DNA from: a virus
Lineage: Duplodnaviria; Caudoviricetes
Length of the DNA: 64,000 nucleotides
Virus record (IMG/VR): IMGVR_UViG_3300015608_004761
Coordinates: 35,907 to 99,906 of that record
Reading direction: 5' to 3' (one strand)
Shown: in pieces, positions 1 through 64,000 of the stretch
Layout of the letters: every line of letters starts with the position of its first letter
How positions within the stretch are numbered: the stretch's first letter is position 1
Notes under the pieces: model-generated
Told to the model about the DNA's origin: nothing
The model's input: the letters and a program-made list of their open reading frames with translations, nothing else
Databases searched by the model: none
Translations under genes and position numbers: made by a program

Positions 1-19
1 ACAGGACCGCGCCGACGCG

Positions 20-697
20 GTGCGCCGGAACCTCACGACGTACCTGAGCTCGTCGGTCGCCCTCACCTACCCCTCGCTCGCCTCGGCCGACGCGGCCTAC
101 AAGCAGCTCCTCGGGCGCCTGTCCCAGCTCGTCACCGACTGGCGGTCGTTCAACGCGGCTTTCGAGACCCGACCGACGCAGCTCTACACCCTGCCGGTCT
201 CGCCGCAGACCGTGGAGGACGAGCGGCGCGCCCTTTACGCAGCGGCGCTTGCCGCCCGCAAACGCGTCGAGGCCGACTTCGACGAGGCGAACCGAGCCGC
301 CCTCGATTGCGAGGCCGACTGCGAGTCGGACCGAACGATCCACCAGATGCTGCTGGAGGACGTGACGTTCCTCGAAGCCGCGCGGGCTCGCGTCCTCACG
401 ATCGGCGAGACCATCACGGGGGGCAGCGGCGGGACGCCGAGCCACAACGCGCAGGACTTCTGCGTACAGGCGGGCTCCTACTCCACGGACGCGCTCTCCT
501 ACGAGGCGCTCCTTTCCGCCAAGCGCGCCAAGCTCGCCGACTACACCGCGCGTGTGCGCGCCTGCGAGACGCGCTGCGTCCAGCTCGGGCGCGCCCGGGA
601 CGCGGCGCAAGTCGTGCTATCACGGGCCCAGGACGCCGAGCGCAGGGCCGTCGCAGGCGTGCGCGACGTCTGCCCGACCTTCACGCCTACGGAGTGA
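20..697 (+). CDS. Hypothetical coiled-coil protein, probably 5'-truncated by the window edge
   Basis: High-GC3 ORF ending 2 nt before the next ATG. Confidence 0.6.
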   Translation: MRRNLTTYLSSSVALTYPSLASADAAYKQLLGRLSQLVTDWRSFNAAFETRPTQLYTLPVSPQTVEDERRALYAAALAARKRVEADFDEANRAALDCEADCESDRTIHQMLLEDVTFLEAARARVLTIGETITGGSGGTPSHNAQDFCVQAGSYSTDALSYEALLSAKRAKLADYTARVRACETRCVQLGRARDAAQVVLSRAQDAERRAVAGVRDVCPTFTPTE

Positions 698-699
698 CC

Positions 700-1719
700 A
701 TGACCGACAACGCCATCGACCTCTACCACGACACCGCCCACGCCACCCTCGGCCGCCTGATTCAGTCCCACCCCGGCAGCACCGAGATGCTGAAGACGGC
801 CGAGTTCGAGGACGACCCGTCCGCCATCCCCGACGGGGCTTTCGCCTGGGGGGCCGAGCGGATGTTCCCGGTGCACACCCCCGAGCACGCGATCGTGAGC
901 GCGCTCTACGTGCGCGAGCAGCCCCAGGTCCCCTCGCACGTCCGGGCCAAGATCGCCGAGGCGCTGGAGGCGTACGGCGTACCCGAGGAGGTCATGCGGC
1001 CCCACGAAGTGAAGGTCGCGGCCGACCCGCAGGACTTCCTCTTCCCCGAGACGGGGACTTACCCCGTGCGCAGCCCCGAGGAGGTCAAGACCGCCGAGCA
1101 GCGTATGATGGAGGAGGCGTGGAAGCTCCCGCTGGAGGAGCGGGTCAAGGTGTTCAACAAGCTCGCGTCGGCCGCCGAGCGGCACGGCGTGACGCTCAAG
1201 CCGGTGGCGCAAGGGTGGGGCCTCGCGGCCTACTCGGCGCCCGAGAAGGTGTTGGAGGCCGTGATCGGCCGCACGCAGATCGTGAAGTCGGCCGAGGACC
1301 GCGTGCCTTACGAGACGATCTCCGAGGTGATCCGCAAGGACCCCTTCTCGCTCAGGGACTACAACGCGCGCGTGAAGCTCGCTTCGACCCTCATGACCCT
1401 CGACAAGAAGGCCGGGATCGAGGGCACCTGGAACCGGAAGGTACCCGACCCGATCCTCTCGGTCTTCAACCGCCCGGCCAAGGTGGGCGCGCGCATGGTG
1501 GTGCTGGGCTCCGAGAGCTACGCCATCGAGCAGCTCGCGGGCCTGCCGGCGAGCTTCTGGGCCGACGCCGTGGGCCCGGAGATGGTGTCGGAGATCGCCC
1601 CCGGCGGTCAGGTGAACCCCGACACCCTCTCCGACATTCTGCCGACGCTGCCCGCGCCGATGTTGCAGAGCGTGGTGCGCAGCCTGCACGCGGCCGGGAT
1701 CAAGCCGAGCGGAGTCTGA
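700..1719 (+). CDS. Hypothetical virion-associated protein with a duplicated F..(P)....(F/Y)PV.(T/S)PE motif and many KxA motifs
   Basis: ATG at 700 after GGAG; FAWGAERMFPVHTPEHA and FLFPETGTYPVRSPEEV; KTA, KVA, KLA, KSA. Confidence 0.7.
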   Translation: MTDNAIDLYHDTAHATLGRLIQSHPGSTEMLKTAEFEDDPSAIPDGAFAWGAERMFPVHTPEHAIVSALYVREQPQVPSHVRAKIAEALEAYGVPEEVMRPHEVKVAADPQDFLFPETGTYPVRSPEEVKTAEQRMMEEAWKLPLEERVKVFNKLASAAERHGVTLKPVAQGWGLAAYSAPEKVLEAVIGRTQIVKSAEDRVPYETISEVIRKDPFSLRDYNARVKLASTLMTLDKKAGIEGTWNRKVPDPILSVFNRPAKVGARMVVLGSESYAIEQLAGLPASFWADAVGPEMVSEIAPGGQVNPDTLSDILPTLPAPMLQSVVRSLHAAGIKPSGV

Positions 1720-2390
1720 TGACCCCCAAGGACGTTCTCCTCGACCCCGGGGCGCCCCCGTCGGCCGTCTGGGCGGCCCTGGGGGCTCTCCTGGGGCTCG
1801 GGATCGAGGTCTGGGAGCCCGAGACCCTCCAGCTCGAAGTAGGGCGCCTGGGGGGCTCCTGGGAGGCCCTGGCGCCCAAGGTCCTGGCAGCTCAGACCGC
1901 GATCGTTTCGCGGGTCTGGACTTACGACTGGGACGCCCTCTTCGCCTTCGCCCTGGCCTGCGAGGGCCAGCCCGCCGCCGCCGACGCCTTCCACCACCCC
2001 ACGGTGCTTCAGCTCGCCTGGGCCGTGCTCGAACTCCAGGAGCTGTGCGGTGCCGAGATCGACGAGCACCACGGCTTCGACCCCGACACGATCGACCCGG
2101 GGGTCGCGGCCCTGCTGCACGACGATGGGTGGGTGCTGGCGCCCGACCCCCTGGGGTTCTGCCAGGGGCACCTGGACCGGATGAACCGCACCAGCGAAAC
2201 GCTCCGCGAGCACGTCCGCGCCGCCTGGACGAAGGTCCGGGACGGCGAGGACGACTCGATACGGCGTATCGCCGAGGCCGCCCCCGAGAACGAGGTGGGC
2301 GTGCAGATCTGCCACTTGGCGGACGCGTGGCTGGAGCTGCGCGCGAGGGCCCGCCGGAGAGCCGTGCTCCTGAATGCTTGCGGTCGATAG
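1719..2390 (+). CDS. Hypothetical protein
   Basis: TGATG coupling at 1717-1721; codon usage. Confidence 0.7.
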   Translation: MTPKDVLLDPGAPPSAVWAALGALLGLGIEVWEPETLQLEVGRLGGSWEALAPKVLAAQTAIVSRVWTYDWDALFAFALACEGQPAAADAFHHPTVLQLAWAVLELQELCGAEIDEHHGFDPDTIDPGVAALLHDDGWVLAPDPLGFCQGHLDRMNRTSETLREHVRAAWTKVRDGEDDSIRRIAEAAPENEVGVQICHLADAWLELRARARRRAVLLNACGR

Positions 2391-4044
2391 TCAAAAAGTA
2401 ACCCTCACCCGATCGGCCTACGCGCAGGCCATCATTCAGTGGGAGGGGAGACCTTTGTCGCTGGACATGTACCCCATGTTCAAGGCGACGTACGACGGGG
2501 ACTACCAGCTCACGGTCTTGAAGACCAGCCGACAGGTCGGCAAGTCCATCCGGCTGATGGTCTACCTGCTGACGGACTCGATCGCCCGCGCGCACTACAA
2601 GTCCCTCTTCGTCACGCCGAGCGAGGGGCAGACCGACAAGTTCTCCAACCTTCGACTCGCGCAGGCCATCCGGTTCTCGCCGCACATCCGGGACAACTTC
2701 ATCGACCCGTCGATGCCGAACGGCGTGCGCATCCGCTCGTTCAACAACGGCTCGTCCATCGTCTGCACCTTCGCCTCGGACAACGCCGACCGCGTGCGCG
2801 GCAACTCGGCCGACCACATCATGATCGACGAGACGCAGGACGTGCTCCTCGACGCCGTGGTGCCCGAGATCCGGGAGGTGCTCTCCGAGAGCAACTACAA
2901 GTACCAGAGCTTCTGCGGCACCCCGAAGACGCTTGAGAACGGCCTGGAGCACCTCTGGAAGAACTCCACCCAGACCGAGTGGGCCATGAAGTGCACCGGG
3001 TGCGGCAAGTACTCGGTGATCGTCTCGGAGAAGCAGCTCGGCAAGCTAGGTCCAATCTGCGGTCACTGCTCGACCTACCTGAACCCGCGCACCGGGATCT
3101 GGGTCGACATGAACCGCAACCCTAACGCCCTCTTCAAGGGGTTCCACGTCTCGCGCCCAATCATGCTGCGTGGCGTGCCTGCCGCCTGGGAGCCCGGGTC
3201 CGACCGGCACCAGAAGGCCATCGTCGAGTGGAAGAACGAGATCCTCGGCAAGCTCGAAGGCCCCCTGTGCTACTCGCTGCCGAAGTTCCGCAATGAGGTG
3301 CTCGGCATCTCGGACTCCGTCGGCACGCGGCTCATCACCGAGGAGATGCTCTGGAACGCGGCCACCGGGCCCGTCATGAGCGACAAGCCCACGCCCGAGC
3401 TCATGCAGGGGATCGTGCGCGTGGCCGCCGGCATCGACTGGTCGGGCGGCGGCGGGGACGGACACTCCTCGACCGTGCTCGTGATCCTGGGCCGCATGCC
3501 CTCCGGCAAGAATCGCGTCCTCTACTTCAAGATCTTCTCCGGTATCCACGCGGCCCAGGAGAACGCCGAGATCCGCGCCATCCTGCGCAACTACGACGTG
3601 AACCAGAACCTCATCGTCGGCGGCGACGCGGGCGAGGGCAACATGAACATGGACATGCTGCGCACGAGCATGCCCAACCCCGCGCGCGTCGCGAAGTTCC
3701 GCTACGTCGGCCCCAACGCCAAGCACTACTGCATGTGGGACAAGGCGCGGAACACGTACATGGTCAACCGCACCAACGCGATCGACTCGTGCATGTCCGC
3801 GTTCCTTCGCAAGGACGTCGAGTTCCCCCGCGAGCCGCGCGCGTACTTGCAGATCGCCTTCAAGCACATCCTCGCGGAGTACGAGGAGGTGACCAGCAAG
3901 GACGGCGGCGGCCGGAAGGTGTGGAGGCACACGCCCGTGGACCCGGACGACTTCCTCCACGCGGTGGTGTTCGCGCGACTGGCGCTCCAGATCGCGAGCG
4001 GCGAGATCAACCTGGGGAGCGCCGTGCCCGGCGAGGACGACTAA
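2374..4044 (+). CDS. terL: Terminase large subunit (ATPase, CxxC pair, RuvC-like nuclease)
   Basis: Walker A SRQVGKS, Walker B IMIDETQD, coupling motif GTP, nuclease GIDW and DDFLHA. Confidence 0.9.
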   Translation: MLAVDSQKVTLTRSAYAQAIIQWEGRPLSLDMYPMFKATYDGDYQLTVLKTSRQVGKSIRLMVYLLTDSIARAHYKSLFVTPSEGQTDKFSNLRLAQAIRFSPHIRDNFIDPSMPNGVRIRSFNNGSSIVCTFASDNADRVRGNSADHIMIDETQDVLLDAVVPEIREVLSESNYKYQSFCGTPKTLENGLEHLWKNSTQTEWAMKCTGCGKYSVIVSEKQLGKLGPICGHCSTYLNPRTGIWVDMNRNPNALFKGFHVSRPIMLRGVPAAWEPGSDRHQKAIVEWKNEILGKLEGPLCYSLPKFRNEVLGISDSVGTRLITEEMLWNAATGPVMSDKPTPELMQGIVRVAAGIDWSGGGGDGHSSTVLVILGRMPSGKNRVLYFKIFSGIHAAQENAEIRAILRNYDVNQNLIVGGDAGEGNMNMDMLRTSMPNPARVAKFRYVGPNAKHYCMWDKARNTYMVNRTNAIDSCMSAFLRKDVEFPREPRAYLQIAFKHILAEYEEVTSKDGGGRKVWRHTPVDPDDFLHAVVFARLALQIASGEINLGSAVPGEDD

Positions 4045-4832
4045 GGGAGGAGGATGCGGGGGGCGTGGAACGGCTCGGCCGGCGCCGAGGGGCCGTTGTC
4101 CACGTGCTGGAGGAGGGGCGCGGCGAGGGCGGCCTCCTCGGGGACGAGGCTGACGGTCTCGGAGGCCCTCGCGCGGCTGATCCAGCCGATGACGGCCTTG
4201 CGGATCGCCTCGGCGCGCGCGGGCTGGTGCGGCTCAATGCCCCAGGCGTAGACCCACAGGGCGCGCAGCACGTCGGCCTCGGCGCGGTGCGGCGGCAGGG
4301 GGCGGCCCTGGAGGGACTCGTAGCCCACGGCGAGGTTGTACTTCTTGCGGCCGTCACGGTCGGCGAGCAGCCGCGAGTAGGCCATCACCTCGTCGTGGTG
4401 GCGCTCCCAGATGCCGCAGTCGTCGGGCATGGTGTCGTGCGAGTAGGGGAGGTCGCCGTGGGGCTGCACGCGGTGGCGGACGATCTCGTGCCAGATGAAG
4501 CCCTTGTCGAAGGGGATGTTCTGGTTGCACATCACGGCCCCGCGCAGGTCGTCGCGGATGGCGGCCCACGCCTCGGCGGCCTCGGGCGAGCCGCACATCG
4601 GGGCGCCCTGCCAGTCTGGGTGGCCGGGGCGGTAGCCGTTGACCTCCAGGGCCTTGGGGGAGGCCGCGCGCAGGTCCTCGGCACCTGGGGTGAAGCGGTA
4701 GGTGCGGATCTCGAACTTCGACCAGTCGTCGTTCTGGATGACGACGTAGGCGATCTCGATCACGCGGAAGAGCAGGGCCTGGAGGCCCGTCGTCTCGACG
4801 TCGGCGACGACGAACTTTTCGGGGAACGACAT
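4041..4832 (-). CDS. DEDDh 3'-5' exonuclease (DnaQ-like)
   Basis: VADVETTGL, NIPFDKGF, HRAEADV; start taken at MSFPEKF. Confidence 0.85.
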   Translation of the reverse strand: MSFPEKFVVADVETTGLQALLFRVIEIAYVVIQNDDWSKFEIRTYRFTPGAEDLRAASPKALEVNGYRPGHPDWQGAPMCGSPEAAEAWAAIRDDLRGAVMCNQNIPFDKGFIWHEIVRHRVQPHGDLPYSHDTMPDDCGIWERHHDEVMAYSRLLADRDGRKKYNLAVGYESLQGRPLPPHRAEADVLRALWVYAWGIEPHQPARAEAIRKAVIGWISRARASETVSLVPEEAALAAPLLQHVDNGPSAPAEPFHAPRILLP

Positions 4833-4853
4833 GTTCGGGATTCCTCTCGGGGC

Positions 4854-4916
4854 AAAAAAACAGCCGTGGGAACGCGCCAGCTTCAAGCACTCCCCGGGCG
4901 CTGGCGCACCGCACGG
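4854..4916 (-). terminator. Stem-loop followed by a T7 tract downstream of the DNA polymerase gene
   Basis: Arms CCGTG..GCGCCAGC and GCTGGCGC..CACGG next to an A7 run (4854-4860) on the + strand. Confidence 0.5.
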
Positions 4917-5008
4917 GGCAGGAGACCGACCGAGCGTCTCGAACGGGTCGACCGGTGGAGGAGGAGAGCACGCGTCGGCCGCGCGTGCCAGGACATGCAC
5001 TTCTACCG

Positions 5009-8000
5009 CTATGCGGCCTTCTTCTTCGACTTCGGCTTCGAGTCCTCCCAGTCGTCCGGGTCGCGCAGGTCGACGAACTTGTCACCCTCGGTGTAACCGT
5101 CCAGCTCCGGCGCAGGAAGCGGAGGAGGCAGCTTCGAGAGGTACTTGGCGGCCGAGGAGAGCGTGCCGTAGCTCGACCCCATCTCCAGGTCCCACCGGTA
5201 GGGGGCCTTGAGCCAGGGGTTGTCGCGGCCGACCTTCTTGGTGCCGTACTCGTGGATGAGGTCCGGCATCTGGTGGGCGTACTTCTTGGCCACCTGACCG
5301 CCGATGGAGTCGTGCACCGTGAGGAGCAGGTGCCCGCCCATGTCGCGCTCGATGATGGGCGCGATCTCGCACATGGTTGTCAGCACGATCTGGGAGCTCG
5401 TGCGCTGGATCTTCACGTTGACCCCCTGGCGCTCGGCGCGCGCCAGGAGCGACTTCGGCGCGTTGGCCGCGTCGATCGGGAAGCGGCGCCGGCCGCCGTG
5501 GTAGGTCTCGACCAGACCGAAGGTCCGAAGCTCCCACTTGGTCTGCTCCATGTAGAGCGGGATCGAGGGGAACTTCGAGAAGAGCAGGTCCTTCACCACC
5601 TGGGCCAGGGCCAGCGGGATGCCCGCGATCTCGGCGATCTTCCTGACGCCCGCGCCGAAGAGCATCCCGAAGACCAGACGCTTGATGTTGGTGCGCAGCT
5701 CCTTCAGGCGTACGACGTACGACTTCTCCAGGATCTGGTCCTTGTCCTCCAGGGTGTGGGCCGCGAAGAAGTCCTCGTAGCTCCAGGCGTGGTCGTCGTC
5801 CACGCCCGCGCGCTCCAAGGCCAACTGCCGGTCGCGGCCGGTCTTGCCCGCCCCGACCTGGGCGGGGTTCAGCGCCGCCGAGGCGAAGAAGCAGTGGGCG
5901 TCCAGACCGTCGCAGAGTGCTGCGTTCAGGGCGTCGTCCTCCGAGTAGGAGCCGAAGATCGTGACTTCGGCCCCCTTGGCGTCGGCGTTGAAGAAGCACT
6001 GATCGTCCGAGTCGGGGATGAAGAGCTTCTTGCACTTCACCCCCTCGAAGACGGGCGTCTTCCCGTCGTCCATCAGCACCATCTTGCCGCGCGTGTCGCG
6101 CAGGGCCCCGAGGAAGCCGCGCGGCATGTTCTGGAAGTTGAAGCCGACGCCTGTGACACCCGATGAGGACGATAGGCGGTCGGTCACGGTGCCTGTCTGG
6201 TTGTAGCCGCCGTGCACGTGGTCGTCGCCGAACATCTCGGCGAGCTTGCCCGCGTTCTCGAAGAACGTGTGTCGGGCCTTGTCCGCCTTCTTCCTCGCGA
6301 GCAGCAGGTTCGCGAGCGGGCACTCGAAGCGGCTGACCAAGCCCTTGAGCACGTGCTCGCTCGTCTGGATCTGCTTGCCGGCGGTGAAGTGGTGGGGCGT
6401 GTAGTACATCCGCCCGTTCGCGTAGCGGGCCTCCCCGGGGTTCTTCCGGGCGATCTCCTCGGCGTGCTCGGGGTTGGGGTGGATAAAGCCCGCCCCGCCC
6501 TCGAAGAGGAACGAGGCGATCTTGCGCGCGGCGCCCAGCTTGAAGTTCTCCCCGCAGACCTCGTAGATCTGCTGGTCGGTGACGGCCAGCACCTGATCGA
6601 GCTTCTCGATGCCGTAGGTGAGGTACGCCTTGTCGATCTTGACGCCACGCAGCTCGATCTTGGCCAGCTCTCGCTGGAGCGGCAGCTTGAAGGCCCGCAC
6701 GGTGGTGTGTGAGGGGTGCGGATCGGGGCAGAGCTCCTTGACGACAAAGACCTGCTTGCCCTGCTGGGCGGGGGGCTGGTTCGCGAGGCTCTCCTTCTCG
6801 ACAGCACGCTTACGCGCGATGATCTTGTCCTCCTCCAGCATTCGTCGGTTCTGGATGAGCGCGAGGCGGCGCGTCACGTCCGCGTCCACGGCCGCGTAGA
6901 AGCTGAGCTCCGGCAGGGAGACGTGCTCGTAGCCCCCCTTCTTCTTGCGCTCCTTGGCCTCGGCCTCCTTCTGCTGATAGGAGAACTCGCCCGCCGCCTT
7001 GGCCGCGAGCACGATGCGCAGGTCCGCGAGGTGCTCGGCCGAGATGGGCTGCTTCTTGTGCAGCCCCGTGGCGAGCATCTTCTCCACCGTCGGAACCTTG
7101 AACGCGACGGTGACGAGCTTCGCCTCCGTCACCCGCTTGAGGGCCTGGGCGACCCCCTCGGGCACCCGGACGGTCTTGGTCCTGGTGACCTGGACGGCCT
7201 CCCCCTCGCCCTCCTCGTCCTGCTCCAACTGGTCCTTCAGCCGGTCCTCGTAGCCTGAGAACTGGGGGAAGAACCGCTTGGTGAGGGCCTTCAGGCTGTA
7301 CTCTCCCTTCTTGTCCTCCTCCAGGGTGTGCTCGGCGAGCATGGCGTCCCACCACGGCCTCCCGATGTCGGTCATCGGCAGCCCGAGGCGCCACAGGACC
7401 TTCCAGTCGTACTTGCCGTGGTGCCACATGAGCTTCTTGCCCGAGCGCAAGAGCTCCTTGACCATCTCCCAAGCCGCCGCCCCGTCGTACGGCGTACTGT
7501 CGTGCCAGAGGGGAACGAAGGCGGCCTTGCCCTCGTCCCAGGCGAACGACACCCCGAGGCACTTCAGGCCCGACCACTGGGGGTGCAAGGTGTTCGTCTC
7601 GGTGTCGAACGAGATCGCCCAGTCCAGGGGGTCGGTCCCCGGCCTGGAGTAGCGGATCACCTCGTCGATCAGCTCCCGCACCTCGGGGAGCGTCTGAGGG
7701 AAGCGGTAGCCCGAGGCCGCCTGCTCGCGGGACAGGCGCGCCACGGGCTGGTCTCGGACGATCCGCAGGGCGCGCTCCACGTCGGCCAGGAGGGTCTGGT
7801 AGGTGCCGACGTGGCCCGCGTAGCTCTTGAGCGACCGGGTGGCGACGACCGACACCTCGACGCCCCCGACGCGCACGTTCTCGAACGCCCGCCCGAGGGC
7901 CTCGGCCTCCGAGCGGACGTTCACGCCGAGGGCGTGCAGGGCGGGCAGGCCGCACGCCAGGACCACCACGCGCTTGTTGAAGCCGAGGGTGACCCGGTTG

Positions 8001-8428
8001 GACACCACGCGCGCGATGTCCGCGAGGAGGTACGGGTTGCACATCGAGGCGGCCTTCTTATCGACCTTCTCGGACGCGCACTTCACCGCGTAGGCGTACC
8101 GTACCTGGAGATTCGGGAAGCCGTTGTCGGCTACCTCCTTGACGGCCTGACGGACGACCTTGGCGCCGTCGTCCGCCCACACGCGGTGGTGCTGACGCTC
8201 CATCTGCACCGCCTGCCCCCCGATCAGGGCGAGGCGTGGCACGGGCGGGGCGTCGGCCAGGACGATCAGCTCGGCGGTGTCGGGGCCGTCGGGGTGGGGG
8301 TAGTAGTGGGCGTCCTTGAACGAGGGGCACCCCTCGCACGATGGGCCCGCCTTGACGTTGTAGGGGGGCTGCTGGCAGAGCGGGCAGGCGGACGGTTCGA
8401 TCTGGAGGACTGGCAGTTGGGTGGCCAC
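5009..8428 (-). CDS. Family A DNA polymerase with N-terminal uracil-DNA-glycosylase-like domain and 3'-5' exonuclease (SPO1-like architecture)
   Basis: Cys-rich N-terminus with ADAP, YAVKC and CNPYL; Exo motifs SFDTET, HGKYD, YAAVDAD; motif A DAKGAE, motif B RTNIKRLVFGMLFG, motif C TVHDS. Confidence 0.9.
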   Translation of the reverse strand: MATQLPVLQIEPSACPLCQQPPYNVKAGPSCEGCPSFKDAHYYPHPDGPDTAELIVLADAPPVPRLALIGGQAVQMERQHHRVWADDGAKVVRQAVKEVADNGFPNLQVRYAYAVKCASEKVDKKAASMCNPYLLADIARVVSNRVTLGFNKRVVVLACGLPALHALGVNVRSEAEALGRAFENVRVGGVEVSVVATRSLKSYAGHVGTYQTLLADVERALRIVRDQPVARLSREQAASGYRFPQTLPEVRELIDEVIRYSRPGTDPLDWAISFDTETNTLHPQWSGLKCLGVSFAWDEGKAAFVPLWHDSTPYDGAAAWEMVKELLRSGKKLMWHHGKYDWKVLWRLGLPMTDIGRPWWDAMLAEHTLEEDKKGEYSLKALTKRFFPQFSGYEDRLKDQLEQDEEGEGEAVQVTRTKTVRVPEGVAQALKRVTEAKLVTVAFKVPTVEKMLATGLHKKQPISAEHLADLRIVLAAKAAGEFSYQQKEAEAKERKKKGGYEHVSLPELSFYAAVDADVTRRLALIQNRRMLEEDKIIARKRAVEKESLANQPPAQQGKQVFVVKELCPDPHPSHTTVRAFKLPLQRELAKIELRGVKIDKAYLTYGIEKLDQVLAVTDQQIYEVCGENFKLGAARKIASFLFEGGAGFIHPNPEHAEEIARKNPGEARYANGRMYYTPHHFTAGKQIQTSEHVLKGLVSRFECPLANLLLARKKADKARHTFFENAGKLAEMFGDDHVHGGYNQTGTVTDRLSSSSGVTGVGFNFQNMPRGFLGALRDTRGKMVLMDDGKTPVFEGVKCKKLFIPDSDDQCFFNADAKGAEVTIFGSYSEDDALNAALCDGLDAHCFFASAALNPAQVGAGKTGRDRQLALERAGVDDDHAWSYEDFFAAHTLEDKDQILEKSYVVRLKELRTNIKRLVFGMLFGAGVRKIAEIAGIPLALAQVVKDLLFSKFPSIPLYMEQTKWELRTFGLVETYHGGRRRFPIDAANAPKSLLARAERQGVNVKIQRTSSQIVLTTMCEIAPIIERDMGGHLLLTVHDSIGGQVAKKYAHQMPDLIHEYGTKKVGRDNPWLKAPYRWDLEMGSSYGTLSSAAKYLSKLPPPLPAPELDGYTEGDKFVDLRDPDDWEDSKPKSKKKAA

Positions 8429-8435
8429 GTCTACC

Positions 8436-11400
8436 TCACATGTTGAAGCTGTTGTCGTCGGGCGGGATGGCGCCGCCCTTGCCGCCCGCGAGGGCGGTCA
8501 GGTTCGCCGGGGGGCCGCTGTGGGCGACCCCGGGCGTCTTCTGCTCTCCGAAGGAGGTGCGCCGCTTGCTCACGTCCCGGACCTTGGCCACGAAGGAGCC
8601 CAGTCGCAGGACCGTGATCGTGTGCGCGTCGGCCGACAGGCCGCACGCCTGGATGAAGTTCATCACGCCGAGCTTGTCGAAGTCCGCTTGCGGGACGGCC
8701 GTGGCGTGCTGGTCGAGGAGGTGCTTCAGGCGGTGGTACTCCTGCTTGCACCAGGGCTCGGTGCGGAAGAGGGCCCCGCCGTTGGACATGGCGGCGATCC
8801 AGTCGATCACGAGGTAGCCCTGCTCGTTGTGGTAGAGCGCCCCGCACATCATGGTGTTGAGCACGGGCCACTTGTCGGGCTCCGCGAGGAGCGCCATCAC
8901 GGAGGTGTAGTTCGAGCCCATGCGCACCCCGTTGGTGCGCAGGAACGTGTCGAAGAGGATGTTCGTGGGGGTGGCGTGGGCGTAGGCGTTGAGCGACGTC
9001 TCCCGGGCGAGGGTGCAGTCGACGACGAAGTCGCGCCACTTGCCGCCGAGCAGGGCGAGCATGGTGGCGGGGCCCGCGAAGTTGCGCAGGAAGCGGGTCT
9101 CGACCTTGAAGGGCAGGTTCATGTCCGAGGTGGCCAGCTCCCGAGAGATCGACTCGAAGAGCTTCTTGTAGGCGGCGTGGAAGTGGAAGAGCCCCAGGTT
9201 CAGGGTGCGCCGTAGCTTCGCGTACTCCTCCGGCGTGACGATCTCGTGGATGGCGACGGCCGGGTCCTTGTGTCCGACCACCTTCACGAGGTCGATCTCC
9301 AGACGCCGGTTGATGTCCTGCATGTCGCGCGGCGGGTGCGTCGAGGTGGTCATGGAGTTGGTGTGGACGACGCGGACCTCGGCGACGCCGCCGACCATCC
9401 GTCGGACCTGCGCGCCGCCGGGGAAGATCGACTGCCGCAGGATCTCGATCACGTCCTCGACCTGACGGCTCTTCATCATGTGCACGCCGTCCGCCGTGAA
9501 CTCGTCGAGCGCGATCAGGCAGGTCGAGCCGTCGTAGAAGTTGTAGATGGAGGCGGCCGAGTAGTTGGACTGGTAGCTCGACCAGTCCACGAGCTTGAGC
9601 TCCGGGTGCTGGCCGCCGCTCAGGACGGACATGAGCTTGGACTTGCCGGCGCTCGTCGGGGCGGTGATCCCCGAGTTGATCTTCTCGTCGCAGAAGTGAG
9701 GCGCGCAGAGGTGGAGTGTGAGCAGGGCCATGAGCAGGGAGTCCTTGCGCCCGTGCTTGAGCCCCCAGCAGCCGTAGATCTTGACGAGCGTCTGGAGCGC
9801 CTCCTGGAGATCCTGGAGGGTCACGGAGTTGCCCCACTCCAGGTCCTCCACGCTGTGCACGACCGTGTCCAAGCCCTTGGGGTGGACCGAGAAGAGGAAC
9901 CTCCCGTCGGAGGCCCCCGTGAGCTGCTCCCACTTCACGGGCCCCTCGCCCGTGCTCACCCCCTTGAAGACGCGCCGGCCGGTGTTGACGTACTGCACCG
10001 TGTGGCCGTCGAGTTCGACCACGTGGGGCCCGAGCCCCTTGGTGTCGCACTCTGACTTGGACGGCAGGTTGTGGAAGACGCGCTGCATGGCCATGCGCGT
10101 GTAGTCGGCGAACGGCTTCTGGAGCTCGCGCATGAGCGGCGCCGCCCGGTCGGCCTTCTCGTCGTAGAGGAACGGCGGCACCCCCACCCGCTGTGTGAAG
10201 AACTGGTGCATGTCCCCGACCACGTTGGACAGGGCGCTCATGGCGGTGAAGCCGTCGTCGGCCGGGAAGCGCACGGCCCGCTCGGTCTCCTTGTGCTGGG
10301 CGTAGACCATGCTCCCCTTCACGGTCTCCTCCTTGTAGAGGAAGTGCAGGTCGTGGGCGAGCGTGTCGGCGATGCGGCTGACGAAGCCCTCCTCGTCGTC
10401 CTGGCCCTGGACGATCTGCGCCCGCACGGCGCCGGGGGCCACCCCCAGGCGCGCGGCGGCCTTGTCCAGGTAGCTCGCGAGCTGCGCCGGGTTGAGCAGG
10501 CACTCGCCGTACTTCACGGCGACGGCCGTCTTCTCGCGCGTCTCGGTGAGGTCGGCCGAGTCCTCGACGGCCCGCTCCAGGGCCCAATCGTCGCAGGCCA
10601 CGAAGGCAGCCTCGGGCTCGTCCATCGCCACCCGGCGGAAGTGGTCGAAGCCCTTCTCCCGTATCACCTCGTCGGCGTCCTTCAGGAACCCGTTGCCGTC
10701 GCGCAGGGCCCCCCAGCGGGCGAACACCCGGCACTCGATCTGTCGCGCGGTGAGGAGGCGGCTGCGCAGCCACAGCTCCCCGCGCCCCTGGTCGGGGTCG
10801 GGGTGGTCGTGTAGCAGGTACGCCGTGTCGACGCCCGCCTCCGCGAGGGCGTCCGTCGTGTTCTCCGTGCCGCAGGTGCTCACCACCCACCAGCCCGTGA
10901 GGTTCTCGCGGATGATGCCCTCGGCGATCGAGGTCATGTCGTTCTCGCCCTCGACGGCGATGAGCCGGACGCTGCGCACGTCCCGCTCGACCCCGGCCGC
11001 GTCGGGGGCGTAGAGCCCGAAGAAGCCGTGCCCCTCGTCCGGGTGGTAGGGCGCGAGCATCTTGAAGTTGCCCTGCTTGGTATTGTCGGCGTCGGGCCGA
11101 CGCAGGCGAATGCGAGCCGGGGTGGTGAAGTCGTGACCCGTCACGTACGCGACGGCCCCCACCCACTCCGGCCCCGCCGACTCGGCGAGCTTCTTCACGC
11201 GTTCGAGGATCTTGCCGCGTCTCTCCGGGGAGAAGCGCGTCGAGACGCTCTTGGCGTAGTCGTCCGTCGCCGACTTCTCCATGTGGTTCTTGCACATCTC
11301 CAGGAGGTGATCCTGGGGCGGCCATACGCCGTACGGGAGGTTCGAGACCATGTCCGGCGAGTGGCCCCGCTGCTTGAAGATCCACTCCATGGCAGGGCGG

Positions 11401-11906
11401 GCGATCTGCTGGGCCAGCGCGTCGTACGCCGTATGGTCCCATCGGTCGGCCTCCGGCGGGGAGATCATCTTGACGAGGTAGTCGTTGACGGCCCATGCCA
11501 TCACGCGCAGCGCCTCCCGGTGCTGGTCGAGGGCCTCGTAGGCCGTGCCCTGCTTCTCGGTGACGGGGCGAAACCCCGTGATCGAGTGGATGCGCGCGAG
11601 CCCCTCGGCGTAGCTCCAGCCGAGGCAGTCCTGGAGGAGCTGGAGGAGGTTGCGCGTGGTGTAGTTGCAGCTCTTGCACTGGACACGCCCCCGGAGCAGG
11701 TCCACGTAGCACGACGGGTTGTGGTCCGGGTGCGACGGGGTGGGGCAGCGCATGAGCAGGGTCTTGGCCGACACGGCCCGGACCTGGGAGTCGGGGAACG
11801 CCTGTTCGAGGAACAGGCGCATGCGCCCCGTATCCATCCGCTTGATGAGTTCGATCGCGTCGCTCTGACGCAAAGGGGTGGTGTTGGAGCCCTTCCCTCG
11901 TGCCAT
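8436..11906 (-). CDS. Primase-helicase fusion (CHC2-type Zn finger, Toprim, C-terminal P-loop ATPase)
   Basis: CPTPSH..CKSC; IAVEGEND and HDHPD; APTSAGKS and IALDE. Confidence 0.8.
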   Translation of the reverse strand: MARGKGSNTTPLRQSDAIELIKRMDTGRMRLFLEQAFPDSQVRAVSAKTLLMRCPTPSHPDHNPSCYVDLLRGRVQCKSCNYTTRNLLQLLQDCLGWSYAEGLARIHSITGFRPVTEKQGTAYEALDQHREALRVMAWAVNDYLVKMISPPEADRWDHTAYDALAQQIARPAMEWIFKQRGHSPDMVSNLPYGVWPPQDHLLEMCKNHMEKSATDDYAKSVSTRFSPERRGKILERVKKLAESAGPEWVGAVAYVTGHDFTTPARIRLRRPDADNTKQGNFKMLAPYHPDEGHGFFGLYAPDAAGVERDVRSVRLIAVEGENDMTSIAEGIIRENLTGWWVVSTCGTENTTDALAEAGVDTAYLLHDHPDPDQGRGELWLRSRLLTARQIECRVFARWGALRDGNGFLKDADEVIREKGFDHFRRVAMDEPEAAFVACDDWALERAVEDSADLTETREKTAVAVKYGECLLNPAQLASYLDKAAARLGVAPGAVRAQIVQGQDDEEGFVSRIADTLAHDLHFLYKEETVKGSMVYAQHKETERAVRFPADDGFTAMSALSNVVGDMHQFFTQRVGVPPFLYDEKADRAAPLMRELQKPFADYTRMAMQRVFHNLPSKSECDTKGLGPHVVELDGHTVQYVNTGRRVFKGVSTGEGPVKWEQLTGASDGRFLFSVHPKGLDTVVHSVEDLEWGNSVTLQDLQEALQTLVKIYGCWGLKHGRKDSLLMALLTLHLCAPHFCDEKINSGITAPTSAGKSKLMSVLSGGQHPELKLVDWSSYQSNYSAASIYNFYDGSTCLIALDEFTADGVHMMKSRQVEDVIEILRQSIFPGGAQVRRMVGGVAEVRVVHTNSMTTSTHPPRDMQDINRRLEIDLVKVVGHKDPAVAIHEIVTPEEYAKLRRTLNLGLFHFHAAYKKLFESISRELATSDMNLPFKVETRFLRNFAGPATMLALLGGKWRDFVVDCTLARETSLNAYAHATPTNILFDTFLRTNGVRMGSNYTSVMALLAEPDKWPVLNTMMCGALYHNEQGYLVIDWIAAMSNGGALFRTEPWCKQEYHRLKHLLDQHATAVPQADFDKLGVMNFIQACGLSADAHTITVLRLGSFVAKVRDVSKRRTSFGEQKTPGVAHSGPPANLTALAGGKGGAIPPDDNSFNM

Positions 11907-11932
11907 GCGCCCTCCTTTCTCGGGTCAATCTG

Positions 11933-12796
11933 TCAGGTGTTCTTGCGCCCACCCAAGCGCTTGGCCTTGCGCGCTTCGACCTCGGCGGCGCCGACCTCGC
12001 ACCGGTCCGAGTAGCCGCAGTACTCGCACTGCCAGCCGGTGGTCGCCTCGGTCTTGCCCTCCTCGATGAGGGTGAGGCTGCGTGTGAGCTTGTTGAGGTA
12101 GCCCTCCAGCCAGGGCAGCACGTGGCCCTTGATCTCGTCGCGCGTCCACGGACCCGGCTGCCCGTTCAGGCGCGGGAACCAGTCGAGGCGCGGCTCGCCG
12201 AAGTAGTTGATGGCCGACTGCACGCCCGCGACCTCCGGGAAGTTCCCGACGGCCAGGGCCATGTAGGCGTAGAACTGCGTCGCGTGCTCCTTGATGGGCT
12301 TCTTGCGGCCGGACTTGTGGTCCACCACCAGGAGCACCTTGTCTCGCGTGAGCGCCGCGTAGTCGAAGACGCCGCGAAGGATCGCGCGGCGGTTGTCGAA
12401 GAAGTCGACCCCATCGCCGTTCACGTCGATGGCGACCTTGTGTTCGATCAGCTCCATGGAGACGCCCTGCTCCTCCTTGAAGCGCTGGATGCGCGCGGTG
12501 AAGTCGAGCACCGCCGGCACCTTCGCCGTGAGCTCCCCGGCCTCCGCGTGCGTGAGCCCGTCCGCCTCGATGATCTTGGCGGCCTCGCGCCGCAGGTCGT
12601 CGGCCGAAGGCGGCATGCGGAGCGCGAGCTCCTGGAGCGTGTGCGCCGACACGCCGCCGCGCGCCTGCGTGCTCTTGCCCGCCTCGGGCAGCTTCTTCTC
12701 GTACTTGTTGTCGTATTGCTGGGCGCACAGCCCCAGCATGTTGGCCTTGGAGATCGACCACGGCCCGTGCTTGATGACCAACTCGTTGAACGCCAT
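11933..12796 (-). CDS. PD-(D/E)XK exonuclease, RecB/AddB/Cas4-like, with Fe-S cysteines
   Basis: GVFD..VVDHKSG..QFYAY; N-terminal Cys plus CEYCGYSDRC. Confidence 0.85.
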   Translation of the reverse strand: MAFNELVIKHGPWSISKANMLGLCAQQYDNKYEKKLPEAGKSTQARGGVSAHTLQELALRMPPSADDLRREAAKIIEADGLTHAEAGELTAKVPAVLDFTARIQRFKEEQGVSMELIEHKVAIDVNGDGVDFFDNRRAILRGVFDYAALTRDKVLLVVDHKSGRKKPIKEHATQFYAYMALAVGNFPEVAGVQSAINYFGEPRLDWFPRLNGQPGPWTRDEIKGHVLPWLEGYLNKLTRSLTLIEEGKTEATTGWQCEYCGYSDRCEVGAAEVEARKAKRLGGRKNT

Positions 12797-12825
12797 GTTT
12801 TGCCTCGCAAACGAAGAGACGCCGA

Positions 12826-12875
12826 AGGGCGCCGGGGGCCCCGTAGCGCAAGCGCCACAAGGTCCCCGACGCCCT
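12826..12875 (-). other. Intergenic imperfect stem-loop of about 15 bp (possible terminator or processing site)
   Basis: AGGGCGCCGGGG.. and ..CCCCGACGCCCT inverted repeat between two minus-strand genes. Confidence 0.35.
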
Positions 12876-12886
12876 CCGTCGGTCGA

Positions 12887-14176
12887 TCACATGTTCTGGT
12901 TGGCGAGGTTGGTGAGGTTCGCGGGGGGCTCGCCGCCCGACCCACCCATGAGCGCCCCGAAGTCCGCCTCGCCCGAGGGCTTCTCCGCACCGCCCGTGAG
13001 GATCTTCAGGTGGATGCGGCGCTTCTCGAGCCAGTAGTACTCGGTGTCGATCTTGCGGCAGATCAGCGAGAGGAACTTGGCCTCGGCCTCGGTCGGCGCC
13101 GCACTCCGCATCACGTCGTGGGTCACGAGGAACCAGCGGCGCGAGGCGTCCTTCGGATCGGTCTCCTTCTTCGTGGAGATCGCGAAGGCGTAGTCCCAGA
13201 GGTACCGCCAGCCCGCCGAGTACGCCTTGCGGATCGCGCGGCCGGGCTTGGTGTTGGTGCCCGAGAGCACCATGCGGTAGATGCCGCTGAAGTCGCGCGG
13301 CACGAAGTACAGGTGCACCTCGTTGCGGCACGCGTTCTTGTTCGGCCGGTTGTCCTTGAACGGACGCTCGGGGCAGGCCGCGCACGCGCCGAACTTGTCG
13401 CCCATGATCTGGTCGATCGAGCGGCAGATGGGCGCCTTGCTCTTGGGCTCGTCACCGTCGGACGCCTTCGCGTCCTTCGCGTCACCGTCCTCGCCGCGCG
13501 GCGGCCAGAACGTGTTGACCTCGTAGCCCGCGATCACGAAGCCCTCGAAGCGCTCGGGCACGCGCACGTCGCCGCGCGAGAGCGCCTCGGCTGAGTCACG
13601 GTCGCAGGCCGCGAGGATGGTGCCGTCGGTGCCGTAGATGCCGCCCGTGGGGGTCATCTTGGGGCGCGACGAGTCGTCGCCCGTGCCGTGGTAGATGCGG
13701 GCCTCGAACATCTGGAGGCCCTGGCGCTTCTTGCCATGGTCGCCGGGCTTGATCGGGTTCATGCGCTCCAGCGCCAGCGCGAAGTTCTTCGCCTTCGCGG
13801 GGTCGAGGTCCTTCAGGACCTCGCGGATCTCCTCGTCGAGCACCGGCTTGTAGACCTGCCGGAGGTAGCGCTCGTCGTCGGGGAACAGCGCCACCAGCCG
13901 GTCGCAGGCGTCCGGGTCGGTGGGGCTGAAAGGGGTGTCGAGGGTCTCGCCCTTGGGCTTGTCGAGACCCGCCTCCTGCACCGTGGCGAGGGCCACAGGG
14001 GCGGCAGGCTCGGCCGGGGCGGCCGTCGGTTCGGCGGCCGGAGCCGTCGCAGGGGTCGAGTCCTCCATCGCGGACTCGGTAGCGGTGGTGGCCTCGGCCT
14101 CGGCGACCGGCGGGTCGGCGGGGGTGTTGGCGGTGGTGGGGGTGGTGTTGCTGGTGTTCTTGTTCGGCTTGGACAT
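12887..14176 (-). CDS. Putative ssDNA-binding/annealing protein with a Cys cluster
   Basis: AAGGAG RBS; PICRSID..CAACP..NAC motif; next to the exonuclease in the replication block. Confidence 0.45.
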   Translation of the reverse strand: MSKPNKNTSNTTPTTANTPADPPVAEAEATTATESAMEDSTPATAPAAEPTAAPAEPAAPVALATVQEAGLDKPKGETLDTPFSPTDPDACDRLVALFPDDERYLRQVYKPVLDEEIREVLKDLDPAKAKNFALALERMNPIKPGDHGKKRQGLQMFEARIYHGTGDDSSRPKMTPTGGIYGTDGTILAACDRDSAEALSRGDVRVPERFEGFVIAGYEVNTFWPPRGEDGDAKDAKASDGDEPKSKAPICRSIDQIMGDKFGACAACPERPFKDNRPNKNACRNEVHLYFVPRDFSGIYRMVLSGTNTKPGRAIRKAYSAGWRYLWDYAFAISTKKETDPKDASRRWFLVTHDVMRSAAPTEAEAKFLSLICRKIDTEYYWLEKRRIHLKILTGGAEKPSGEADFGALMGGSGGEPPANLTNLANQNM

Positions 14177-14242
14177 GTTTGGTGTTGCTCCTTAGGGGAG
14201 TCCGCACGACGCGGAAGGGAGAAGAGTGTATATCTCAGCCAT

Positions 14243-15010
14243 ATGAGGGATACAACGTCGCGATACTTCGATGAAGTCAGTCGATTGGAGCTGCCAACGC
14301 AGGCCCAGGAGCGGGCCGGGCTCCTCGACTACTGGCAACTTACGCAGGCCCACGAGCGTGAGACTGACCCCTCCAAGCGCGAGCAGATCGCCCGGCAGCG
14401 CGCCCGGAGGGGCCAGAAGATCGCGGAGGGCTACTTGCGGTTCGTCATCGGGAAGGCACGCGACCGGACACGTGACGAGGACCTCCTTCTGGACTTCATC
14501 GGAGCCGGGAACGAGGGCTTGATGATCGCGATCACCAAGTTCGACCCGGCGTACGACGTACGCTTCCTCACCTACGCCGCCCCGTGGGTGAGGGTGAAGA
14601 TGGACGAGGTGGCTCACCGCCTCGGGACGGTGCACGTCTCGGTCCACCAAAGAAAGCAGTGCATCCAGCGGGGCGAGGAGCCCCCCACGGCCACCCTGAC
14701 GCACGTCGATGACGTGCAACTGGTGTCCCCCTCGGACGTCGAGAGGGAGGCCGTGCCCGAGGGCCGGACGGCGCTCAAGTACCTGAAGCTGACGGGGCTC
14801 TCGCGGCGCGAGCGCGTGATCCTGGTCCTGTCGCTGGGCCTGCGGGGTGACCCGCAGGGCGACGAGGACCTCGCCCTCACGCTCTACTCGCTCGACGGGT
14901 CGATCTTCTGCGCCCCCGAGCTGCGCCGGATCCGCGAGGAGGCGCTGGGGAAAATGCGGCGCTGGGCCGGCGAACACCCCGACGAGGAGATGTTCGCCGA
15001 GCTCAGCTAG
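14243..15010 (+). CDS. Phage sigma70-family sigma factor
   Basis: Region 1.2-like SRYFDEVSRLEL; region 2 YLRFVIGKA..DFIGAGNEGLMIAITKFDP..RFLTYAAPWVR; region 4-like LSRRERVIL..RRIREEALGKMR. Confidence 0.85.
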   Translation: MRDTTSRYFDEVSRLELPTQAQERAGLLDYWQLTQAHERETDPSKREQIARQRARRGQKIAEGYLRFVIGKARDRTRDEDLLLDFIGAGNEGLMIAITKFDPAYDVRFLTYAAPWVRVKMDEVAHRLGTVHVSVHQRKQCIQRGEEPPTATLTHVDDVQLVSPSDVEREAVPEGRTALKYLKLTGLSRRERVILVLSLGLRGDPQGDEDLALTLYSLDGSIFCAPELRRIREEALGKMRRWAGEHPDEEMFAELS

Positions 15011-15013
15011 GGG

Positions 15014-16120
15014 TCAGTCGGCTGACGAGTCCTCGTCGTCGAGGAGCGCCGCCTTCGGCAGCTCCTTGATGCCGGCGGCCTCCTCGTGGCCCCGGAGGCG
15101 GCCCTTCTCGAAGGCGATCTTCTCGGGGTCGGCGTCGCGGGCGCGCAGGTTCTTCACCCGGGTGTCGATCCAGTTGAGGACCTTGCGCTGGTTGATGACG
15201 CCGACGTGCTTCACCTCGACCTTGTCGTAGCCGTGCTGCTTGGGCACCCGCTTGACCGGCTCGCCGCCCTCGCCCGCCCCCGCCTCGGCCTTGGCCGCCT
15301 GCTTGGCCTGCCACGCCTTGACGGCCTCCTTGAGCTGGTCCTCGTCCCAGCCCTTCTCGACGGCGCGGTTGGCGATGGCCGTCTGCGCGTCGTGGTCCTT
15401 GATCGGGCGCAGGGCGCGCGCCGCCGTGACGGTGAGCAGCCCGTCGCGCACGAGCTTCAGGACCGGCTCGGCGAGGTCGAAGATGCCGAGGTACTGGCTC
15501 ACCTTGCCGGGCGACCAGCCGACGCGGCTGGCGATCTGGTCCTGGAGCAGCCCCGAGTCCTTGAGGTTCTTCACTACGACGGCGCTGTCGTAGTGGGTCA
15601 TGCCGGCGCGCGCCTCGTTCTCGAAGTAGGCGTCCTGCACCATCTCGGACCAGTGAGTGTAGTTCTTCACCTTGGCGTTGATGGTCGAGAACTTGTTGAT
15701 GAGCGCGGCGCGCGTGCGGCGGCGGCCGAAGACCAGGACGTAGTAGTCCTCGCCCTTCTTGACGTTCACCCGCAGCTTCGGGTCGGCCGACACCGGCAGC
15801 GACGCGGTCTCGCCCACGTAGCGCATCTTGGTGACGAGCACCGGGGAGGTGATGCCGCCCTTGGTCTGCTCGACGAACTCGTCGATGCTCTGCGAGGTGC
15901 TGCGCACGTCGAAGATCACCAGGAGCTGCTGGGGCTTCACGTCGATCGGCCCCTCCTCGTCAGGCACCGGCTCCCAGTCCTTGAAGACGGCGGCGTAGCC
16001 CGCCTTCTCCTCAGACGCGGCGGACCCGGACGCGGCGGACTTCTTGGCCCGCTTGGACGGCGTCTCCACCGTCTCGTCCTTCTTCTTGCCCTTCTTCTCG
16101 GTCGTATCTTCGGTCGTCAT
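15014..16120 (-). CDS. parB: ParB/Spo0J/KorB-like protein (ParB N-domain plus HTH)
   Basis: YVLVFGRRRTRAA (GxxRxxA-type CTP box), ENEAR, HTH QDQIASRVGWSPGKVSQYL. Confidence 0.85.
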   Translation of the reverse strand: MTTEDTTEKKGKKKDETVETPSKRAKKSAASGSAASEEKAGYAAVFKDWEPVPDEEGPIDVKPQQLLVIFDVRSTSQSIDEFVEQTKGGITSPVLVTKMRYVGETASLPVSADPKLRVNVKKGEDYYVLVFGRRRTRAALINKFSTINAKVKNYTHWSEMVQDAYFENEARAGMTHYDSAVVVKNLKDSGLLQDQIASRVGWSPGKVSQYLGIFDLAEPVLKLVRDGLLTVTAARALRPIKDHDAQTAIANRAVEKGWDEDQLKEAVKAWQAKQAAKAEAGAGEGGEPVKRVPKQHGYDKVEVKHVGVINQRKVLNWIDTRVKNLRARDADPEKIAFEKGRLRGHEEAAGIKELPKAALLDDEDSSAD

Positions 16121-16355
16121 GATCGACTCCTTCCCGCTCCGCGCAGGACAGTTGGTTCAGCTCGCCGCGCAGAATCCGGCGGACCTCGCGCGCGAACTGG
16201 ATGGGGGACACGGACTTCAGGGGCACCGCTTCGAGCGGGCCCCCGACCACGAGGTGCCGGAAAGCCTCGTAGAACTCCTTGGCCACGAGCGCCTCGCTCT
16301 GGGGCGCCACGTAGAGATCCAAAAACAACGAAACGACGATGGCCCTGAACTTCAC
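16011..16355 (-). CDS. Hypothetical protein
   Basis: GTGA coupling with the upstream gene, but overlaps the parB start by about 110 nt. Confidence 0.35.
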   Translation of the reverse strand: MKFRAIVVSLFLDLYVAPQSEALVAKEFYEAFRHLVVGGPLEAVPLKSVSPIQFAREVRRILRGELNQLSCAEREGVDHDDRRYDREEGQEEGRDGGDAVQAGQEVRRVRVRRV

Positions 16356-16579
16356 CGGGTCGGCGAAGAGGTGCTGCTCCCTGGCGGCGCCTCGAAAGGC
16401 GCGGTCCCGCAGTTCGCGCAGCGAACCGATGAGCACTGAGACGTCGGCGGAAGGATCGGACCTCGACACTTTGGGCATGTCGGCGGTTCTGCCACGCCCT
16501 CCGTACGCCGTAAAGCGGACGAAGCGGAGGCTTCTACCCGCTTGTCCTCGATATTCGTGACGACGCCGTACTTCTCCAC
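16352..16579 (-). CDS. Small zinc-ribbon protein
   Basis: CPKC..CANCGT; GGAG RBS. Confidence 0.6.
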   Translation of the reverse strand: MEKYGVVTNIEDKRVEASASSALRRTEGVAEPPTCPKCRGPILPPTSQCSSVRCANCGTAPFEAPPGSSTSSPTR

Positions 16580-16580
16580 G

Positions 16581-17111
16581 TCACTCTCCCGTCAGGTACT
16601 TGTCGAGGAAGCTCTTCTCCTCGGACGCTGCCGTGCCCGCCTCGCCCCGCCGGGCGGCCTCGGCCTCGGCGTAGCCGGGGTCGACGCGGCCGAACTCCCG
16701 CTCGACCAGACCCGTGCGGGTGCCGATCTCGCGGATGGCGACCTGACGGGGCTTCTCCAGGTCGGAGATCTCGATCGGATCGGTCAAGGGGTTCCCGCGC
16801 GCGTTCCCGCTCGACCACTTGGTGACGATGGCGCGCCCCGTGGGGCGGTCGGCGGGCGCCGGGGGCGCGGGAGGGGCCGGCGCGGGGGCCGGGGCGAAGG
16901 CCGTCGCAGACGGCGCCGGGGCGGGGGGCGCGGACGGGGCGGGAGGGGGCGGGGCAGGCCGCGCCGCCGGCCTCGGGTCGTCCACCCAGAGGTAGATCGT
17001 GCAGTTGTCGGGGACCTCGAAGTCCAGCAATACGCCGTACCCCCTCTGCTGGAGGTCCTGCTGGATCAGGGCCTTGACGTCCTCGGGACCGTACTGAACT
17101 TGCAGCTTCAT
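16581..17111 (-). CDS. Hypothetical protein with a Pro/Ala-rich linker
   Basis: Coupled to the SNF2 gene (4-nt overlap). Confidence 0.65.
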   Translation of the reverse strand: MKLQVQYGPEDVKALIQQDLQQRGYGVLLDFEVPDNCTIYLWVDDPRPAARPAPPPPAPSAPPAPAPSATAFAPAPAPAPPAPPAPADRPTGRAIVTKWSSGNARGNPLTDPIEISDLEKPRQVAIREIGTRTGLVEREFGRVDPGYAEAEAARRGEAGTAASEEKSFLDKYLTGE

Positions 17112-19111
17112 AGCAGGCTCGGCTTTGCTACGGGGCGGTTCACTGCCGCCGCGTAGGTGCAGTTCTCCCGGAAGGGGACCGTGCCGTCAAGGGCGCACGC
17201 TTCCATGCGCGGGCAGGAGGCGCATCGGATCTTCTCGGTCATCGTGAAGGCGACCCGGTCCTTGAACCGGAGCACGCCGGCCACCATCCGGTCGAGCCCC
17301 CCGAGCCCCTCGGCGGTCAGGAGCCGGTAGCAGGTCATCTTGCGCTTCTGGCCGGGCCGGTTGTTCCTCTCGATGGCCTGCTGGTAGTCGAGCGGTGCCC
17401 ACGGCAGCGAGTAGAACACCGAGTAGTTGGCGGCGGGCAGGTTGATGCCGATCCCGGCGCTCACCATCCCGACGAGCACGCGCGTCTTGGGGTCCTCTTG
17501 CACCGCGAGCTCGATCCGCTCGACGTCCTTGGTCGTGTCCCCGTCCAGGCGCTCGACCTTGACCCCGAGCTCGGCGCACACGCCCATCATGTCGTCCAGC
17601 TCGTCGTCGAAGACCCCCCAGCACAGGACCTTGTTGGTGTCGTCCTCCTCCAGGATCTGTTCGAGGAGGTCCTTGAACACCTCCCGCTTGGGGTTCTCGA
17701 AGTCGCGCAGGACCTTGCGCGGGGGCTTCTGCTGCACGACGAGGCACTTCTTGGTGTAGGGCTTGATCCGCTCCTCCACGCACACCTCCATGCGCGGGCA
17801 GGCGTCGCAGATGGTCCGGTCGGGCGCCTCGATGAGGAAGCCGGAGATCACCTGGAGGAGCTTGTTCACCAGGGCGGCCCCGTGGGGCAGGTTGAAGAGG
17901 ACCTGCGCCGGGGGCGGCGCGAGGCCCGGCTCGGGGTTGTCGTCGAAGTGCGCGGCGTACGCCTCCAGCGCGGGGTCGAGCGTAGCCTGCATGGTTGATA
18001 CGAGCTCGTTGTAGCGGTGCTTCTGCCGGGTCCCGAGCTCGAAGGGCACGTCCACCACGGTCATGGCCGGCAGGTCCAGGCAGTCCTTCTTCTTCATCCG
18101 CAGCGCAACCGAGTCGACGATCGCGTTCATCTCGTTCAGGTTCTTGTAGCCCGTGCGGATCACGGCGTTGTACGGGGAGCGCGTGACGTACTTGTCGACG
18201 AACTTCTCGTAGTCCATCGGGACGAGGGCGGGCGAGAGGAAGTAGAGCTGTCCGTAGAGCTTCTCGGGCGTGTCGCCCGGCGTGCCGGTTAGCGCGATGC
18301 GGCGCGGCGCGGGCACCGACAGGGCCACCACGGCCTGCGTCTGTTCGCTCTTCCAGTTGCCCAGGCGGTGCGACTCGTCGGCCACGATCACGTCGTAGCC
18401 GAGCTCCAGGAGGCGGCTCCGCTCGGGGGCGAAGATCGCCATCTTGCCGAACTGCGGGTGCTCGATCTCGGTGTTCGCCATGAGGCGCGCGCGGGCGTAG
18501 CTCACCCCCACGACCTGGGCCGACTTGGCGGCCTCCCAGGACTCCTCGGTCCCGTCGAAGTAGACGCCCTTCCACTCCCCGCGCGACACGCGCCCCGTCT
18601 CGCGCGCCCAGCCGGGGAGCACGACCGGGGGCCCGACGACGAGGGCCTTCTTGAAGGGGGCCTCGCGGGCGATCACGCGGAGGGCGTCGAGCGTCGTGCG
18701 CGTCTTGCCCGTGCCCATGTCCCACAGGAGGAACGTCCGGGCCCAGTGCCGGATGCGCGATACGCCGTACCGCTGGTACTTGAAAGGCTGGAAGGTGTCG
18801 GGGAAGAACTCGCCCGGCACGTCCGCGAGGCACGGCTCCCCCCTCGCCCAGGCGGCCTCCTCCGATTCCCAGGCGCGGTCCTTAGCCTCGATATCGGCCG
18901 CAAGCGCCAGGGCGTCCGGCGTCCAGCGCGCGCCCACGGCCAGCTTGCGCAGGTCCCGCATTGCCCACAGGCCGAATGGGTAGTACCCGGGGAAGATCCA
19001 GGTGCCGCTGACGTACTGGGCGCCCCACGCGCGGGCGAGCGGGGACTTCTCGGGGCCGGGCGACGCGAACGCGCGTGCCGTATTGTTGAGCGTGAACGAC
19101 CTGATCTCCAT
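17108..19111 (-). CDS. SNF2-family SF2 helicase
   Basis: DMGTGKT, ADESH, LTGTP, AGIGINL, QAIERNNRPGQ. Confidence 0.9.
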   Translation of the reverse strand: MEIRSFTLNNTARAFASPGPEKSPLARAWGAQYVSGTWIFPGYYPFGLWAMRDLRKLAVGARWTPDALALAADIEAKDRAWESEEAAWARGEPCLADVPGEFFPDTFQPFKYQRYGVSRIRHWARTFLLWDMGTGKTRTTLDALRVIAREAPFKKALVVGPPVVLPGWARETGRVSRGEWKGVYFDGTEESWEAAKSAQVVGVSYARARLMANTEIEHPQFGKMAIFAPERSRLLELGYDVIVADESHRLGNWKSEQTQAVVALSVPAPRRIALTGTPGDTPEKLYGQLYFLSPALVPMDYEKFVDKYVTRSPYNAVIRTGYKNLNEMNAIVDSVALRMKKKDCLDLPAMTVVDVPFELGTRQKHRYNELVSTMQATLDPALEAYAAHFDDNPEPGLAPPPAQVLFNLPHGAALVNKLLQVISGFLIEAPDRTICDACPRMEVCVEERIKPYTKKCLVVQQKPPRKVLRDFENPKREVFKDLLEQILEEDDTNKVLCWGVFDDELDDMMGVCAELGVKVERLDGDTTKDVERIELAVQEDPKTRVLVGMVSAGIGINLPAANYSVFYSLPWAPLDYQQAIERNNRPGQKRKMTCYRLLTAEGLGGLDRMVAGVLRFKDRVAFTMTEKIRCASCPRMEACALDGTVPFRENCTYAAAVNRPVAKPSLL

Positions 19112-19131
19112 GGGCTCCTCCGAAGGGTGAC

Positions 19132-20850
19132 ATGTACGAACTAGACGCGATGGGGCCGTACCAGAACGGCGGCGGCGCCTACGGGCACCCGAACCCCCAG
19201 TACGACTACCTGAGCGGGTTCACGCCCAGGAAGCTCAAGGACCTGATCCGGCAAGCCGAGTACATCGGCTTCAACTCGGCGCACATCTACGGCGTCGTCC
19301 GCAAGTTCGGCGAGTACCCCATCACGGAGCTGGAGTACGAGACGGCCTCGGACTCCGAGCGCGAGCGGCACGAGAAGCTCTTCGACAACGAGCTGCGCTT
19401 CAAGGGGTTCCTCACGCTGGTCTCCTTCGATGTGTGGCTCACGGGCAACAGCTTCGTGAGCATGTACGAGCCGATCAAGCGGGACCTGCGGTGTCCGTCC
19501 TGCAAGATCCCCGAGGACGTCGCGGCGGCGGACTACACCTTCCACCTGGACCGCCTGGAGTTCCGGTTCAACTGCCGCAACTGCGGTCTGCGCAACCAGA
19601 TCGCCGAGGTCGTCGACCAGCCACTGCGCGAGCCGAGCCGCATCAAGCTCCGACGCTGGGACCCGAAGCTCATCGACATCGACTCGAACCTCATCACCGG
19701 GGAGGACGAGTACTACTACACGATCCCGCGCGCCTTCGTCGCCGAGGTTCGCGCGGGCAACAAGCTGAAGATCAACCACACGCCGATGGAGTTCCTCGCG
19801 GCGATGAGGGACCGGAAGATCTTCAAGTTCGCCCCCGACGCCATCTACCACATGCGTATGCCGGGCCCGGCCGGGGAGCAGGGCCAGTGGGGCTTCCCTC
19901 CCATCACGGCGGCCATCAAGCTCTTCCTCTTCGCGGCCGTGCTCAGGCGCGCCAACGAGGCGATCGCCATGGAGCACATCACGCCCTTCCGCGTGATGCA
20001 CCCCACGCAAGCGAGCAGCCAGGGCGACCCGCTCACGACCATCAACCTCGGGCGCTGGCGGCAGGAGCTGGAAGGGAACCTCCGCGCCTTCCGCAAGGAC
20101 CCCCTGCGCGTCATGTTCTCCCCGATCCCCATCGGCGTGCAGAACATCGGCGGCGAGGGACGCACCCTCCTGACGCTCGGCGAGCTGGAGCAGGCCGAGA
20201 AGAACATCGTCCTCTCGCTCGGCGTCCCGATGGAGTTCCTCACCGGGGGCCTCGGGCAGACGCGCGGCGACGTGACGCTCCGCATGATCGAGAACCAGCT
20301 CCGTACCCACATCGAGAACCTGAACGGGCTCGCGCAGTGGACCGAGCGGCGCGCGGCGGGGTTCCTCAAGTGGGCCTCGATCCCCGTGCGCCTCCAAGAC
20401 TTCAAGATGACGGACGACGTGGACGCCAAGCAGTTCCGTCTCCAGATGTGGACGCAAGGGAGGGTGAGCGACACGACGATGGCGCAGTCGCTCAACATGG
20501 ACCTCAAGAACGAGATGAAGCTCATCAAGCAGGAGCAGCTCGACCGCCAGCGCAACGAGAGCGAGACCCAGCTCGCCCTCCAGCGCCAACAGCAGGCCCT
20601 GTCGCTCACCTCGCAGCAGCGCGCCATGCAGGCGCAGGGCGGCGTGGCCTACGACCCGCAGCAGGTGCTGGCCGCCAACGCCCCCATCGCCCAGGAGCTC
20701 GGCGAGATGGACGAGGGCACCCGCCGGAGCCGCCTCGACGCCTTGCAGGGCGAGGACCCGGTCGCGTACGCTGTTGTCAAGATGCTCCTCGAACAGAAGC
20801 AACAGAACGACACGGCGCAGGCCAAGCAGCAGTCGCGAGGGGGTGGGTGA
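19132..20850 (+). CDS. Portal protein with an inserted CxxC..CxxC zinc ribbon
   Basis: Size; portal-like segments KFGEYPI, GNSFV, RWDPKLI, WGFPP, IVLSLGVPMEFL; Q-rich C-terminus. Confidence 0.65.
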   Translation: MYELDAMGPYQNGGGAYGHPNPQYDYLSGFTPRKLKDLIRQAEYIGFNSAHIYGVVRKFGEYPITELEYETASDSERERHEKLFDNELRFKGFLTLVSFDVWLTGNSFVSMYEPIKRDLRCPSCKIPEDVAAADYTFHLDRLEFRFNCRNCGLRNQIAEVVDQPLREPSRIKLRRWDPKLIDIDSNLITGEDEYYYTIPRAFVAEVRAGNKLKINHTPMEFLAAMRDRKIFKFAPDAIYHMRMPGPAGEQGQWGFPPITAAIKLFLFAAVLRRANEAIAMEHITPFRVMHPTQASSQGDPLTTINLGRWRQELEGNLRAFRKDPLRVMFSPIPIGVQNIGGEGRTLLTLGELEQAEKNIVLSLGVPMEFLTGGLGQTRGDVTLRMIENQLRTHIENLNGLAQWTERRAAGFLKWASIPVRLQDFKMTDDVDAKQFRLQMWTQGRVSDTTMAQSLNMDLKNEMKLIKQEQLDRQRNESETQLALQRQQQALSLTSQQRAMQAQGGVAYDPQQVLAANAPIAQELGEMDEGTRRSRLDALQGEDPVAYAVVKMLLEQKQQNDTAQAKQQSRGGG

Positions 20851-21209
20851 TGGCCGACCCGTGGGCAGAGCACGAGGGCTTCCGGGGCCCCAACGTCAAC
20901 ACCGTCAAGCCCGGCCGGGTGCACTACGACACGTTCGTCGTCTTCCGCCCCTACTACCTGTGCCCCGCCTGCAAGAAGGTGATGGCGCAGGACGACTTCC
21001 AGTACCCCGAGGACGACGACTACGTCTGTCCGCACGTCCGCCGGAGCGCGCTGGAGAAGATCATGGACAAGGTGATCGCCGGCACCGCGCAGAAGTTCTC
21101 GATGGACCAGCTCGTCATGGAGAGCGGCGTCGTCCAGGTCACGCTCGTCTGGGCGGACGTCGATCGGCCAAAGGAGGAAGGAGGGTGGTCGAGGCCCAGC
21201 CACATGTGA
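20850..21209 (+). CDS. Hypothetical protein (CxxC..CPH)
   Basis: TGATG coupling to the portal gene. Confidence 0.65.
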   Translation: MADPWAEHEGFRGPNVNTVKPGRVHYDTFVVFRPYYLCPACKKVMAQDDFQYPEDDDYVCPHVRRSALEKIMDKVIAGTAQKFSMDQLVMESGVVQVTLVWADVDRPKEEGGWSRPSHM

Positions 21210-21333
21210 TGGCTGGGCCCCGGTCACCGGTTGGTGTCGTCGTCAGAGGATGACGACGATGACGAACTTGAGCACGCTGGTCAGTACCATGCGCACCTCC
21301 TTCCGCATCCTTGTACCCTAACGAGAGCCCATT

Positions 21334-24300
21334 ATGAGCGAGCCGACGCCCATCCTCACCGACGCCTCCCACATCCGCGAGCGGATTCGGGAGAAAGCGA
21401 TCCAGACCGCGTACGCCGTATTCCCCCTGGAGGCCCAGGGGCGGAAGCTGGAGATCGAGGATGTCCACGTCCGCAACGAGCGTTACAGCCCGGTGCGAGA
21501 GGCGCGCGCGCTCATGACCGACGGGACGCTGTCCGAGGCGATGCGCGGGACGCTCGTTCTGCGCGACAAGGACGGCACGGTGCTCGACCGGGCCAAGAAC
21601 TTCACCATCGCGCACCTGCCGTACTTCACCGACCGCCACACGGTGATCGCGAACGGCAACGAGTACCAGATCGCGAACCAGCTCCGCAGGAAGCCCGGGG
21701 TCTACACGGCGCGCGCGGACAACGGGGAGCTCCGGGCCATCTTCAACCTGGGCCGTGGGAAGAACTTCGACCTCGGGTTCGAGCCCAACAAGGGCACCTT
21801 CCACCTCGCCTACGGCACGAGCAACATCCCGCTTTACCCAGTGCTGCGGGCGCTGGGCGTCTCACACCAGACGATCGCCGACCAGTGGGGAAAGGGTGTC
21901 GCGGACGCGAACCACACCGCCCACGGCCATCAGACCGAGAAGGCCGTGGCGAGTCTCTACGCCAAGGTCGAGCACCCGGTGGTGATGAACCCGAACCTGC
22001 CGCACGCCGAGAAGGTGACGGCGCTCCAGAGGAAGTACGACCAATCGACGCTCGACCCGCGCGTGACCGAGGCGACGCTCGGGGTGGCCTGGGATAAGGT
22101 GACGCCGCAGGCGCTCATCGGTGCGGCCAAGAAGGTGCTGGCCGTCCACAACGACAAGGCGCAGGTCGACGACACCGACTCGCTCACCTTCAAGACTTTC
22201 CACTCGATCGACGACTTCATCGCCGAGCGCATGCGCCTGACGGCCCGCGCGTGGGTCCCCGCCGCCAAGCGCGCCTTGAACGGCAAGACCAACATCCGCG
22301 AAGCCCTGCGCCCGGCGCCCTTTTCGGACGGGCTGCGCAAGTGGGTCACGACCTCGTCGCTCTCGGCCGTGCCAACGGGCATCAACCCGCTGGAGATGCT
22401 CGACCACGCCGTCAAGGTGACCTCGCTCGGCGAGGGCGGGATCCCCAGCGATCGCGCGATCCCGCTGGACGCGCGCATGATCCACAACACACACATCGGC
22501 GCGCTCGACCCGATTCGCACGCCGGAGTCGAACCATTCCGGGGTCGACATCCGGGCGACCCTGGCCGCGCACCGCGACAAGGAGGGCAACCTCTACACCG
22601 TCGTCAAGAACGTCAAGACCGGCAAGGAGGAGTTCCTCCGGTCGGGCGAGCTGCGCAAGCACGTCCTGGCCTTCCCCGGCGAGGACCTGCGCGGGCACGT
22701 GGACGCCTTCGTCGGCGGCAAGGTCGAGCGGGTGCCCGGTGATAAGGTCACCCACCAGCTCCTGCACACCGCCCACACCTACTCGCCCGCGACGACGCTG
22801 ATCCCCATGATCCACTCGATCCAAGGCAACCGCGCCATCATGGGGTCCAAGATGGGCACCCAGGCGCTGCCGCTGCTGGAGCGCGAGGCGCCGTACGTCC
22901 AGGTCCGCTCGCACCTGCCGGGCGGAGAGAGCTTCGAGACCGTCTACGGCCACATGTTCGTGCCGCGCGCGACGGTGAGCGGGACGGTGAAGAAGATCGA
23001 GGACGGCTGGATCTACATCAAGCCGGACAAGGAGCACGAGAAGAAGTCCGAAGTTCGCCGTGAGGATGACGACGTCGACGCGGACGGGGTGAAGGTCGCC
23101 GCCGAGGACGACGGGCTCGTCAAGGTGCCCTACCAGACGCTCTTCCCGTTCCCCTCCAAGACCTACCTGCACCACGAGCTCTCGGTGAAGCCGGGCGACA
23201 AGGTGCAGGAGGGTCAGCGCCTGGGCGAGTCGAACTACACCCGCAAAGGCACCCTCGCCCTCGGCAAGAATCTGCTCGTGGCCTACATGCCGTACTACGG
23301 CCTGAACTCCAACGACGCCGTCGTGATCTCGGAGGGTTGCGCGAAGAAGCTGACCTCTGAGCACATGTACCGCGAGGTCTACGCGCTGAACCCGCAGATC
23401 GAGCTCTCGCGCGAGAAGCACCGGATGTACTTCGGCAACAAGTACACCCGCGAGCAGTACGGCGTACTCGACGAGACGGGCGTCGTGAAGAAGGGCTCGC
23501 GAGTCCACCCGAAGGACCTCCTGGTCGCCGGGCTCACCAAGACCCAGGTGCTGGGCACGGACGCGCTCCTCGGGCGCATCTCCAAGAGCCTCGCCAAGCC
23601 CTACCAGGAGGTGACGCTCTCCTGGACCCACGGCACCCCGGGCGAGGTCGTGGACGTGGTGCGCACGGCCACGCAGATCGCCATCCTCGTGCGCACCCAC
23701 GAGCAGATGCAGGTCGGCGACAAGCTCTGCTACGACGAGCAGACGGAGGTTCTAACCGACCACGGGTGGAAGCACTTCGACTTGCTGGACCCCTTGACGG
23801 ATCGTGTGGCGAGCCTTGAAGGCGGGGCCCTCCGTTACGTGGAACCCGAAGCGTACCATCGGTACGCGCGCGGGGGTCGCATGTACGCCGTCTCGTCGCA
23901 ACAGCTCGACCTGTTCGTAACGGACCACCACGGGATGTACGTTCAGCGGCGCGGCGAGACCGAGTTCGCCTTGCGGCCGGCGGAAGACATCGCCGGCCAG
24001 CGGGTTCGATACAAGAAGGACGCGGACTGGCAGGGCGAGACGCCCGACCACGTGGTCTTCCCTTCGCTCACCGTCGCCGCAGGGCAGGGGGGGCGTGGGT
24101 CTCGCGTGCTGACCCCGCTGCGCATGCGAACGGACGCCTACGCCATGCTGCTGGGCGCGTACCTGTCGGAGGGGAACCTCGTCGATCAACCCGAGAGCGG
24201 CAGCTACGGGATCGACATCACGCAGATCAAGGAGCCCAACCGGGCGCGACTGCTCACGGAGCTCCGCCGCCTGGGGCTCAAGTTCAACGAGCACGGGCGC

Positions 24301-26910
24301 GGAACGAAGGTACGCCTCTACTCGAAGCAGATCCTGGAACACTTCCGCCAGTTCGGGCACAGCCACGAGAAGTTCATCCCCCCGTACGTTTTCGATTGGG
24401 ACCGGAACACGCTGCGGATCCTTTTCGACTGGCTGGTGTGGGGAGACGGGAGCGTGGCCAACGGCCGTCCCGTCTCGTACACGACGACGTCACCGCGTCT
24501 CGCCGACGACGTACAGCGGCTGTGCCTTCACGTCGGATTCGCGGGCAACGTGAAGCGGAAGAAGCACCACCCGCGTCAAACGATCAAGGGCGAAGAGTAC
24601 GATTGCCGCCCATGCTTCGACGTCCGAATCGTGACGACCAAGCTGCATCCCCAGGTCAACCACGGACACGCAACGTCGCAGAAGGCTCAACGCGAAGGGT
24701 TCGTTCCCGATTACGAATCCCCAGTCTTCTGCGTAACGGTACCTTCGGGGGTGATCTACGTCCGGCGCAACGGAAAGGGGGTGTGGTCCGGCAACTCGGG
24801 TCGCTACGGGAACAAGGGCGTCGTCGCCAAGATCCTGCCGGACCACGAGATGGTTCAGGACTCGAAGGGCCGCCCCATCGACCTCCTGCTCACCTCGGCG
24901 GGCGTCGTCTCCCGCATCAACCCCGCGCAGGTCATCGAGACGGCCGTGGGCAAGGTCGTCGAGAAGACGGGCAAGCCCATCGTCTTCGACAACAACGCGC
25001 GCGTCAACGCCGTCGAGTGGGCCAAGGGGCTACTGCGCGAGCACGGCGTCTCGGACAAGGAGCACGTCTACGACCCGCTCCAGAAGCGACGCATCGAAGG
25101 CCCGGACGGCAAGGGCGTGCTCGTCGGCCGGCAGTTCATCTACAAGCTCTTCAAGTCGACGGACACGAACTTCGCCGCCCACGGCGTGGGCCCCTACGAC
25201 TTGAACCAGCAGCCGCTCAAGACCGGCGGCGACGACTCGGCCAAGGGCCTCGGCAAGATGGAGTTCGACGCGCTCATCGCCCACAACGCGCGCAACTTCC
25301 TGCGCGAGGCGGCGACGGTGAAGGGTCAGAAGAACGACGAGTTCTGGAAGGCCCTCCAGCTCGGCATGCCGCTGCCCGCACCGAAGAGCCCCTTCGCGTT
25401 CCAGAAGTTCGTCGGGATGCTCGAAGGGGCAGGGCTCCGCGTGGACAAGCGCGGCTCGAAGATGAAGCTCCTGCCCATGACGGACCGGGACGTCCTCGCC
25501 CGGTCGCGCGGGCCCATCGAGAACTCCAAGACCCTCATCGCCAAGAACCTGAAGCCCGAGACCGGGGGGCTGTTCGACCCGCGCCTGACGGGCGGCCCCC
25601 AAGGCACGCTCTACGCGCACATCGACCTGCACGAGCCGATCCCGAGCCCCGTCTTCCAGGAGCCCGTGCGGCGCCTGCTGGGCCTGACGGGCAAGGAGTT
25701 CGACCGGAAGCTCGCCGAGCACGGCGGGCAATGGTTCCACGCCGAGCTCAAGGCCATGGACGTGGGGGCCAAGATGCGCGCGCTCCAGGGCCAGCTCGCG
25801 AAGGCCAAGGGCGCCGAGCTCAACGACGTCGTCAAGCAGATCAAGTACCTGAAGGCCCTCCAGGCCGAGAAGATGGCACCCCACGAGGCGTACATGATCT
25901 CCAAGGTGCCGGTGATCCCGCCCGTGTTCCGCCCGATCGTGACCCAGCCGGGCGACAGCTCGCAGGTCTCGATCGGGGACGCGAACAAGCTCTACGGGCA
26001 CCTCATGGACTCCAACGACACCCTGAAGGCGACGGCCCTGGAGAGCGACCGGGGTAAGCACCGCCAGCAGGTCTTCAACGCCGTGGCCGCGCTCTACGGC
26101 ACCGAGGACGTGGCGAACGACGAGCTGCGCGGGCAGTCCGTCAAGGGGTTCCTCTCGAACATCGCCGGAGTGGGCACGCCGAAGGGCGGGTTCTTCCAGC
26201 GCAAGCTCATGCGGCGCACGCAGGACGTGTCGGGTCGCGGCACGGCCGTCCCGGACGCCAACCTCGGCATGGACCACGTCGGCATGCCCGAGCCGATGCT
26301 CTGGGGCATGTACGACAAGATGATCGTCGCGCGGCTCGTGCGGCAGGGCTACCCGGCGCTGGAGGCGCGCGAGCGCGTGACCAAGCGGGACCACGTGGCG
26401 CGCGAAGCGATGCTGGCCGAGACGCGCGAGCGCCCGGTGCTCATCAACCGGGCGCCGACGCTCCACCGATGGTCGATCGTGGCGGCCTACCCAGTGCCCG
26501 TCCAGGGGAAGACCATCCGCGTGAACCCCTTCATCGAGAAGGGCATGAACCTCGACTACGACGGCGACACCTTGCAGGTCCACGCGCCCATCACGCACGA
26601 CGCGATCGAGGACGCCCGCAAGATGACCCTGTCGCAGATGCTCCTGGCCGACCAGACGCACTCACGCCTCATGGCCTTCCCGCAGCACGAGGCGATCATC
26701 GGCTTCACCCACGCCTCCAAGGCCGTGGCCTCGGGCGCGAAGCCCCGCGAGTTCGCCTCGGCCGACGAGGCGGTGAAGGCGTGGCGCCGGGGAGAGATCA
26801 AGCTGAACGATCCCGTGACGCTCAAAGGGACCAAGACCGCCTCCGAGCAGGACCCAGACACGAACCTCACCCGCCTGCTATCCTGGCTGGAGAGCCAACC
26901 CGATGGATGA
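21334..26910 (+). CDS. Phage RNA polymerase: beta subunit fused to the N-terminal half of beta', interrupted by an intein
   Basis: Beta motifs PIRTPES, NRAIMGSKMGTQA, LGKNLLVAYMP, GDKL/SGRYGNKGVV, GVVSRIN, QQPL..GKME; beta' motifs GGLFD, VIPPVFRP, DVSGR, NRAPTLHR, catalytic NLDYDGD. Confidence 0.92.
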   Translation: MSEPTPILTDASHIRERIREKAIQTAYAVFPLEAQGRKLEIEDVHVRNERYSPVREARALMTDGTLSEAMRGTLVLRDKDGTVLDRAKNFTIAHLPYFTDRHTVIANGNEYQIANQLRRKPGVYTARADNGELRAIFNLGRGKNFDLGFEPNKGTFHLAYGTSNIPLYPVLRALGVSHQTIADQWGKGVADANHTAHGHQTEKAVASLYAKVEHPVVMNPNLPHAEKVTALQRKYDQSTLDPRVTEATLGVAWDKVTPQALIGAAKKVLAVHNDKAQVDDTDSLTFKTFHSIDDFIAERMRLTARAWVPAAKRALNGKTNIREALRPAPFSDGLRKWVTTSSLSAVPTGINPLEMLDHAVKVTSLGEGGIPSDRAIPLDARMIHNTHIGALDPIRTPESNHSGVDIRATLAAHRDKEGNLYTVVKNVKTGKEEFLRSGELRKHVLAFPGEDLRGHVDAFVGGKVERVPGDKVTHQLLHTAHTYSPATTLIPMIHSIQGNRAIMGSKMGTQALPLLEREAPYVQVRSHLPGGESFETVYGHMFVPRATVSGTVKKIEDGWIYIKPDKEHEKKSEVRREDDDVDADGVKVAAEDDGLVKVPYQTLFPFPSKTYLHHELSVKPGDKVQEGQRLGESNYTRKGTLALGKNLLVAYMPYYGLNSNDAVVISEGCAKKLTSEHMYREVYALNPQIELSREKHRMYFGNKYTREQYGVLDETGVVKKGSRVHPKDLLVAGLTKTQVLGTDALLGRISKSLAKPYQEVTLSWTHGTPGEVVDVVRTATQIAILVRTHEQMQVGDKLCYDEQTEVLTDHGWKHFDLLDPLTDRVASLEGGALRYVEPEAYHRYARGGRMYAVSSQQLDLFVTDHHGMYVQRRGETEFALRPAEDIAGQRVRYKKDADWQGETPDHVVFPSLTVAAGQGGRGSRVLTPLRMRTDAYAMLLGAYLSEGNLVDQPESGSYGIDITQIKEPNRARLLTELRRLGLKFNEHGRGTKVRLYSKQILEHFRQFGHSHEKFIPPYVFDWDRNTLRILFDWLVWGDGSVANGRPVSYTTTSPRLADDVQRLCLHVGFAGNVKRKKHHPRQTIKGEEYDCRPCFDVRIVTTKLHPQVNHGHATSQKAQREGFVPDYESPVFCVTVPSGVIYVRRNGKGVWSGNSGRYGNKGVVAKILPDHEMVQDSKGRPIDLLLTSAGVVSRINPAQVIETAVGKVVEKTGKPIVFDNNARVNAVEWAKGLLREHGVSDKEHVYDPLQKRRIEGPDGKGVLVGRQFIYKLFKSTDTNFAAHGVGPYDLNQQPLKTGGDDSAKGLGKMEFDALIAHNARNFLREAATVKGQKNDEFWKALQLGMPLPAPKSPFAFQKFVGMLEGAGLRVDKRGSKMKLLPMTDRDVLARSRGPIENSKTLIAKNLKPETGGLFDPRLTGGPQGTLYAHIDLHEPIPSPVFQEPVRRLLGLTGKEFDRKLAEHGGQWFHAELKAMDVGAKMRALQGQLAKAKGAELNDVVKQIKYLKALQAEKMAPHEAYMISKVPVIPPVFRPIVTQPGDSSQVSIGDANKLYGHLMDSNDTLKATALESDRGKHRQQVFNAVAALYGTEDVANDELRGQSVKGFLSNIAGVGTPKGGFFQRKLMRRTQDVSGRGTAVPDANLGMDHVGMPEPMLWGMYDKMIVARLVRQGYPALEARERVTKRDHVAREAMLAETRERPVLINRAPTLHRWSIVAAYPVPVQGKTIRVNPFIEKGMNLDYDGDTLQVHAPITHDAIEDARKMTLSQMLLADQTHSRLMAFPQHEAIIGFTHASKAVASGAKPREFASADEAVKAWRRGEIKLNDPVTLKGTKTASEQDPDTNLTRLLSWLESQPDG
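23728..24795 (+). mobile_element. 356-aa intein with LAGLIDADG homing endonuclease
   Basis: Starts CYDEQTEVLT, block B VTDHH, LAGLIDADG boxes LGAYLSEG and WLVWGDG, ends WSGN before Ser; removal restores GDKLSGRYGNKG. Confidence 0.92.
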
Positions 26911-27385
26911 CTTCCCTGCCGACATCGACGGAATGCTGAAGGCCGCCGAGGACCCGGAGCCGGAGCCCGACCCCGTGCCGGGCCTCGTGCGCAAGCTCCT
27001 CTCCGTCAAGTACGCCGTACTGCTGGCGTACGTGAGCTACGGCGACCAGCTCCGGGGCGCGAACCGCGACGGGCTCTACGAGCACTTCCAGGAGCACGTG
27101 AAGGACGAGCGCCGCTCGATCTACGAGTTGAACCGTCACCTCGCCTCGCGGGGGGAGGTGCACGTGCCGCACAACGTCACCATCCCCGAGGTCGAGCTCG
27201 GGGGCCCGGTGCCGCTCCTCGGCGTGCTCCTCCAGTTCGAGGAGGCCGCCCTCGAAGCGTGGCGCGAGCTCTTCCGCGCGATCCCGCCGAACAAGAACGT
27301 GGGGCTCTCGGGCTTCGCGCAGAACGGCGCGCAAGCCCAGCTCGCCCACGTCGAGGACCTGCGTCGCTGGGGGGCCCGGTCGTGA
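26903..27385 (+). CDS. Ferritin/Dps-like four-helix-bundle protein
   Basis: FQEHVKDERR, EEAALEAW, HVEDL pattern. Confidence 0.55.
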   Translation: MDDFPADIDGMLKAAEDPEPEPDPVPGLVRKLLSVKYAVLLAYVSYGDQLRGANRDGLYEHFQEHVKDERRSIYELNRHLASRGEVHVPHNVTIPEVELGGPVPLLGVLLQFEEAALEAWRELFRAIPPNKNVGLSGFAQNGAQAQLAHVEDLRRWGARS

Positions 27386-27600
27386 AGCGTGTCGAGGTGT
27401 CCATGGGCCCGATCGTCCGGGGCGACGCGGGGAAGTTCTCCGGCACGCGCCACGCGTTCACGCAGGCCGAGGAGGTGCTCAAGAAGTACGCGCTCCTGGC
27501 GGACAAGGGCAACCCGGCGGACTTCCTCGCCAAGCTCTTCCGCTCGAACCACTTCGGCTACGACGCGAAGACGAACCCCCTCAACCGGCGATACCCGTGA
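27382..27600 (+). CDS. Hypothetical protein
   Basis: GTGA overlaps at both ends. Confidence 0.6.
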   Translation: MKRVEVSMGPIVRGDAGKFSGTRHAFTQAEEVLKKYALLADKGNPADFLAKLFRSNHFGYDAKTNPLNRRYP

Positions 27601-29396
27601 CAACCACCGTCGGTCACCTCCTCATCAACGCGGCCCTCCCTGACACGCACCAGATCTCGGGGCCCGTGACCAACAAGTTCCTCCACGACCACGTGGTGGA
27701 CTTGGCCCGCTCGGACCCGCAGAAGTACGTGCGCACCGTCACGGACCTGAAGCGGCGCGGGGACGAGATCGCCACGCTCGAAGGGATCTCGGTGGGCCTG
27801 GACGACATCCGGCCCGACTACGCCGCGCGCGACGCGATCGTGAAGCCCGCCGTCGCCGCCCTGCGCAAGGCCACCTCGACGGGCGAGAAGGAGCGGGTCA
27901 TCACCGAGGCGCAGAGCCGGATGCTGGCGTACACCAAGACCCACCCGGGCTCGATGACGCACATGGCCCTCTCGGGCGCGCGCGGCAACCCAGCGCAGCT
28001 CATGAAGATCGTGGGGACGCCGCTCGCGACTACGCACCCGCGCGAGGGCCTCGTGCCGCGCGTCCTGGAGCGGTCGTACTCCGAGGGGCTCTCCCCGGCC
28101 GACTACTGGCTCACCGGGCCCGAGGTCCGGGCCAACGAGGTCGCGGCACGCATCTCGGTGAGCGAGCCCGGCGAGATGGCCAAGGTGCTCGTGGCGAACA
28201 TGATCTCGAACGTGGTGACGACGCACGACTGCGGCACGCACGCGGGCGTGCGCCTATCGCTCTCAGACACGCACGTGCTCGACCGCTACGCCCAGGACAA
28301 CAAGGGCGTCCCGCGCAACACCCTGGTGACCCCGAGACTCGTCCAGTCGCTCAAGGCCCAAGGGACGACGGACCTCTACGTGCGGTCGCCCATGACGTGC
28401 GGGGCGAGCAGAGGCGTCTGCCAGATGTGCCAGGGTCACAACGAGAAGGGTCAGCCCCAGCCCATCGGGATGACCGTCGGCGTGCGGGCGGCCCAGGCGA
28501 TGGCCGAGCCCCTCACCCAGATGGCGCTCTCCAGCCGACACGGAACGCTCACCGTCAAGATGACGACCAAGAGCCCAACGGGGCTGAAGGGCGTTCGTCA
28601 GTTCCTGGAGATCCCCAAGGCGTTCCGCCACGAGGCGGCCCTGGCGCCGGTCACGGGTCAGGTCACGGCCGTCGAGCGGGCGCCGCAGGGCGGCCACTAC
28701 ATCCGCGTGGGGACCTCGAAGCTCTACGCGGACCCGGAGCTGGAGCTGCGCGTGCGCGTGGGCGATCACGTCGAGGCGGGCGACGCGCTCACCGACGGCG
28801 TGCCTCACCCGGCCAAGGTGGTCGAGCACAAGGGTCTCGGCGCGGGGCGCGAGTACTTCGTGAACGCCCTGCACAAGGTCTACAAGGACGAGGGCGTGAA
28901 CCTCGACCGGCGGCACCTGGAGCTCCTCGCCAAGAGCGAGATCAATCACGTGCGTCTGGGCGAGGTGGACCCCCGCCACCCCGAGCTGCTCAAGGGCGAC
29001 GTGGTGAACTACAACACCTTCCGCGACGCCTACGCCACCGACGCCCACCCCGTGCCGACCGAGCGCGCCGTGGGGATGCGCCTCGGCAAGGAGGTCCTGC
29101 ACCACACGGTGGGCACGCCCGTGACGGAGAGCCTCGCGCGCGAGCTGCGCGCCCGGGGCGTGGGCGAGGTGCACGTCGCGCGCGGCATGCCAGCCGTCGA
29201 GTTCGTGATGAAGCCCTTCACTATGAACCCGCTCCTCGACAAGGACTGGATGGCGAGGCTCGCCCACCGCTACCTGAAGAGCACCTTGCAGGACGCCGCC
29301 CACACCGGGGACGAGGCGGACCTGCACTCCACCCACCCCGTCCCGGCATGGGCCTTCGGGGCCGAACTGCACCACGGGGCGGGCGGCAACTTCTGA
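27597..29396 (+). CDS. Phage RNA polymerase beta' C-terminal subunit
   Basis: TTVG, SGARGN, SYSEGLS, DCGT, RSPMTC..GVCQMC, trigger loop AAQAMAEPLTQMALSSRH, RHLELL. Confidence 0.9.
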   Translation: MTTTVGHLLINAALPDTHQISGPVTNKFLHDHVVDLARSDPQKYVRTVTDLKRRGDEIATLEGISVGLDDIRPDYAARDAIVKPAVAALRKATSTGEKERVITEAQSRMLAYTKTHPGSMTHMALSGARGNPAQLMKIVGTPLATTHPREGLVPRVLERSYSEGLSPADYWLTGPEVRANEVAARISVSEPGEMAKVLVANMISNVVTTHDCGTHAGVRLSLSDTHVLDRYAQDNKGVPRNTLVTPRLVQSLKAQGTTDLYVRSPMTCGASRGVCQMCQGHNEKGQPQPIGMTVGVRAAQAMAEPLTQMALSSRHGTLTVKMTTKSPTGLKGVRQFLEIPKAFRHEAALAPVTGQVTAVERAPQGGHYIRVGTSKLYADPELELRVRVGDHVEAGDALTDGVPHPAKVVEHKGLGAGREYFVNALHKVYKDEGVNLDRRHLELLAKSEINHVRLGEVDPRHPELLKGDVVNYNTFRDAYATDAHPVPTERAVGMRLGKEVLHHTVGTPVTESLARELRARGVGEVHVARGMPAVEFVMKPFTMNPLLDKDWMARLAHRYLKSTLQDAAHTGDEADLHSTHPVPAWAFGAELHHGAGGNF

Positions 29397-29416
29397 CGTT
29401 AGGCTTGTCCCGAGCC

Positions 29417-30220
29417 ATGCCCGCCTCCCCAGACGACCGCGAGCAATACGCCGTACGAACCCTCCGACGCTACGGCTTGGAGAAGTTCGCCTCGGACCCG
29501 TCCCTCCTGGGCCGGCTCGGCGCCGGGGCCAAGTGGCTCTTCTCGCGCCACCCCAACACGCACACCCACATGGGGATGGGCCCCGCGACCTACCGGGAGG
29601 TGCCGGGCCTCCTCTGGGGAACGAACCGGGTCCCCTCCCTCAGCCGGATGTATCAAGAGCTGCCGGGCCGGGGGCCCGGACTCGTCAACGCGCTCAAGGA
29701 CCACGGGCAGGCGTGGGGGGACCTCGTGCGCGACATCTATCTTGGCAGCCCCGTGGACGCCTGGAAGAGCTTCCAGCAGCACAAGCAGAACTCCGGGTCG
29801 ACCCTCGGCGGCCTCGGCCGCTTCGCCAAGGAGTACTACTGGCACCCGCAGTCCGGTGGCTTCATGAACGCCCTGGGCGTCGCGGCCACCGGCTACGACC
29901 TCTACCGCGCCTTAACGGGCGACCCGTCGCAGCGACGCGGGGACATGGCGGCGGCGCTCACGGGCGCGGCGATCGCCCCCGTCACCGGGCACATGGGGGC
30001 GCTCCTCGGCGCCCCGATCCACCTCGGAGTGATCGGTCTCGCTCGACGCCTGGGTCATAAGTTCGACCCTCCCGCGACCGGCGAATCGCAGCCCACCCCC
30101 TACGCTCCGCGCTTGGACCCTCGTGGCCACACGCGCCGCTGGCTGCGCACCTCCCCCAACGTCCCCTACCTCGGGGAGGGCTTCCCGGAGATGCCCGACC
30201 TCACCGACCTCGCACCCTAA
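29417..30220 (+). CDS. Putative internal virion protein with RYGLEKFA leader and Gly-rich hydrophobic segments
   Basis: Leader resembles those of the genes at 62.7-64 kb. Confidence 0.6.
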   Translation: MPASPDDREQYAVRTLRRYGLEKFASDPSLLGRLGAGAKWLFSRHPNTHTHMGMGPATYREVPGLLWGTNRVPSLSRMYQELPGRGPGLVNALKDHGQAWGDLVRDIYLGSPVDAWKSFQQHKQNSGSTLGGLGRFAKEYYWHPQSGGFMNALGVAATGYDLYRALTGDPSQRRGDMAAALTGAAIAPVTGHMGALLGAPIHLGVIGLARRLGHKFDPPATGESQPTPYAPRLDPRGHTRRWLRTSPNVPYLGEGFPEMPDLTDLAP

Positions 30221-30248
30221 CATTCGACCGCAAGGAGATCCCCATCAG

Positions 30249-32165
30249 ATGCGCCTCTTCCCCCGAACCTTCTTCCAGGGCATGCACGACTCCCTCGTCG
30301 ATGCGGGTGCCATGCACCCCTTCCCCACCGACAAGATCGCGATGGCCGTGTTCGACCAGCTCGCGGACGAGGCGGGGTTCCCCCCGATCCTGGAGGCGCC
30401 CGTGCCCAAGACGGCCGCCGTCCAGCTCGCCGGCCGCATGAAGATGGCCTCCGACCGCATCGCGCAGTCGGAGTACGCACCCTCGGTCACGCGCATCGCG
30501 CAGGCCAAGTACGCGAGCTCCTTCGACCTGGAGGACCGCGCGGGCATGGTCGCCGAGTTCTACATGGAGAAGGCCGCGAGCGAAAACTCGCTCACCCCGC
30601 AGGGCGAGAACACCCTGGCCGACGCGGCCGGCTACGACACCGTCGCCGCGCTCGACAACCGCAACCGCCCCGAGGGGACCTACACCCACGGCGAGCGCGG
30701 CGGCACCAACCTCCCCACGCCGGGCATCCTCGGCCGCGAGGTCGCGGCGCCCGGCGCGCCGATGGCGAAGAAGGCCAACCTGGAGAGCATCCTGGCCGCG
30801 TTCAAGGCCGCCCCAAGCCGGATCGGCGAGCACGCCTCTCAGATCGGCAGTCGCCTCACCAGCAACCCCGTGCAGAGCGCCCGCACCGCCCTCAACGCGA
30901 TGGGCGATCTGCGCGCGATGGCGCGGAACAACGGCGCCGTTCGCAGCTTCACCAACGTCGCCGAGCACGGCCAGCGCCTCTTCGAGCGCAACGAGGCGCT
31001 GAAGAACCTCGCCACCCAGGCGGGGGCGGGGGCCGTCGGTATCGGCAGCATCGGTGCCGGGGCCATGGGCATCCGCAGCCTGATGGGCGGCGGCAAGCAG
31101 GAGCCCGCCCCCGAGGACATCGCCAAGGCGGCGATGGAGGTGTGCGCCAACGAGGACATGCCGGTCGCCGACGTGGTGGGCGGCGGTGGCGAGATGGGCG
31201 GCGCGGACCCCGAGCAGATGGGCCGCGTGATGACGTTCCTGCACGCGCTCAAGAACAAGATCCCCGGCCTGCGGCCGAGCCCGGAGGCGCAGATCGGCGC
31301 GGCGGGCCTCGGGGAGCAGGGCGAGCAGGGCCTCCAGGTGATGGCACACGTGCTGGAGACCGCCAAGACGGCCGAGGAGGCCGACGGGATGCTCCAGCAC
31401 ATCCTCCAGGTGCTCACCGAGCAGGGTGTTCCCCCGTCGCCCGAGCTCGTGCAGGCGATCAGCGAGGCGCTCTCCGACGAGGGCGGCGGCGAGCACCCGA
31501 CGGCGGGCGCGCCGCCGCCCCCGCCCTCGGACGGCGGCGGTGGCGAGGTGCCGCCCGACGCGAAGACGGCCGGGATCATGGACCGCCTCCGCGCGGGCGG
31601 GAAGTCGGTCTCGGACGCGGCCGGTCGCGGCACCAAGGCGGTGGGCGACGCTGCGCGCTCGGCGGGCAACGCGGTGATACACAACAAGCTGCGCACGGCG
31701 GGCGGCGTCTTGGGCTCGGCGATCCTGGTCGGCGGCGGCGTCGCGGCCAAGAACCACTTCGGCAAGAAGAAGGAGGACGAGGCCTCGAAGACCGCCGAGG
31801 ATTTCTGGAACTCGATCCTCAAGCAGAGCGGCGACGGCAACGACGGCTCGCTCACCTCGCAGGGGGAGAACACCCTGGCCGACGCGGCCGGCTACGACAC
31901 CGTCGCCAAGCTCGACCTGCGGAACCGCCCCGAGGGGGCCTACGCCACGGCGCAGGGCCAGACCCAGCTCAAGACCGAGTCCGGCGAGGTCGGCGACGAG
32001 AAGAAGGCCGAGGACGCCTACTGGGACAACATCCGCAAGGTGGCCGAGGAGTGGGGCGCCAAGCTCCCCGCCGCGATGGCCATCGAGGACAAGCGCGCCG
32101 CGATCCAGAAGATCGCCTCCGTCGCCCCGAGGGAGCGCGCCGCGCTCGTCGCCGGCCTGCGCTGA
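30249..32165 (+). CDS. Putative internal virion polyprotein with more than 10 KxA motifs and a duplicated module
   Basis: AAGGAG RBS; internal repeat GENTLADAAGYDTVA. Confidence 0.7.
   Translation: MRLFPRTFFQGMHDSLVDAGAMHPFPTDKIAMAVFDQLADEAGFPPILEAPVPKTAAVQLAGRMKMASDRIAQSEYAPSVTRIAQAKYASSFDLEDRAGMVAEFYMEKAASENSLTPQGENTLADAAGYDTVAALDNRNRPEGTYTHGERGGTNLPTPGILGREVAAPGAPMAKKANLESILAAFKAAPSRIGEHASQIGSRLTSNPVQSARTALNAMGDLRAMARNNGAVRSFTNVAEHGQRLFERNEALKNLATQAGAGAVGIGSIGAGAMGIRSLMGGGKQEPAPEDIAKAAMEVCANEDMPVADVVGGGGEMGGADPEQMGRVMTFLHALKNKIPGLRPSPEAQIGAAGLGEQGEQGLQVMAHVLETAKTAEEADGMLQHILQVLTEQGVPPSPELVQAISEALSDEGGGEHPTAGAPPPPPSDGGGGEVPPDAKTAGIMDRLRAGGKSVSDAAGRGTKAVGDAARSAGNAVIHNKLRTAGGVLGSAILVGGGVAAKNHFGKKKEDEASKTAEDFWNSILKQSGDGNDGSLTSQGENTLADAAGYDTVAKLDLRNRPEGAYATAQGQTQLKTESGEVGDEKKAEDAYWDNIRKVAEEWGAKLPAAMAIEDKRAAIQKIASVAPRERAALVAGLR
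30587..31943 (+). repeat. Direct repeat of about 97 bp (30587-30683 and 31847-31943) inside the CDS
   Basis: Near-identical DNA and peptide, offset 1260 bp. Confidence 0.9.
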
Positions 32166-32189
32166 CCCGCCTACGCTAGGGTCGAGGCC

Positions 32190-34709
32190 ATGCCCGACCC
32201 CTTCTCCCTCCTCCAGTCCCCGCGCTCCCAAGCCTTCGCCCAGGGTCCCTCGGACCCTGCCGACGAGGAGACCCTGTTCGTGCAGGGGTTCTCCGACCTC
32301 GCGTACAAGGCGATGGGCAAGAGCCAGCCCACGCTCATGGCCGACGTCGTCACCTTCCGCGTCCTGGAGAAGGACGTGGAGAACGGCGAGGCCGTGGGCT
32401 CCTTCATCCTGAAGAAGAGGAACGAGGTCATCTTCGTCCCGGTGGTGCTCGTCGACAACGCGGTCAAGCCCCTGGACATCTTCTACACGCGCAGCCGCGA
32501 CCGCTACTACCCGCTCTCCTCGGGGTGGCTGCGGCAGGTCGCCAACCAGGGCATCTCCTCGGTGGGGACGGCCCTGCGGCCCCCGAACACCCTCTCGCAG
32601 GACGTGGACATCCGGCATCTGGTGGCGCCGCCCATCCAGGGCCGTACGTCGTACGCCAGCGACGAGTCCCACCTGGACGGCCGGGAGGCGTTCACGCGAC
32701 TGCACCGTGAGCTCGGGGACGGCAAGCTCGTCCTCGCCCAGGCCCTGTCGCGCCTGGGGGACCGGCAGAAGGTCGCCGTGCAGGGCGCGCTCCAGAAGCG
32801 CCCCAAGGTGGCCCAGCTCCTGGCCGAGCAGTACGGCGTACCGCTCCTGCGCAACGCGCTGCGCGTGGCGCCGCAGGAGAAGCGCGCCGACACCGGGTAC
32901 GAGCGGCCCCTGCGACGAGACGTCTTCATGGCCAACGCCATGACGCCCCTCCAGGAGTTCCAGCGGGAGCTCGAACCCGGCGAGGTCGCCCACGCCTTCG
33001 GCCAGTCCCGGGCCAAGGGGTTCTACGTGCGCGACCTGCGCAAGAACCACGACGAGCTCTTCTCGCTCTCCGAGACCTCGCTCGCGCTCGCGGAGCCGAA
33101 GACGCCGGGCCTGTACCGCATCTACATGGCCTCGGGCGAGGCGCCCGTGGTCCTGGTGATCCCGAACCCCCCGTCGATCCACCGGGACTGCTCGCTGGAG
33201 ACGCCCGCCCCGCCGCGCCGCGCGACCAAGGAGACGCGCTACCTCGTCGTCTTCGAGGACGGCAAGGCCGCCATGACCGAGCGCCTCTTGGCCGAGGCGG
33301 CACCGGCCGACTACGCCGACCTCGTCGGCTTCGTGCGCAAGATTGCCAAGGACAAGCCGGACGCCTCGGGCCAGGGCAGCCTCGTGACGTTCCGGGGGAC
33401 AACCGTCACGGTCACCATGCCAGAGCGGGCGGCCAACGTCACGAGCCACGGCGACCGGACGACGTTCAACCTCGGGGGGTGCCACACCGTCGTGCGCGTG
33501 AAGGGCGTGCTCGGCAGTGTGGTCAAGCCCCCCTCGCAGGACACCATCCTCATCGGCGCGGACACCCTGTGGCTGCCGCTCAAGATGGAATACATGCGCG
33601 AGGGCGACTTCCTCACCGAGCCGCGCCTCGTCTGGTCGATGATCGAGGCGGGGGCGGTCAAGAGCGGCGCTGAGAAGGTGAGCGTGAAGGTCGCGGCGGA
33701 CGGCGGGTTCATCATCGGCCCGGAGCGGGTTCAGGCCCGTGGCCTGGACGCCCTCCGGCGCGTGGCCGTTCGCTATCAGGTCAAGGTCGCCGACGCCGCC
33801 AACATCCTCCAAGCGGTGCAGAACCGCGTGCCGGTCTCACTCTTCGTCAAGCACGCGGACGGACCGCCCCCGGGCGGCGACCCCTCGCAGGGCGGCGGCG
33901 ACCCATCCATGGGCGGGCAGATGCCGGGCGTGCCGCAGGCCCCGCCCCCGCCGCCCTCGGGCCTGGACCTCGCCATCGCCGAGAAGAGTCAGGTCATCCA
34001 GGCTCAGATCGCCGGGCTCCAGCAGCAGCTCCAGGCGATCAACGAGATCGGCCAGAGGGCCACGATGATCGACCAGGGCGGCGGCGGGGCCATGGCCTCC
34101 CCCATGGGCTCGACGTCCTCCATGGGGCTGCCCCCGGAGGGCGCGGGCGGGGCCCCCCCGATCGCGCCGATGGGGCCCTCCGGCGGGCCCCCCATGGCCC
34201 CTCCGGGGGGTGCTCCGATGGGCCCGCCGCCGGCCGGTGGGATGCCGACCGGCACCGCACCCGCCGCCGGGATGCCGCCGCCCGGGGTGCCCCCGCAGGG
34301 CGACCCCAACGCCATGGCGCAGGGCGGCCCGCCCCCGGTCATGACCGACTCGCCGACGCCGGACACGATCGCCCAGCAGATCAGCCCGAACTTCCTCCAG
34401 GACGCGGCGCTGCTCGGCGACCCCCAGGTGTTCGACGCGGCGGCCGTGGCGACGTTCGCGAGGAGCCGCGCCCTGCGCGAGATCTTCCAGAACTACGCGC
34501 CCACGCTCGACAACGCCCTCGACCGCCTGGGCCGCGCGCTGCTCCTGCTCTACACCCAGGCGCGCGAGATCCGCGAGCAGATCGGCGACGAAGCGCTCCG
34601 GGACCTGGAGCAGCGAACGCGCGAGGTGTTCAAGTCCCTCGGCGACGTCATCCTCATGCTGGAGCAGTACGGCGACCAGTTGAGCCCGGAAGGTCAACCT
34701 GCCGTATAA
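32190..34709 (+). CDS. Large hypothetical head-morphogenesis protein with a Pro/Gly/Met-rich linker
   Basis: Long high-GC3 ORF in the head cluster; KRA, KVA, KHA motifs. Confidence 0.7.
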   Translation: MPDPFSLLQSPRSQAFAQGPSDPADEETLFVQGFSDLAYKAMGKSQPTLMADVVTFRVLEKDVENGEAVGSFILKKRNEVIFVPVVLVDNAVKPLDIFYTRSRDRYYPLSSGWLRQVANQGISSVGTALRPPNTLSQDVDIRHLVAPPIQGRTSYASDESHLDGREAFTRLHRELGDGKLVLAQALSRLGDRQKVAVQGALQKRPKVAQLLAEQYGVPLLRNALRVAPQEKRADTGYERPLRRDVFMANAMTPLQEFQRELEPGEVAHAFGQSRAKGFYVRDLRKNHDELFSLSETSLALAEPKTPGLYRIYMASGEAPVVLVIPNPPSIHRDCSLETPAPPRRATKETRYLVVFEDGKAAMTERLLAEAAPADYADLVGFVRKIAKDKPDASGQGSLVTFRGTTVTVTMPERAANVTSHGDRTTFNLGGCHTVVRVKGVLGSVVKPPSQDTILIGADTLWLPLKMEYMREGDFLTEPRLVWSMIEAGAVKSGAEKVSVKVAADGGFIIGPERVQARGLDALRRVAVRYQVKVADAANILQAVQNRVPVSLFVKHADGPPPGGDPSQGGGDPSMGGQMPGVPQAPPPPPSGLDLAIAEKSQVIQAQIAGLQQQLQAINEIGQRATMIDQGGGGAMASPMGSTSSMGLPPEGAGGAPPIAPMGPSGGPPMAPPGGAPMGPPPAGGMPTGTAPAAGMPPPGVPPQGDPNAMAQGGPPPVMTDSPTPDTIAQQISPNFLQDAALLGDPQVFDAAAVATFARSRALREIFQNYAPTLDNALDRLGRALLLLYTQAREIREQIGDEALRDLEQRTREVFKSLGDVILMLEQYGDQLSPEGQPAV

Positions 34710-34717
34710 CCACCCCC

Positions 34718-35461
34718 ATGCTCCAGACACGCCCCGACGCGCGGGCCCGTGGCGTTCATCAGCGGGTCGGCGCGCAGTCGCCCCCCGACGACCCGGACGA
34801 GCGGGCCCTCTACGAGATCATGCAGGACCGGGCCGTCGACGAGGCGTACGCCCCGCTCGAAGTGGCCTGGGAGCTGGCGCGCGGCCCCGAGCACCACGTG
34901 CTCGACGCCCTGCTGATCGCGCGCGTGCCGGACGAGGCGATCTGCGAGGCGCTGCAAGTGCCCGCCGAGACGGTGAAGCACTACCGGTCCTTTTTTTTCG
35001 ACGTGACCGTGTTCCGTCACGTCTTCGCGGCCCGGCGCTACGTGAAGTCGCTGCCCAACGACGGCTCCGAGGAGTACAAGTCCTACGACCTCGCGCTCAA
35101 CGAGGGAGGCGACAACCTGCTCAACCGCTACCGCCTGGGCGACGCGCCCCTGCCCGACATGAGCGTCCTCCAGGGGAGGATGATTGTGGAGCTCGCGTCG
35201 CGCGCCCGCGAGCACCGGGGCGTGCCGCTCACCAACCGGAAGTCCGTCGAGTCGCTTCGGTGCGCGACCAAGGCCATGGACGGGGCCTCCGCGCGCGCGA
35301 CGGCCACGGCCAAGGCGGGCTCCAGCGGCGCGTCGTCCGAGCGCGCACTCATCATGGCGCTCGTGAGCATGGAGCACACCGTGAAGGCAGACGCCCTGGG
35401 CGTGAACGTGAACGACATCGTGCAGACGGGCCCCGTGCCGCCCGCGCCGGGCACCACCTAA
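34718..35461 (+). CDS. Hypothetical protein with an HTH-like segment
   Basis: VPDEAICEALQVPAETVKHYRSFFFD. Confidence 0.55.
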   Translation: MLQTRPDARARGVHQRVGAQSPPDDPDERALYEIMQDRAVDEAYAPLEVAWELARGPEHHVLDALLIARVPDEAICEALQVPAETVKHYRSFFFDVTVFRHVFAARRYVKSLPNDGSEEYKSYDLALNEGGDNLLNRYRLGDAPLPDMSVLQGRMIVELASRAREHRGVPLTNRKSVESLRCATKAMDGASARATATAKAGSSGASSERALIMALVSMEHTVKADALGVNVNDIVQTGPVPPAPGTT

Positions 35462-35472
35462 CCTATTCGACG

Positions 35473-36276
35473 ATGTGGCAGCAGAAGGACTACGAAGCGC
35501 GGGCGACGGAGATCGCGAAGGCGTACCGCGCCGGCTTGGACATCGGCGGCAGTGACCTGCCCTCGCTGGTGGAGAAGACCGCGCGCGACAACGGCCTGCT
35601 CCCCGAGCAGATCCGGCGCCTCTCCCGCTCGGTCAACACGGCCATGTTCGCCGAGGAGTACGGCGCGAAGACGGGCTCGGACCGGCGCGTCGACTTCACG
35701 CCCGTCGACGAGGACGAGGTGATCGGGCGCTTCCGCACGGCCGAGACACGCGCGACCGCATCCGTAAAGACGGCGAGCTACCCGAGCCTGCCCGACCCCC
35801 GCGTGCGCCCCGAGCGGGTGAAGACGGCCGCCGAGGTGATCGACCCGCTCCTGCCTCCCCCGGCGCCGCTGCCCGTGCGGCGCATGCACGCCAAGGCCGC
35901 GCACGAGCGGCTGCGCACGGACTTGGGGGCGCTGGAGCTCCGGTGGCATGGCGCGCTCGCCAAGGTCGCCCACCACTGCGACCGCATCGGTCATCTGCAC
36001 GGCGACTTCGAGAAGAACGCCGTCGCGGTGCTCGGGGCCGAGTGCCTGCCTGAGCTCGCCCAGATCCGGGAGTCGCTGAAGATGGCCGCGAGCCCCCTCA
36101 CGGCGTCGAAGGTCGCCGAGGTGGCCGACTTCCTCGTCGGCGTCGAGGACGAGCAGACCCGGCACATCCAGGCCGCGATCAGCGCCCGCCACGAGTACGG
36201 CAGGAAGAAGGCCGCGCTCGACGAGGCGGCGCGACAGCTCGAAGCGATCGAGGTGGAGGTGTCCCGTGTCCTCTGA
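35473..36276 (+). CDS. Hypothetical virion protein (KxA-rich)
   Basis: KTARD, KTASY, KTAAE, KVAH, KMAA, KVAE. Confidence 0.7.
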   Translation: MWQQKDYEARATEIAKAYRAGLDIGGSDLPSLVEKTARDNGLLPEQIRRLSRSVNTAMFAEEYGAKTGSDRRVDFTPVDEDEVIGRFRTAETRATASVKTASYPSLPDPRVRPERVKTAAEVIDPLLPPPAPLPVRRMHAKAAHERLRTDLGALELRWHGALAKVAHHCDRIGHLHGDFEKNAVAVLGAECLPELAQIRESLKMAASPLTASKVAEVADFLVGVEDEQTRHIQAAISARHEYGRKKAALDEAARQLEAIEVEVSRVL

Positions 36277-37648
36277 GCTCTACGACCGCATGCGCGTCAA
36301 GGAGGCGGGCCTCGCCTCGCGGGGCGCGGGGTGGGTGCGCAACGCCTTCTCGGGGATGCGCAACGGCGCCGCCGGGGCCGCGCACGCCGTCGAGAGCGCG
36401 GCGGCGCACGCTCACCCCGTCTCGCCGTCCGGCAGCACCGGGGTTCTGGCCCCCGTGTCGACGGCCCTCCATGCTCCCCCCATGGCACCCGGCGGCCGTC
36501 CCGTCGTGCCGCACGCCGACGTGCGCGCCATGCTCCCGCCGGGTGAGGCGATCCACCTCCCGCCGGACGTGCATCTGCCGAGCGCGGCACCCGCCACGGC
36601 TCCCTCGACGGCCGCCCCCGCCGCCTCCGCGCCCGCTGCCGCGCCCGCTGCCGCCCCCGCCGCGCCTTCGCCGGCCCCTGCGACCGGTGCGCCTGCGGCC
36701 CCCAGTACGCCGTACGAGCACCTCGCCCACGGCGCCCGTGGGCTCGCCCAGCAGGGCTGGCAGGGGGCCCAGGCGTGGGGGCAGCAGGCCGGGCAGCTCG
36801 GCAGGCAAGCCGCCCCCTGGGTCGGGGGCGCGGCGGCCGTGGGCGCGGGCGGCTACGCTCTCTCGCGCGCCGGTCGTGGCGCGGACGAACAGGAGGCTCG
36901 CATGCACGACTACGCCGCCAACTCACACCATCAGATGCCGCAGCCCATGCCCGGGATGAGCGTGTACGCGAGTTACGAGGCGTTCGGCGCCGAGAAGCTG
37001 GCCGAGCTACTTGCCGCGCTCAAGCACACCTTCAACGCAGGCGACAGCGCGTCTCGCGCGCTCATCACGCCCGTCCACGAGGCCAAGACGCTCTACTCGC
37101 GCATCCAGGGCGAGCAGACCGAGCACGAGCCGCACACCGCACGCACACTCCGCGAGATGGTCGGCGCTGGGAAGGAAGTGGCCGACTCCGTGAAGAATCA
37201 TCCCTTCGTGCGGGGCTACTACCGCAAGGGTGAGGAAAAGGTGGCCGAGCAGCCCCCGCGCTTCGACGTGCTGACGCCCACGCACAACGCCTTCGCCGTG
37301 GAGTTCGGCAAGGCGCTCGCCAACAAGTTCGTCACCGACCCGATCGACGGGATCCACCGGATCCTGAAGAAGAAGATCGTCGAGGACCCGAAGGCCATGT
37401 CGACCTTCTACGGCGTCATCGAGAGCGACCCCGAGCTCCAGCGCCACTACTCGGAGAACCCCGATCAGGTCCACGACACCTTCAAGGCCCTGCGGCGTTT
37501 CGGGCCTTCGATGGCGGCCTCCCCCGCCGTCGTGCGCAGCTTCCTCCGTCAGTCGATGATGGCAGGCGGGAACATGGACTTCGCCACGATCCGCATGCTC
37601 GCGGAGACCGAGAAGTTCATCCAGAACAGCCGAGGGCAGGGCAAGTGA
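36266..37648 (+). CDS. Hypothetical virion protein (KxA motifs, Pro/Ala linker, Gly-rich helix)
   Basis: KEAG, KLAE, KVAE. Confidence 0.7.
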   Translation: MSSELYDRMRVKEAGLASRGAGWVRNAFSGMRNGAAGAAHAVESAAAHAHPVSPSGSTGVLAPVSTALHAPPMAPGGRPVVPHADVRAMLPPGEAIHLPPDVHLPSAAPATAPSTAAPAASAPAAAPAAAPAAPSPAPATGAPAAPSTPYEHLAHGARGLAQQGWQGAQAWGQQAGQLGRQAAPWVGGAAAVGAGGYALSRAGRGADEQEARMHDYAANSHHQMPQPMPGMSVYASYEAFGAEKLAELLAALKHTFNAGDSASRALITPVHEAKTLYSRIQGEQTEHEPHTARTLREMVGAGKEVADSVKNHPFVRGYYRKGEEKVAEQPPRFDVLTPTHNAFAVEFGKALANKFVTDPIDGIHRILKKKIVEDPKAMSTFYGVIESDPELQRHYSENPDQVHDTFKALRRFGPSMAASPAVVRSFLRQSMMAGGNMDFATIRMLAETEKFIQNSRGQGK

Positions 37649-37869
37649 AGATCCCCGTCTCCGACACGCTCAAGAACGCGCTCGTGCGCGAGGGCTCCTG
37701 GAAGATCGCGGCCGAGGTTCGGCGTCGCGCGGGCGGGGTCGCCCCCACGGACCCCACCCTGGAGAACTTCGCCGTCGCGCGCGGGTTCAAGGCCGCCGCC
37801 GACCACTCCGACGAGGACGTGATCGACGAGGGGCTCGAAGCCTACCGCCGCATCCTGGAGGCGCCGTGA
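37645..37869 (+). CDS. Hypothetical small protein
   Basis: GTGA coupling on both sides. Confidence 0.65.
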   Translation: MKIPVSDTLKNALVREGSWKIAAEVRRRAGGVAPTDPTLENFAVARGFKAAADHSDEDVIDEGLEAYRRILEAP

Positions 37870-38897
37870 CGAACGCGTACGCCGTACGGCGGGCCTGGGA
37901 GGCGATGAAGACGGCGGCCCTGCGCGGGGGCGCGCCGCTCGTCCCCGCCATGTCTCTCGCCGCGATCGAGAAGTGGGCCGAGATCGAGGGGCCGACGGCC
38001 CACGGCCTGTCGCGCCCGGAGCGCGAGGCGTGGGCGGCGAGCGTCGCGGGCGCGGCCATGGTCGACGCGGCGATCGAGAAGCTCGCCGAGGCCGGTCGCT
38101 ACACCGAGGCCGAGCGGGAGTTCCTGCTCGACCTGAACGCCGAGGCGGCGGTGCGCGACCTCCGGTCCCTGTGCAAGTCGGCCGGCATCCTCGGCAACGC
38201 CCTGAACGCCATGGCCGCCCACCCCCGCACCACCGGCACGATCGCCGGGGCCGCGATCAGCGGCGGTCTCGGGGCCTGGAAGGACGACGAGAACCGCCTG
38301 CGCGGGGCCGTGAGCTACGGCGTGCCGGGCGCGGTCCTCGGCTACCTGGGCGGAACGGGCCTCGCCAACTACCAGCAGAACCGGCACATGGCGCGCCTGC
38401 ACCACGCGACCCAGCTCCTCGAGCAGCAGGCCGCCCAGCAGGCGCAGAGCCTCGCCAACCAGCGCGCGCTGGCCGACATGGGCCGCGTGGCGGACGACGC
38501 GGCGCGCCTGCACAAGAACTTCATCCTGGCCGCCCAGGGGATGGCGCGCGACCGAAACGTCGACCCGAACAAGGTCCAGGCGATCACGCACGCGATCGAC
38601 AAGCTCCAGGACCACAGCCACGACATCATCCAGCACGCGGTCATCAACCCGGGGATGCTACACACCGAGGTGGCGAACATGATCGACCCAGAGATCCTGA
38701 AGGAGATCCAGGGCCGCGCCGCGCACCTCCAGAAGCAGGGCCCGTACGTGCCGCTCGGCTCGCGCCTGCACCCGGACGACCTCATCGCCGCCGCCCAGGC
38801 CCACAGCCGGTCGAGCTTCGGCGGCGGCAAGGGCGGCCAAGGCGCGGCGCCCGGTGGCTCCCCCGCTCCAGCGCCCGGGACCGCGCCGACCCCGTAA
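37866..38897 (+). CDS. Hypothetical virion protein with glycine-zipper-like segments after KSAG
   Basis: KTAA, KWAE, KLAE, KSAG; GTIAGAAISGGLG. Confidence 0.7.
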   Translation: MTNAYAVRRAWEAMKTAALRGGAPLVPAMSLAAIEKWAEIEGPTAHGLSRPEREAWAASVAGAAMVDAAIEKLAEAGRYTEAEREFLLDLNAEAAVRDLRSLCKSAGILGNALNAMAAHPRTTGTIAGAAISGGLGAWKDDENRLRGAVSYGVPGAVLGYLGGTGLANYQQNRHMARLHHATQLLEQQAAQQAQSLANQRALADMGRVADDAARLHKNFILAAQGMARDRNVDPNKVQAITHAIDKLQDHSHDIIQHAVINPGMLHTEVANMIDPEILKEIQGRAAHLQKQGPYVPLGSRLHPDDLIAAAQAHSRSSFGGGKGGQGAAPGGSPAPAPGTAPTP

Positions 38898-38906
38898 CCT
38901 TCCCCC

Positions 38907-40700
38907 GTGCGCAAGCTCCTCGAACTCGACCAGTACTTCCCCAAGACGGGGGAGCCGACAGTGCAACTGGCGGCCTTCGCCAACCAGCGCGGCGGCCTCT
39001 CGATCGAGAAGCGAGCCTTCGCCGAAGGTCACTCGCAGTTCTATGACTTCCTGAAGACCGTCCAGCCCGAGCCGGGGATCACCTACCTGCTCGTGAACGC
39101 GATGGGCTCATGGGAGTACTACGACCTGAACCGCAACGCGGACGGCTTCCCCGAGCGGGCGTACATGGTCGGCACGCGCGCCAAGTGCGGCCACCCCGAC
39201 TGCACGCTGAGCCTGGACGGCTGGGTGAGCGAGCCCGAGACGCTCGTCCACCACTACAAGACCTTCGAGGAGTCGGGCGGCATCTACCGCCACCACAAGA
39301 ACGACGACCCCTCCAAGAGTCGCGGGACGGTGAAGCCCGCCCTGTGGAACGCCCGGATGCACCGGGTGGAGCTGCTCCTCCGGTACGTGAACTCCCGCGA
39401 CCCGGAGATCCCCTCCAAGATCGCCGACGGGGTGTTCCCGGCCGTCTCGATGGGCTGCCGCGTCGCCTACGACGTGTGCACAATCTGCGGCCACCGGGCG
39501 CCCACGCGCGCGCAGTACTGCTCGCACGCCCTCAGTCAGATGAACGCGATCCTCCCAGACGGGAGGAAGGTCGGGGTGCTGAACCCACGGCCCCGGTTCT
39601 TCGACATCTCGTTCGTCTTCCGACCCGCCGACCCGACGGGCTGGACGCTCCAGAAGGTCGCGCGCCACGGCGGCATGTCGTCGGCCGAGCTCGGCGAGCT
39701 GATGGACCGCGCGGAGGGCTCGCGCCTGCCGTTCTGGTCCACGGCCAAGGAGATCAACGCCTCCTGGGACGAGCCGGGGAGCTTCATGGGACGCTTCGTG
39801 CGCGGGTCGTTCCCGAGCGGGAAGGTGGCCGGCGCACCCTCGACGCTCCTGGAGCTGGCCGCCTCGCCCGTCCCGCACCCCCAGTCGCTCGTGGCCAAGC
39901 TCGCCTCCCAGGCCCTCGGGATCCCGCTCACCGACGACATGGTCGACCGACTCGTGTGCGCGACCCCGGCCCTCGTCGCCCTGGTCGGCGAGTCCTCGGA
40001 GACCGTCAAGCACGCCTCCTTCGGCGAAGCCGGCGACGTCCTCCGAGACCGCGCCTACGCCCCCTGGCCCGACGTGCCGAGCGTGGACGTGGGCCCCGGC
40101 GCCCTGCACCGGGCGGCCGAGCCCCCGCGCACGGACCTGCTCACGATGACCGACCCCTTCACGGGGGCTGTCTACCAGACGACGCGCGGAGCGGCCCAGG
40201 ACGCGACGCGGGAGGACGTGAAGAAGCGGCTCCTGAACACCGCCCTCCTCACGGGCCTCTACGCGGCGGGCCTGCACAAGGCGCTCAAACCGACGGGCCT
40301 CGGGGGCCTCGGACGCGCGGCCGTCGCGTTGCCGGTGGGAGCACTCCTCGGCCGGGCGACCGAGCGCGGTATCCACAACGTCCTCGAACCCTACCGACAC
40401 CCGTACTACCAGACCGACCAGGGCGTCCCCGTCTCCGGGGGCACCGAGTTCAAGGCGGCCTCGATCGAGCCCTCCTCCTGGGCGCGAAAGCTCGCCTCGG
40501 ACCTGGAGGAGCGCGACGCCGCCCGCGCCCGGATCGCCCGGCGCGGGGGGCACCGATTCTTGAAGTGGGCCGCGAGCCCCTTGGACCTCCAGGTCCGCTC
40601 ACTCGCCGGGGAAGACCGCGCCCCCGAGGAGCCGTACGCCGTACGACCCGACGACGCCCGCGACATGGCCGAGCGTCTGACGTTCCTGCTGACCACCTAA
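38907..40700 (+). CDS. Prohead maturation serine protease (HK97/assemblin-like) with Zn finger and long C-terminal extension
   Basis: His region YRHHKN..SRGTV, Ser motif VSMGC, CTIC..YCSH, FFDISFV..PAD; upstream of the capsid genes. Confidence 0.7.
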   Translation: MRKLLELDQYFPKTGEPTVQLAAFANQRGGLSIEKRAFAEGHSQFYDFLKTVQPEPGITYLLVNAMGSWEYYDLNRNADGFPERAYMVGTRAKCGHPDCTLSLDGWVSEPETLVHHYKTFEESGGIYRHHKNDDPSKSRGTVKPALWNARMHRVELLLRYVNSRDPEIPSKIADGVFPAVSMGCRVAYDVCTICGHRAPTRAQYCSHALSQMNAILPDGRKVGVLNPRPRFFDISFVFRPADPTGWTLQKVARHGGMSSAELGELMDRAEGSRLPFWSTAKEINASWDEPGSFMGRFVRGSFPSGKVAGAPSTLLELAASPVPHPQSLVAKLASQALGIPLTDDMVDRLVCATPALVALVGESSETVKHASFGEAGDVLRDRAYAPWPDVPSVDVGPGALHRAAEPPRTDLLTMTDPFTGAVYQTTRGAAQDATREDVKKRLLNTALLTGLYAAGLHKALKPTGLGGLGRAAVALPVGALLGRATERGIHNVLEPYRHPYYQTDQGVPVSGGTEFKAASIEPSSWARKLASDLEERDAARARIARRGGHRFLKWAASPLDLQVRSLAGEDRAPEEPYAVRPDDARDMAERLTFLLTT

Positions 40701-40721
40701 CATTCCGACGGAGACCTCCCG

Positions 40722-41180
40722 ATGAACCTGAGCAGCCTCTTCCCCAACACCCAGACCAAGATCGCCGCCGTCGCGCCGGCCGCGACCTCCCAGGGCGACA
40801 ACGCCGCCAGGGCCCGCGCCGAGATCGACGCGGCGCTTCAGGCGACGACCCTGAAGACGGCCGGCGTCCAGGCCCCTCCCCACGCCGCGCCCGCCGCCGG
40901 CCCCACTGGGGACCTGGAGAAGGTCGCCGAGGAGATCAAGAAGGCCAACCACGAGCGGCGCGTCCGTGAGGCGTTCGCCGAGGGCGAGGCGCACTGCGAC
41001 GGCTTCATGAGCCGCCTCGCGCTCTACGAGAAGGTCGCGGCTGAGCAGGCTCCCTGGCAGCCGGCGAACCAGAAGACCGCCGCCGAGCACACCGAGCAGG
41101 AGGTCGTGACGCAGATCCACAAGGTCGCCAGCGCCCACTACCTGGAGGGGTACGGCGCGGCGAGGATGGCGCTCCAGTGA
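40722..41180 (+). CDS. KxA-rich scaffold-like protein
   Basis: KIAA, KTAG, KVAE, KVAA, KTAA, KVAS in 152 aa. Confidence 0.65.
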   Translation: MNLSSLFPNTQTKIAAVAPAATSQGDNAARARAEIDAALQATTLKTAGVQAPPHAAPAAGPTGDLEKVAEEIKKANHERRVREAFAEGEAHCDGFMSRLALYEKVAAEQAPWQPANQKTAAEHTEQEVVTQIHKVASAHYLEGYGAARMALQ

Positions 41181-41362
41181 ACCGCGCCCGAGCCGCCGAG
41201 CTGATCCTGGACCACGAGCGCCTGCGTAAGTCGGCCTTCGAGGTCGCCTCTCGCGGCGCGGGCGAGTTCTTCGAGGGCGCGCGGGGTGAGCTCACCCAGA
41301 AGCGCGCCGAGGCCGTCACGACCATGAACCTCCGGCTCGTCAGGCACCTCACCACGCCATGA
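41177..41362 (+). CDS. Hypothetical small protein
   Basis: Coupled overlaps on both sides. Confidence 0.55.
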   Translation: MNRARAAELILDHERLRKSAFEVASRGAGEFFEGARGELTQKRAEAVTTMNLRLVRHLTTP

Positions 41363-41745
41363 ACCCCCGCCGCCCCTCGCTCCTCGACACCCTGAACGGC
41401 ATCGAGTCGTCCGTCACCGCCGCCCCCACGGGGTCGCTGCCCGAGGCACCGCGCGCCTTCTCGGACGACCTGCGCAAGCTCGGCTCGGCCCTGCGCGAGG
41501 CGGGCGCGTCCGACCCCGTGACCTACGACGAGGTGTACGCCGTACGGCGGGGGGACTACCCCGCCCCAGGGGCCGCGCCCGCCCACACCCCCATGACGGG
41601 CGGCGGCGGCGACGTCCTGCGCAAGCTCGCCAACGCCGTGCGCGACGAGGCGTACGAGCGAGAAACCGCTCACCACACCAAGGTTGCCCTCCACCTCCCC
41701 GCGATCGAGGGCCTTACGCTTCTGCGGGACCGGAGCCGACGATGA
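41359..41745 (+). CDS. Hypothetical protein (two LRKL[GA] repeats)
   Basis: ATGA coupling; DDLRKLGSALR and DVLRKLANAVR. Confidence 0.6.
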   Translation: MNPRRPSLLDTLNGIESSVTAAPTGSLPEAPRAFSDDLRKLGSALREAGASDPVTYDEVYAVRRGDYPAPGAAPAHTPMTGGGGDVLRKLANAVRDEAYERETAHHTKVALHLPAIEGLTLLRDRSRR

Positions 41746-42065
41746 GCCGCCTCACCAAGATCGCCAACGCCCTGGACGCCATCGCGCTCGTCGCCGACGA
41801 GACGCCGGCCGCGTCCGCCGCCCCCGACCCCTTCATCGAGCAACTGGAGGCCCGCGTGGGCCCGCTCGACCCCGGGGTCCGGCAGAAGCTCGCCTCGGAC
41901 GCGGACTACCGCCGCACCTTCGAGAAGCTCACGGCCCAGCCCGAGGCGCCCCGCTCCCTCGGCGGCCCGAGTGAGAAGTCGGCCGGCGAAGCCCCGCGCT
42001 CCAAGGCCGAGCGCATGCGCGACGCCGAGGAGAAGTTCGCCGCGATCGTCATGGGCCAAGGCTGA
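41742..42065 (+). CDS. Scaffold-like protein
   Basis: KIAN, KLAS, KSAG; immediately before the capsid genes. Confidence 0.55.
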   Translation: MSRLTKIANALDAIALVADETPAASAAPDPFIEQLEARVGPLDPGVRQKLASDADYRRTFEKLTAQPEAPRSLGGPSEKSAGEAPRSKAERMRDAEEKFAAIVMGQG

Positions 42066-42098
42066 GCCCACTACCATTCACCCCGAGGTCAACCCGAC

Positions 42099-42614
42099 AT
42101 GCGATTCCAGGAACTGTTCAAGCCGACCACCGAGTCCCCCAAGGAGGCGTTCGTCGCCTGCCTCGGCCTCTCCGAGTACTTCGCTCAGGAGATGGCGACC
42201 GCCTTCAATGCCGGCACCGGTCCCGGCACGCCCGACGCCTTCGGGTCCATCCAGGCGGGCACCATCACGCCCGGCACGATGGTCACGATGAACTCGGAGA
42301 AGAACTGGGAGGCCGCGACCTCCCCGCTGCTCAACGCGGCGCTGCCCAAGCAGATCTTCCTCGTGTTCGAGGGCTCGGTCGACCTCGTCGGCCGCAACCT
42401 CGGCAAGCTGACGGCGGTGCGCGGCCTGTGCCGCTTCTACACCACCTACTACAACGGGTCGGGGTTCGTCGTGAACACCCCGCTCGTCGCGAACGCGGGC
42501 CGGTTCGAGGTCAAGGTGTTCGGCGACAACAAGCAGATCGTCGGCTTCGTGGGCCCCGACCAGGACGCCAACGGCCGCCTCGACGTCATCTTCGAGGCGA
42601 GCACCACGGGTTGA
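42099..42614 (+). CDS. Putative capsid decoration/cement protein
   Basis: Beta-rich 171-aa protein directly upstream of the major capsid gene. Confidence 0.5.
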   Translation: MRFQELFKPTTESPKEAFVACLGLSEYFAQEMATAFNAGTGPGTPDAFGSIQAGTITPGTMVTMNSEKNWEAATSPLLNAALPKQIFLVFEGSVDLVGRNLGKLTAVRGLCRFYTTYYNGSGFVVNTPLVANAGRFEVKVFGDNKQIVGFVGPDQDANGRLDVIFEASTTG

Positions 42615-42654
42615 TCGGACCCACTACGCTACGAGCAAGGAGCCCACGGAGCCC

Positions 42655-43578
42655 ATGAACTACGGAATCGAAACCCTGGACGTCAAGGCCCAGGTCCTCA
42701 ACCAGAACTTCATCGACCTGATCGGCAGCGGCCAGATCAAGCAGGCCGAGGAGGCCGGGTCGATCCTCATCCGCGAGATCGTCCGCCAGGACGCGGCGGT
42801 TCGCGAGATCCTCCCCTGCCGCCAGATCGCGCCGTCGGAGCTGGACATCTGGCCCGACTCGGACGCGCCGATGAAGTTCCTGGACATCGAGACGCAGACC
42901 GTCGCGTCCTACGTCCAGTTCTACGGCACCCCGAAGGCCAACTACTACACCCTGCGGCACGTCCCGGTCTTCTTCGGGAAGATCCAGTCGGACGAGTTCG
43001 TCAAGTCGAAGTTCGAGCTCATGAGCTACCGCACCGACGTGCGCAAGCTCCTGGCCGACAACTCCACCAAGGACATCGCCGACCAGGAGGACATGTTCTT
43101 CCGCCGCGCGTGCCTCCAGGCCGTGAACCGCAACCCGAGCCTCCAGCGCACGGAGCTCCCGCGCCTGACGGCGACCGGCTGGGCCCAGACCCTCACCGCG
43201 ATGGACAACCGCCGCCGCCCCGTGGGCAAGGCGCTCATGAGCAAGGCGCGCCACCGCGACGCGATCGACCTCCCGGCGACGGCCGTGGGCACCGACATCG
43301 CCGCCGAGCACTACCGCAACGGCATCGAGAAGGAGGATGGCCTGTGGGGCACCCCGCTGGTCACCACCATCAAGAGCGACATCTACCTGCCGGACGAGGC
43401 GTGGATGTTCGTGCCGGAGAACTACCTCGGCCGTTTCTGGACCCTCCAGGAGCCGACGCTCTTCGTCGAGCAGCGCGCCGACATCATCAAGTTCTTCATC
43501 TACTCGGCGCCCGGCATCGGCCTCCCGTCGCTGCTCGGCATCCAGCAGATGGTCTTCACGCCGCGCGCGCCGGCCTGA
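42655..43578 (+). CDS. Major capsid protein (HK97 fold, predicted)
   Basis: 307 aa; synteny protease-scaffold-decoration-capsid-neck; KDIADQEDMFF spine-helix-like segment; very high GC3. Confidence 0.7.
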   Translation: MNYGIETLDVKAQVLNQNFIDLIGSGQIKQAEEAGSILIREIVRQDAAVREILPCRQIAPSELDIWPDSDAPMKFLDIETQTVASYVQFYGTPKANYYTLRHVPVFFGKIQSDEFVKSKFELMSYRTDVRKLLADNSTKDIADQEDMFFRRACLQAVNRNPSLQRTELPRLTATGWAQTLTAMDNRRRPVGKALMSKARHRDAIDLPATAVGTDIAAEHYRNGIEKEDGLWGTPLVTTIKSDIYLPDEAWMFVPENYLGRFWTLQEPTLFVEQRADIIKFFIYSAPGIGLPSLLGIQQMVFTPRAPA

Positions 43579-43607
43579 TCCCCGCCCCTCCCGCCTACCG
43601 TTGAGGG

Positions 43608-43955
43608 GTGGCAACGCCCCTCTCGACCCGCATCAAGAAGCTCCAGGAGCGTCGGGGTTGGACCGACGAGCAGATGCTCGCACGGTTCGGCAAGACCTCG
43701 GCGCACGCCCACGACCGGATCGAGGAGCGCACCGAGTTCCACCGCTCGCACGTGGACTTGATCCAGCGGGCCGTGGACACGCTCTCGCTCGGGCCCGGCA
43801 CCTACCACCTCCCCCTGCGCCACCAGGACGGTCGCGTCGCCGGGTACGCCCAGTTCAAGAGCGTCCCGAACCGTAAGAGCCCCGTGCTCGCGACGATCCT
43901 GGGGCCCCAGATGCGACCGGGCGGCGAGAACATCGAGCGGATGATCGGCCTGTGA
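43608..43955 (+). CDS. Hypothetical protein
   Basis: ORF coupled to the next gene; KTS motif. Confidence 0.6.
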   Translation: MATPLSTRIKKLQERRGWTDEQMLARFGKTSAHAHDRIEERTEFHRSHVDLIQRAVDTLSLGPGTYHLPLRHQDGRVAGYAQFKSVPNRKSPVLATILGPQMRPGGENIERMIGL

Positions 43956-44770
43956 AGCTCAAGATCACACGCACACTGGCCTTGGTGCCGTCGGGATTCC
44001 ACGTCCAGTGGGACGTCGAGGACGCGACCGAGTCGGGCGTCTACCGCTTCACGCTGGAGCGCTCGGGCTCCCCCGAGGGCCCCTGGGACCCGGTGGCGAC
44101 GGACGTCGCCGACCAGTACGCCGTACGGGACGACTACGGCTTCTCGGTCAACGACCGGGACGTTCGGGGGCCGAACCAGCTCACGCTCACGGGCAGCGTC
44201 CACTACCGCCTCTCGTGCGTGACCCCGTCGGGTGCGCGCCTCCGCGTCGTGCAGGAGACCACGCCCGCCGACCCCATCCCCAAGATGGCGCAGTACCTGC
44301 GCAAGGCGCAGTGGAACTTCACCGTGGCGATGAAGTACGCGCGGCCCCTGGCCGTGCTCAAGCGACGCACTTGGGGTGAGCGTTGTCCGCTGTGCGTGAA
44401 CAAGTCGACAGGTAAGGTCATGCGTGCCGATTGCCTCAACTGTTGGGGTACGGGGCTCGTCGGAGGCTACTGGACCCCCTGCTACATGAAGGGGCGCCGT
44501 AGCGCCCCAGACAACACAAGCGAGATCAGCCCCGACCAGAAGAGCGACTCAAACTCGCACAACTTCCTCATGCCGAGCTCACCGTCGCTGGAGCGTGACG
44601 ACGTGATCGTCTCGCTCGACAGCGGTCAGCGGTACCTCGTACGCAAGCAGAACGAGACCCAGATTCAACTCCGAGCCGTCCACCAGTCTGTCGGGACGGT
44701 GGAGCTCGCGCGTGACCACATCATCTACCGCCTGCGGGTCGAACCCGAGGCGCGCGAGCCGAGGTTCTGA
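43952..44770 (+). CDS. Head-completion/neck protein
   Basis: FN3-like N-terminus; CPLC..CLNCWGTGLVGGY; position. Confidence 0.55.
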   Translation: MKLKITRTLALVPSGFHVQWDVEDATESGVYRFTLERSGSPEGPWDPVATDVADQYAVRDDYGFSVNDRDVRGPNQLTLTGSVHYRLSCVTPSGARLRVVQETTPADPIPKMAQYLRKAQWNFTVAMKYARPLAVLKRRTWGERCPLCVNKSTGKVMRADCLNCWGTGLVGGYWTPCYMKGRRSAPDNTSEISPDQKSDSNSHNFLMPSSPSLERDDVIVSLDSGQRYLVRKQNETQIQLRAVHQSVGTVELARDHIIYRLRVEPEAREPRF

Positions 44771-45489
44771 TGCCGCCCGGGAAGTCCGATCATGGTTTGA
44801 CCCGTGTCGAGGGCGACCACCCCGACGTATTCCCGTCGGGTCCGAATGCCCTTGTCGGGGTGTTCGTCGCCATCGTGCAGGCGTGCTTCTACGCGCCGAG
44901 CCGGCCCGCGAATATCCCATGGTACTGGGACACCCAACCTACCCCCGAGTCTGACGACAGCGGGGACCCCGAGGAATCGGGCGGCCGTCGCCTCTACGTC
45001 TCGGAGGAGAGCCTGGAGTACCCAGACTCGCGCAACGTACGGCCCGCTGTTCTGGTCGGACGCTCGGACATCCAGTACGTGTCACTCGGCGCATCCAACA
45101 TCGCGGAGGTCGATTACCCCCGCATGGGGCAGGTTCTGTACTGCCACTCCATGCTCTCCATCGAACTCGCTTGTCTCGCGCGTGAGCAGGGGGAGAGCGC
45201 GACGCTCGCGGACGTGATGGCCTCCTTCCTCGTCGGATCGGGACAGGAGATCCGGGAACACTTCGGGCTGCACTCGCTCGGTATGCCCTCGATCTCAAAG
45301 ACCAGTCCCACGCGACGCTTTGCTGGCACCACCGAGTTCTGGGAGACGGTCGTGCGTGTGCCCGTCGAGGCCAAGTACAAGTGGGTCAAGTGGCCACTCG
45401 CCCCTGTGATCTCCGAGATCTTCGCGCACCTGAAGGTCAACGGAGAGGTCCGAGACCTGCGCGAAGTGCTCCAACGCCCTACCACCTAA
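44770..45489 (+). CDS. Tail terminator/neck protein
   Basis: RPAVLVGR-type segment; directly before the sheath gene. Confidence 0.5.
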   Translation: MPPGKSDHGLTRVEGDHPDVFPSGPNALVGVFVAIVQACFYAPSRPANIPWYWDTQPTPESDDSGDPEESGGRRLYVSEESLEYPDSRNVRPAVLVGRSDIQYVSLGASNIAEVDYPRMGQVLYCHSMLSIELACLAREQGESATLADVMASFLVGSGQEIREHFGLHSLGMPSISKTSPTRRFAGTTEFWETVVRVPVEAKYKWVKWPLAPVISEIFAHLKVNGEVRDLREVLQRPTT

Positions 45490-45504
45490 CCTTCGGTCAA
45501 CGCC

Positions 45505-48500
45505 ATGTCGCTCAAGCCCCTCATCCTGGTCTACCTGGAGATCGCCCAACCCTCGGTCACCCCGGCCACGCCGGTCCTGAACACCGTGATCGTGGGCCCT
45601 GCCTGCGACGTGTTCGACTACCCGGACGACGCCCAGGCGACGCTGCTCACCGACACCTACGGCCGTCTGGAAGCCGGTTCGGGGTACGCGCCGCCCGTCT
45701 CGGGCACCGACGCCGTTCGCGTGCTCGACGGGGGGTACCCCAGCCAGAGCGCGGGGGCACGCGTGGACCACGACTCGGTCTACTTCACGCTCAAGACTCC
45801 GCGCGTGATCCTCGGATCGACGAACCTGAGCGGCTCGGTCGCCCCCGTGCTCGGCACCTCCGTCACGACAAGCGAGGCGGACCGGACGCTCCTCACGTTC
45901 AACAGCCCCACGGCCAACCTGCTCCAGGCGCTCGTGCAGCCGGGGGATCGGGTGATCCTCACCTCCTCCTTCGGTCAGGAGTTCGTGGGCACGGTGGCCC
46001 TGGTCGGCGAGCCGAACGCAGCGGGCCTCGTCCCCTCGGGCAACGAGAACCTGCTGCGCCTGACCTCGCAGCTCCCCTCGCCGAACGTCGCTGCGACGGG
46101 CACGATCACCGCGATCGCCGCCTCCTCGCTCCTCGACGGCGAGACCTTCACGCTCGACGACGGGATCAACCCCCCCACGGTCTTCGAGTTCGATACGGGC
46201 TCCTCGGTCGGCGCGGGGCACGTGGCCATCGCCATCGCGAGCCAGACCGCGACCCAGGTCCGCGACCTCATGCGCGCGGCCATCAACGGGGTGGGCTCGG
46301 GCCTCCGCATCACGGCCACCGACCTCGGCTCGACGGGCCTCACGCTCACGAACGACGTGCCCGGCGACCAGGGCAACACCACGATCTCCGACACGGTGGT
46401 CGACGCGGGGTTCACCCACACGAACATGGCCGGGGGGACCTCGGAGCCCTCGCAGTGGGCCTACGACGACGCGGCCGAGTGCCGCATCGAGCGCGTGCTG
46501 TCCACGACCCGCCTCTCTGACCCCTCCCGGACGTACGTCGTATTCCCGGAGCCGGGCTCCGACGAGGTCGTCGTGCGCGGCGGCGTGAGCGTCTCGATCC
46601 GTGGCACCCCGGCCGCGAGCGTCGGCACCCCCTCCCCGGCGCCCCAGACGGTCTCCCGGGCGCTCTCCTACGCCGAGCTCTACGTCTCCTACGTCGCCCT
46701 GCGCCAGGACCTCCAGTCGCTCGCCAAGGCGATCCCGACGGACAGCCAGAGCCTGAACGGCGTCCCGATCGTGCGGGGCATCGGCAAGGTCGACGCACGC
46801 AACCCCCTGGCCGTGGGCGTGAAGCTCGCCCTGGCCAACGGCGGCAACGTGCCGATCTACTACTACGGCGTCTCGGCCCGCGACTCCTCGGGCTACGACA
46901 ACGCGAGAGCCCGGCTCGCCTCGCGCAACGACCTCTACTGCTTCGTGCCGCTCACGCAGGACCTGAACGTACACGCGGCCTTCAAGGCCGCGTTCGTCCA
47001 GAACGCCAACCCCCTCTACTGCCGCGAGCGCGGCGTCCGTCAACGCTTCCGCATCGTCCTCGGCTCGGTGCCGATGCCCACCGAGCAGACGATCTACGAG
47101 GGGTCGATCTCGGGCGTGTCGAGCGACGCCGGCCAGTCGACGGGCCGCTACCGCACGATCTCCATCGCCGCCGCCTCCACGGGCTCGGCGCCCGCGACGG
47201 GCGCGGCCGAGGACATCGACTTCAGCTACGTCCTGCCAGGGGACACGGTCACCATCGGCCTCTCGGCCGGGGGGACCTCGGCGTGGCAGAACCGACGCGG
47301 CACTCACCGCGTGGGCCACGTCAACACCAGCCAGGACTTCCCCAACTCAGGTGACCCGGCCGCGCTGGAGGTCATCCCCGGCAGCTCGCGCTGGGACGAC
47401 ACGGCCGGCGCCACGGTCGACGACATCGAGATCCTGGTGCGCGGCCCCGACGGCTCGACCAAGTTCTCCAGCACCGCGTCCACGGACGTCTCCACGGGCG
47501 CAGGCGGCACGCTCGGCACCGTGCGCTACTCCATGCGCCTGCCCACGGTGGTGGGCGGGCCCTACACGGTGCGCTACGTGGCGAGCGGCGACGCCGACCA
47601 CGTGGTGGGGGTGGCCCTGGCCGGGTTCGCCATCACGGTCACGGTGGGCAGCCTCGTCACGCACACCGAGCTCGCCACGGCCGTCAACGCCCACCCGGGC
47701 GTCTCGGCGGTGCTCGCGGCGGCCGTGACGGCGGGCGGCGGCAACGCCGTCGTGCCGGGCTCGCAGAGCCCCGCCGCCCCGGCGTCGATCCTCCCGGCCT
47801 CCGGCGACTGCTCGGCCCAGGTGCTGGTCAACGACGCTCTCTACACGCAGCTCACCGACGGCTCGGCGACGTTCCTCCAGGCGAACGTCAAGCCCGGCGA
47901 CCTCGTGGAGATCCCGGCCGACCCGAACAACTACGACCCCCTGGCCTACTCGGGGCGCCTGCTCACCTACCGGGTGGGCGCGGTGCAGAACGAGAACCGC
48001 CTGCGGATCGCGGGCGGCACCGACGACGGAGCGGACGCGGCCACGGAGCTGCCGCACTTCTTCAACCGCACGCTCCAGGCCCGGTACCTGGACAACACGG
48101 CGCCGAACGCGATCAACTACCGCGTACGGCGTACGCTCACCTCGTTCGACCGGGCGCTCGCGCTCGTGTCGATCGCCCAGAGCGTGCGCTCCTCGCGCCT
48201 GACGCTCATGTGGCCCGACCTCGTCGGGGTGTCGGAGCTCGCGGACGGCGGCCTCCCCAGGGCGCTGCCGGCCGTGCCGACCCGCGCGGGCCTCGTCCCG
48301 AGCTACTACCTCGCCTGCGCCGTGGGCGGGGTGATCGCCGGGGTGCCCCCGCAGATGGGCCTCACGGGCGGCTCGTTCATCGGCTTCGACCGGGTGAGCC
48401 ACACCGCCGACTCCTTCAACGAGGAGGAGCTGTCGCTGATCTCGGACGGCGGCTTCTTCCTCTGCACGCAGGAGACCGAGGGGGCGCTCATCCAGTGCGA

Positions 48501-48843
48501 GCACCAGCTCACCACCGAACCCTCGGCCCTGGAGACCGGCGAGCTGTCGATGGTGAAGAACGTCGACTTCCTCGCCATCAACTACTCGGACCTGATCCGT
48601 GGGTTCCTGCGGCAGTACAACAACATCCCCGAGGCCCTCGGGGAGATCTACCGCTCGGTGGTGGACAACACGAACCTCCTCAAGGGGCAGTACGTGGCCA
48701 AGATCGGCCCGCCGCTCCTGGAGGGCACCATCACCTCGCTCGCCCAGAGCGAGACGAGCGCCGACACGGCCGAGCTCTTCTTCGACGCGAAGATCAGCGC
48801 GCCGCTCAACAACGTCGGCTTCCACCTCGTCGTCAGGAAGTGA
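45505..48843 (+). CDS. Contractile tail sheath protein with inserted domains
   Basis: 1112 aa; C-terminal HQLTT..ELSMVKNVDF..PLNNV sheath-like region; followed by the tube gene. Confidence 0.75.
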   Translation: MSLKPLILVYLEIAQPSVTPATPVLNTVIVGPACDVFDYPDDAQATLLTDTYGRLEAGSGYAPPVSGTDAVRVLDGGYPSQSAGARVDHDSVYFTLKTPRVILGSTNLSGSVAPVLGTSVTTSEADRTLLTFNSPTANLLQALVQPGDRVILTSSFGQEFVGTVALVGEPNAAGLVPSGNENLLRLTSQLPSPNVAATGTITAIAASSLLDGETFTLDDGINPPTVFEFDTGSSVGAGHVAIAIASQTATQVRDLMRAAINGVGSGLRITATDLGSTGLTLTNDVPGDQGNTTISDTVVDAGFTHTNMAGGTSEPSQWAYDDAAECRIERVLSTTRLSDPSRTYVVFPEPGSDEVVVRGGVSVSIRGTPAASVGTPSPAPQTVSRALSYAELYVSYVALRQDLQSLAKAIPTDSQSLNGVPIVRGIGKVDARNPLAVGVKLALANGGNVPIYYYGVSARDSSGYDNARARLASRNDLYCFVPLTQDLNVHAAFKAAFVQNANPLYCRERGVRQRFRIVLGSVPMPTEQTIYEGSISGVSSDAGQSTGRYRTISIAAASTGSAPATGAAEDIDFSYVLPGDTVTIGLSAGGTSAWQNRRGTHRVGHVNTSQDFPNSGDPAALEVIPGSSRWDDTAGATVDDIEILVRGPDGSTKFSSTASTDVSTGAGGTLGTVRYSMRLPTVVGGPYTVRYVASGDADHVVGVALAGFAITVTVGSLVTHTELATAVNAHPGVSAVLAAAVTAGGGNAVVPGSQSPAAPASILPASGDCSAQVLVNDALYTQLTDGSATFLQANVKPGDLVEIPADPNNYDPLAYSGRLLTYRVGAVQNENRLRIAGGTDDGADAATELPHFFNRTLQARYLDNTAPNAINYRVRRTLTSFDRALALVSIAQSVRSSRLTLMWPDLVGVSELADGGLPRALPAVPTRAGLVPSYYLACAVGGVIAGVPPQMGLTGGSFIGFDRVSHTADSFNEEELSLISDGGFFLCTQETEGALIQCEHQLTTEPSALETGELSMVKNVDFLAINYSDLIRGFLRQYNNIPEALGEIYRSVVDNTNLLKGQYVAKIGPPLLEGTITSLAQSETSADTAELFFDAKISAPLNNVGFHLVVRK

Positions 48844-48850
48844 CCGGCGA

Positions 48851-49462
48851 ATGGAGCTTTACGAGAAGTTCGCGCACGCCAAGACGGCCGGGCTCATCGG
48901 CACGGCCGCCCGTGGCGCCCTGAGCGTCGGCAAGGGCCTCGTCATGCCCTTCTCGGGGGCCGGGGCCAAGGCGTCGCTCGGCCAGAAAGCCCTACACGCG
49001 GGCGCGAGCGCGTACGCCATCGGCGCCCCGATAGCCGACTCGGTCGCCCCGTCGGCCAAGCCCCCCGCCACCGCCCATATCGCCGGACGCACCTTCGGGA
49101 GCGGCCAGCGCGACAACTCGGGCGGGATGAAGTCGGCCGCCCTCGACGAGCGGCTCTCGCGGCTGGTCAAGGTGGCCCTCTCGATCGGGCCCTTCTCGCT
49201 CCAGCACCCGAAGGACCTGATCGACATCGGGAGCTACGGGGCGATGATCGGCTCGAAGCTCCTCCCGCACGACCACCCGTGGCACACCGGTCTGGAGGCT
49301 GCGGGGCTGATCGGCCTCGGCAGCTCGGTGGGCGCCGACATGCTCATGGACCCCGGCGAGCGCAAGCCCGGTGCCAAGGACCTTGCGGGCCTCGCCCTCT
49401 TCGGCAGCGCCCTCTACGACCGCTGGAAGCGCGAGCACGGCCCCGGCGCCCCCACCCACTAA
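48851..49462 (+). CDS. KxA-motif Gly-rich putative internal virion protein
   Basis: EKFAHAKTAG, KSAA, KVAL. Confidence 0.6.
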   Translation: MELYEKFAHAKTAGLIGTAARGALSVGKGLVMPFSGAGAKASLGQKALHAGASAYAIGAPIADSVAPSAKPPATAHIAGRTFGSGQRDNSGGMKSAALDERLSRLVKVALSIGPFSLQHPKDLIDIGSYGAMIGSKLLPHDHPWHTGLEAAGLIGLGSSVGADMLMDPGERKPGAKDLAGLALFGSALYDRWKREHGPGAPTH

Positions 49463-49483
49463 CCTTCCCCCGGAGTCAACGAG

Positions 49484-50266
49484 ATGCCCGCCTATCCCAT
49501 CGGAGTCACCCGAAGCCTCGGCACCTGGGGGTTCAACAACCGCCACGTCGAGCGGATGAACGACAACGCCACGTACGACGCGGCGCACCCCGACGACACG
49601 CTGATCCTGGCGGGCCCGGCGCGCCGCGCCGTCGCCAGGAGTGACCGCTCCAGCGCCCGCACCCTGCGCGCGCTCGGGATGTTCCAGACGTTCTCGATGC
49701 AGTCGCAGGCGCCCGTCCAGCCGATGATGGCCATCGGCTCGGCGCGCTCCTTCTTCCTGCGCGGCAAGAGCCAGTCCTCCTGGTCGATCCAGCGCGTGAT
49801 GCTGAACGGCCTGAACCTGCTGCGCGCGCTCTACCACAACGCGGTGGAGGCCGGCGTCAACGTCGACCAGTTCGACGACCCCGCCGCGATGGAGGGCTCG
49901 CCCCAAAGCCAGTTCTTCATCAACCTGGACTCCGAGCTCTTCTACATTCCGTTCGGCCTGGGCGTGCTCATGCGCACGAAGTCCCACACCCTGGTGGGCG
50001 GCTGCTACATCGAGCTGTCGCTCATCGGCACCTGGGGCACGCAGATCGCGGGCGGCCAGTCGATGCTCGTCGAGAGCGTGACGGGCTTCGCCGATCGCAT
50101 CCTGCCCTTCCAGGCCAGCGACGCGATGAGCGTCCCGCGCGTGCCGCGCTTCCTCATGGACGCCGTGCTCGGCCTCGCCCCGAACAACTCGCCCGGCGCG
50201 GTGTACGACCGGATCGGCGAGCAGGGCGCCGGGGGCCTGGACGACGCTTCGGTCCCCGCCCTCTGA
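49484..50266 (+). CDS. Tail tube protein
   Basis: LGMFQTFSMQS..MAIGSAR..SIQRVML; follows the sheath gene. Confidence 0.6.
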   Translation: MPAYPIGVTRSLGTWGFNNRHVERMNDNATYDAAHPDDTLILAGPARRAVARSDRSSARTLRALGMFQTFSMQSQAPVQPMMAIGSARSFFLRGKSQSSWSIQRVMLNGLNLLRALYHNAVEAGVNVDQFDDPAAMEGSPQSQFFINLDSELFYIPFGLGVLMRTKSHTLVGGCYIELSLIGTWGTQIAGGQSMLVESVTGFADRILPFQASDAMSVPRVPRFLMDAVLGLAPNNSPGAVYDRIGEQGAGGLDDASVPAL

Positions 50267-50304
50267 CGCTGTACGGCGTACTCCGAGGCGCGTAGCTTCG
50301 AGTC

Positions 50305-51666
50305 ATGACCCGCCGCTCCGAACAACTCCCCTCCACCCCGGACCCGCTGATCCCGGACCCCGCCCCGCCCGGCGCCAGCCCCCTCGTCGGGGGCGCGGCG
50401 CACATGGAGCGAGGGGTGGTCCTGGAGACCGACGCCCGCCGCCACAGCTACCGCGTCCAGATGCCATCGGGCCGGGTGGTGTCCATGGGCCGCATAGCCT
50501 CGGGCCCCGGGGACACGACGCTCCTGCCGCACGGCTGCAACGTGGCCGTGACGTGGGCGCTGGGCCTGCCGTACATCCTCGGCGTCCTGCCCGACGACAC
50601 GGCCCACTCGGACGCGGGACCCCAGATCACCCCCCAGGCGGGCCAAGGGGGCCAGGACCCGGCCCTCGACCGGCACTTGCCGGCATCAAGCCGCAACCGC
50701 AACGCCCCGGTGGACATGCTCCCGGGGGACGCCCTGATCCAGGGGCCGGACGGGGCGCTCGTCGGCGCCCTGAGGGGCGAGCACGCCACACTCTCCGGCG
50801 GGCCGCTCGCGCGCGTCGAGGCCCTGGGCGACCAGGACCGGCTGGAGCTGGTCGCGGGCGAGATGCGGCAGACGACCTGGATGGGCTACCAGGAGGTCGT
50901 CAACGAGGACGGCAAGACGAGCCTCCGCTTTCGGGGCGGCAGCGACCAGCTCACCCAGACGGGCCCCGACGAGGCCCGCTACACGATCCAGTGGGACGTG
51001 GGTCACGCGGGCGACCTCGTGCGCTTCGAGCTCACGAACCGCGAGGGTCAGGCCCTCTTCCGCGTGCACGTAGACGCGCACGGCCGCATGGAGCTCTTCG
51101 CGGCGGGCGGCATCGCCCAGACCCACGGCGACGGCCCGGAAGCCGTGCAGGAGAGCGCCCACCACGGCCGCGCCTCCCACGAGGTGACCGGCGATTCGAC
51201 CCACGTCACGGGGGGCGAGCACCGTCAGACGGCCGCCACGTGGCGCACGATCGTCGAGGGTCTCGCCGAGATCCAGAGCGGCGGTTCGGTGAACGTCGTG
51301 GGCACCGATCGGGTGCAGGTCCTGGCCGGAGGCGAGGCCGTCCTCTCGGCGGCCGACCGGGCGCGCCTCTCGGGTCGGGGCGTGACTGTCAACCCGGGCG
51401 TGCAGGACTTCCTCGTCGACACGACCGTGAACGACATGATCGTCCTCGGGCGCGGGGCGTCCAACCACGGCGTGATGTACGAGCCGCTTGACCGGGTGCT
51501 CCAGGTCATCGTTCGGCGCCTCGACCAGCTCGCCAGCGCCTTCGCCGGGCACACCCACCCGGTCTCCTTGGGGGTCGCCGGCCCCAACCCCGCCTACCTT
51601 TCGTTCGCGACGCCCACGGTCTACCAGCCGCTCCCGATGCGGTCCAGGCTCGTCAAGCTCCTATGA
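50305..51666 (+). CDS. Baseplate central spike (gp5/gpV-like)
   Basis: N-terminal OB-like region, beta-repeat body, C-terminal HTHPV. Confidence 0.6.
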   Translation: MTRRSEQLPSTPDPLIPDPAPPGASPLVGGAAHMERGVVLETDARRHSYRVQMPSGRVVSMGRIASGPGDTTLLPHGCNVAVTWALGLPYILGVLPDDTAHSDAGPQITPQAGQGGQDPALDRHLPASSRNRNAPVDMLPGDALIQGPDGALVGALRGEHATLSGGPLARVEALGDQDRLELVAGEMRQTTWMGYQEVVNEDGKTSLRFRGGSDQLTQTGPDEARYTIQWDVGHAGDLVRFELTNREGQALFRVHVDAHGRMELFAAGGIAQTHGDGPEAVQESAHHGRASHEVTGDSTHVTGGEHRQTAATWRTIVEGLAEIQSGGSVNVVGTDRVQVLAGGEAVLSAADRARLSGRGVTVNPGVQDFLVDTTVNDMIVLGRGASNHGVMYEPLDRVLQVIVRRLDQLASAFAGHTHPVSLGVAGPNPAYLSFATPTVYQPLPMRSRLVKLL

Positions 51667-51724
51667 ACACCGCCTACACTTCACCCAGCAACGGCCTCCG
51701 CGTGGGGCCCCCAGGAGACACCCC

Positions 51725-53329
51725 ATGTTGGATCTGACGCTCATCGGCTATGGCAACTTCTCGGTCGCCGACGAGATCGCCCTCGAAACCATGGCCCCCG
51801 AGGCGCAGTTTCGCGGGCAGACCCTCGACCAGGACATCAACTCGGTCGTCGTGCGGATGACCGAGGCGTCGTGGGACCGCATCCGCCCGCGCGTGCGCGA
51901 CATGTCCCAGCGCCGCATCCCGGCCGTGGACGCGAACGGCGCCGCCGTCCCGAACGTGACCCGCCCCGCGATGGAGTACTCCGTCGTGCCGGTCCCCGCG
52001 CGCCTGCCCCGCCTGACCCAGATCGAGCCCACCGCCCCGGTGAGCCTCGTCACCGACGGCGTCCTCACGCTGCGCGGGGTGAACCTGCTCGGGGGCATGC
52101 CGGCCGAGTACGACGTCATCACCCAGAGCGGCAACACGCTGCCCGGCATGACGGGCCAGCGCCGGTTCGCGCGCGGCGTTCGGGTGCTGCACCTCCAGGC
52201 CGTGCCCCTCGGCCCCGTCGGCAACCGCATCGGCGTGCGCTTCGCGGCGGCCTCGGGTGCCGGCTCGGTGAGCGTGAAGATGAAGCGCGACGGTGAGATC
52301 CTCATCGACGTCGTGCCAGCCTCGGGGTCGGACGACGCCACGAGCGTGGCGGCGCAGATCGCGGCTTCGGCGGCGGCCCTCTTCGTCACGGCCACGGCGA
52401 TCGTGGGCTCGGCCAAGGTGCCGCCCACCAACCAGGACCAGTCGCCCCTCAGCGCGGTCCAGGTGATCCGCCAGCCGTACGCGATGCTGCACGGTGGGGA
52501 CGGCGGTGGCGTCGCCGAGGTGAACTTCCTCGTCTCCGGCACCGACCCGACCAACCGCCTGCGCATCGTCGCGCAGAAGGCCGGCACGCCGTCCAACGGC
52601 ATTCGCGTGAAGCTGGTGATGGACCAGGGCTCCAACTCCGTCTCGGTGAGCGGCAAGACCATCACCGTCAACCGCACGGGCTCGACCGAGACCATCGCCA
52701 ACCTCGTCACGGCCATCAACGGCAACGCGAGCGCGGCGGCCCTCGTGGCGGCCTCGGCGGTCGGCTCGGGGTCCCTCGACGACTGCGACGCCTACCTCTA
52801 CGGCGGCTCGGGCGAGGAGCCCGTGGCCACCGTCGGCGGCGCCTCGGCCGCGATCACCGGCCACACCGACTCCGCGATGGTCCTCAGCGTGACGGCGGCG
52901 GCCCTCGGGACGGCAGGCGTCGCGAACCTGGAGGACGCGGTGATCCAGGTCGTGATGGGCACCGAGCAGCTCCAGGGCCAGCAGACGGCCGGCGGCGGCG
53001 AGACGCGCAGCGCGGTGCGCGCCCGCGTCCGCGCCCAGGCCAACGTGACCCTCGCCACCCCGGGCGCCAACATCGACAGCACCGCCATGGCGGCGGGCCA
53101 GAAGTTCTGGGCCGACGCCCAGACCACCGGCTCGCAGGACGGCCTCTACGTCTGGAACGGCGCGGCCGTGCCCGCCACGCGCGCCCCCGAGGTCCCGGTG
53201 GGCTTCCGCGCGAGCGGCCTGCTGGTCTCTATCGCCGAGGGCACCGACGCCGGCAAGGTCCAGCAGGTCACCAACGCAGCGGGGTCGGACGTCGTCGGCA
53301 CGGCCAACCTCACCACCGCCGCCGTCTGA
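51725..53329 (+). CDS. Structural protein (sheath-like beta domains plus a fibre-like C-terminal module)
   Basis: AGGAG RBS; G..GN.I.V repeats; AQTTGSQDGLYVWNG..TRA. Confidence 0.55.
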   Translation: MLDLTLIGYGNFSVADEIALETMAPEAQFRGQTLDQDINSVVVRMTEASWDRIRPRVRDMSQRRIPAVDANGAAVPNVTRPAMEYSVVPVPARLPRLTQIEPTAPVSLVTDGVLTLRGVNLLGGMPAEYDVITQSGNTLPGMTGQRRFARGVRVLHLQAVPLGPVGNRIGVRFAAASGAGSVSVKMKRDGEILIDVVPASGSDDATSVAAQIAASAAALFVTATAIVGSAKVPPTNQDQSPLSAVQVIRQPYAMLHGGDGGGVAEVNFLVSGTDPTNRLRIVAQKAGTPSNGIRVKLVMDQGSNSVSVSGKTITVNRTGSTETIANLVTAINGNASAAALVAASAVGSGSLDDCDAYLYGGSGEEPVATVGGASAAITGHTDSAMVLSVTAAALGTAGVANLEDAVIQVVMGTEQLQGQQTAGGGETRSAVRARVRAQANVTLATPGANIDSTAMAAGQKFWADAQTTGSQDGLYVWNGAAVPATRAPEVPVGFRASGLLVSIAEGTDAGKVQQVTNAAGSDVVGTANLTTAAV

Positions 53330-53332
53330 CCG

Positions 53333-54124
53333 TCAGGACTTCGGGGTGCCCTTCGGGGCGCCCTTCTGGCCGCCCTGGCCCTTCCCCTCCACCGCCACCT
53401 TCCCGGCCTCCCCAGCCCCCGCCTGGGGCGCTGGCGGGGCCTGTCCGAGCCCCGAGAGGGGGTCGCCCGCCCCGGCGTCGCCCGGGGGCTCCGGGGGGCT
53501 CGGCTCGGGCGCCTGGGTCTGGCCGGGGGCGAAGACCGACTGGGGGTGGTGCTCGCCGCCCGCCCCCAGCGAGGGGTCGCGCGTGGGGCTCGTCGCGGCC
53601 TCGGGGCTCTTCATGGGCTCGAACACCGAGCTCGGGTTCTCCTCGCGCGAGGGGGGCGGCGGCGCCTTGGCGAGGCCGCCCCCGTAGAGGGAGGCCGGGG
53701 TCGCGACCCCACGCGCCGTGGCGGCCGACATGGGGTCCTTGGCGAGCTGCTCGGAGACGAGCTTGGACTCCTTGGGGATGTAGGTCTGGGACACGCCGAT
53801 GGCGGTGCCCACAGCTGTGGCGGGGGAGTCGGGGCTCTTGGCGAGCTGCTCGGACACGAGGCGGCTCTCCTGGGGGAGCGACCGGACTCGCTGACTCGGG
53901 GGGCTGCCCTCGGGCACGAGCTGGAGGCGTACGTCGTATTCCCCTCCCTCCTCGTCGACGACGGCGCAGAGGCTCATGCGGACCTGCCGGTCGGGCAGCA
54001 CGAGGGTGACGGGCAGCCGGTTCTGGCCCCCCTCGAAGTGGAAGGTGATGGCCTCCCCGGTGTGGGGGTTCTGGAGCTGGGTGAACAGGCCCGTCGTCGC
54101 GAGCAGTTCCGATTCCTTGGACAT
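53333..54124 (-). CDS. Hypothetical Pro-rich protein with an internal repeat
   Basis: GGAGG RBS; ES(R/K)LVSEQLAK twice. Confidence 0.65.
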   Translation of the reverse strand: MSKESELLATTGLFTQLQNPHTGEAITFHFEGGQNRLPVTLVLPDRQVRMSLCAVVDEEGGEYDVRLQLVPEGSPPSQRVRSLPQESRLVSEQLAKSPDSPATAVGTAIGVSQTYIPKESKLVSEQLAKDPMSAATARGVATPASLYGGGLAKAPPPPSREENPSSVFEPMKSPEAATSPTRDPSLGAGGEHHPQSVFAPGQTQAPEPSPPEPPGDAGAGDPLSGLGQAPPAPQAGAGEAGKVAVEGKGQGGQKGAPKGTPKS

Positions 54125-54265
54125 GGGGTATCCTCCGTAGCGTGTGGACTCAACGCCCCCGGCTCATCAACCTGGGCCGGGCCATCGAGAGACTGATTGT
54201 GACCGTAATGCGCGCGGAGGCCGCCCACAAGCTGACGCGCCTGCGGAATGTCCTGGAGAGCGCCG

Positions 54266-55936
54266 ATGCCGTGGATCAAAGCTGCCCCGACCCTGCCGCC
54301 GGAAGTGACGGGGGCGGCACAGACTCTGACGGGCAGCCTGTCGGCCCTGCGGACGGCGGTGACGCTGGTCCAGACCCAGGTTAGGGCCGCGATCGCGCTC
54401 GCGCGAACGGACGCCGTGGGGGCGCTCGACTCGGCCCAGGGCGTGGTCAACGCCCTCACGGGCGCCGTGCGCGACGGGGTGAACGCGCTGCTCGACGACG
54501 GGGGAGGCTACCTCCTTATCGTGCCCACCCCCAAGAAGGGCTTGACGGGGTTCGTGCAAGGGTTCGTCGACCCGCCCTCGGTCTTGCCGGCCGGGGCGCT
54601 GCGCGCCGGGGTGCCCGCTTCGGTGCGCGCGACGGACGTGTGGCGGCGGGCCTTCGCCCCGGAGGGGCTCTTCACGGGCGGCAACGCCCACTACCTTCAG
54701 ACGGTGGCCGCGTCGCTCTTCGACGCTGGCGACGACTCGCGGCCCAGGTTCACGAACGACACCTACTGGGGTTACTGCGCTTTCGTCGCGGGGGCGACGG
54801 ACATCGCGGCGGCCATAAGCGTCGCCACCTACTTCGATCGGCTCTTCGGCGCCAAGATGGGGACCGAGTCCCTGGCCGCCGCGAGGTCGGGCGGGGAGCT
54901 CGTCGCCCAAGGTCTGCGCGCCCAAGCCTCGGGGCGCGGCGAAGTGGTCGTGCTCACATGGAGCCCGATCGACCCGTTGGCACTGGAGGATGACACGCGG
55001 ATGGTCGCCACGCACTACGCGATCATCCGCAGCGAGCGTCCCCAGGCCATGACCGCGCGTCAGGTGAGCGACTTGTTCTCGGACGCCGACCTTCGCGAAG
55101 GCGCCACGGGTCGGTTCGGCGCGAAGGTGTTGAAGGTGACGACGAACGACGGGTTCGTGCACCGCTACGTCGATTCCGAGCGCCTCACCCCCAACCAGAC
55201 CTACTACTACCACATCGCCGTGCGCACGCGCGTGGAGCGCCAGGGCGTGCGCGAGGACCGTGGGTACGGGCTCCTATCCTCGGCCGCACGCTACCGGCCG
55301 GAGCCGCAGCGCACCACCGGGCGGCACGGGAAGTTCCCCGACTGGTACCGCACGCCGTCGCTCGCCCGGCTCATCCCGGGTCTCTCGCGCCTGATCGACC
55401 GGATCCAGGAGGCGGTCAACACAGCCGTGAGCGTCGGTACGCGCGGGGCGACGCTCGCCGAGAGCTCGGCCGCCTTGCTCGACCGCTACGTATCCAAGAT
55501 CGACGAGACCGTCACCGAGCTGAACCTCATCCTCTCGCAGATCGAGGGTGTTTTCGAGACGCCAGACGTGGGGGTCTACCTCACGATGCGACGAGGCAAA
55601 GGCAACGTGGGATCGTTTCTCTCGGACCTGGGCATTGCCTTCTCTGACCCGAGCGACGTGAACCGACCCCCATTCGAGACGGGCAACGAGTACACGTGCG
55701 GCTCGATCATCCTCGTGGCCGCCCCGAGCGAGGACGCCTTCCTGCGGGCCTGGGCCATGCTGGAGCTGCTCTTCGGCGAAGCCTCCGAGGACGACCCCGT
55801 TCTCGCGGGGATCAACTCGATCCAAGCCGCCGTCGCCGCGACCATCCCGCCGGAGGTCGAGGCCGAACCGTCCGTCACCTTCAACCCCGACATGACCCCG
55901 CGAGCGCCCGGGACGGGCGACGCAAGCTGCGACTAA
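54266..55936 (+). CDS. Hypothetical structural/baseplate protein with an FN3-like domain
   Basis: YVDSERLTPNQTYYYHI; GGAG RBS. Confidence 0.6.
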   Translation: MPWIKAAPTLPPEVTGAAQTLTGSLSALRTAVTLVQTQVRAAIALARTDAVGALDSAQGVVNALTGAVRDGVNALLDDGGGYLLIVPTPKKGLTGFVQGFVDPPSVLPAGALRAGVPASVRATDVWRRAFAPEGLFTGGNAHYLQTVAASLFDAGDDSRPRFTNDTYWGYCAFVAGATDIAAAISVATYFDRLFGAKMGTESLAAARSGGELVAQGLRAQASGRGEVVVLTWSPIDPLALEDDTRMVATHYAIIRSERPQAMTARQVSDLFSDADLREGATGRFGAKVLKVTTNDGFVHRYVDSERLTPNQTYYYHIAVRTRVERQGVREDRGYGLLSSAARYRPEPQRTTGRHGKFPDWYRTPSLARLIPGLSRLIDRIQEAVNTAVSVGTRGATLAESSAALLDRYVSKIDETVTELNLILSQIEGVFETPDVGVYLTMRRGKGNVGSFLSDLGIAFSDPSDVNRPPFETGNEYTCGSIILVAAPSEDAFLRAWAMLELLFGEASEDDPVLAGINSIQAAVAATIPPEVEAEPSVTFNPDMTPRAPGTGDASCD

Positions 55937-55946
55937 AGGAACCACC

Positions 55947-56390
55947 ATGCCGACCTACGAATACCAGTGCCCCGATGGCCACGAGTTCGAGATCTTCGTG
56001 CAGACCGTCTCCGCGCGACCCGTGTCCCCTCCATGCCCGTGCACCGTCGGCACCCGTTACCGCCCCGACCTCTGCCCGGGTGCCTTCTCCCACGGCTACG
56101 ACGCGGCGGCCACGTGCGAGCGGTGCCCGGAGGAGCCCGAACCGTGCGAGCTGCCCGCCAAGCAGGTCTTCCGCACCCCGGCCCAAGCCTGGATCCCGGG
56201 GGTGAACAAGGAGACGGTGTTCGACTACCCCGGCAGCAAGGTCCACAAGGCCGGCTACGTGCACGGCTATGTGGACCCGGGGGTGAAGAAGGTGAGCGCG
56301 GGGGCGGGGGGCGTCCTCAACCCGTCGACGCGGGATCGGCACCCTCTGGCGAAGGTGGTTCAGCCGGACTGGAAGGCTCCGAAGGAGTGA
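55947..56390 (+). CDS. FmdB-like zinc-ribbon protein
   Basis: MPTYEYQCPDGHEFE N-terminus. Confidence 0.7.
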   Translation: MPTYEYQCPDGHEFEIFVQTVSARPVSPPCPCTVGTRYRPDLCPGAFSHGYDAAATCERCPEEPEPCELPAKQVFRTPAQAWIPGVNKETVFDYPGSKVHKAGYVHGYVDPGVKKVSAGAGGVLNPSTRDRHPLAKVVQPDWKAPKE

Positions 56391-56784
56391 CCTCCTCGCC
56401 CTCGTCGGGCGCCCCCGAGAGGCCCTGCGCGATGGGCCCGAGCTCCGGCGAGAGCTTCATCGTCCCCAGGATCTGACGCAGGAACACGATCTGGAGCGCC
56501 TCGGTCTCGTTGTCGGCCGGGAGGTCCTGGCGGGCGAGGTGGCCGGTGAGCGAGACCCACATGTGGAAGATCGCCGAGGGGGAGAGGGCCTTCAGCGTCC
56601 TCCCATCGACGCTGGTCGTCTGGATGTGGAGCTGCGGGCCGTTGAAGAGCGCCCGCACGACCAGCACCGCGTCCGCCGAGACGCCCCCGAGTTCGAGCGC
56701 CTCGCGCTCGGAGATCTCGGGGTCCTTCTCGTCGGCCGAGTAGAGGGTCAGCATCAGGGGGCGCTTGATGTCCAGGGGGTTCAT
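56317..56784 (-). CDS. Hypothetical protein
   Basis: ORF with consistent codon usage; convergent overlap. Confidence 0.55.
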   Translation of the reverse strand: MNPLDIKRPLMLTLYSADEKDPEISEREALELGGVSADAVLVVRALFNGPQLHIQTTSVDGRTLKALSPSAIFHMWVSLTGHLARQDLPADNETEALQIVFLRQILGTMKLSPELGPIAQGLSGAPDEGEEVTPSEPSSPAEPPSPEGADPASTG

Positions 56785-56816
56785 GTCCTGTCGAGAATAC
56801 GCCGTACCCTAACCGC

Positions 56817-57620
56817 ATGGCTATCACGCTCGTCAGAACGCAGTTCCTGGGTCGCAACGTCGGCGGCGGGGTCACGGCCGCCATGCGGGACGCCCTGGCC
56901 AAGGCCGAGGAGGCCCTCAAGGCCGAGCACGCCTCGCAGGCCCCTCAGGTTCCGTGGCTGGACTGGTGCGGCGTCCAGTCGATCGGCGGGTACCGGCTGA
57001 ACGGCGGCCCCCACACGCGCGGCATCGCCGTGGACCTCGACTACACGGAGAACCCCTACATCGCCACGCGCACGGCCAACCGCTACGGGGGGGAGGCCCA
57101 AGGGGCCAAGCTCCAGAAGGAGCGCCAGATGGCCGTGGCAGCGTGCGACCGGGCCGTCGCGACCACGACTTCGCTCGTCACAGCGGATCTGGCGGCGCGC
57201 CGCAAGGGCGAGTCGACGGCGTTCGTCTGGGACCGCTTCAAGGTCGTGAGCGACGCGCTGGTGAAGTACTTCGCGCCGTACTTCCGCCACGAGGGCAAGC
57301 TGGTCTCCCGCGTGCCCGTGCCCAAGCTCGGGGAGGCCGACCTCGACGACTTCGAGCCGCTGGTGCGTTCGGGCGAGCTCGTCGTGCCCCTGGCGGGCGT
57401 GCCGCTCCAGGTTCTGATCGACTACGAGGCCGTGCGCATCCCTATGGTCATCGGCAGCCCCTCGGCCGCGCCGCGCGTCACGCGCAACCCCGCGCGCGGC
57501 TTCCTCACGATCCCCCGCCACGTGACGATCGCCCTGTGCGACGTCGCCCACATGCGCTGGGGCGCCTCGGACTTCGGCCCTGCGGAGTCAGGGGACATGA
57601 TGCATTTCGACCTCGCCTGA
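56817..57620 (+). CDS. Peptidase M15-family endolysin
   Basis: GGYR..PHTRGIAVD (HxxGxAxD) and C-terminal DMMHF. Confidence 0.75.
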   Translation: MAITLVRTQFLGRNVGGGVTAAMRDALAKAEEALKAEHASQAPQVPWLDWCGVQSIGGYRLNGGPHTRGIAVDLDYTENPYIATRTANRYGGEAQGAKLQKERQMAVAACDRAVATTTSLVTADLAARRKGESTAFVWDRFKVVSDALVKYFAPYFRHEGKLVSRVPVPKLGEADLDDFEPLVRSGELVVPLAGVPLQVLIDYEAVRIPMVIGSPSAAPRVTRNPARGFLTIPRHVTIALCDVAHMRWGASDFGPAESGDMMHFDLA

Positions 57621-57657
57621 CCTGTCGGCCAAAGGAAAGCCGCCGTAGGCTTCCCGG

Positions 57658-57855
57658 GTGATTACCCGGGAAGCCTTGCGGTTGCTCGCCGACACGGGAC
57701 ACTTCGCCGTCTGCGACCCCTCCCCCGAGGGCGCGTGGTCGATCGAGTGCATCGGGTGCCAGCGCTACTACGAGGAGCCGTGCCTGATCTTCAGCGACAA
57801 CGGCCCGGTGTGCAAGAACTGCCTGAAGGCGATCTGCGACACCTACTTCGACTAG
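57658..57855 (+). CDS. Small Cys-rich protein
   Basis: CIGC..CKNC; TAGGCT 6 nt upstream. Confidence 0.5.
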   Translation: MITREALRLLADTGHFAVCDPSPEGAWSIECIGCQRYYEEPCLIFSDNGPVCKNCLKAICDTYFD

Positions 57856-58328
57856 CTGATCGCAACGGCCTCGATCTCGTCCCAGGTCACGTAGTCGGTG
57901 CGCACCTCCATGTCGACGTGCTTGGGGTAGCACATCCACATCACGCCCGACTCCGAGACGATGCACTGGTCGCACTCGGTGCGCGCGGGCTCGAAGGTGA
58001 ACTGCACGTGCATGGGGATCCGCGTGGGTCGATCGTGCGGGAGGTACGTGAGGTCCAACTGCCGCGCGATCTGCTCGGCGACATCCTCCTTCTCGACCGG
58101 CTCGGCGCCCTCCTCGGGCTCACTGTCCTCCCCGTCCCCGACCCAGTCAGGTGTCGCATCCCAGTAGTAGTGCTCCAGGGTGTCGTGGTCCTCCTCCTGG
58201 GCCACCTCGAAACGCTTCTTGCGCGAGAGGAGCTTGTTGGCGTGGTTGGGGGTGATCTCGACGATGGCGGCCGAGAGAGGGTTGAAGTCCCCGCCGTGGG
58301 CGGGGAGGTAGAAGCGGGTTCGGTTCAT
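57852..58328 (-). CDS. Hypothetical protein
   Basis: GAGG RBS. Confidence 0.65.
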   Translation of the reverse strand: MNRTRFYLPAHGGDFNPLSAAIVEITPNHANKLLSRKKRFEVAQEEDHDTLEHYYWDATPDWVGDGEDSEPEEGAEPVEKEDVAEQIARQLDLTYLPHDRPTRIPMHVQFTFEPARTECDQCIVSESGVMWMCYPKHVDMEVRTDYVTWDEIEAVAIS

Positions 58329-58338
58329 GGCTGTGTCC

Positions 58339-58947
58339 TCAGATGACGCTGACCCAGTAGCGGTCGAGGCGCGCCTTCACGACGGCTTCTTGGAACTGCT
58401 TGCGGTCGCACGTGAGCTCCGTGAGCGTCGTCGCGAGCGGGTAGGACCACACGAGACCGACCTGCCGGATCATCCGGCCGTGGTCGGGGCCGTAGATGTC
58501 GCTCCCCTCGATCTTCTTCCCGGTCTTCGGGTCGACCTTGTAGCTGTGGGCGTTCTCCTTGTGGACGTACTCCCACTCCACGCGTGCGTCGAACTTGACG
58601 CCCAGCTCGTAGACCTCGTTCCAGATCTCGTGCCGGGAGTTGCGGCCGATGAACTCGGTCGTGAGGGTGAGCTCGGAGACGGGCACACCGCTGCAAGACT
58701 CGCGGATGCGGCCCTGCACCCGGAAGAAGCTGTCGGTGACCTTGTTCACTCGCTTCCAGGCCCTCGTGACCTTTCGCTCGTCGTCGGTGAGCTTCTCCTT
58801 CTCCTCCAGGTCGAAGTAGCGCTCCCAGTCCTTCTCGGTGGGATCGCCCTTCAGCTTGAGCTTCTCCTTCACCTCCCCGACCCAGGGGAATCCGGTGCCC
58901 CGGGACGTCTCGCCCAGGTTGTTGATCCAAAACACATCAGATCGCAA
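58339..58947 (-). CDS. Hypothetical protein
   Basis: ORF in a minus-strand run. Confidence 0.6.
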   Translation of the reverse strand: MRSDVFWINNLGETSRGTGFPWVGEVKEKLKLKGDPTEKDWERYFDLEEKEKLTDDERKVTRAWKRVNKVTDSFFRVQGRIRESCSGVPVSELTLTTEFIGRNSRHEIWNEVYELGVKFDARVEWEYVHKENAHSYKVDPKTGKKIEGSDIYGPDHGRMIRQVGLVWSYPLATTLTELTCDRKQFQEAVVKARLDRYWVSVI

Positions 58948-58950
58948 GGG

Positions 58951-59478
58951 TCACTGTCCTTCCTGGAGCCGAATCTGCTCCTCCATGAGTTCCGCCATCC
59001 GCCCGCGCCGGTTCTCGATCTCCTGCCGAAGCTGTTCGATCTCCTGCTCGATCTCCCGCGCGCGGTTGCCCGGGGACCCGGCCGGAGCCGGCGGGGCCGC
59101 CTTGGCCGCCTCGGCCGCCTCGGCCTCGGCGGCCATCTCGCGCGCCCGGAGGACCGCCTCGCGGCCAGTCGGGAACTGAACCATGCGCACCACCGTGTCG
59201 CTCACGAAGGTGGTGACGCCGTACCACCGCTTGGCGGTCCTCTTGCCCCCGCCCGAGGTGTAGTCGGCGCCGAACTCGATGGCGTCGTGCAGCGTGAGTC
59301 GGTCGATGAGGTAGTAGTACTCCCCCTTGGCGGTCGGGAAGAACGCCCGCTTCAGGCCCCCGGGCGCGGAGGGGTCGATGTCGATGCTCGCCATCCAGTT
59401 CTTGCCACGGGTGTGGGATTCGTAGATCGGCACGTCCGTCAGCGCACCCGTCTCGATCGTAAACTCCTGTTCGTTCAT
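58951..59478 (-). CDS. Hypothetical protein with a C-terminal coiled coil
   Basis: Start MNEQEF after AGGGAAG. Confidence 0.65.
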   Translation of the reverse strand: MNEQEFTIETGALTDVPIYESHTRGKNWMASIDIDPSAPGGLKRAFFPTAKGEYYYLIDRLTLHDAIEFGADYTSGGGKRTAKRWYGVTTFVSDTVVRMVQFPTGREAVLRAREMAAEAEAAEAAKAAPPAPAGSPGNRAREIEQEIEQLRQEIENRRGRMAELMEEQIRLQEGQ

Positions 59479-59504
59479 GGTCACTTCCCTTTCGTAGGTG
59501 TCGA

Positions 59505-59837
59505 TTATTCGACCGTCGGCTCGATGAAGGTCTGCTCGCACCGCGAGCACTCGTACTCCTCGCCCGGCATGAGCGGGGTCTGGTTGTTGGCGTCCTCGGC
59601 GTCCGTGAGGCAGTTGAAGCACACGTAAGCGCCTCCCACGACGAACCCGGTCCCTTCCTCGAAGTCCCCGGGCTCGTCGTCCTCGGCGTCGTCCGGCAGC
59701 TCCGTGATGAGGGCGTCCACGTCCTGGAGGCCCCACTGGGCGAGGTAAGTCCGCGCCTCTTCGCGCGTGTCGAAGTGCTCGGGCTCGTGGAATCGGCCCG
59801 GGGTCTCGGGGTTGGGCAGGTCGACGGCGAACTTCAT
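59505..59837 (-). CDS. Hypothetical zinc-finger protein
   Basis: CFNC..CSRC; ATGA coupling. Confidence 0.6.
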   Translation of the reverse strand: MKFAVDLPNPETPGRFHEPEHFDTREEARTYLAQWGLQDVDALITELPDDAEDDEPGDFEEGTGFVVGGAYVCFNCLTDAEDANNQTPLMPGEEYECSRCEQTFIEPTVE

Positions 59838-60388
59838 GACGCCTCCGGGTCGATGACCATGACAGGTTGAACGTAGTCCTGCTCGCACAGGTCGCAGCGA
59901 TACGCCGTACCGGCCATGAAGGGCGTACCCGCCTCCAGGTTGTCCTTCTCCATGTCGAAGCAGGTCATACACACCGGCATGTCACCCAAGTCCATCCCGG
60001 GCCTCTCGGGGTACTTCGGGTGGTCGACGTGCGACTCCTCGGCGTTGCCGTCGTCCTCGGGCGGGTCCTCGTCCTCCGGTGGGTCCGAGTCCTCCGGGGG
60101 ATCGGCGTCCTCTCCGGGGTCCGAGTCCTCGCCGGGGTCCGCGTCCTCGTTCACCTCGGGCTCGCGGTCCGCCTCGAAGTCCCCCTTCACGTCCATGTAC
60201 TCCAGGGCCTTGTGCACCTCGTCGTGGCCCGTGAAGTGCCCGCCCTCGATCACGGTGACGGCTCCGGCGTGGTCGCCCCGGATCACGCCCTCGATCACGC
60301 TCATCAACGGCGTGTCGTCGCTGAACTTCTCGCGCGAGAGGACCTCCACGATCCACACGGTCTTGTACGCGCGGTCATCCATGGTCAT
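59834..60388 (-). CDS. Two-domain hypothetical protein with an acidic hexapeptide linker and a zinc finger
   Basis: (EDxDP[GP])x5; CMTC..CDLC. Confidence 0.65.
   Translation of the reverse strand: MTMDDRAYKTVWIVEVLSREKFSDDTPLMSVIEGVIRGDHAGAVTVIEGGHFTGHDEVHKALEYMDVKGDFEADREPEVNEDADPGEDSDPGEDADPPEDSDPPEDEDPPEDDGNAEESHVDHPKYPERPGMDLGDMPVCMTCFDMEKDNLEAGTPFMAGTAYRCDLCEQDYVQPVMVIDPEAS
60053..60148 (-). repeat. Degenerate 18-bp coding tandem repeat, 5 units
   Basis: EDADPG EDSDPG EDADPP EDSDPP EDEDPP. Confidence 0.8.
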
Positions 60389-60626
60389 CGGAGTCCTCCG
60401 GGTCCTCGTCCCCGAAAAAGGAACCGTCGTTGTTGACGGCGATGAGAGCCGCTTGAATCGCCGCCTTGCCACGGAGGACCTCTTCATTGGTCTGCTCGAC
60501 GAGTCCGATGCAGTCACCGTCGGTCATGTCCTCCAGAAGCTCGTTCAACGGTTGGTCACCCAGGGGGTCTTCTGAAAGAATGGTCACCGTGTAAGTGGTC
60601 CTGAAGATCTTGTTAGGTCGGTCCAT
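60375..60626 (-). CDS. Hypothetical protein, paralogous to the N-domain of the next gene
   Basis: AAGGAGG RBS. Confidence 0.65.
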   Translation of the reverse strand: MDRPNKIFRTTYTVTILSEDPLGDQPLNELLEDMTDGDCIGLVEQTNEEVLRGKAAIQAALIAVNNDGSFFGDEDPEDSDDHG

Positions 60627-60687
60627 ATCGCCTCCTTCAGCCCCACGAACGGGGCACCGTGGACTTCTACCCGCTTATCCTTGAGAT

Positions 60688-61068
60688 ATGGCCCTCTCGA
60701 TCAGCTTCGACGGAACGCTCCTGCTCCAGCTCACCGAGGAGGCCCGGCCCACGCCCGTCCCGGTGAAGTACCAGCTCACGTACACGAAGAAGGTGATGTG
60801 GGACTTCTCCAACACCACCACCGTGACGAACCTCGCGGTGCCGCAGGCGGGCGTCGTGCACCCGCGCTTCATCCTGGTGTTCATCCGCGAGGGGGAGATC
60901 GACCTCTCCTGGGAGAGCGACGGCGACGGCGCGACCACCGTGGGCGCCAACCCCCAGGGCGGGGACGTGCCAGTGATGATCCTCTTCCGACAGCCGCCCG
61001 ACGCCTCGACCCAGCTCTACCTGTCGAGCACGGGCGTGGCGCGCGGCGCGATCTGGCTCTTCGAGTAA
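60688..61068 (+). CDS. Hypothetical beta-rich protein
   Basis: High GC3; TATCCT 6 nt upstream. Confidence 0.6.
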   Translation: MALSISFDGTLLLQLTEEARPTPVPVKYQLTYTKKVMWDFSNTTTVTNLAVPQAGVVHPRFILVFIREGEIDLSWESDGDGATTVGANPQGGDVPVMILFRQPPDASTQLYLSSTGVARGAIWLFE

Positions 61069-61072
61069 CCCC

Positions 61073-61243
61073 TCAGTCCCTCTTCGCCCCGATCTTGTTG
61101 TTCACCTGGATCAGGAACGCGAGCGGGTCGCTCTTCAGGTAGTCCTCGCACGGCGGTAGCGAGTGCAGGATCGACAGGTCCTGCACCATGAACCGCCCCT
61201 CGCAGAAGGGGCAGTTGAACTCCTGCTCCGTCTCGTCGCTCAT
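61073..61243 (-). CDS. Small CxxC protein
   Basis: GAGGAG RBS; CPFC. Confidence 0.5.
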   Translation of the reverse strand: MSDETEQEFNCPFCEGRFMVQDLSILHSLPPCEDYLKSDPLAFLIQVNNKIGAKRD

Positions 61244-61677
61244 CGAAACTGCGGCTCCTCGGTGCGCACCCGGGGGTAGGTCTCGCACGGCTTGGGCTCG
61301 GCGCACAGGCCGCTCACCACATCGACGATGCCGCCCGTCGCCGGGATCGAGAGGCCGTCGAAGATGTCCTTGATGCCCTCGAAGCGCAGGCAGAACGGCT
61401 GGAAGCCCTCCTTGTTGGCTTCGCCGTTGAAGACGAGCAGGAAGGCGAGGTCGGTCTCGTAGCCCGTCGGGACGCGCGAGAGGATCTTCTCCTTGAAGCG
61501 CAGGCAGCCCTCGGCCAGGGGGCGCTGGGCGGTCCAGCGGTAGGTCTTGATCGCGTGGTCCCAGGAGTAGGCGAAGCCCGTCTTGGCCAGGGGGACGTAC
61601 TTGTCGGGGGTCTCGTGGCGGGGGCCGACGTACAGGACCGTGAGGTCGGCCGGGGTGAGGTAGATCTTGTCGTCCAT
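61240..61677 (-). CDS. Hypothetical protein
   Basis: Start MDDKIYL; ATGA coupling. Confidence 0.55.
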   Translation of the reverse strand: MDDKIYLTPADLTVLYVGPRHETPDKYVPLAKTGFAYSWDHAIKTYRWTAQRPLAEGCLRFKEKILSRVPTGYETDLAFLLVFNGEANKEGFQPFCLRFEGIKDIFDGLSIPATGGIVDVVSGLCAEPKPCETYPRVRTEEPQFR

Positions 61678-61772
61678 GAAGGCCACCCTACGCCGATCAT
61701 CCGTACCGGCCAAGGTGCGGGCCAAACAAGCAGAACGCTTGCCACCCCGTCGATCGACGGGGTGTGAGTCAC

Positions 61773-62072
61773 TCAGGGTTCCCAACAGTCACTGCACGTC
61801 GAGAAACGAAGCACCCATAGGAGCCCGTTCGTGAGCATCCCCGGTTCAACCTCGTTGTCGTTGTGCTCCTGCGGCTCGTCGTAACGGACCTTGTCGGTCG
61901 CTTGCAGCCGACCGACGTAGGTGTCCCTCGGACCGCCGCACTTGTCGCAGACGATCTCGACGTTGACCCGCTCAACCGGGGCCGGGACGGTGGTGTCGGA
62001 TGTAGTCGTCAGTTCCATAGGTTCCTCCACATCCTTATATCCGCCCAGGGAGGGCGGTTTAGGAGGGGTCAC
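61773..62072 (-). CDS. Hypothetical CxxC..CxxC protein
   Basis: CDKC..CSDC. Confidence 0.5.
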   Translation of the reverse strand: MTPPKPPSLGGYKDVEEPMELTTTSDTTVPAPVERVNVEIVCDKCGGPRDTYVGRLQATDKVRYDEPQEHNDNEVEPGMLTNGLLWVLRFSTCSDCWEP

Positions 62073-62695
62073 CCGTGGTGGTGCCTGCGGTGGTGCCTGC
62101 GGTGGTGATGGCTCGGGGGAGGCTCCTCCTGACCCCCGCCCATGGCGTAGGAGGCCATCATCGGCTGGGTGAAGTGCATGGCCGGGTAGGCGATCCGCTG
62201 GCGGGCGGCGTCCAGCGCCTCCTGCTGCGCGCGCGAAGCCTCGAAGGCGTCGAAAGCCGCCCCGAGGCTCGGAAGGTACTGGTTGACGAAAGCGGCGGCG
62301 GCACCCTTCAGGAACCGAGCAGCCGTCTTCTCGGCCTGCTCGCGGTCCTGTCGTTCCTTCTTGCGCTTGTAGGCGTCACGGGCTTCGCGGTTGCGCTGGG
62401 ACGCGCTCGGGGTGAGCATCCCCTTGTGCTGCCAGATGGCCTTGATCCCGATGAACGGGTCGAAGGCCACCTTCTCGGCCTGGGGCGCCGGGATGCCCAG
62501 GCGCTCATACAGCTCCTCGTGCGTCCAGGGCCGGTTCTGTGCGTGGGGCCACGCGTACGAGATCACGTCGCGCGCCACGTCCGGGTTTACGGCGTACGCC
62601 CGCCGGAGCACGGCCAGACGGCCCTGGATGTGCTCGTACGGCTGGATCTTGTCGGCGAGCGAGAACTCGCCGACCCCGAGGTCGAGCGGCGTCAC
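62069..62695 (-). CDS. KxA-motif protein with a His/Arg-rich C-terminus
   Basis: EKVAF, EKTAA, HHHRRHHRRHHHG. Confidence 0.6.
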   Translation of the reverse strand: MTPLDLGVGEFSLADKIQPYEHIQGRLAVLRRAYAVNPDVARDVISYAWPHAQNRPWTHEELYERLGIPAPQAEKVAFDPFIGIKAIWQHKGMLTPSASQRNREARDAYKRKKERQDREQAEKTAARFLKGAAAAFVNQYLPSLGAAFDAFEASRAQQEALDAARQRIAYPAMHFTQPMMASYAMGGGQEEPPPSHHHRRHHRRHHHG

Positions 62696-63453
62696 ACACG
62701 CCCCCGGTCGAGCGAGGAGGAGTAGGCGCCCATGTGCTGGCGGGCGCGCATCGCTTCGAGGTCCCCGGCGTTCGGCGTGTTCGGGTTGTCGGCCTGCCCC
62801 TTCTGCGCGGCGTACTGCTGGAGGCGCCAGTTGTCGAGCCAGTCCCCGTAGCCTTGCGCGGCGCGCGTGCCGAGGTAGGCGCCGCCCGCGAAGCGACTCA
62901 CGGGGTTCATGACGGCGTGGTAGGCCGTCTGCCCGAACGCCTTCAGGGGGGCCTTGGAGTCCTGGGGGATCGCGTGGATGCGCGAGAGGAGTTCGTCGGG
63001 GATCTCGTGCCCCACGGCTTCATACCTCGCGGCGGTGTCCAGCATGGACTTGCGGAGCTTCTGCTGCTCCATGTCGTGGTAGGCCGTGGGGAAGGGTCCG
63101 TTCGTCACGGCCTCGACGGCCCCCGGGGCGACCTTCTTGAAAAGCCGCCCCGCTCCGTAGCCCGTGAGGCCGCCCACCGCGCCGCCGATCGCCGCGTCGC
63201 GCGCGGCGCGCATCATGTGGTGCTCGACGGACTGCGTGGAGTCGTCGCTGCGGAAGCCGTGCACGGCGCCGACGCCCATGCCGATGCCTGCCCCCAGGGC
63301 GCTCAGGGCGCGCGGGGAGAGGGCTAGCTTCTCGTGCGCCTTCTTCGAGAGGCCCTGAACCTTCGACATGAGGATCTCGCCCGTCAGGCGCTTGTCGATG
63401 TCGGCGATCTTGTCGAGACCGTAGCGCGCGAGCGCCGCCTGCTTGGGAGTCAT
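62692..63453 (-). CDS. Putative internal virion protein with RYGLDKIA leader and glycine zippers
   Basis: MTPKQAALARYGLDKIA; GAGIGMGVG; GGAVGGLTG. Confidence 0.65.
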   Translation of the reverse strand: MTPKQAALARYGLDKIADIDKRLTGEILMSKVQGLSKKAHEKLALSPRALSALGAGIGMGVGAVHGFRSDDSTQSVEHHMMRAARDAAIGGAVGGLTGYGAGRLFKKVAPGAVEAVTNGPFPTAYHDMEQQKLRKSMLDTAARYEAVGHEIPDELLSRIHAIPQDSKAPLKAFGQTAYHAVMNPVSRFAGGAYLGTRAAQGYGDWLDNWRLQQYAAQKGQADNPNTPNAGDLEAMRARQHMGAYSSSLDRGRV

Positions 63454-64000
63454 CTCGGCCTCCGGGGCCTGGGGCTGGAAGTGATCGTAGAGGGCCTTGC
63501 CACCACGGTAGGCCGTGAGAGCGGCCGGGTCCAGACTCCCGTACTCGACCAGCTTCTTGACCGGCCGTAGGAGGAGCGAGGCGTTGTCGGCGCTCGAACG
63601 GAGCGGGTGCCGCCGTAGAGGCCCTTGAGCGCCCCGACCGTGCCCATCACCCCGTGCTCGGCGAGCGACGCGCCGATCTTGTCGAGACCGTAGCGCGCGA
63701 GCGCCGCCTGCTTGGGAGTCATCTCGGCCTCCGGGGCCTGGGGCTGGAAGTGATCGTAGAGGGCCTTGCCACCACGGTAGGTGCCGTATCCGAGGCCCGC
63801 CGTACCGGCCATGCTTCCCGCGTGCGCCGCGAGGATGGCCGTGCGAGCGGCCGGGTCCAGACCCCCGTACTCGACCAGCTTCTTGACCGGCCGTAGGAGG
63901 AGCGAGGCGTTGTCGGCGCTCGAACGGAGCGGGTGCCGCACGCCGCCGTAGAGGCCCTTGAGCGCCCCGACCGTGCCCATCACCCCGTGCTCGGCGAGCG
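63405..64000 (-). repeat. Degenerate tandem duplication: 269-bp copy (63405-63673) and an intact copy of about 333 bp running off the window
   Basis: Near-identical; the inner copy lacks 57 bp and 7 bp and has 2 substitutions. Confidence 0.9.
63450..64000 (-). pseudogene. 5'-truncated Gly-rich virion protein, frameshifted within the duplicated copy
   Basis: Peptide repeat reads in frame until the 7-bp deletion near 63610. Confidence 0.5.

Follow-up and report, generated by a model that had tools for sequence, protein, structure and literature searches.

The question raised by this stretch of phage DNA is why a short palindrome recurs throughout it, mostly within genes, and which protein reads the copies. 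The window, by which we mean the whole 64-kb stretch analyzed, contains 28 copies of TACGNCGTA and the complete 99.9-kb contig contains 44, against an expectation of about one; the contig belongs to a large, uncultured phage that encodes a multi-subunit RNA polymerase. The first-pass annotation read the palindromes as sites, spread over the whole genome, at which a dimeric protein binds, a view that resampling, evenness and the turnover of sites between relatives all support. As argued below, the sites probably serve the phage's own KorB/Noc-like ParB clamp and would be spaced for short-range sliding that covers the genome.

Abundance of the palindrome and selection on the DNA

The lattice, with the consensus RTACGNCGTAY, spans positions 973..62596 without regard to strand, as defined by motif counts and resampling. 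Copies in the first half of the window start at 973, 2260, 5711, 7488, 11325, 11425, 14552, 16504, 17031, 18761, 21412, 23458, 27011 and 29447, those in the second half at 32645, 32832, 36706, 37878, 40635, 41536, 44117, 46534, 48125, 50272, 53930, 56798, 59901 and 62588, and 16 further copies lie upstream of the window in the same contig. A recount reproduces exactly the number first reported, 28, along with the tallies of central bases (C in 15, G in 8, T in 3 and A in 2) and of flanks (a purine on the 5′ side in 27/28 and a pyrimidine on the 3′ side in 27/28). Three kinds of null model agree that the excess over base-composition chance is real: Markov models of orders 2 to 5 predict 0.6–1.7 copies vs the 28 found in the window, RTACGNCGTAY occurs 26 times vs 0.01 in dinucleotide shuffles, and synonymous-codon resampling of the whole contig yields 0.82 ± 0.87 coding copies vs 37. 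The last comparison bears out the initial claim that selection acts on the DNA and not on the protein, and the rare codons GTA, CGT, AGT and ATA are employed at the sites. The coding copies do occupy all three reading frames, as claimed, but unequally (23/3/11), with the Y-x-V frame the commonest (23 of 37). The window has three intergenic sites, at 16504..16512, 50272..50280 and 56798..56806, the first of which had been overlooked.

The dominance of the Y-x-V frame is what one would expect if the palindromes were a by-product of codon or peptide preference, the other candidate sources of this kind being mutation bias, HIP1-like methylation and assembly artefact. Against any such origin stand the resampling result and the use of rare codons, the lack of enrichment of the inner 4-mers of the palindrome, the absence of N6/N4 (PF01555) and C5 (PF00145) methylases from the five records searched, and the recurrence of the pattern across independently assembled genomes. 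A strand bias of the central base was looked for and none was found. Moreover, the lattice is more even than random, as would not be expected of a neutral process. The by-product explanation is largely refuted by the counts and the spacing, and we assign it a negligible probability.

Spacing of the sites

Over the whole contig (44 copies), the gaps average 2.27 kb with a coefficient of variation (CV) of 0.44, and the largest is 3,874 bp. None of 200,000 random placements was as even (P<5e-6), and the evenness holds against a null that samples near-match positions and against one that allows one site per gene (P<=5e-5), so that both sequence opportunity and a one-site-per-gene rule are rejected as origins of the spacing. 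A fixed period is rejected as well, the best periodogram amplitude being 0.38. The spacing is that of a gap capped at about 4 kb, not that of a constant period; of the even spacing originally described, the tighter-than-random gaps stand, whereas the regularity amounts to a maximum gap.

The phage family and its host

The phage family is marked by RNA polymerase genes on the plus strand (21334..29396), namely a beta subunit fused to the N-terminal part of beta′ (21334-26910) and the C-terminal part of beta′ (27597-29396). The Rpb2 and Rpb1 domains are detected together with the terminase, and the catalytic motif reads NLDYDGD. Tailed phages with beta and beta′ subunits have been described as mReC phages (PMC7481178); the present phage also encodes both subunits and, on this gene content, is here called mReC-like. 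Many proteins of the family lack annotation.

The sites could in principle be read by a host protein, such as the host ParB, a Noc/SlmA-like factor or a Chi-like protection system, with the phage mimicking a host signal. The arms of the family palindromes recall parS and NBS half-sites (PMC7383237), and differing hosts could account for the lineage-specific versions described below. However, the 3-bp spacer is unlike the spacer-less parS or NBS, and the palindrome is not enriched in 31 Gemmatimonadota genomes, which contain 0–6 copies/Mb, like the reversed control, vs about 400/Mb here. One Gemmatimonadota metagenome-assembled genome contains a contig of the family, and NrdJ gives a weak hint of a Myxococcota host. 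On balance, a host reader appears very unlikely.

An orphan ParB and its operon

Two phage proteins had been named as candidate binders. The HTH-like product of 34718-35461 has no Pfam or NCBIfam match; the case for the other, a ParB encoded on the minus strand (15014..16120), is strengthened by its co-occurrence with the lattice and by a fixed site near its gene. This 368-aa protein is an orphan member of the ParB/Noc/KorB family and the proposed binder, with GTACGCCGTAC as its putative own site. It comprises a disordered N-terminal tail, a CTPase domain (R73, G132-R135, E167-N168), an HTH at about 193-235 and a predicted C-terminal dimerization region (291-359), scores above the cut-offs of TIGR00180 (61.6 vs 58.45) and PF17762 (52.5 vs 22.6), and has Spo0J, Noc, ParB and KorB as its best PDB matches by both sequence and fold. 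Across 51 homologues, the CTP-box residues R73, G132, R135 and N168 (box I Arg, GxxR and EN) are invariant, and V207-S208-Q209 of the recognition helix and R235 nearly so. The canonical GERR glutamate is replaced by Arg in most family ParBs, and accordingly the use of CTP by this ParB is assumed. The predicted homodimer, with its interface at 291-359, scores 0.69 vs 0.00 for the best control, a mark reached by 20/30 solved homodimers and 1/23 single chains, although the model was built with its own alignment and ParB dimers have already been solved, so that the pass may mirror this likeness; the runs have at least 64% of contacts in common and pLDDT of at least 79. The N-terminal 30 residues are charged (pLDDT about 48), with no apparent amphipathic helix. 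No ParA-binding motif occurs in any of 74 family ParBs, and no close ParB was found among cultured phages.

The parB gene occupies the same slot in 83/87 loci, in the conserved order SNF2 - small ORF - parB - sigma. The sigma70-type factor (14285..15010, plus strand) is convergent with parB and contains site 14552. Directly upstream of parB, a small, conserved, all-helical protein is encoded on the minus strand (16011..16478) in a frame that overlaps parB by 110 nt; it has about 115-120 aa in relatives, is present in 93/97 ParB loci and in three ParB-less loci, and matches no Pfam family. Its structure-atlas matches remain below 0.9 and its best Z is 5.6, values compatible with a new fold as well as with a known one. 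The intergenic site at 16504..16512, 26 nt before the small ORF and 392 nt before parB, is a candidate autoregulatory operator. Its position is fixed: both here and in 13 relatives, with ParBs of 27-73% identity to this one, a site is centered 376-388 bp upstream of parB. The conserved sequence around it, GGTAGAAG-N18-ctt[site]-N9-TGGCA (16490..16538, minus strand), is promoter-like and the putative promoter of the small-ORF/parB operon.

Lattices in related phages

Among relatives, the palindrome varies by lineage within a single design, with the versions TTTAC-N3-GTAAA, TTCAC-GNC-GTGAA, TTAACC-N-GGTTAA and RTAC-GNC-GTAY; the commonest form is TTTACGNCGTAAA. A clear family palindrome is found in 14/18 long ParB-positive records, with even spacing in 10 (P(CV)<0.002); in four records (G008, G012, G013 and G021) the palindrome is present yet, with exact patterns, not significantly even, three (G010, G014 and G023) have ParB and no detectable lattice, and in G007 the lattice is weak. 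The lattice is absent from the five ParB-less relatives, namely Arash (complete), D69 (50 kb), G022, L143 and L164, four of these five being partial and Arash and D69 distant; the latter two, which are cultured, were rejected as lattice carriers. Genomes of relatives have 24-101 sites, or one per 1.7–8 kb, with the 8-kb spacing accompanying the G005-type ParB, and therefore no single sliding range is implied. Most sites shift position between relatives while the spacing stays: G000 and G001 have 13 sites in common, and 21 and 17 private ones. Local replacement of lost sites was not seen, new sites in G001 being no closer to G000 sites than random.

Site class tracks phage phylogeny in the ParB tree and the portal tree alike, and thus covariation fails to single out ParB; a search for cases in which the motif follows ParB but not the portal found no discordance and is uninformative. 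Within ParB, the residue equivalent to G201 is Asn in L105 and L034, where the site has an inner C, and the following residue is Lys in 6/7 non-TAC loci and 0/39 TAC loci, which hints that these residues track the site.

The equal performance of the portal tree, the three ParB-positive records without a lattice and the many unannotated family proteins leave room for another phage-encoded reader, such as the small-ORF product, the terminase, a virion protein that organizes or ejects DNA, or a nicking nuclease, with roles in packaging, DNA entry or recombination. However, the lattice-less relatives retain the terminase, portal, polymerases and small ORF, ParB being the missing gene, and the fixed site sits at the parB operon. 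We consider such a reader improbable, and favor the view that the palindromes are likely loading sites of the orphan ParB-family CTP clamp, in the manner of KorB on OB or Noc on NBS.

A proposed mechanism and its purpose

Selection at the DNA level keeps the sites and limits the gaps to about 4 kb. Co-occurrence, operon position and site design suggest that the two HTHs of a ParB dimer read the two half-sites. By analogy with established ParB and KorB biochemistry, the site together with CTP would close the clamp, which would slide until released by hydrolysis, so that each site would feed a limited stretch. Sites would thus be required everywhere, long gaps would be selected against and surplus sites would decay, a combination that would yield the even, non-periodic spacing and, during infection, a near-continuous coat. 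The positionally fixed site would repress the small-ORF/parB operon and hence set clamp dosage.

The same clamp could have a mainly transcriptional purpose, reaching promoters or blocking elongation and thereby silencing or timing classes of genes; since the binder is shared with our preferred explanation, the estimate given here covers purpose alone. KorB provides a precedent (PMC13768133), one site lies within the conserved promoter-like element, parB adjoins the sigma factor gene, and 7/44 sites are intergenic vs 5% of the DNA. Nevertheless, 37/44 sites are coding, the distance from site to gene start is only marginally short (P=0.064), and the sites shift freely among relatives, unlike OB sites, whose positions RK2 and R751 have in common. 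Under this reading the small upstream protein would be a clamp-locking partner, as KorA and TrbA are for KorB, but it is retained in three ParB-less loci. We regard the transcriptional purpose as rather unlikely.

The segregation role entertained at first is also unlikely: this phage and 11 relatives, a set of 12 records of which 10 have a completeness of at least 90%, yielded neither a ParA (PF13614) nor an integrase of their own, and the ParA-binding motif is missing, although a host ParA might conceivably be used. Given the ParB binder, the likeliest purpose of the coat, held at about even chances, would be to mark and organize phage DNA as self, which would include compaction, a replication compartment and nuclease shielding, and not partition. 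More tentatively, and with the balance against it, a widespread family of RNA-polymerase phages of 170-200 kb may have made the ParB clamp into a whole-genome coat, with selection on gap length rewriting loading sites into coding sequence at intervals of a few kb; such a coat would mark all the phage DNA as self and condense it or shield it from host defences. If true, the ParB coat would parallel the phage nucleus, but without a shell, and base modification, but by non-chemical means.

Comparison with known systems

The known roles of ParB clamps are partition through parS, nucleoid occlusion by Noc and, in the case of KorB, the silencing of plasmid genes. Orphan ParBs of lytic phages have been surveyed without their sites (PMC12704722), and a search of the open-access literature found no paper on this phage lattice. 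Across dozens of genomes, the present system combines a protein with a well-defined site, natural variants of specificity and a putative operator, which makes binding, CTP dependence and specificity swaps directly testable, and selection on gap length, not position, would offer an evolutionary read-out of the working range of a clamp.

Chromosomal ParABS shares with the phage system the CTPase-HTH-dimer layout and related half-site letters (the TTCAC and TTTCC arms recall those of parS and NBS; PMC7383237), but the phage has neither a ParA, so far as found, nor a ParA-binding motif, and its sites are evenly dispersed instead of clustered at an origin or centromere. The stoperators of Cluster A mycobacteriophages, too, are scattered in large numbers and serve a phage protein; however, they are asymmetric, transcription-oriented and found in temperate phages (PMC4351075), whereas lattice sites are palindromic and show no strand bias of the central base.

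Noc of Bacillus is an orphan ParB paralogue with scattered sites and local spreading (PMC8429893, PMC7383237) and ranks high among the matches of the phage ParB by sequence and by fold. The latter nevertheless falls far below the cut-off of the Noc profile TIGR04285 (61 vs 315 bits), its N-terminus is charged and disordered, and its site differs from NBS in the 3-bp spacer and the far greater density.

KorB of RK2 is also a ParB-family clamp with many sites around the replicon (PMC13768133, PMC11790492). Its operator OB, TTTAGC(G/C)GCTAAA (PMC13768133), shares with TTTACGNCGTAAA the length (13 bp), the odd center and the TTTA/TAAA arms; the design is alike but the letters are not, either there or in the RTACGNCGTAY of this phage. 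KorB has an OB at korA, as a site is proposed at the clamp operon of the phage. The replicon, by contrast, is a tailed phage with an RNA polymerase, without IncC/ParA and with no KorA-like partner identified; RK2 has 12 sites per 60 kb vs 24-101 per phage genome; and OB positions are conserved, whereas phage positions turn over with the spacing kept.

A further parallel is the 17-bp dyad repeat of Corndog (Cluster O mycobacteriophages), a lytic phage with more than 30 sites, some in genes, and a 3-bp spacer (PMC4351075); like the present phage, it has no integrase or parAB. The Corndog repeats differ in sequence, belong to an unrelated phage, are mostly intergenic or near gene starts and crowded in the right arm, and lack even spacing (CV 1.06, largest gap 9.2 kb, P=0.77). 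One of three candidate binders of these repeats is the orphan ParB+HTH gene gp90 (PMC4351075), which matches the ParB profile of the present family at 1e-29. The lattice family thus suggests a candidate binder for the unexplained repeats of Corndog, a phage that can be grown.

Distribution of the palindrome and selection on its sites

The palindrome lattice is real, strong and family-wide. All 28 copies of the core TACGNCGTA that the first-pass annotation reported in the window, including their flanks and centres, were recovered on recount, against 0.6-1.7 expected under Markov models; the expectation for the 11-mer RTACGNCGTAY is 0.01 (dinucleotide shuffles, window), and the palindrome ranks first among the spaced words of the genome. 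It is scarcely credible that the lattice is an artefact. Across the entire 99,906-bp record, there are 44 copies with a mean gap of 2.27 kb, a largest gap of 3,874 bp and a CV of 0.44, and the earlier impression of tighter than random spacing was borne out, with none of 200,000 random placements on the whole record being as even. Short and long gaps are both scarce, and no fixed period was found in the spacing. Gene structure and the positions of near-matches were each ruled out by test as the cause of the evenness.

The sites lie in both coding and intergenic sequence, as originally described, with three rather than two intergenic copies in the window. The proposal that selection acts on the DNA holds under a codon-preserving null: genes contain 37 copies compared to 0.82 expected under synonymous codon resampling, and these copies draw on rare codons, GTA among them (59 of 2,386 Val codons).

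Overlapping tandem copies in 7-bp steps occur twofold in the phage of the window (G000:C1:33919-33934) and threefold in its relative G001 (G001:C1:104996-105018). Upstream of the window, in locus L001, three sites (G000:C1:337, 2415 and 9373) lie centrally in larger inverted repeats (CCCC/CCCG...CGGGGG) that adjoin A- or T-rich runs and resemble terminator hairpins; the first and third belong to a duplicated cassette.

Lineage-specific palindromes and site turnover

Portal-anchored searches yielded 164 related loci, and 18 further records were read fully or nearly so. The same palindrome is present in the close relatives G001 (complete, 186.8 kb; 90 sites, CV 0.53) and G002 (101 sites, CV 0.54), and more distant lineages carry others of like design, namely TTTAC-N3-GTAAA (the commonest), TTCAC-GNC-GTGAA, TTTCC-N3-GGAAA and TTAACC-N-GGTTAA. 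A clear family palindrome was identified in 14 of the 18 ParB-bearing records longer than 50 kb (the phage of the window counted), with even spacing at P(CV)<0.002 in 10 of the 14 and mean gaps of 1.7 to 8.3 kb. Among the other ParB-bearing records, G007 has a weak lattice, and none was detected in G010, G014 and G023. G010 and G014 fall in a long-branch ParB clade (L084, L079, L133, L168) with an altered recognition helix, where loss or change of specificity is possible.

Between relatives, spacing is kept and site positions are not: the aligned genes of the window phage and G001 (56% amino-acid identity) have 13 sites in common, and 21 and 17, respectively, are private, often accompanied by changed residues.

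ParB as the candidate reader

We infer, with good support, that the phage's own ParB (window 15014-16120) probably reads the palindromes. The protein scores above the ParB profile cut-off, and the solved structures closest to it, by fold as well as by sequence, are those of Spo0J, Noc, ParB and KorB. Within the family, residues of the CTP box and the recognition helix show little or no variation. A two-copy model scored 0.69 compared to 0.00 for the best control (interface 291-359; at least 64% of contacts common to the runs, pLDDT at least 79). The mark that it passes was also cleared by 20 of 30 homodimers of solved structure and by 1 of 23 single chains; resemblance to ParB dimers already solved may lie behind the score. 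Of the 87 loci that cover the SNF2-sigma interval, 83 have the gene there; the four parB-less loci (Arash, L062/G022, L143 and L164) and D69 show no lattice, only Arash being complete. The residues equivalent to G201/R201, the position that sets parS versus NBS specificity (PMC7383237), vary with site class, a covariation that is suggestive only, because site class tracks phylogeny on the ParB and portal trees alike.

Recognition by a different phage protein is unlikely, and recognition by a host protein more improbable still, given that 31 Gemmatimonadota genomes lack enrichment of the palindrome, although these may not represent the host's group. The nearest named cellular homologues of the class II (B12) ribonucleotide reductase NrdJ (L002:11916-14723, minus strand) come from Myxococcota (Polyangiaceae/Myxococcales), a weak hint at a host in that phylum.

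One lattice site is immobile. This site, at 16504, precedes parB by 392 nt and a small conserved gene (window 16011-16478, minus strand) by 26 nt; it sits within the element GGTAGAAG-N18-ctt[site]-N9-TGGCA and recurs at the same place (within 12 nt) in 13 relatives whose ParBs are 27-73% identical; it is mostly absent from the TTTAC- and TTCAC-type lineages and is thus not universal. This is where a self-repression operator would sit. The small gene encodes a helical protein of no recognised family or fold, is more widespread than parB and persists in three ParB-less loci. The motif GGTRNAAG, found at window 16531-16538 (minus strand) and at several places in G001 and G002, about 30-60 nt before leftward genes, is likely a phage promoter element.

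Possible function of the lattice

The lattice combines selected DNA sites, capped gaps, site turnover and association with parB. ParB-type dimers bind a palindrome, close on CTP, slide and are then released (PMC13768133, PMC8429893). With a limited sliding range, coverage of a 170-200 kb genome would need one site every few kb, and selection would remove long gaps and let redundant sites decay. If ParB is the reader, we favour, at about even chances, a self-marking, organising or protective coat; a mainly transcriptional role is a lesser, still sizeable, possibility. Of the purposes initially listed, organisation and protection are favoured and segregation is unlikely, as ParB lacks a ParA-binding motif and no ParA was found in 12 family records, nor was an integrase.

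The phage and its other genes

The record, of which the window is the final 64 kb, is estimated to be 58% complete. The gene set, which comprises a terminase, DNA polymerase A, an SNF2 helicase, two sigma factors and a multi-subunit RNA polymerase in split form, is that of a tailed phage; the capsid and portal link it distantly to Arash, a Salmonella phage, and to the Vibrio phage D69. The phage resembles the mReC phages (PMC7481178), a likeness that implies no clade placement. The RNA polymerase (window 21334-29396; catalytic motif NLDYDGD) is split into beta plus beta'-N and beta'-C; its first gene contains a LAGLIDADG-like domain, a probable intein, and a ferritin-like gene (26903-27385) lies between the two. 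Probable virion proteins (window 700-1719, 30249-41180 and 62692-63453) contain repeated K-[T/I/V/L/E]-A motifs, possibly protease cleavage sites.

Comparison with known systems

No paper describing such a lattice was found in the open-access literature. In the published phage precedent, Corndog, the dyad repeats number 34 and have a 3-bp spacer, and gp90 is among the listed candidate binders (PMC4351075); unlike the sites of the window phage, these repeats are unevenly spaced. The N-terminal half of gp90 (L317:19424-20932) consists of ParB CTPase and HTH domains and matches the family ParB profile at 1e-29, making it a testable candidate binder of the 17-bp Corndog repeats. The lattice and the phage's ParB belong to none of ParABS, KorB proper and Noc. 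In its working, the lattice would be closest to KorB/OB, the OB sequence TTTAGC(G/C)GCTAAA matching the length and arms of the family's commonest site, and to Noc/NBS, and is a new variation on the KorB/Noc theme.

Follow-up and report, generated by a model that had tools for sequence, protein, structure and literature searches.

We analysed a 64,000-nt window of a 99,906-bp contig from an uncultured wastewater phage. An orphan ParB-family gene lies tail to tail with a sigma-70-family gene in this window, and the features of the pair are as follows.

14243..15010, plus strand, sigma-70-family gene, convergent with the ParB gene (Pfam Sigma70_r2, 1e-7)
15011..15013, no strand, gap of 3 nt between the two stop codons (sigma TAG, ParB TGA), reading TAG-GGG-TCA
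15014..16120, minus strand, orphan ParB-family gene of 368 aa, assigned by profile matches, an AlphaFold2 model and Foldseek
15476..15544, minus strand, helix-turn-helix (HTH) with its recognition helix (...SPGKVSQYLGIFD), aligning to the HTH of Spo0J and Noc
15608..15622, minus strand, ENEAR (residues 167-171), counterpart of ParB box III (ENxxR), with E167, N168 and R171 conserved
15704..15727, minus strand, phosphate-binding box GRRRTRAA (residues 132-139), counterpart of the canonical GERRxRAA

ParB proteins are known as centromere binders and also include Noc, KorB and VirB. An earlier note on this DNA, made from the sequence alone, had described the gene as ParB-type with an HTH, and our profile searches agree. 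The protein matches Pfam HTH_ParB (PF17762; 6e-14, 52.5 bits against a cut-off of 22.6, residues 183-270), exceeds the 58.45-bit cut-off of NCBIfam TIGR00180 (parB_part) with 61.6 bits, which places it in the ParB/Spo0J superfamily, and is matched by four PHROG ParB-like families. Pfam ParB_N reached only 15.7 bits, below its cut-off of 26.3. The protein is not a Noc, as its 61.1 bits against the Noc equivalog TIGR04285 fall far under the cut-off of 315, and it does not group with KorB (IncP), none of the KorB Pfam families matching at E ≤ 0.01. A disordered Lys/Glu-rich N-terminal tail (residues 1-39) is followed by an NTP-binding domain, the HTH and a helical C-terminal domain. The start is conserved among homologues (MTT...), with a ribosome-binding site, GGAAGGAG, 6 nt upstream. 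All three motifs of the N-terminal ParB fold are present (DVR, GRRRTRAA and ENEAR), and DVR, GRRR and ENxxR are conserved in the family alignments, as is V-S-Q in the HTH. The arginine box had been called intact; it is indeed there, but an Arg replaces the Glu of the canonical GERR. The closest clade shows no variation at G132, R133, R134 or R135, and the wider family retains G-R-x-R. The AlphaFold2 model (mean pLDDT 84.9) includes a confident helical hairpin at residues 308-348 in the C-terminal domain, for which there was no PF23552 match. Among the Foldseek matches listed at E ≤ 0.001, 31 out of 31 were ParB, Noc, Spo0J or KorB chains, the best being CTP/CDP-bound ParB, Noc and KorB, and the alignments to ParB, Noc and KorB structures spanned 217-241 columns, nucleotide-binding domain included.

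The second element of the locus is a short palindrome that recurs throughout the genome.

973..62596, no strand, lattice of 28 copies of TACGNCGTA from motif counts in the window, starting at 973, 2260, 5711, 7488, 11325, 11425, 14552, 16504, 17031, 18761, 21412, 23458, 27011, 29447, 32645, 32832, 36706, 37878, 40635, 41536, 44117, 46534, 48125, 50272, 53930, 56798, 59901 and 62588
14552..14560, no strand, lattice palindrome with A/T at its centre, located within the sigma gene, a position also occupied, with a C centre, in the related loci L005 and L006

A palindrome lattice with a period of 2-3 kb had been proposed for this DNA, and the counts bear it out: TACGNCGTA occurs 28 times in the window and 44 times in the contig, against about 0.3 expected. 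Its variants are similarly over-represented, with 21 copies of RTACGSCGTAY (0.01 expected), 23 of TACGSCGTA (0.07 expected) and 5 of TACGWCGTA (0.04 expected). The sites fall evenly at about one per 2.3 kb, the coefficient of variation (CV) of their spacing in the contig being 0.44 as compared with 0.96 ± 0.13 under the null, a value reached in 0 of 5,000 simulations. Likewise, no two neighbouring sites are more than 3,874 bp apart, whereas the largest gap under the null averages 9,650 bp. About 85% of the sites are intragenic (65%-86% over the genomes, 86% in the present contig). L005 and L006, at 79% nucleotide identity, have 7 of 10 sites positionally conserved while the centre base flips freely, and where one site has been lost, another has arisen 22 bp away. 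Such conservation at this level of identity points to purifying selection on the DNA itself.

We then turned to relatives of the phage. Roughly 43 helicase-anchored IMG/VR loci carry a ParB-family ORF in the equivalent place with the order orfU-ParB-sigma kept, and the homologues P0004-P0016 are 42-50% identical. In all, the family contains roughly 60 clusters of ParB sequences. Different clades over-represent different odd palindromes, namely TTACGNCGTAA, TTTCACGNCGTGAAA, TTCAC-N3-GTGAA, TTTAC-N3-GTAAA, TTTCC-N3-GGAAA and TTAACCNGGTTAA, whose half-sites, set 3 bp apart, are parS- or Noc-site-like. The half-sites TTTCAC and TTTCC match the inner portions of two sites described previously, parS (TGTTTCAC) and that of Noc (TATTTCCC) (PMC7383237). 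Even spacing recurs in the complete genomes G002, G004 and G006 and in the 76%-complete G005 (CV 0.53-0.68, P ≤ 0.002), and one complete 187-kb relative has 90 sites. Under a strict threshold (p < 1e-5 in about 22 kb), 16 of 42 ParB-positive loci fell below the limit; about 7 of these show the family motif at p 2e-5 to 3e-4, the lattice of L024 is visible solely in its whole genome (G006), and L026, L046, L048-L051 and L054 showed no lattice in loci of about 22 kb. No relative was found that demonstrably has a lattice and lacks ParB: the lattice loci without the gene leave its position uncovered because all of them end just after the helicase. The co-occurrence check put forward in the earlier note came out indirectly in its favour, as ParB and an evenly spaced odd palindrome are kept together and no lattice-only relative turned up.

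A second proposed check, covariation of HTH residues with the motif, yielded no simple residue-to-base code. Clades that prefer a purine at -5 have P, S or A at position 204, and T-preferring clades mostly have E or D, a pattern with no independent replicates. In Caulobacter, R173 has been tied to the outermost specific base (half-site position 1), the direct demonstration being that of Q173 in Noc (PMC7383237). The present family has no Arg equivalent to R173, and its motifs are without that outer base. ParB-based scans of IMG/VR, JGI metagenomes and GTDB genomes returned 73%-identical relatives or nothing, no relatives were found in 185,579 prokaryote genomes, and tblastn searches of 50,697 phage records with the present ParB and two further members of the family retrieved generic ParBs only (Listeria, Staphylococcus, cyanophages and gut phages).

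Upstream of parB, a small gene and a copy of the palindrome form what appears to be an operon with its own site.

16011..16478, minus strand, orfU, small conserved helical protein with an acidic tail, overlapping the ParB start by 110 nt
16504..16512, no strand, lattice palindrome, candidate operator of orfU-parB, 26 nt upstream of the orfU start
16531..16539, minus strand, promoter-like word GGGTAGAAG upstream of orfU-parB, its sequence confirmed

Homologues of orfU sit directly upstream of ParB in about 40 relatives and usually overlap it. The site at 16504 is positionally conserved in L005 and L006 with its centre base flipped, and in many clades TTTACG[GC]CGTA stands at the equivalent place about 30 nt upstream of orfU-parB. 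For orfU itself, Pfam and PHROG gave nothing significant (lowest Pfam E 0.034), Atlas yielded no lead at 0.9 or above, neither a PDB sequence match nor a Foldseek match at E ≤ 0.001 was obtained, and VIA-align gave generic helical matches only. A predicted complex of orfU with ParB scored 0.00, which is uninformative about binding. We rejected an identity as RNA polymerase omega, suggested by omega chains in nine weak Foldseek rows, since PF01192 had no hit in any of seven genomes.

Taken together, these data make ParB the best candidate reader of the genome-wide palindrome RTACGNCGTAY, and probably the true one. We infer binding, nucleotide dependence, sliding and a biological role for ParB along the following lines. 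Its HTH most likely recognises RTACGNCGTAY, and by analogy with ParB, Noc and KorB the protein may act as a nucleotide-gated dimeric clamp that loads at each site and then slides onto the flanking DNA. Since sites recur every 2.3 kb or so and no gap exceeds 3.9 kb, such sliding would mark or coat the entire viral chromosome. The copy just upstream of the orfU-parB operon may serve autoregulation. The function of the system is probably genome-wide, to organise, mark or silence the phage DNA in the course of infection, rather than partition of the plasmid type.

Alternatively, something else may read the palindromes, such as another dimeric DNA-binding protein, a T5-like site-specific nickase, a primase or replication-restart factor or a host protein, with ParB serving an unrelated role, which we consider possible but unlikely. 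All evidence linking ParB to the sites is comparative, and shared descent confounds both the co-occurrence and the change of motif between clades: the same covariation would be seen with any other conserved DNA-binding protein of the group. Okazaki fragments have lengths on the same 2-3 kb scale as the spacing, nuclease recognition sites resemble such short odd palindromes with a free centre, and many proteins of these phages are unannotated. The RTACG of the present phage is not parS-like alone and the link runs through the relatives, and the 3-bp spacer differs from every characterised ParB site. Nevertheless, the case for ParB is strengthened because the site at its own operon is conserved and the half-sites in relatives are parS- or NBS-like. 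ParB is, moreover, the sole ParB/HTH-type reader found, and it is present wherever the region is covered. We also considered the lattice as a set of methylation or thymine-oxidation sites and rejected this, as neither N6/N4 (PF01555) nor C5 (PF00145) methyltransferases were found in seven genomes, four of them complete; Tet/JBP (PF12851) gave nothing in the same number of genomes, though its control was positive in none. A ParB-activated dioxygenase system has been described (PMC13229309), but its ParBs, unlike the present one, are without a DNA-binding domain.

Could the system be a centromere? Profile searches with PF13614 and PF01656 found no ParA in the window, as had been noted before, nor anywhere else in the 99,906-bp contig, nor in four complete relatives, three of which have direct terminal repeats. 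The searches covered G000, G001 and those four relatives, with controls positive in 14 of 14 genomes, so that a parA locus elsewhere in the genome, which the earlier note had named as evidence against its own reading, did not appear. None of the 43 ParBs contains [LFI]G[KR]G[LFI], the published motif for ParA binding (PMC12704722), and of a canonical ParABS system neither the ParA partner, in the genomes searched, nor this motif was found. The ParBs of P1 and N15 offer a precedent for phage partition, and N15 has several separate centromere sites, IR1-4 (PMC7205306). Given these absences, the lack of any relative among the prokaryote genomes searched and a number of evenly spaced sites (44-90) that partition does not need, it is very improbable that ParB and its sites are the centromere system of a plasmid-like prophage or carrier state that draws ParA from elsewhere or from the host.

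RK2 carries about a dozen OB sites, mostly at promoters, whereas the present 100-kb contig has 44 sites that are evenly spaced and mostly intragenic. KorB of RK2 is still the closest mechanistic model for our ParB (PMC11790492). Both have a ParB fold with an HTH and both miss the Glu of GERR, and KorB has been found to be a CTPase clamp without that glutamate, acting over 1.5 kb (PMC11790492). The 13-bp OB sites are likewise odd-length palindromes with a free central base, dispersed over the replicon and with one copy at the protein's own operon, and KorB (8qa9) is among the Foldseek matches. KorB acts at kilobase range, and by analogy we propose the same reach for the present protein. However, KorB works with ParA (IncC) and KorA, while this phage has no ParA and no recognisable KorA. 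A global silencer of this type, in which a small partner, perhaps orfU, halts sliding ParB at promoters and phage genes are repressed at a distance, those of the parB operon included, would fit the dispersed free-centre palindromes, the site between the promoter-like word and orfU-parB, the constant place of orfU just upstream of parB, mostly overlapping it, and the mechanism described for KorB (PMC11790492). We nonetheless judge it rather unlikely, since orfU has no HTH and no recognisable fold, no second operator-type motif is paired with the lattice, and one mostly intragenic site per 2.3 kb goes far beyond what promoter control needs.

The clamp of T4, gp45, acts with gp55 and gp33 in late transcription, and the earlier note had drawn a parallel with the T4 coupling of a -10-only sigma, gp55 in that phage, to a sliding clamp. 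The convergent arrangement it described, with TAG and TGA stops 3 nt apart, is correct. This junction leaves no room for a terminator, the stop-to-stop gap is 2-10 nt in all relatives, and around the gene pair we found no sigma-70-type promoter and no convincing terminator. The parallel itself fails: although Pfam detected region 2 only, the C-terminal segment (...LSRRERVILVLSLGL...RRIREEALGKMRR) is region-4-like by eye, and because this segment is kept the protein is not -10-only and falls outside the gp55-like class. We therefore regard it as quite unlikely that lattice-loaded ParB clamps are mobile co-factors of the adjacent sigma or of the phage RNA polymerase and license late transcription, along the lines suggested in that note. 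About 40 relatives, with helicases as little as 28% identical, retain the convergent pair, and 5 of 27 lattice copies lie within 60 bp of the promoter-like word GGGTRNAAG where about 1.5 would be expected, a slight excess. However, the entire helicase-to-primase module is syntenic, and the adjacency of ParB and sigma carries no specific weight because the surrounding replication module is equally conserved. Further, most sites are intragenic and not at promoters. Thus the idea of ParB as lattice reader gains indirect backing from the co-kept gene and the clade-varying parS/NBS-like palindromes, while T4-style ParB control of sigma-dependent promoters has no specific support. By analogy, a ParB "chromatin" might coat the whole chromosome of these large, apparently lytic phages and be read by the phage transcription machinery (a multisubunit RNA polymerase, the adjacent sigma and perhaps orfU), which would distinguish phage DNA and time its expression. 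We hold this to be improbable; if true, it would be a ParB-based counterpart of T4 clamp-coupled late transcription.

Orphan ParBs were found by a recent survey to be common on mobile elements, with a role that is mostly unknown (PMC12704722). In the present case an orphan ParB is paired with a quantitative read-out: dozens of evenly spaced sites that appear to be under selection inside coding sequence and that change in step from one phage clade to another. The lattice would make it possible to test how far a ParB clamp travels, for which the spacing suggests about 1-2 kb, how HTH specificity evolves, and what a lytic virus gains from marking all of its DNA. If ParB is indeed the reader, the family would also provide a set of orthogonal ParB/site pairs for DNA labelling.

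Several known systems share parts of this arrangement. ParB/Spo0J and Noc give the best sequence and structure matches and have the nucleotide-binding-domain motifs and HTH in common with our protein, and Noc, too, is an orphan whose sites are numerous and dispersed. Yet parS and NBS are 16-bp even palindromes with abutting half-sites, whereas the half-sites here are 3 bp apart, and the present family differs further in having no R173 equivalent, a far higher site density and a viral setting. SopB of N15 is likewise a DNA-binding protein of a phage with many sites (IR1-4) scattered over the phage genome. Ravin and colleagues reportedly observed that N15 Sop affects late gene expression (J Bacteriol 2008). 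Unlike our phage, N15 has SopA, four sites only and the life of a plasmid prophage (PMC7205306). The stoperators of Cluster A mycobacteriophages are also many scattered genome sites bound by a phage-encoded protein, but they are asymmetric, follow the direction of transcription and are recognised by an immunity repressor instead of a ParB (PMC4351075).

A similar repeat has been published for the Cluster O mycobacteriophages, which have an orphan ParB-like protein as well as a 7-N3-7 palindrome in 34 copies, a repeat whose function was left open and which was not linked to the protein (PMC4351075). This is the sole published phage case that we found with such a dispersed 3-bp-spacer palindrome. 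The earlier note had known of no described phage example, a statement that this case qualifies. In Corndog, the 17-bp repeat TGTTCGG-N3-CCGAACA has tens of genome-wide copies, a 3-bp spacer and partly intragenic positions, like the present lattice (PMC4351075), and the phage has an orphan ParB-like gp90, no ParA and no lysogeny. A small gene overlaps gp90 and is immediately preceded by one of the repeats, which mirrors the site-orfU-ParB layout. The Corndog sites differ in being unevenly distributed, with few on the left and intervals of about 300 bp at the right end, the centre of the repeat is AAA or TTT rather than free, and gp91 is unrelated to orfU. Reading of the lattice by ParB, if true, would explain the published Cluster O repeats, and an alignment of gp90 with the present ParB family by hhalign gave a probability of 98.4% (E 7e-15) over the nucleotide-binding domain and the HTH.

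The contig, an IMG/VR record of 99,906 bp that CheckV scores as 58% complete and whose right-hand 64 kb form the window, carries the following genes of interest (window positions):

14243-15010, + strand: sigma-70-family gene with a Sigma70_r2 match
15014-16120, - strand: ParB-family ORF, 368 aa, with a GRRRTRAA box at residues 132-139 and ENEAR at residues 167-171
16011-16478, - strand: orfU, whose small helical product is conserved and ends in an acidic tail

The earlier note had proposed a ParB gene with an arginine box and a helix-turn-helix (HTH), and our searches bear this out. The product matches Pfam HTH_ParB (6e-14), NCBIfam TIGR00180 (61.6 bits, cut-off 58.45), several ParB-like PHROG families and, over the part that runs from arginine box to HTH, PDB chains of Spo0J, Noc and ParB; Pfam ParB_N alone gave a sub-threshold 15.7 bits. 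An AlphaFold2 model with 30 family members as input was confident (mean pLDDT 84.9), and among the Foldseek matches listed at E ≤ 0.001 each was a structure of ParB, Noc, Spo0J or KorB, with CDP/CTP-bound ParB at the top. The phage box has an arginine where canonical ParBs have a glutamate. These data show an orphan ParB: its fold is of the ParB type, the residues of the NTP pocket are conserved, and it has an HTH.

The note saw no ParA in the window, and none was found in the entire 99,906-bp contig either. ParA was also absent from 4 of 4 complete relatives (3 with direct terminal repeats), the ParA-binding motif of ParBs (PMC12704722) was found in 0 of 43 family ParBs, and no relative was present in 185,579 prokaryote genomes. 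With ParA, its binding motif and prokaryote-genome relatives all missing, we reject a partition system. The relatives appear to be virulent phages of large size (172-191 kb) from wastewater.

No other word of the contig comes close to the lattice palindrome in over-representation. In the window, TACGSCGTA occurs 23 times (0.07 expected) and the A/T-centred form 5 times (0.04 expected), while the contig holds 44 sites of TACGNCGTA at a mean spacing of 2,283 bp. The spacing has a CV of 0.44 against a null of 0.96 ± 0.13, an evenness never reached in simulations, and no gap exceeds 3,874 bp (null mean for the largest gap, 9,650 bp). Half-sites carry a purine at position -5 in 98% of cases. Coding sequence holds 38 of the 44 sites, in all three frames with Tyr-x-Val favoured; most intragenic sites read Tyr-(Ala/Gly)-Val (e.g. 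window 23458, 27011, 29447 and 32832), and because this reading demands GTA, a rare codon with a final A in a genome with ~95% G+C at third codon positions, site upkeep has a visible coding cost. Two related loci (L005 and L006), 79% identical to this phage in nucleotides, keep 7 of 10 sites in position with a freely varying centre base; both have lost the site at 18761-18769 and carry a new site at 22 bp distance. Such turnover with local compensation in the aligned sequences suggests selection on spacing rather than exact position. The kept positions, free centre and 22-bp replacement argue for selection on the DNA for site presence and spacing, and we conclude that the evenly spaced lattice is under selection.

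Since ParB-based searches gave relatives at 73% identity only, we took the neighbouring SNF2 helicase as anchor, and alignment of its homologues yielded 78 IMG/VR loci with helicase identity from 67% to 22%. The ParB family profile found a ParB ORF in 43 of these, always 1-5 kb downstream of the helicase and within an invariant gene order, orfU(+) ParB(+) sigma(-) p429 exonuclease primase. In loci without ParB, the sequence either stops right after the helicase or comes from distant phages at 22-26% helicase identity. The over-represented odd palindrome varies from clade to clade, and each clade's motif is TTxAC-N3-GTxAA in form or closely derived from it:

Over-represented odd palindromes by clade (G, whole or partial related genomes; L, retrieved relative loci)
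RTACGNCGTAY: this phage, G001, G002, G003
(T)TTACGNCGTAA(A): G004 and many loci
TTTCACGNCGTGAAA: G005, L019, L021
TTCAC-N3-GTGAA: L027
TTTAC-N3-GTAAA: L039 group, L023
TTTCC-N3-GGAAA: L025
TTAACCNGGTTAA: G006

The genomes G002, G004, G005 and G006 hold 90, 63, 46 and 36 sites, respectively, spaced more evenly than chance (CV 0.53-0.68, P ≤ 0.002). The half-sites TTTCAC and TTTCC of relatives equal the inner portion of the half-sites in parS (TGTTTCAC) and in the Noc site (TATTTCCC). The co-occurrence that the note had asked after is thus seen: ParB and a lattice with parS-like half-sites are paired family-wide, with deep-branching ParB-positive loci (L046, L048-L052, L054 and L056) as exceptions, whose recognition helix reads VAQ, VNQ, IGQ or INQ, not VSQ, and in which the standard lattice was undetected in ~22 kb each. 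L052 and L056 show a weak TGTA-N-TACA signal, and AGTACGGCGTAGA has been retained upstream of orfU in L048.

Position 173 of Caulobacter ParB is linked to the base at half-site position 1, the outermost specific one; R173 is invariable in parS-specific variants, and adenine 1 is read by Q173 in Noc (PMC7383237). At position 204, the equivalent in the phage family, arginine never occurs, and that outer base is missing from the family's motifs. The absence of this arginine matches that of the base. The comparison of HTH residues with motifs that the note had called for gave no clean residue-to-base code. From these sequence comparisons ParB is the best candidate reader of the lattice, short of proof; ParB-motif co-variation is entirely confounded by common descent. 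The sites may instead serve a nickase or priming role. No N6/N4 or C5 methyltransferase was found in seven genomes; a Tet/JBP search gave no match, though its control was silent in every genome too, so absence is not established. The ParBs of the ParB-activated thymine dioxygenase system are without a DNA-binding domain (PMC13229309).

Reading by ParB would fit a mechanism in which dimers load at lattice sites and, by analogy, may become closed, nucleotide-gated clamps that slide. KorB, which like the phage ParB is without the glutamate of GERR, is nevertheless a CTPase clamp with a reach of >1.5 kb (PMC11790492); given that reach, a site every 2-2.5 kb would let clamps cover the whole chromosome. 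Candidate purposes would be organisation, silencing or licensing of transcription, or protection.

The convergent ParB-sigma pair described in the note is confirmed, with stops 3 nt apart on opposite strands (14243-15010 and 15014-16120), and the stops lie 2-10 nt apart throughout the family (window 15008-15016; junctions in L007-L062). This leaves no terminator space, so the two transcription units must overlap by read-through, and the junction could be a conserved regulatory switch. Coupling of a ParB clamp to the sigma factor, however, seems quite improbable to us: the adjacency has no specific weight as the entire module is conserved, the sites are largely intragenic, only 5 of 27 copies of the promoter-like word GGGTRNAAG have a lattice site within 60 bp, and the sigma differs from T4 gp55 in having a region-4-like C-terminal segment.

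A lattice site does lie at the orfU-parB operon: in this phage and several other clades, a copy (TTTACG[GC]CGTA...) precedes the start of orfU by ~30 nt. Homologues of orfU (~100-155 aa) precede ParB in ~40 related phages, always directly upstream and usually overlapping; in this clade the frame extends 110 nt into the ParB gene. OrfU had neither a family nor a fold match, and RNA polymerase omega was rejected as its identity, with only nine weak Foldseek rows (E 2-4) and no match to the omega Pfam model.

The note knew of no described phage case. We likewise found no paper in which a genome-wide lattice is connected with a phage ParB, but a 17-bp 7-N3-7 repeat is in print for Cluster O mycobacteriophages, its function unknown there (PMC4351075). 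We confirmed 34 copies in Corndog, unevenly spaced in contrast to the present lattice. The Corndog protein gp90 matches this ParB family across NBD and HTH, and one repeat lies 26 nt upstream of the small gene 91, which shares 4 nt with the ParB-like gene 90 (L121, record 53800-56600). No relationship between gp91 and orfU was detectable; the layout nonetheless mirrors the site-orfU-ParB order of this phage. We regard the finding as a variant within the ParB/KorB kind.

Besides the lattice palindrome, the contig is enriched in the word CCTGCGCAAG (core CTGCGCAA; 11-16 copies, ~1-2 expected), which has no relation to it. Upstream of the window, the lattice sites at genome coordinates 337 and 9373 lie inside extended hairpins (CCCCGTACGCCGTACGGGG) and belong to a duplicated cassette that also holds the word GGGTAAAAG ~45 nt off.

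Follow-up and report, generated by a model that had tools for sequence, protein, structure and literature searches.

A bacterial-type RNA polymerase (RNAP) core consisting of two proteins is encoded by the phage analysed here. The first gene joins beta directly to the N-terminal half of beta', and a second gene encodes the remainder of beta'. This two-protein layout, together with the phage's own sigma factors, is widespread, and no published description of it was found. The window, i.e. the whole analysed stretch of 64,000 nucleotides, is part of a 99.9-kb record that is 58% complete. The genome is that of an uncultured phage and has a high GC content. Closest among cultured relatives are the Salmonella phage Arash (gp206 and gp216, OQ632216) and the Vibrio phages D69, D148 and D181.

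The two RNAP genes

An initial annotation of the window had described one open reading frame (ORF) which runs from beta into beta' through the catalytic NLDYDGD, and the rest of beta' as a separate gene two ORFs downstream. The Pfam domains agree with both descriptions, and the locus comprises the following features:

21334..26910, plus strand: RNAP large-subunit precursor, beta fused to the beta' N-half, 1858 aa (Pfam, BLAST)
25438..25473, plus strand: beta/beta' junction, ...GLRVDK (beta C-terminus) directly into RGSKMKLLPMTDRD... (beta' N-terminus)
25564..25623, plus strand: site of the deleted beta' Zn1 ribbon (GGLFDPRLTGGPQGTLYAHI), an alignment gap
26548..26568, plus strand: catalytic beta' motif NLDYDGD, aa 1739 of the precursor
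26903..27385, plus strand: Ferritin/Dps-like gene, 160 aa (Pfam Ferritin, E 4.4e-6)
27403..27600, plus strand: small ORF, 65 aa (72 aa from GTG 27382), no family match
27597..29396, plus strand: RNAP beta' C-half, 599 aa (Pfam Rpb1_4/Rpb1_5)

In the large subunit the beta domains RNA_pol_Rpb2_2, Rpb2_3 and Rpb2_6 (E 3e-37 for the last) are followed by RNA_pol_Rpb1_1 and Rpb1_2 of the beta' N-half. After removal of an intein the chain has 1502 aa; by BLAST its residues 28-1015 correspond to Escherichia coli RpoB 55-1338 and residues 1097-1496 to RpoC 173-581. The protein is 34% identical to Arash gp206 over the full length. The junction, placed by alignment to E. coli beta 1342 / beta' 1, is ordered in an AF2 model of the C-extein (pLDDT 80-95 around residue 218). 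The N-terminal Zn-binding cysteines of beta' had been reported as absent, and indeed a clean gap of 32 residues lies opposite C70-C88 of E. coli beta' (C70, C72, C85, C88), a deletion shared with Arash gp206. Clamp helices and a flap-tip-like helix are retained in the alignment.

The beta' C-half (beta'C) contains the F-loop, the bridge helix, Zn2 (HDCGTH; C-x6-C-x2-C), a trigger loop without SI3 and the C-terminal region. Bridge helix and trigger loop align with those of bacterial beta', including the histidine equivalent to H936. The protein covers positions 549-1067 of the rpoC model TIGR02386 (E 3.8e-50), is in register with the cyanobacterial rpoC2 model (query 114-316 to model 114-334) and shares 31% identity with Arash gp216. 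Both beta' halves match the TIGR rpoC model at E 1e-50 and lie far below its equivalog cut-off, which marks the enzyme as a distant homologue of rpoC. The nearest solved chains for beta'C are bacterial beta'. For the enzyme, the solved chains and folds nearest to it come from bacterial beta', cyanobacterial gamma and plastid RpoC1 rather than from the phiKZ/AR9 enzymes. With 1502 + 599 = 2101 aa versus 2749 aa for E. coli beta plus beta', and with SI1, SI2, SI3 and Zn1 missing, the polymerase is as compact as had been supposed.

Two ORFs separate the RNAP genes. The start of the ferritin-like gene overlaps the large-subunit stop, and this gene is retained at the same place in the syntenic relative L016. 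The stop of the small ORF overlaps the GTG start of beta'C (GTGA); this ORF matches no family, nor does it resemble the small ORFs found at the equivalent place in Arash or D181.

Reality and origin of the fusion

The fused layout is real and not an assembly error, a concern raised already by the initial annotation. A set of 11 contigs, drawn from four or more assemblies (JGI and three ENA), contains the identical 1858-aa ORF. PF00562 and PF00623 share one chain in over 1000 homologues as well, and the family is very large, with 1104 clusters at 50% identity (E <= 1e-30). Furthermore, Arash gp206 was detected with 128 unique peptides (PMC10585845), and the GC3 of the ORF (0.93) is similar to that of the neighbouring genes. 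An assembly or gene-calling artefact, or a dead pseudogene bearing an intein, could be invoked on account of the metagenomic source and nothing more; against these observations its probability is close to nil.

In related phage lineages the whole of beta and beta' forms a single chain of ~2050 aa. A tree with four bacterial outgroups, none of them cyanobacterial, nests the split clade against these unsplit sequences; its sister lineages are unsplit as well. This suggests that the beta' split is derived. The earlier term 're-split' fits this placement.

An intein in the beta active site

The following element was overlooked by the initial annotation:

23728..24795, plus strand: intein, 356 aa, with LAGLIDADG homing endonuclease, splitting the beta active-site motif GDKL/SGRYGNKG (slash, insertion site)

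The LAGLIDADG_3 domain (PF14528) is matched with E 1.8e-9, and the NCBIfam matches are the intein portions of DnaB, GyrA, PolII and RNR models. The ends of the element are canonical: it extends from C799 (Cys1) to Gly-N1154 and is followed by S1155 (Ser+1). A TDHH block (block B, TxxH) is found at intein residues 65-68, in addition to the motifs LLGAYLSEGN and LVWGDGS. The penultimate residue is Gly, not His, as in all alleles at this site. Removal of the element rebuilds the lysine motif GDKxxGRxGNKG of the double-psi barrel. Empty alleles read GDKL/AGRxGNKG, and the intein is precisely missing from alleles that are 80% identical; L016 has a 1513-aa large-subunit gene without it. Inteins occupy the GDKL site in 20 of 114 homologues, either as mini (143-147 aa) or as full-length forms (~350 aa). 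With at least four insertion sites in catalytic motifs, this RNAP family is an unusually rich intein target. The element is predicted to be a class 1 intein with a homing endonuclease, and it must splice out before the enzyme works because it interrupts the beta lysine motif of the active site.

Genome context, sigma factors and the absence of alpha and omega

The position of the locus between portal and head genes, as annotated initially, is corroborated by matches to Arash gp204 and gp226:

14243..15010, plus strand: sigma factor A, 255 aa (Sigma70_r2 E 1.3e-7; phrog_351 sigma factor)
19132..20850, plus strand: portal protein, 572 aa (Arash portal gp204, 32% identity, E 1.5e-76)
42655..43578, plus strand: major capsid protein, 307 aa (Arash MCP gp226, 39% identity, E 1e-59)

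The nearest named ESM-Atlas clusters of the 572-aa ORF are all portal families (score 0.93). The order portal, small ORF, RNAP, protease and major capsid protein, with further genes between the last three, is common to Arash and D181.

The two sigma-70-family genes of the phage are orthologous to both Arash sigmas, sigma A to the one near 121 kb, and Sigma70_r2 was found above the cut-off in the record, Arash and D181. Long contigs which match those of the RNAP homologues in length carry homologues of sigma B, as does the scaffold of the relative L016. The AF2 model of sigma B (pLDDT 86) has structural matches to sigma factors only. The two sigmas accompanying the RNAP, a link overlooked by the initial annotation, probably define its mode of initiation.

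No alpha or omega gene had been visible in the window. Likewise, the HMMs for alpha (PF01000) and omega (PF01192) matched nothing in the 99.9-kb record, nor in Arash or D181, whose genomes are complete; in each of the 14 control genomes a match was obtained. One PF00562 locus and one PF00623 locus are present in each of the three genomes. As the record is 58% complete, its missing part could contain a second RNAP or an analogue of alpha or omega.

Host alpha could be used by the phage enzyme. The phage subunits would then not be self-sufficient, and an alpha-dependent hybrid with host alpha2 (and omega) would be formed. This fits an enzyme that is bacterial-type throughout (TIGR rpoB and rpoC at E 1e-50 to 1e-63, nearest folds bacterial beta') and the fact that no phage-encoded substitute for alpha was recognised. 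However, known phage multisubunit RNAPs function without alpha or omega according to reviews, no scaffold is needed to join beta and beta' once they are tethered (fully so in the single-chain relatives), and a capsid-borne enzyme would need host alpha to be carried along. Such a hybrid is considered unlikely.

K-x-A sites and possible processing of the large subunit

A KVAA in an acidic insertion and a KTAS near the C-terminus of the large subunit had been pointed out before; both are present, at nt 23092 and nt 26833, respectively.

23017..23136, plus strand: acidic variable loop in the beta SBHM domain (E. coli beta ~744), holding K587-V-A-A
26833..26907, plus strand: K1834-T-A-S and C-terminal tail, candidate cleavable propeptide
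38907..40700, plus strand: candidate prohead protease, 597 aa (phrog_18299 head maturation protease, E 3.7e-7)

The loop is the sole extein segment of at least 12 aa without an E. coli counterpart. Among homologues it is hypervariable, with 44-560 aa and InPase or AAA_18 domains inside some. Of 80 homologues, 74 have a K-x-A flanking the loop on the 3' side (14.7 expected) and 66 have one on the 5' side (12.6 expected). The C-terminal K-x-A is conserved in 92 of 114 aligned homologues; without alignment, it is found 9-30 aa past an anchor in 77 of 78 tailed homologues (6.7 expected). The tails comprise 15-58 aa with 29% acidic and 2% basic residues, and in the AF2 model KTAS itself is part of a linker with low pLDDT. 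The candidate protease is 41% identical to the Arash structural protein gp222, and ORFs of the head region are enriched for K-x-A (z 4.6-8). From this enrichment the specificity of the protease is inferred, and the conservation of K-x-A in hypervariable regions would fit cleavage of the large subunit by the head protease. Arash gp206 is uninformative on processing since it has neither the loop nor the tail.

K-x-A might instead be a docking or charge-boundary motif, for example, with the large subunit intact apart from splicing. The indirect derivation of the protease specificity speaks for this, as does the total number of K-x-A in the RNAP, which is not above chance (3 observed versus 5.3 expected, none in beta'C). 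However, the motif is held at both flanks of a loop with otherwise unrelated content and before a tail of varying length and sequence, whereas the third K-x-A of the large subunit, in a conserved domain, is kept in just 1 of 114 homologues; moreover, one head-region ORF of 152 aa contains K-x-A six times. A role other than cleavage is possible but not probable.

Possible packaging and proposed mechanism

Mass spectrometry of Arash virions placed both subunits and a sigma among the most abundant proteins, with 3516 spectra for gp206, the top protein and above the major capsid protein, 1210 for gp216 and 467 for the sigma gp10 (PMC10585845). Of the 272 phage proteins, 116 were detected in the same preparation, among them ribonucleotide reductases, primase and RNA ligases (PMC10585845), and with so many enzymes present carry-over is possible. 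Loading of the phage RNAP into the head is indirectly supported, by analogy with Arash virion proteins of ~31-34% identity and by the conserved portal-RNAP-head synteny.

In the precursor encoded by the first gene, beta is followed head-to-tail by the initial ~580 residues of beta'. Splicing of the intein would rebuild the beta active site, and the second gene supplies the remaining beta' with bridge helix, Zn2 and trigger loop. Because clamp helices and flap-tip-like helix are kept, this enzyme without own alpha or omega may start transcription with the phage's two sigma-70-family factors. Judging from Arash and from the gene position, core and sigma B would be loaded into the head and ejected with the DNA, and the ejected enzyme would start early transcription independently of the host. 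It probably also reads later genes, via a sigma switch, as it is the only RNAP set in the complete relatives. Motif conservation suggests that the large subunit is trimmed by the head protease at two K-x-A sites, one in the variable beta surface loop and one before the acidic tail. As a whole, a spliced two-gene core with its own sigmas, packaged with sigma B, trimmed at K-x-A and host-independent appears reasonably probable.

A purely intracellular RNAP for middle and late genes, with host RNAP, possibly sigma-redirected, reading the early genes, would make the head-gene position and the detection in Arash incidental. The breadth of the Arash preparation does indicate carry-over of non-structural proteins (PMC10585845), and phage sigmas normally pair with the host core (Iyer 2021; Sokolova 2020). 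Nevertheless, this explanation is distinctly unlikely, given that gp206 exceeds even the major capsid protein in Arash, that the genes lie between portal and head genes in three distant lineages, that K-x-A, a motif enriched in head-region ORFs, is conserved in the large subunit and that each genome holds a single RNAP set.

The packaged enzyme could also be conceived in a more far-reaching form, which we put forward tentatively and hold to be somewhat doubtful. Here the beta::beta'N chain would be a carrier polyprotein that reaches the prohead with beta'C and sigma B and is cut at K-x-A, giving a three-piece, sigma-dependent holoenzyme free of alpha and omega, the sole RNAP, which would carry through the entire phage programme without the host polymerase. 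If true, cleavage would remove the acidic tail and open or excise the variable beta loop, and the pyrophosphatase-like or kinase-like domains in the loops of relatives would be cargo.

Comparison with known systems

Arash, D69, D148 and D181 have the same two genes for beta::beta'N (~1500 aa) and beta'C (~600 aa), the Zn1 deletion, the portal-RNAP-head synteny, two orthologous sigmas and one RNAP set per genome without alpha or omega. However, identity is only 31-34%. Arash differs further in the absence of intein, variable beta loop and C-terminal tail and in nine unrelated genes between its RNAP genes, and in D181 and D148 a homing-endonuclease gene interrupts the large gene. In the Arash paper the proteins are labelled 'beta' and 'beta-prime', and the fusion is not described there (PMC10585845). 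The cultured Salmonella member makes testable the alpha-less assembly of a bacterial-type core, the packing and ejection of a ~230-kDa enzyme with sigma, and the running of a complete phage programme by one RNAP and two sigmas.

In Helicobacter and Wolbachia (PRK09603, PRK14844) the C-terminus of beta is likewise joined directly to the N-terminus of beta' in one ORF. In these cellular fusions beta' is complete and the enzyme functions together with alpha2 and omega, whereas in the phage beta' is cut again at the D/E boundary; among phages, the fully fused ~2050-aa form is confined to related lineages. Cyanobacterial and plastid gamma (RpoC1) and beta' (RpoC2) are split at the identical domain boundary: the phage beta'N ends about 40 residues short of the end of the rpoC1_cyan model, and the fold matches include chains of gamma and of plastid RpoC1. 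Cyanobacteria differ in having a separate beta subunit and a very large SI3 in RpoC2. The phage split appears to be independent, because the phage clade lies outside the four bacterial outgroups, none of which is cyanobacterial, and its sisters are unsplit.

The view that the architecture differs from that of phiKZ, N4 and crAss polymerases holds. Beta is in one piece and fused to beta'N. The phiKZ/AR9-type RNAPs are also two-barrel phage enzymes without alpha and omega and with beta' in N- and C-halves, and phiKZ-type phages have a virion-packaged form. However, their beta consists of 2-3 separate polypeptides, they come in two paralogous sets (one virion, one non-virion) instead of one, and gp68 and gp226 take the place of a sigma-70 homologue. 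In PHROG, phiKZ/AR9-type families match the phage enzyme weakly (E 1e-5 to 1e-16), full-length bacterial-like families with 1e-38 to 1e-63. The virion RNAP of N4 is carried in the capsid, injected and transcribes early genes without the host enzyme, as may be the case here, but it is a single-subunit T7-like enzyme of unrelated fold. According to reviews, phages with multisubunit RNAPs lack sigma homologues and large phages encoding sigma lack RNAPs. Contrary to this, the present family combines its own RNAP with sigmas in a minimal two-chain, in relatives one-chain, core without alpha and omega, and offers a compact sigma-dependent RNAP for structural work.

RNA polymerase genes and locus layout

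The window, 64 kb at the right-hand end of a 99.9-kb IMG/VR record (estimated 58 % complete, ~69 % GC), encodes a multisubunit phage RNA polymerase (RNAP) of a new layout: β is fused to the N-terminal half of β′ (β::β′N, here with an intein), the rest of β′ (β′C) is a separate chain, α and ω are missing, and the phage has its own sigma-70-family factors. The fusion had been recognised in an initial annotation and is confirmed here, extended by the intein, the sigmas and the relatives; in an HMM search the Pfam domains of β and β′ fall within one ORF.

21334–26910, + strand: large subunit, 1858 aa; Rpb2_2, Rpb2_3 and Rpb2_6, then Rpb1_1 and Rpb1_2 (Pfam), with a LAGLIDADG_3 match between
26903–27385: ferritin-like gene between the two RNAP genes, overlapping the stop of the large ORF
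Between the RNAP genes: small ORF of 65–72 aa, its stop overlapping the GTG start of β′C
27597–29396: β′C, 599 aa; Rpb1_4 and Rpb1_5 (Pfam)

β′C had correctly been placed two ORFs downstream of the large subunit, since the ferritin-like gene and the small ORF separate the two. The 182-kb scaffold of a relative has the ferritin/Dps-like gene (160 aa) in the equivalent position; the gene is absent from the cultured Salmonella phage Arash. Two small ORFs beside the RNAP genes (119 and 65 aa) were considered as ω-like partners; this idea was dropped because they match no family and show no similarity to the same-place small ORFs of Arash and the Vibrio phage D181. Scans for consensus promoters and terminators from 19 to 30.5 kb found none. 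A perfect 9-bp hairpin (GGCCCAGCC ... GGCTGGGCC, 21196–21226) spans the stop codon (21207–21209) of the 119-aa ORF, and a TACCCT element (21315–21320), where the consensus scans were negative, lies 14 nt 5′ of the RNAP start codon. An SNF2-family helicase gene (17108–19111, − strand), divergent from the portal gene, adjoins the RNAP genes.

The fusion is no artefact, and it is common. An assembly error at the β–β′ junction is not borne out: four assemblies (one JGI, three ENA) contain the identical 1858-aa protein, on 11 contigs in all, and the fusion recurs in many homologues. A word-indexed search with the junction-spanning part returned 1017 proteins, and in all matches listed PF00562 and PF00623 stand in one chain (1457–2682 aa). 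For β′C, 604 near-length homologues were found; searched exhaustively, the 50 %-identity representatives yield 1104 clusters for it at E ≤ 1e-30.

An intein in the large subunit

The initial annotation had overlooked an intein at residues 799–1154 (nt 23728–24795), which begins with Cys, ends with Gly-Asn followed by Ser, and splits the β motif GDKL/SGRYGNKG. It contains a TDHH block and two LAGLIDADG-like motifs; the penultimate His is absent. The isolated segment matches LAGLIDADG_3 (E 1.8e-9) and the intein portions of NCBIfam models for intein-bearing DnaB, GyrA, PolII and RNR, while a sequence search against PDB chains gave no match. Inserts at exactly this site, either mini (143–147 aa) or full (~350 aa), occur in 20 of 114 aligned homologues; alleles without an insert read GDKL/AGRxGNKG, and the syntenic relative on the 182-kb scaffold has an intein-free gene of 1513 aa. 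The predicted spliced subunit (extein) would comprise 1502 aa. Four insertion sites occur among its homologues, some of which reach 2682 aa, making the large subunit a hot spot for inteins.

Insertion sites among the 114 large-subunit homologues (P0126–P0244; slashes mark the insert borders)
TPE/C..N/S: 28 sequences
GDKL/C..N/S: 20 sequences, window included
SR/C..N/T: 2 sequences
Within the catalytic NLDYDGD: 18 sequences, insert of ~500 aa with Hom_end and LAGLIDADG_3 matches

Many β′C homologues (P0248–P0256, P0330–P0390) carry a C-terminal extension of 400–800 aa or inteins inside β′C.

Subunit architecture

Aligned to E. coli, extein residues 28–1015 correspond to RpoB 55–1338 and 1097–1496 to RpoC 173–581, and β′C to RpoC 721–936 and 1195–1319; for the C-terminal half of the trigger loop and the β′ C-terminus, where the MAFFT alignment is unreliable, BLAST and HMM ranges were used. 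In the multiple alignment the C-terminus of β continues directly into the N-terminus of β′, and the phage enzyme retains the clamp helices as well as a helix resembling the flap tip (TDALLGRISKSL). The N-terminal zinc-binding cysteines of β′, already noted as absent, are removed by a clean 32-residue deletion of the first zinc ribbon (C70–C88), common to the window and Arash. The chains lack SI1, SI2 and SI3, and contain Zn2, the bridge helix and the trigger-loop His. Together the two chains amount to 2101 aa, compared with 2749 aa in E. coli. Because the rifampicin pocket differs in the alignment (Q513A, D516T, R529K, S531T), the drug probably does not inhibit the enzyme. The C-extein as modelled by AF2 (pLDDT 76) has an ordered β/β′ junction, and its top 50 matches are only bacterial β′, γ and RpoC1 chains.

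Sigma factors

HMMs for α and ω matched nothing in the record, Arash or D181, in agreement with the initial statement that neither gene was visible. Each of the three has one β and one β′ locus as well as sigma-70 region 2 matches. The phage encodes two sigma-70-family factors:

Window 14243–15010: sigma A; Sigma70_r2 and phrog_351; orthologue of the Arash sigma near 121 kb
Record 19763–20467, outside the window: sigma B; Sigma70_r3 match; orthologue of the virion-detected Arash gp10 (E 1e-24)

Sigma B has 127 homologues, many of them on long contigs of the same lengths as those with RNAP homologues, including the 182-kb scaffold; all matches of its AF2 model (pLDDT 86) are sigma factors (WhiG, SigA, SigS, SigB). 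That the phage sigmas work with the phage core and not with that of the host is suggested by their co-occurrence with it, by joint detection in Arash particles and by the sigma-binding elements that the enzyme has kept.

Cultured relatives and the virion

A megablast search of 50,697 phage records with the locus was negative. Full-length tblastn matches in the same records, at ~31 % identity, were confined to Arash (181 kb) and the Vibrio phages D69, D148 and D181 (187 kb). The enzyme annotated 'beta/beta-prime' in Ralstonia phage RP13 was rejected as a relative; it is a different split enzyme of phiKZ-like type. The large-subunit gene is one uninterrupted match in D69; in D148 and D181 (L003, 5650–11164) it consists of two ORFs (515 + 1006 aa) with small ORFs and a homing-endonuclease gene between them; either an intron or a genuine split may account for this.

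The Arash genes begin here with the portal gp204, a small gp205 and gp206 (1525 aa, 'beta' in the annotation); nine others separate these from gp216 (β′C), which has helicase gp217 directly 3′ of it and is followed by structural proteins and the major capsid protein (MCP) gp226. The portal, MCP and the majority of head ORFs of the window had no match in Pfam or PHROGs and were identified via the Arash annotation and ESM-Atlas leads:

19132–20850: portal, 572 aa; matches gp204 (E 1.5e-76)
38907–40700: matches gp222, a structural protein, and a PHROG of head maturation proteases
42655–43578: MCP; matches gp226 (E 1e-59)

The position of the RNAP between portal and head genes thus holds. By mass spectrometry of Arash virions, gp206 was the top protein with 3516 spectra, and gp216 had 1210 and sigma gp10 467; gp217 was also abundant, and the fusion is not mentioned (PMC10585845). 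Since 116 of the 272 Arash proteins were detected (PMC10585845), some carry-over is likely. By analogy, the RNAP of the window phage is probably carried in the head. According to a review, RNAPs of jumbo phages are also accompanied by an SNF2 helicase.

Candidate protease sites

Two K-x-A motifs (KVAA and KTAS) had been flagged in the large subunit. The RNAP holds no excess of K-[TVILSAKH]-A (3 observed, 5.3 expected, z −1.1; 0 in β′C), and the count test was replaced by conservation and anchor-based tests. Of 114 homologues, 84 retain the first flagged site and 92 the second, against 1 for the third occurrence. K-x-A followed by A/S/E/G is strongly enriched (z 4.6–8) in five head-region ORFs (30249–32165, 32190–34709, 35473–36276, 38907–40700, 40722–41180); the 152-aa ORF among them has six evenly spread sites, the MCP one at residue 29.

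The first site flanks a loop at β ~744, the only extein segment without an E. coli counterpart, which is hypervariable in homologues (44–560 aa) and holds InPase or AAA_18 domains in relatives. In alignment-free tests, 74 of 80 homologues have K-x-A no more than 14 aa from the 3′ anchor (14.7 expected), and 66 of 80 have it no more than 12 aa from the 5′ anchor (12.6 expected); the window phage has only the 3′ motif. The second site, in a disordered linker of the AF2 model, precedes a tail of 15–58 aa (29 % acidic, 2 % basic); K-x-A stands 9–30 aa after the anchor in 77 of 78 tailed homologues (6.7 expected). The tail is absent from 14 homologues, and Arash lacks both segments. As the homologues are related, these counts are not independent events. 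The retention of K-x-A amid unrelated sequence supports candidate processing sites.

In P0143, P0148 and P0141 the equivalent of window 23017–23136 carries an inorganic-pyrophosphatase-like (PF18823/PF00719) or AAA_18 kinase-like domain. Such loops are flanked by K-x-A on both sides, as if cargo enzymes were to be released from the polymerase by the head protease.

Origin of the split

Among the best 150 β′C representative clusters, 133 are stand-alone, many with inteins or C-terminal extensions, 3 are β′N+C fragments and 14 join β, β′N and β′C in one chain. Two of the latter look truncated; the others measure 2013–2077 aa when free of inserts and as much as 2876 aa when these are present. The one-chain form belongs to uncultured lineages (including P0320, P0326, P0345, P0361 and P0388) and is absent from the cultured phages of the collection.

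A quick IQ-TREE analysis (LG+G4) of the β′C region with four bacterial outgroups separates a mostly unsplit clade of 17 rows (13 joined) from an almost entirely split clade of 73 rows (SH-aLRT 94), which includes the window, Arash and D181; the search was short, two joined exceptions lie inside the split clade, and some rows may be gene-call fragments. An earlier FastTree analysis with one E. coli outgroup had placed the fused forms as a basal grade rather than a sister clade and was replaced. Because their placement changed, only the derived state of the split is claimed. Since β is tethered to β′ in both clades and the outgroups are unsplit, the simplest reading would be an ancestral single-chain β::β′, later cut at the D/E boundary. 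The term 're-split', used initially, fits this topology.

Comparison with known polymerases

A literature search for this architecture found no description. According to reviews, phage multisubunit RNAPs come without α, sigma or ω homologues, and large phages that encode sigmas are without RNAPs (PMC7598289, PMC7824862, PMC13282480). Cyanobacterial γ and plastid RpoC1 chains are among the sequence and fold matches of the window enzyme. Residues 114–316 of its β′C align in register with positions 114–334 of the rpoC2 model of cyanobacteria, and its β′N part spans positions 181–566 of 619 in rpoC1 (γ); the phage split therefore lies at the same boundary as the cyanobacterial γ/β′ split.
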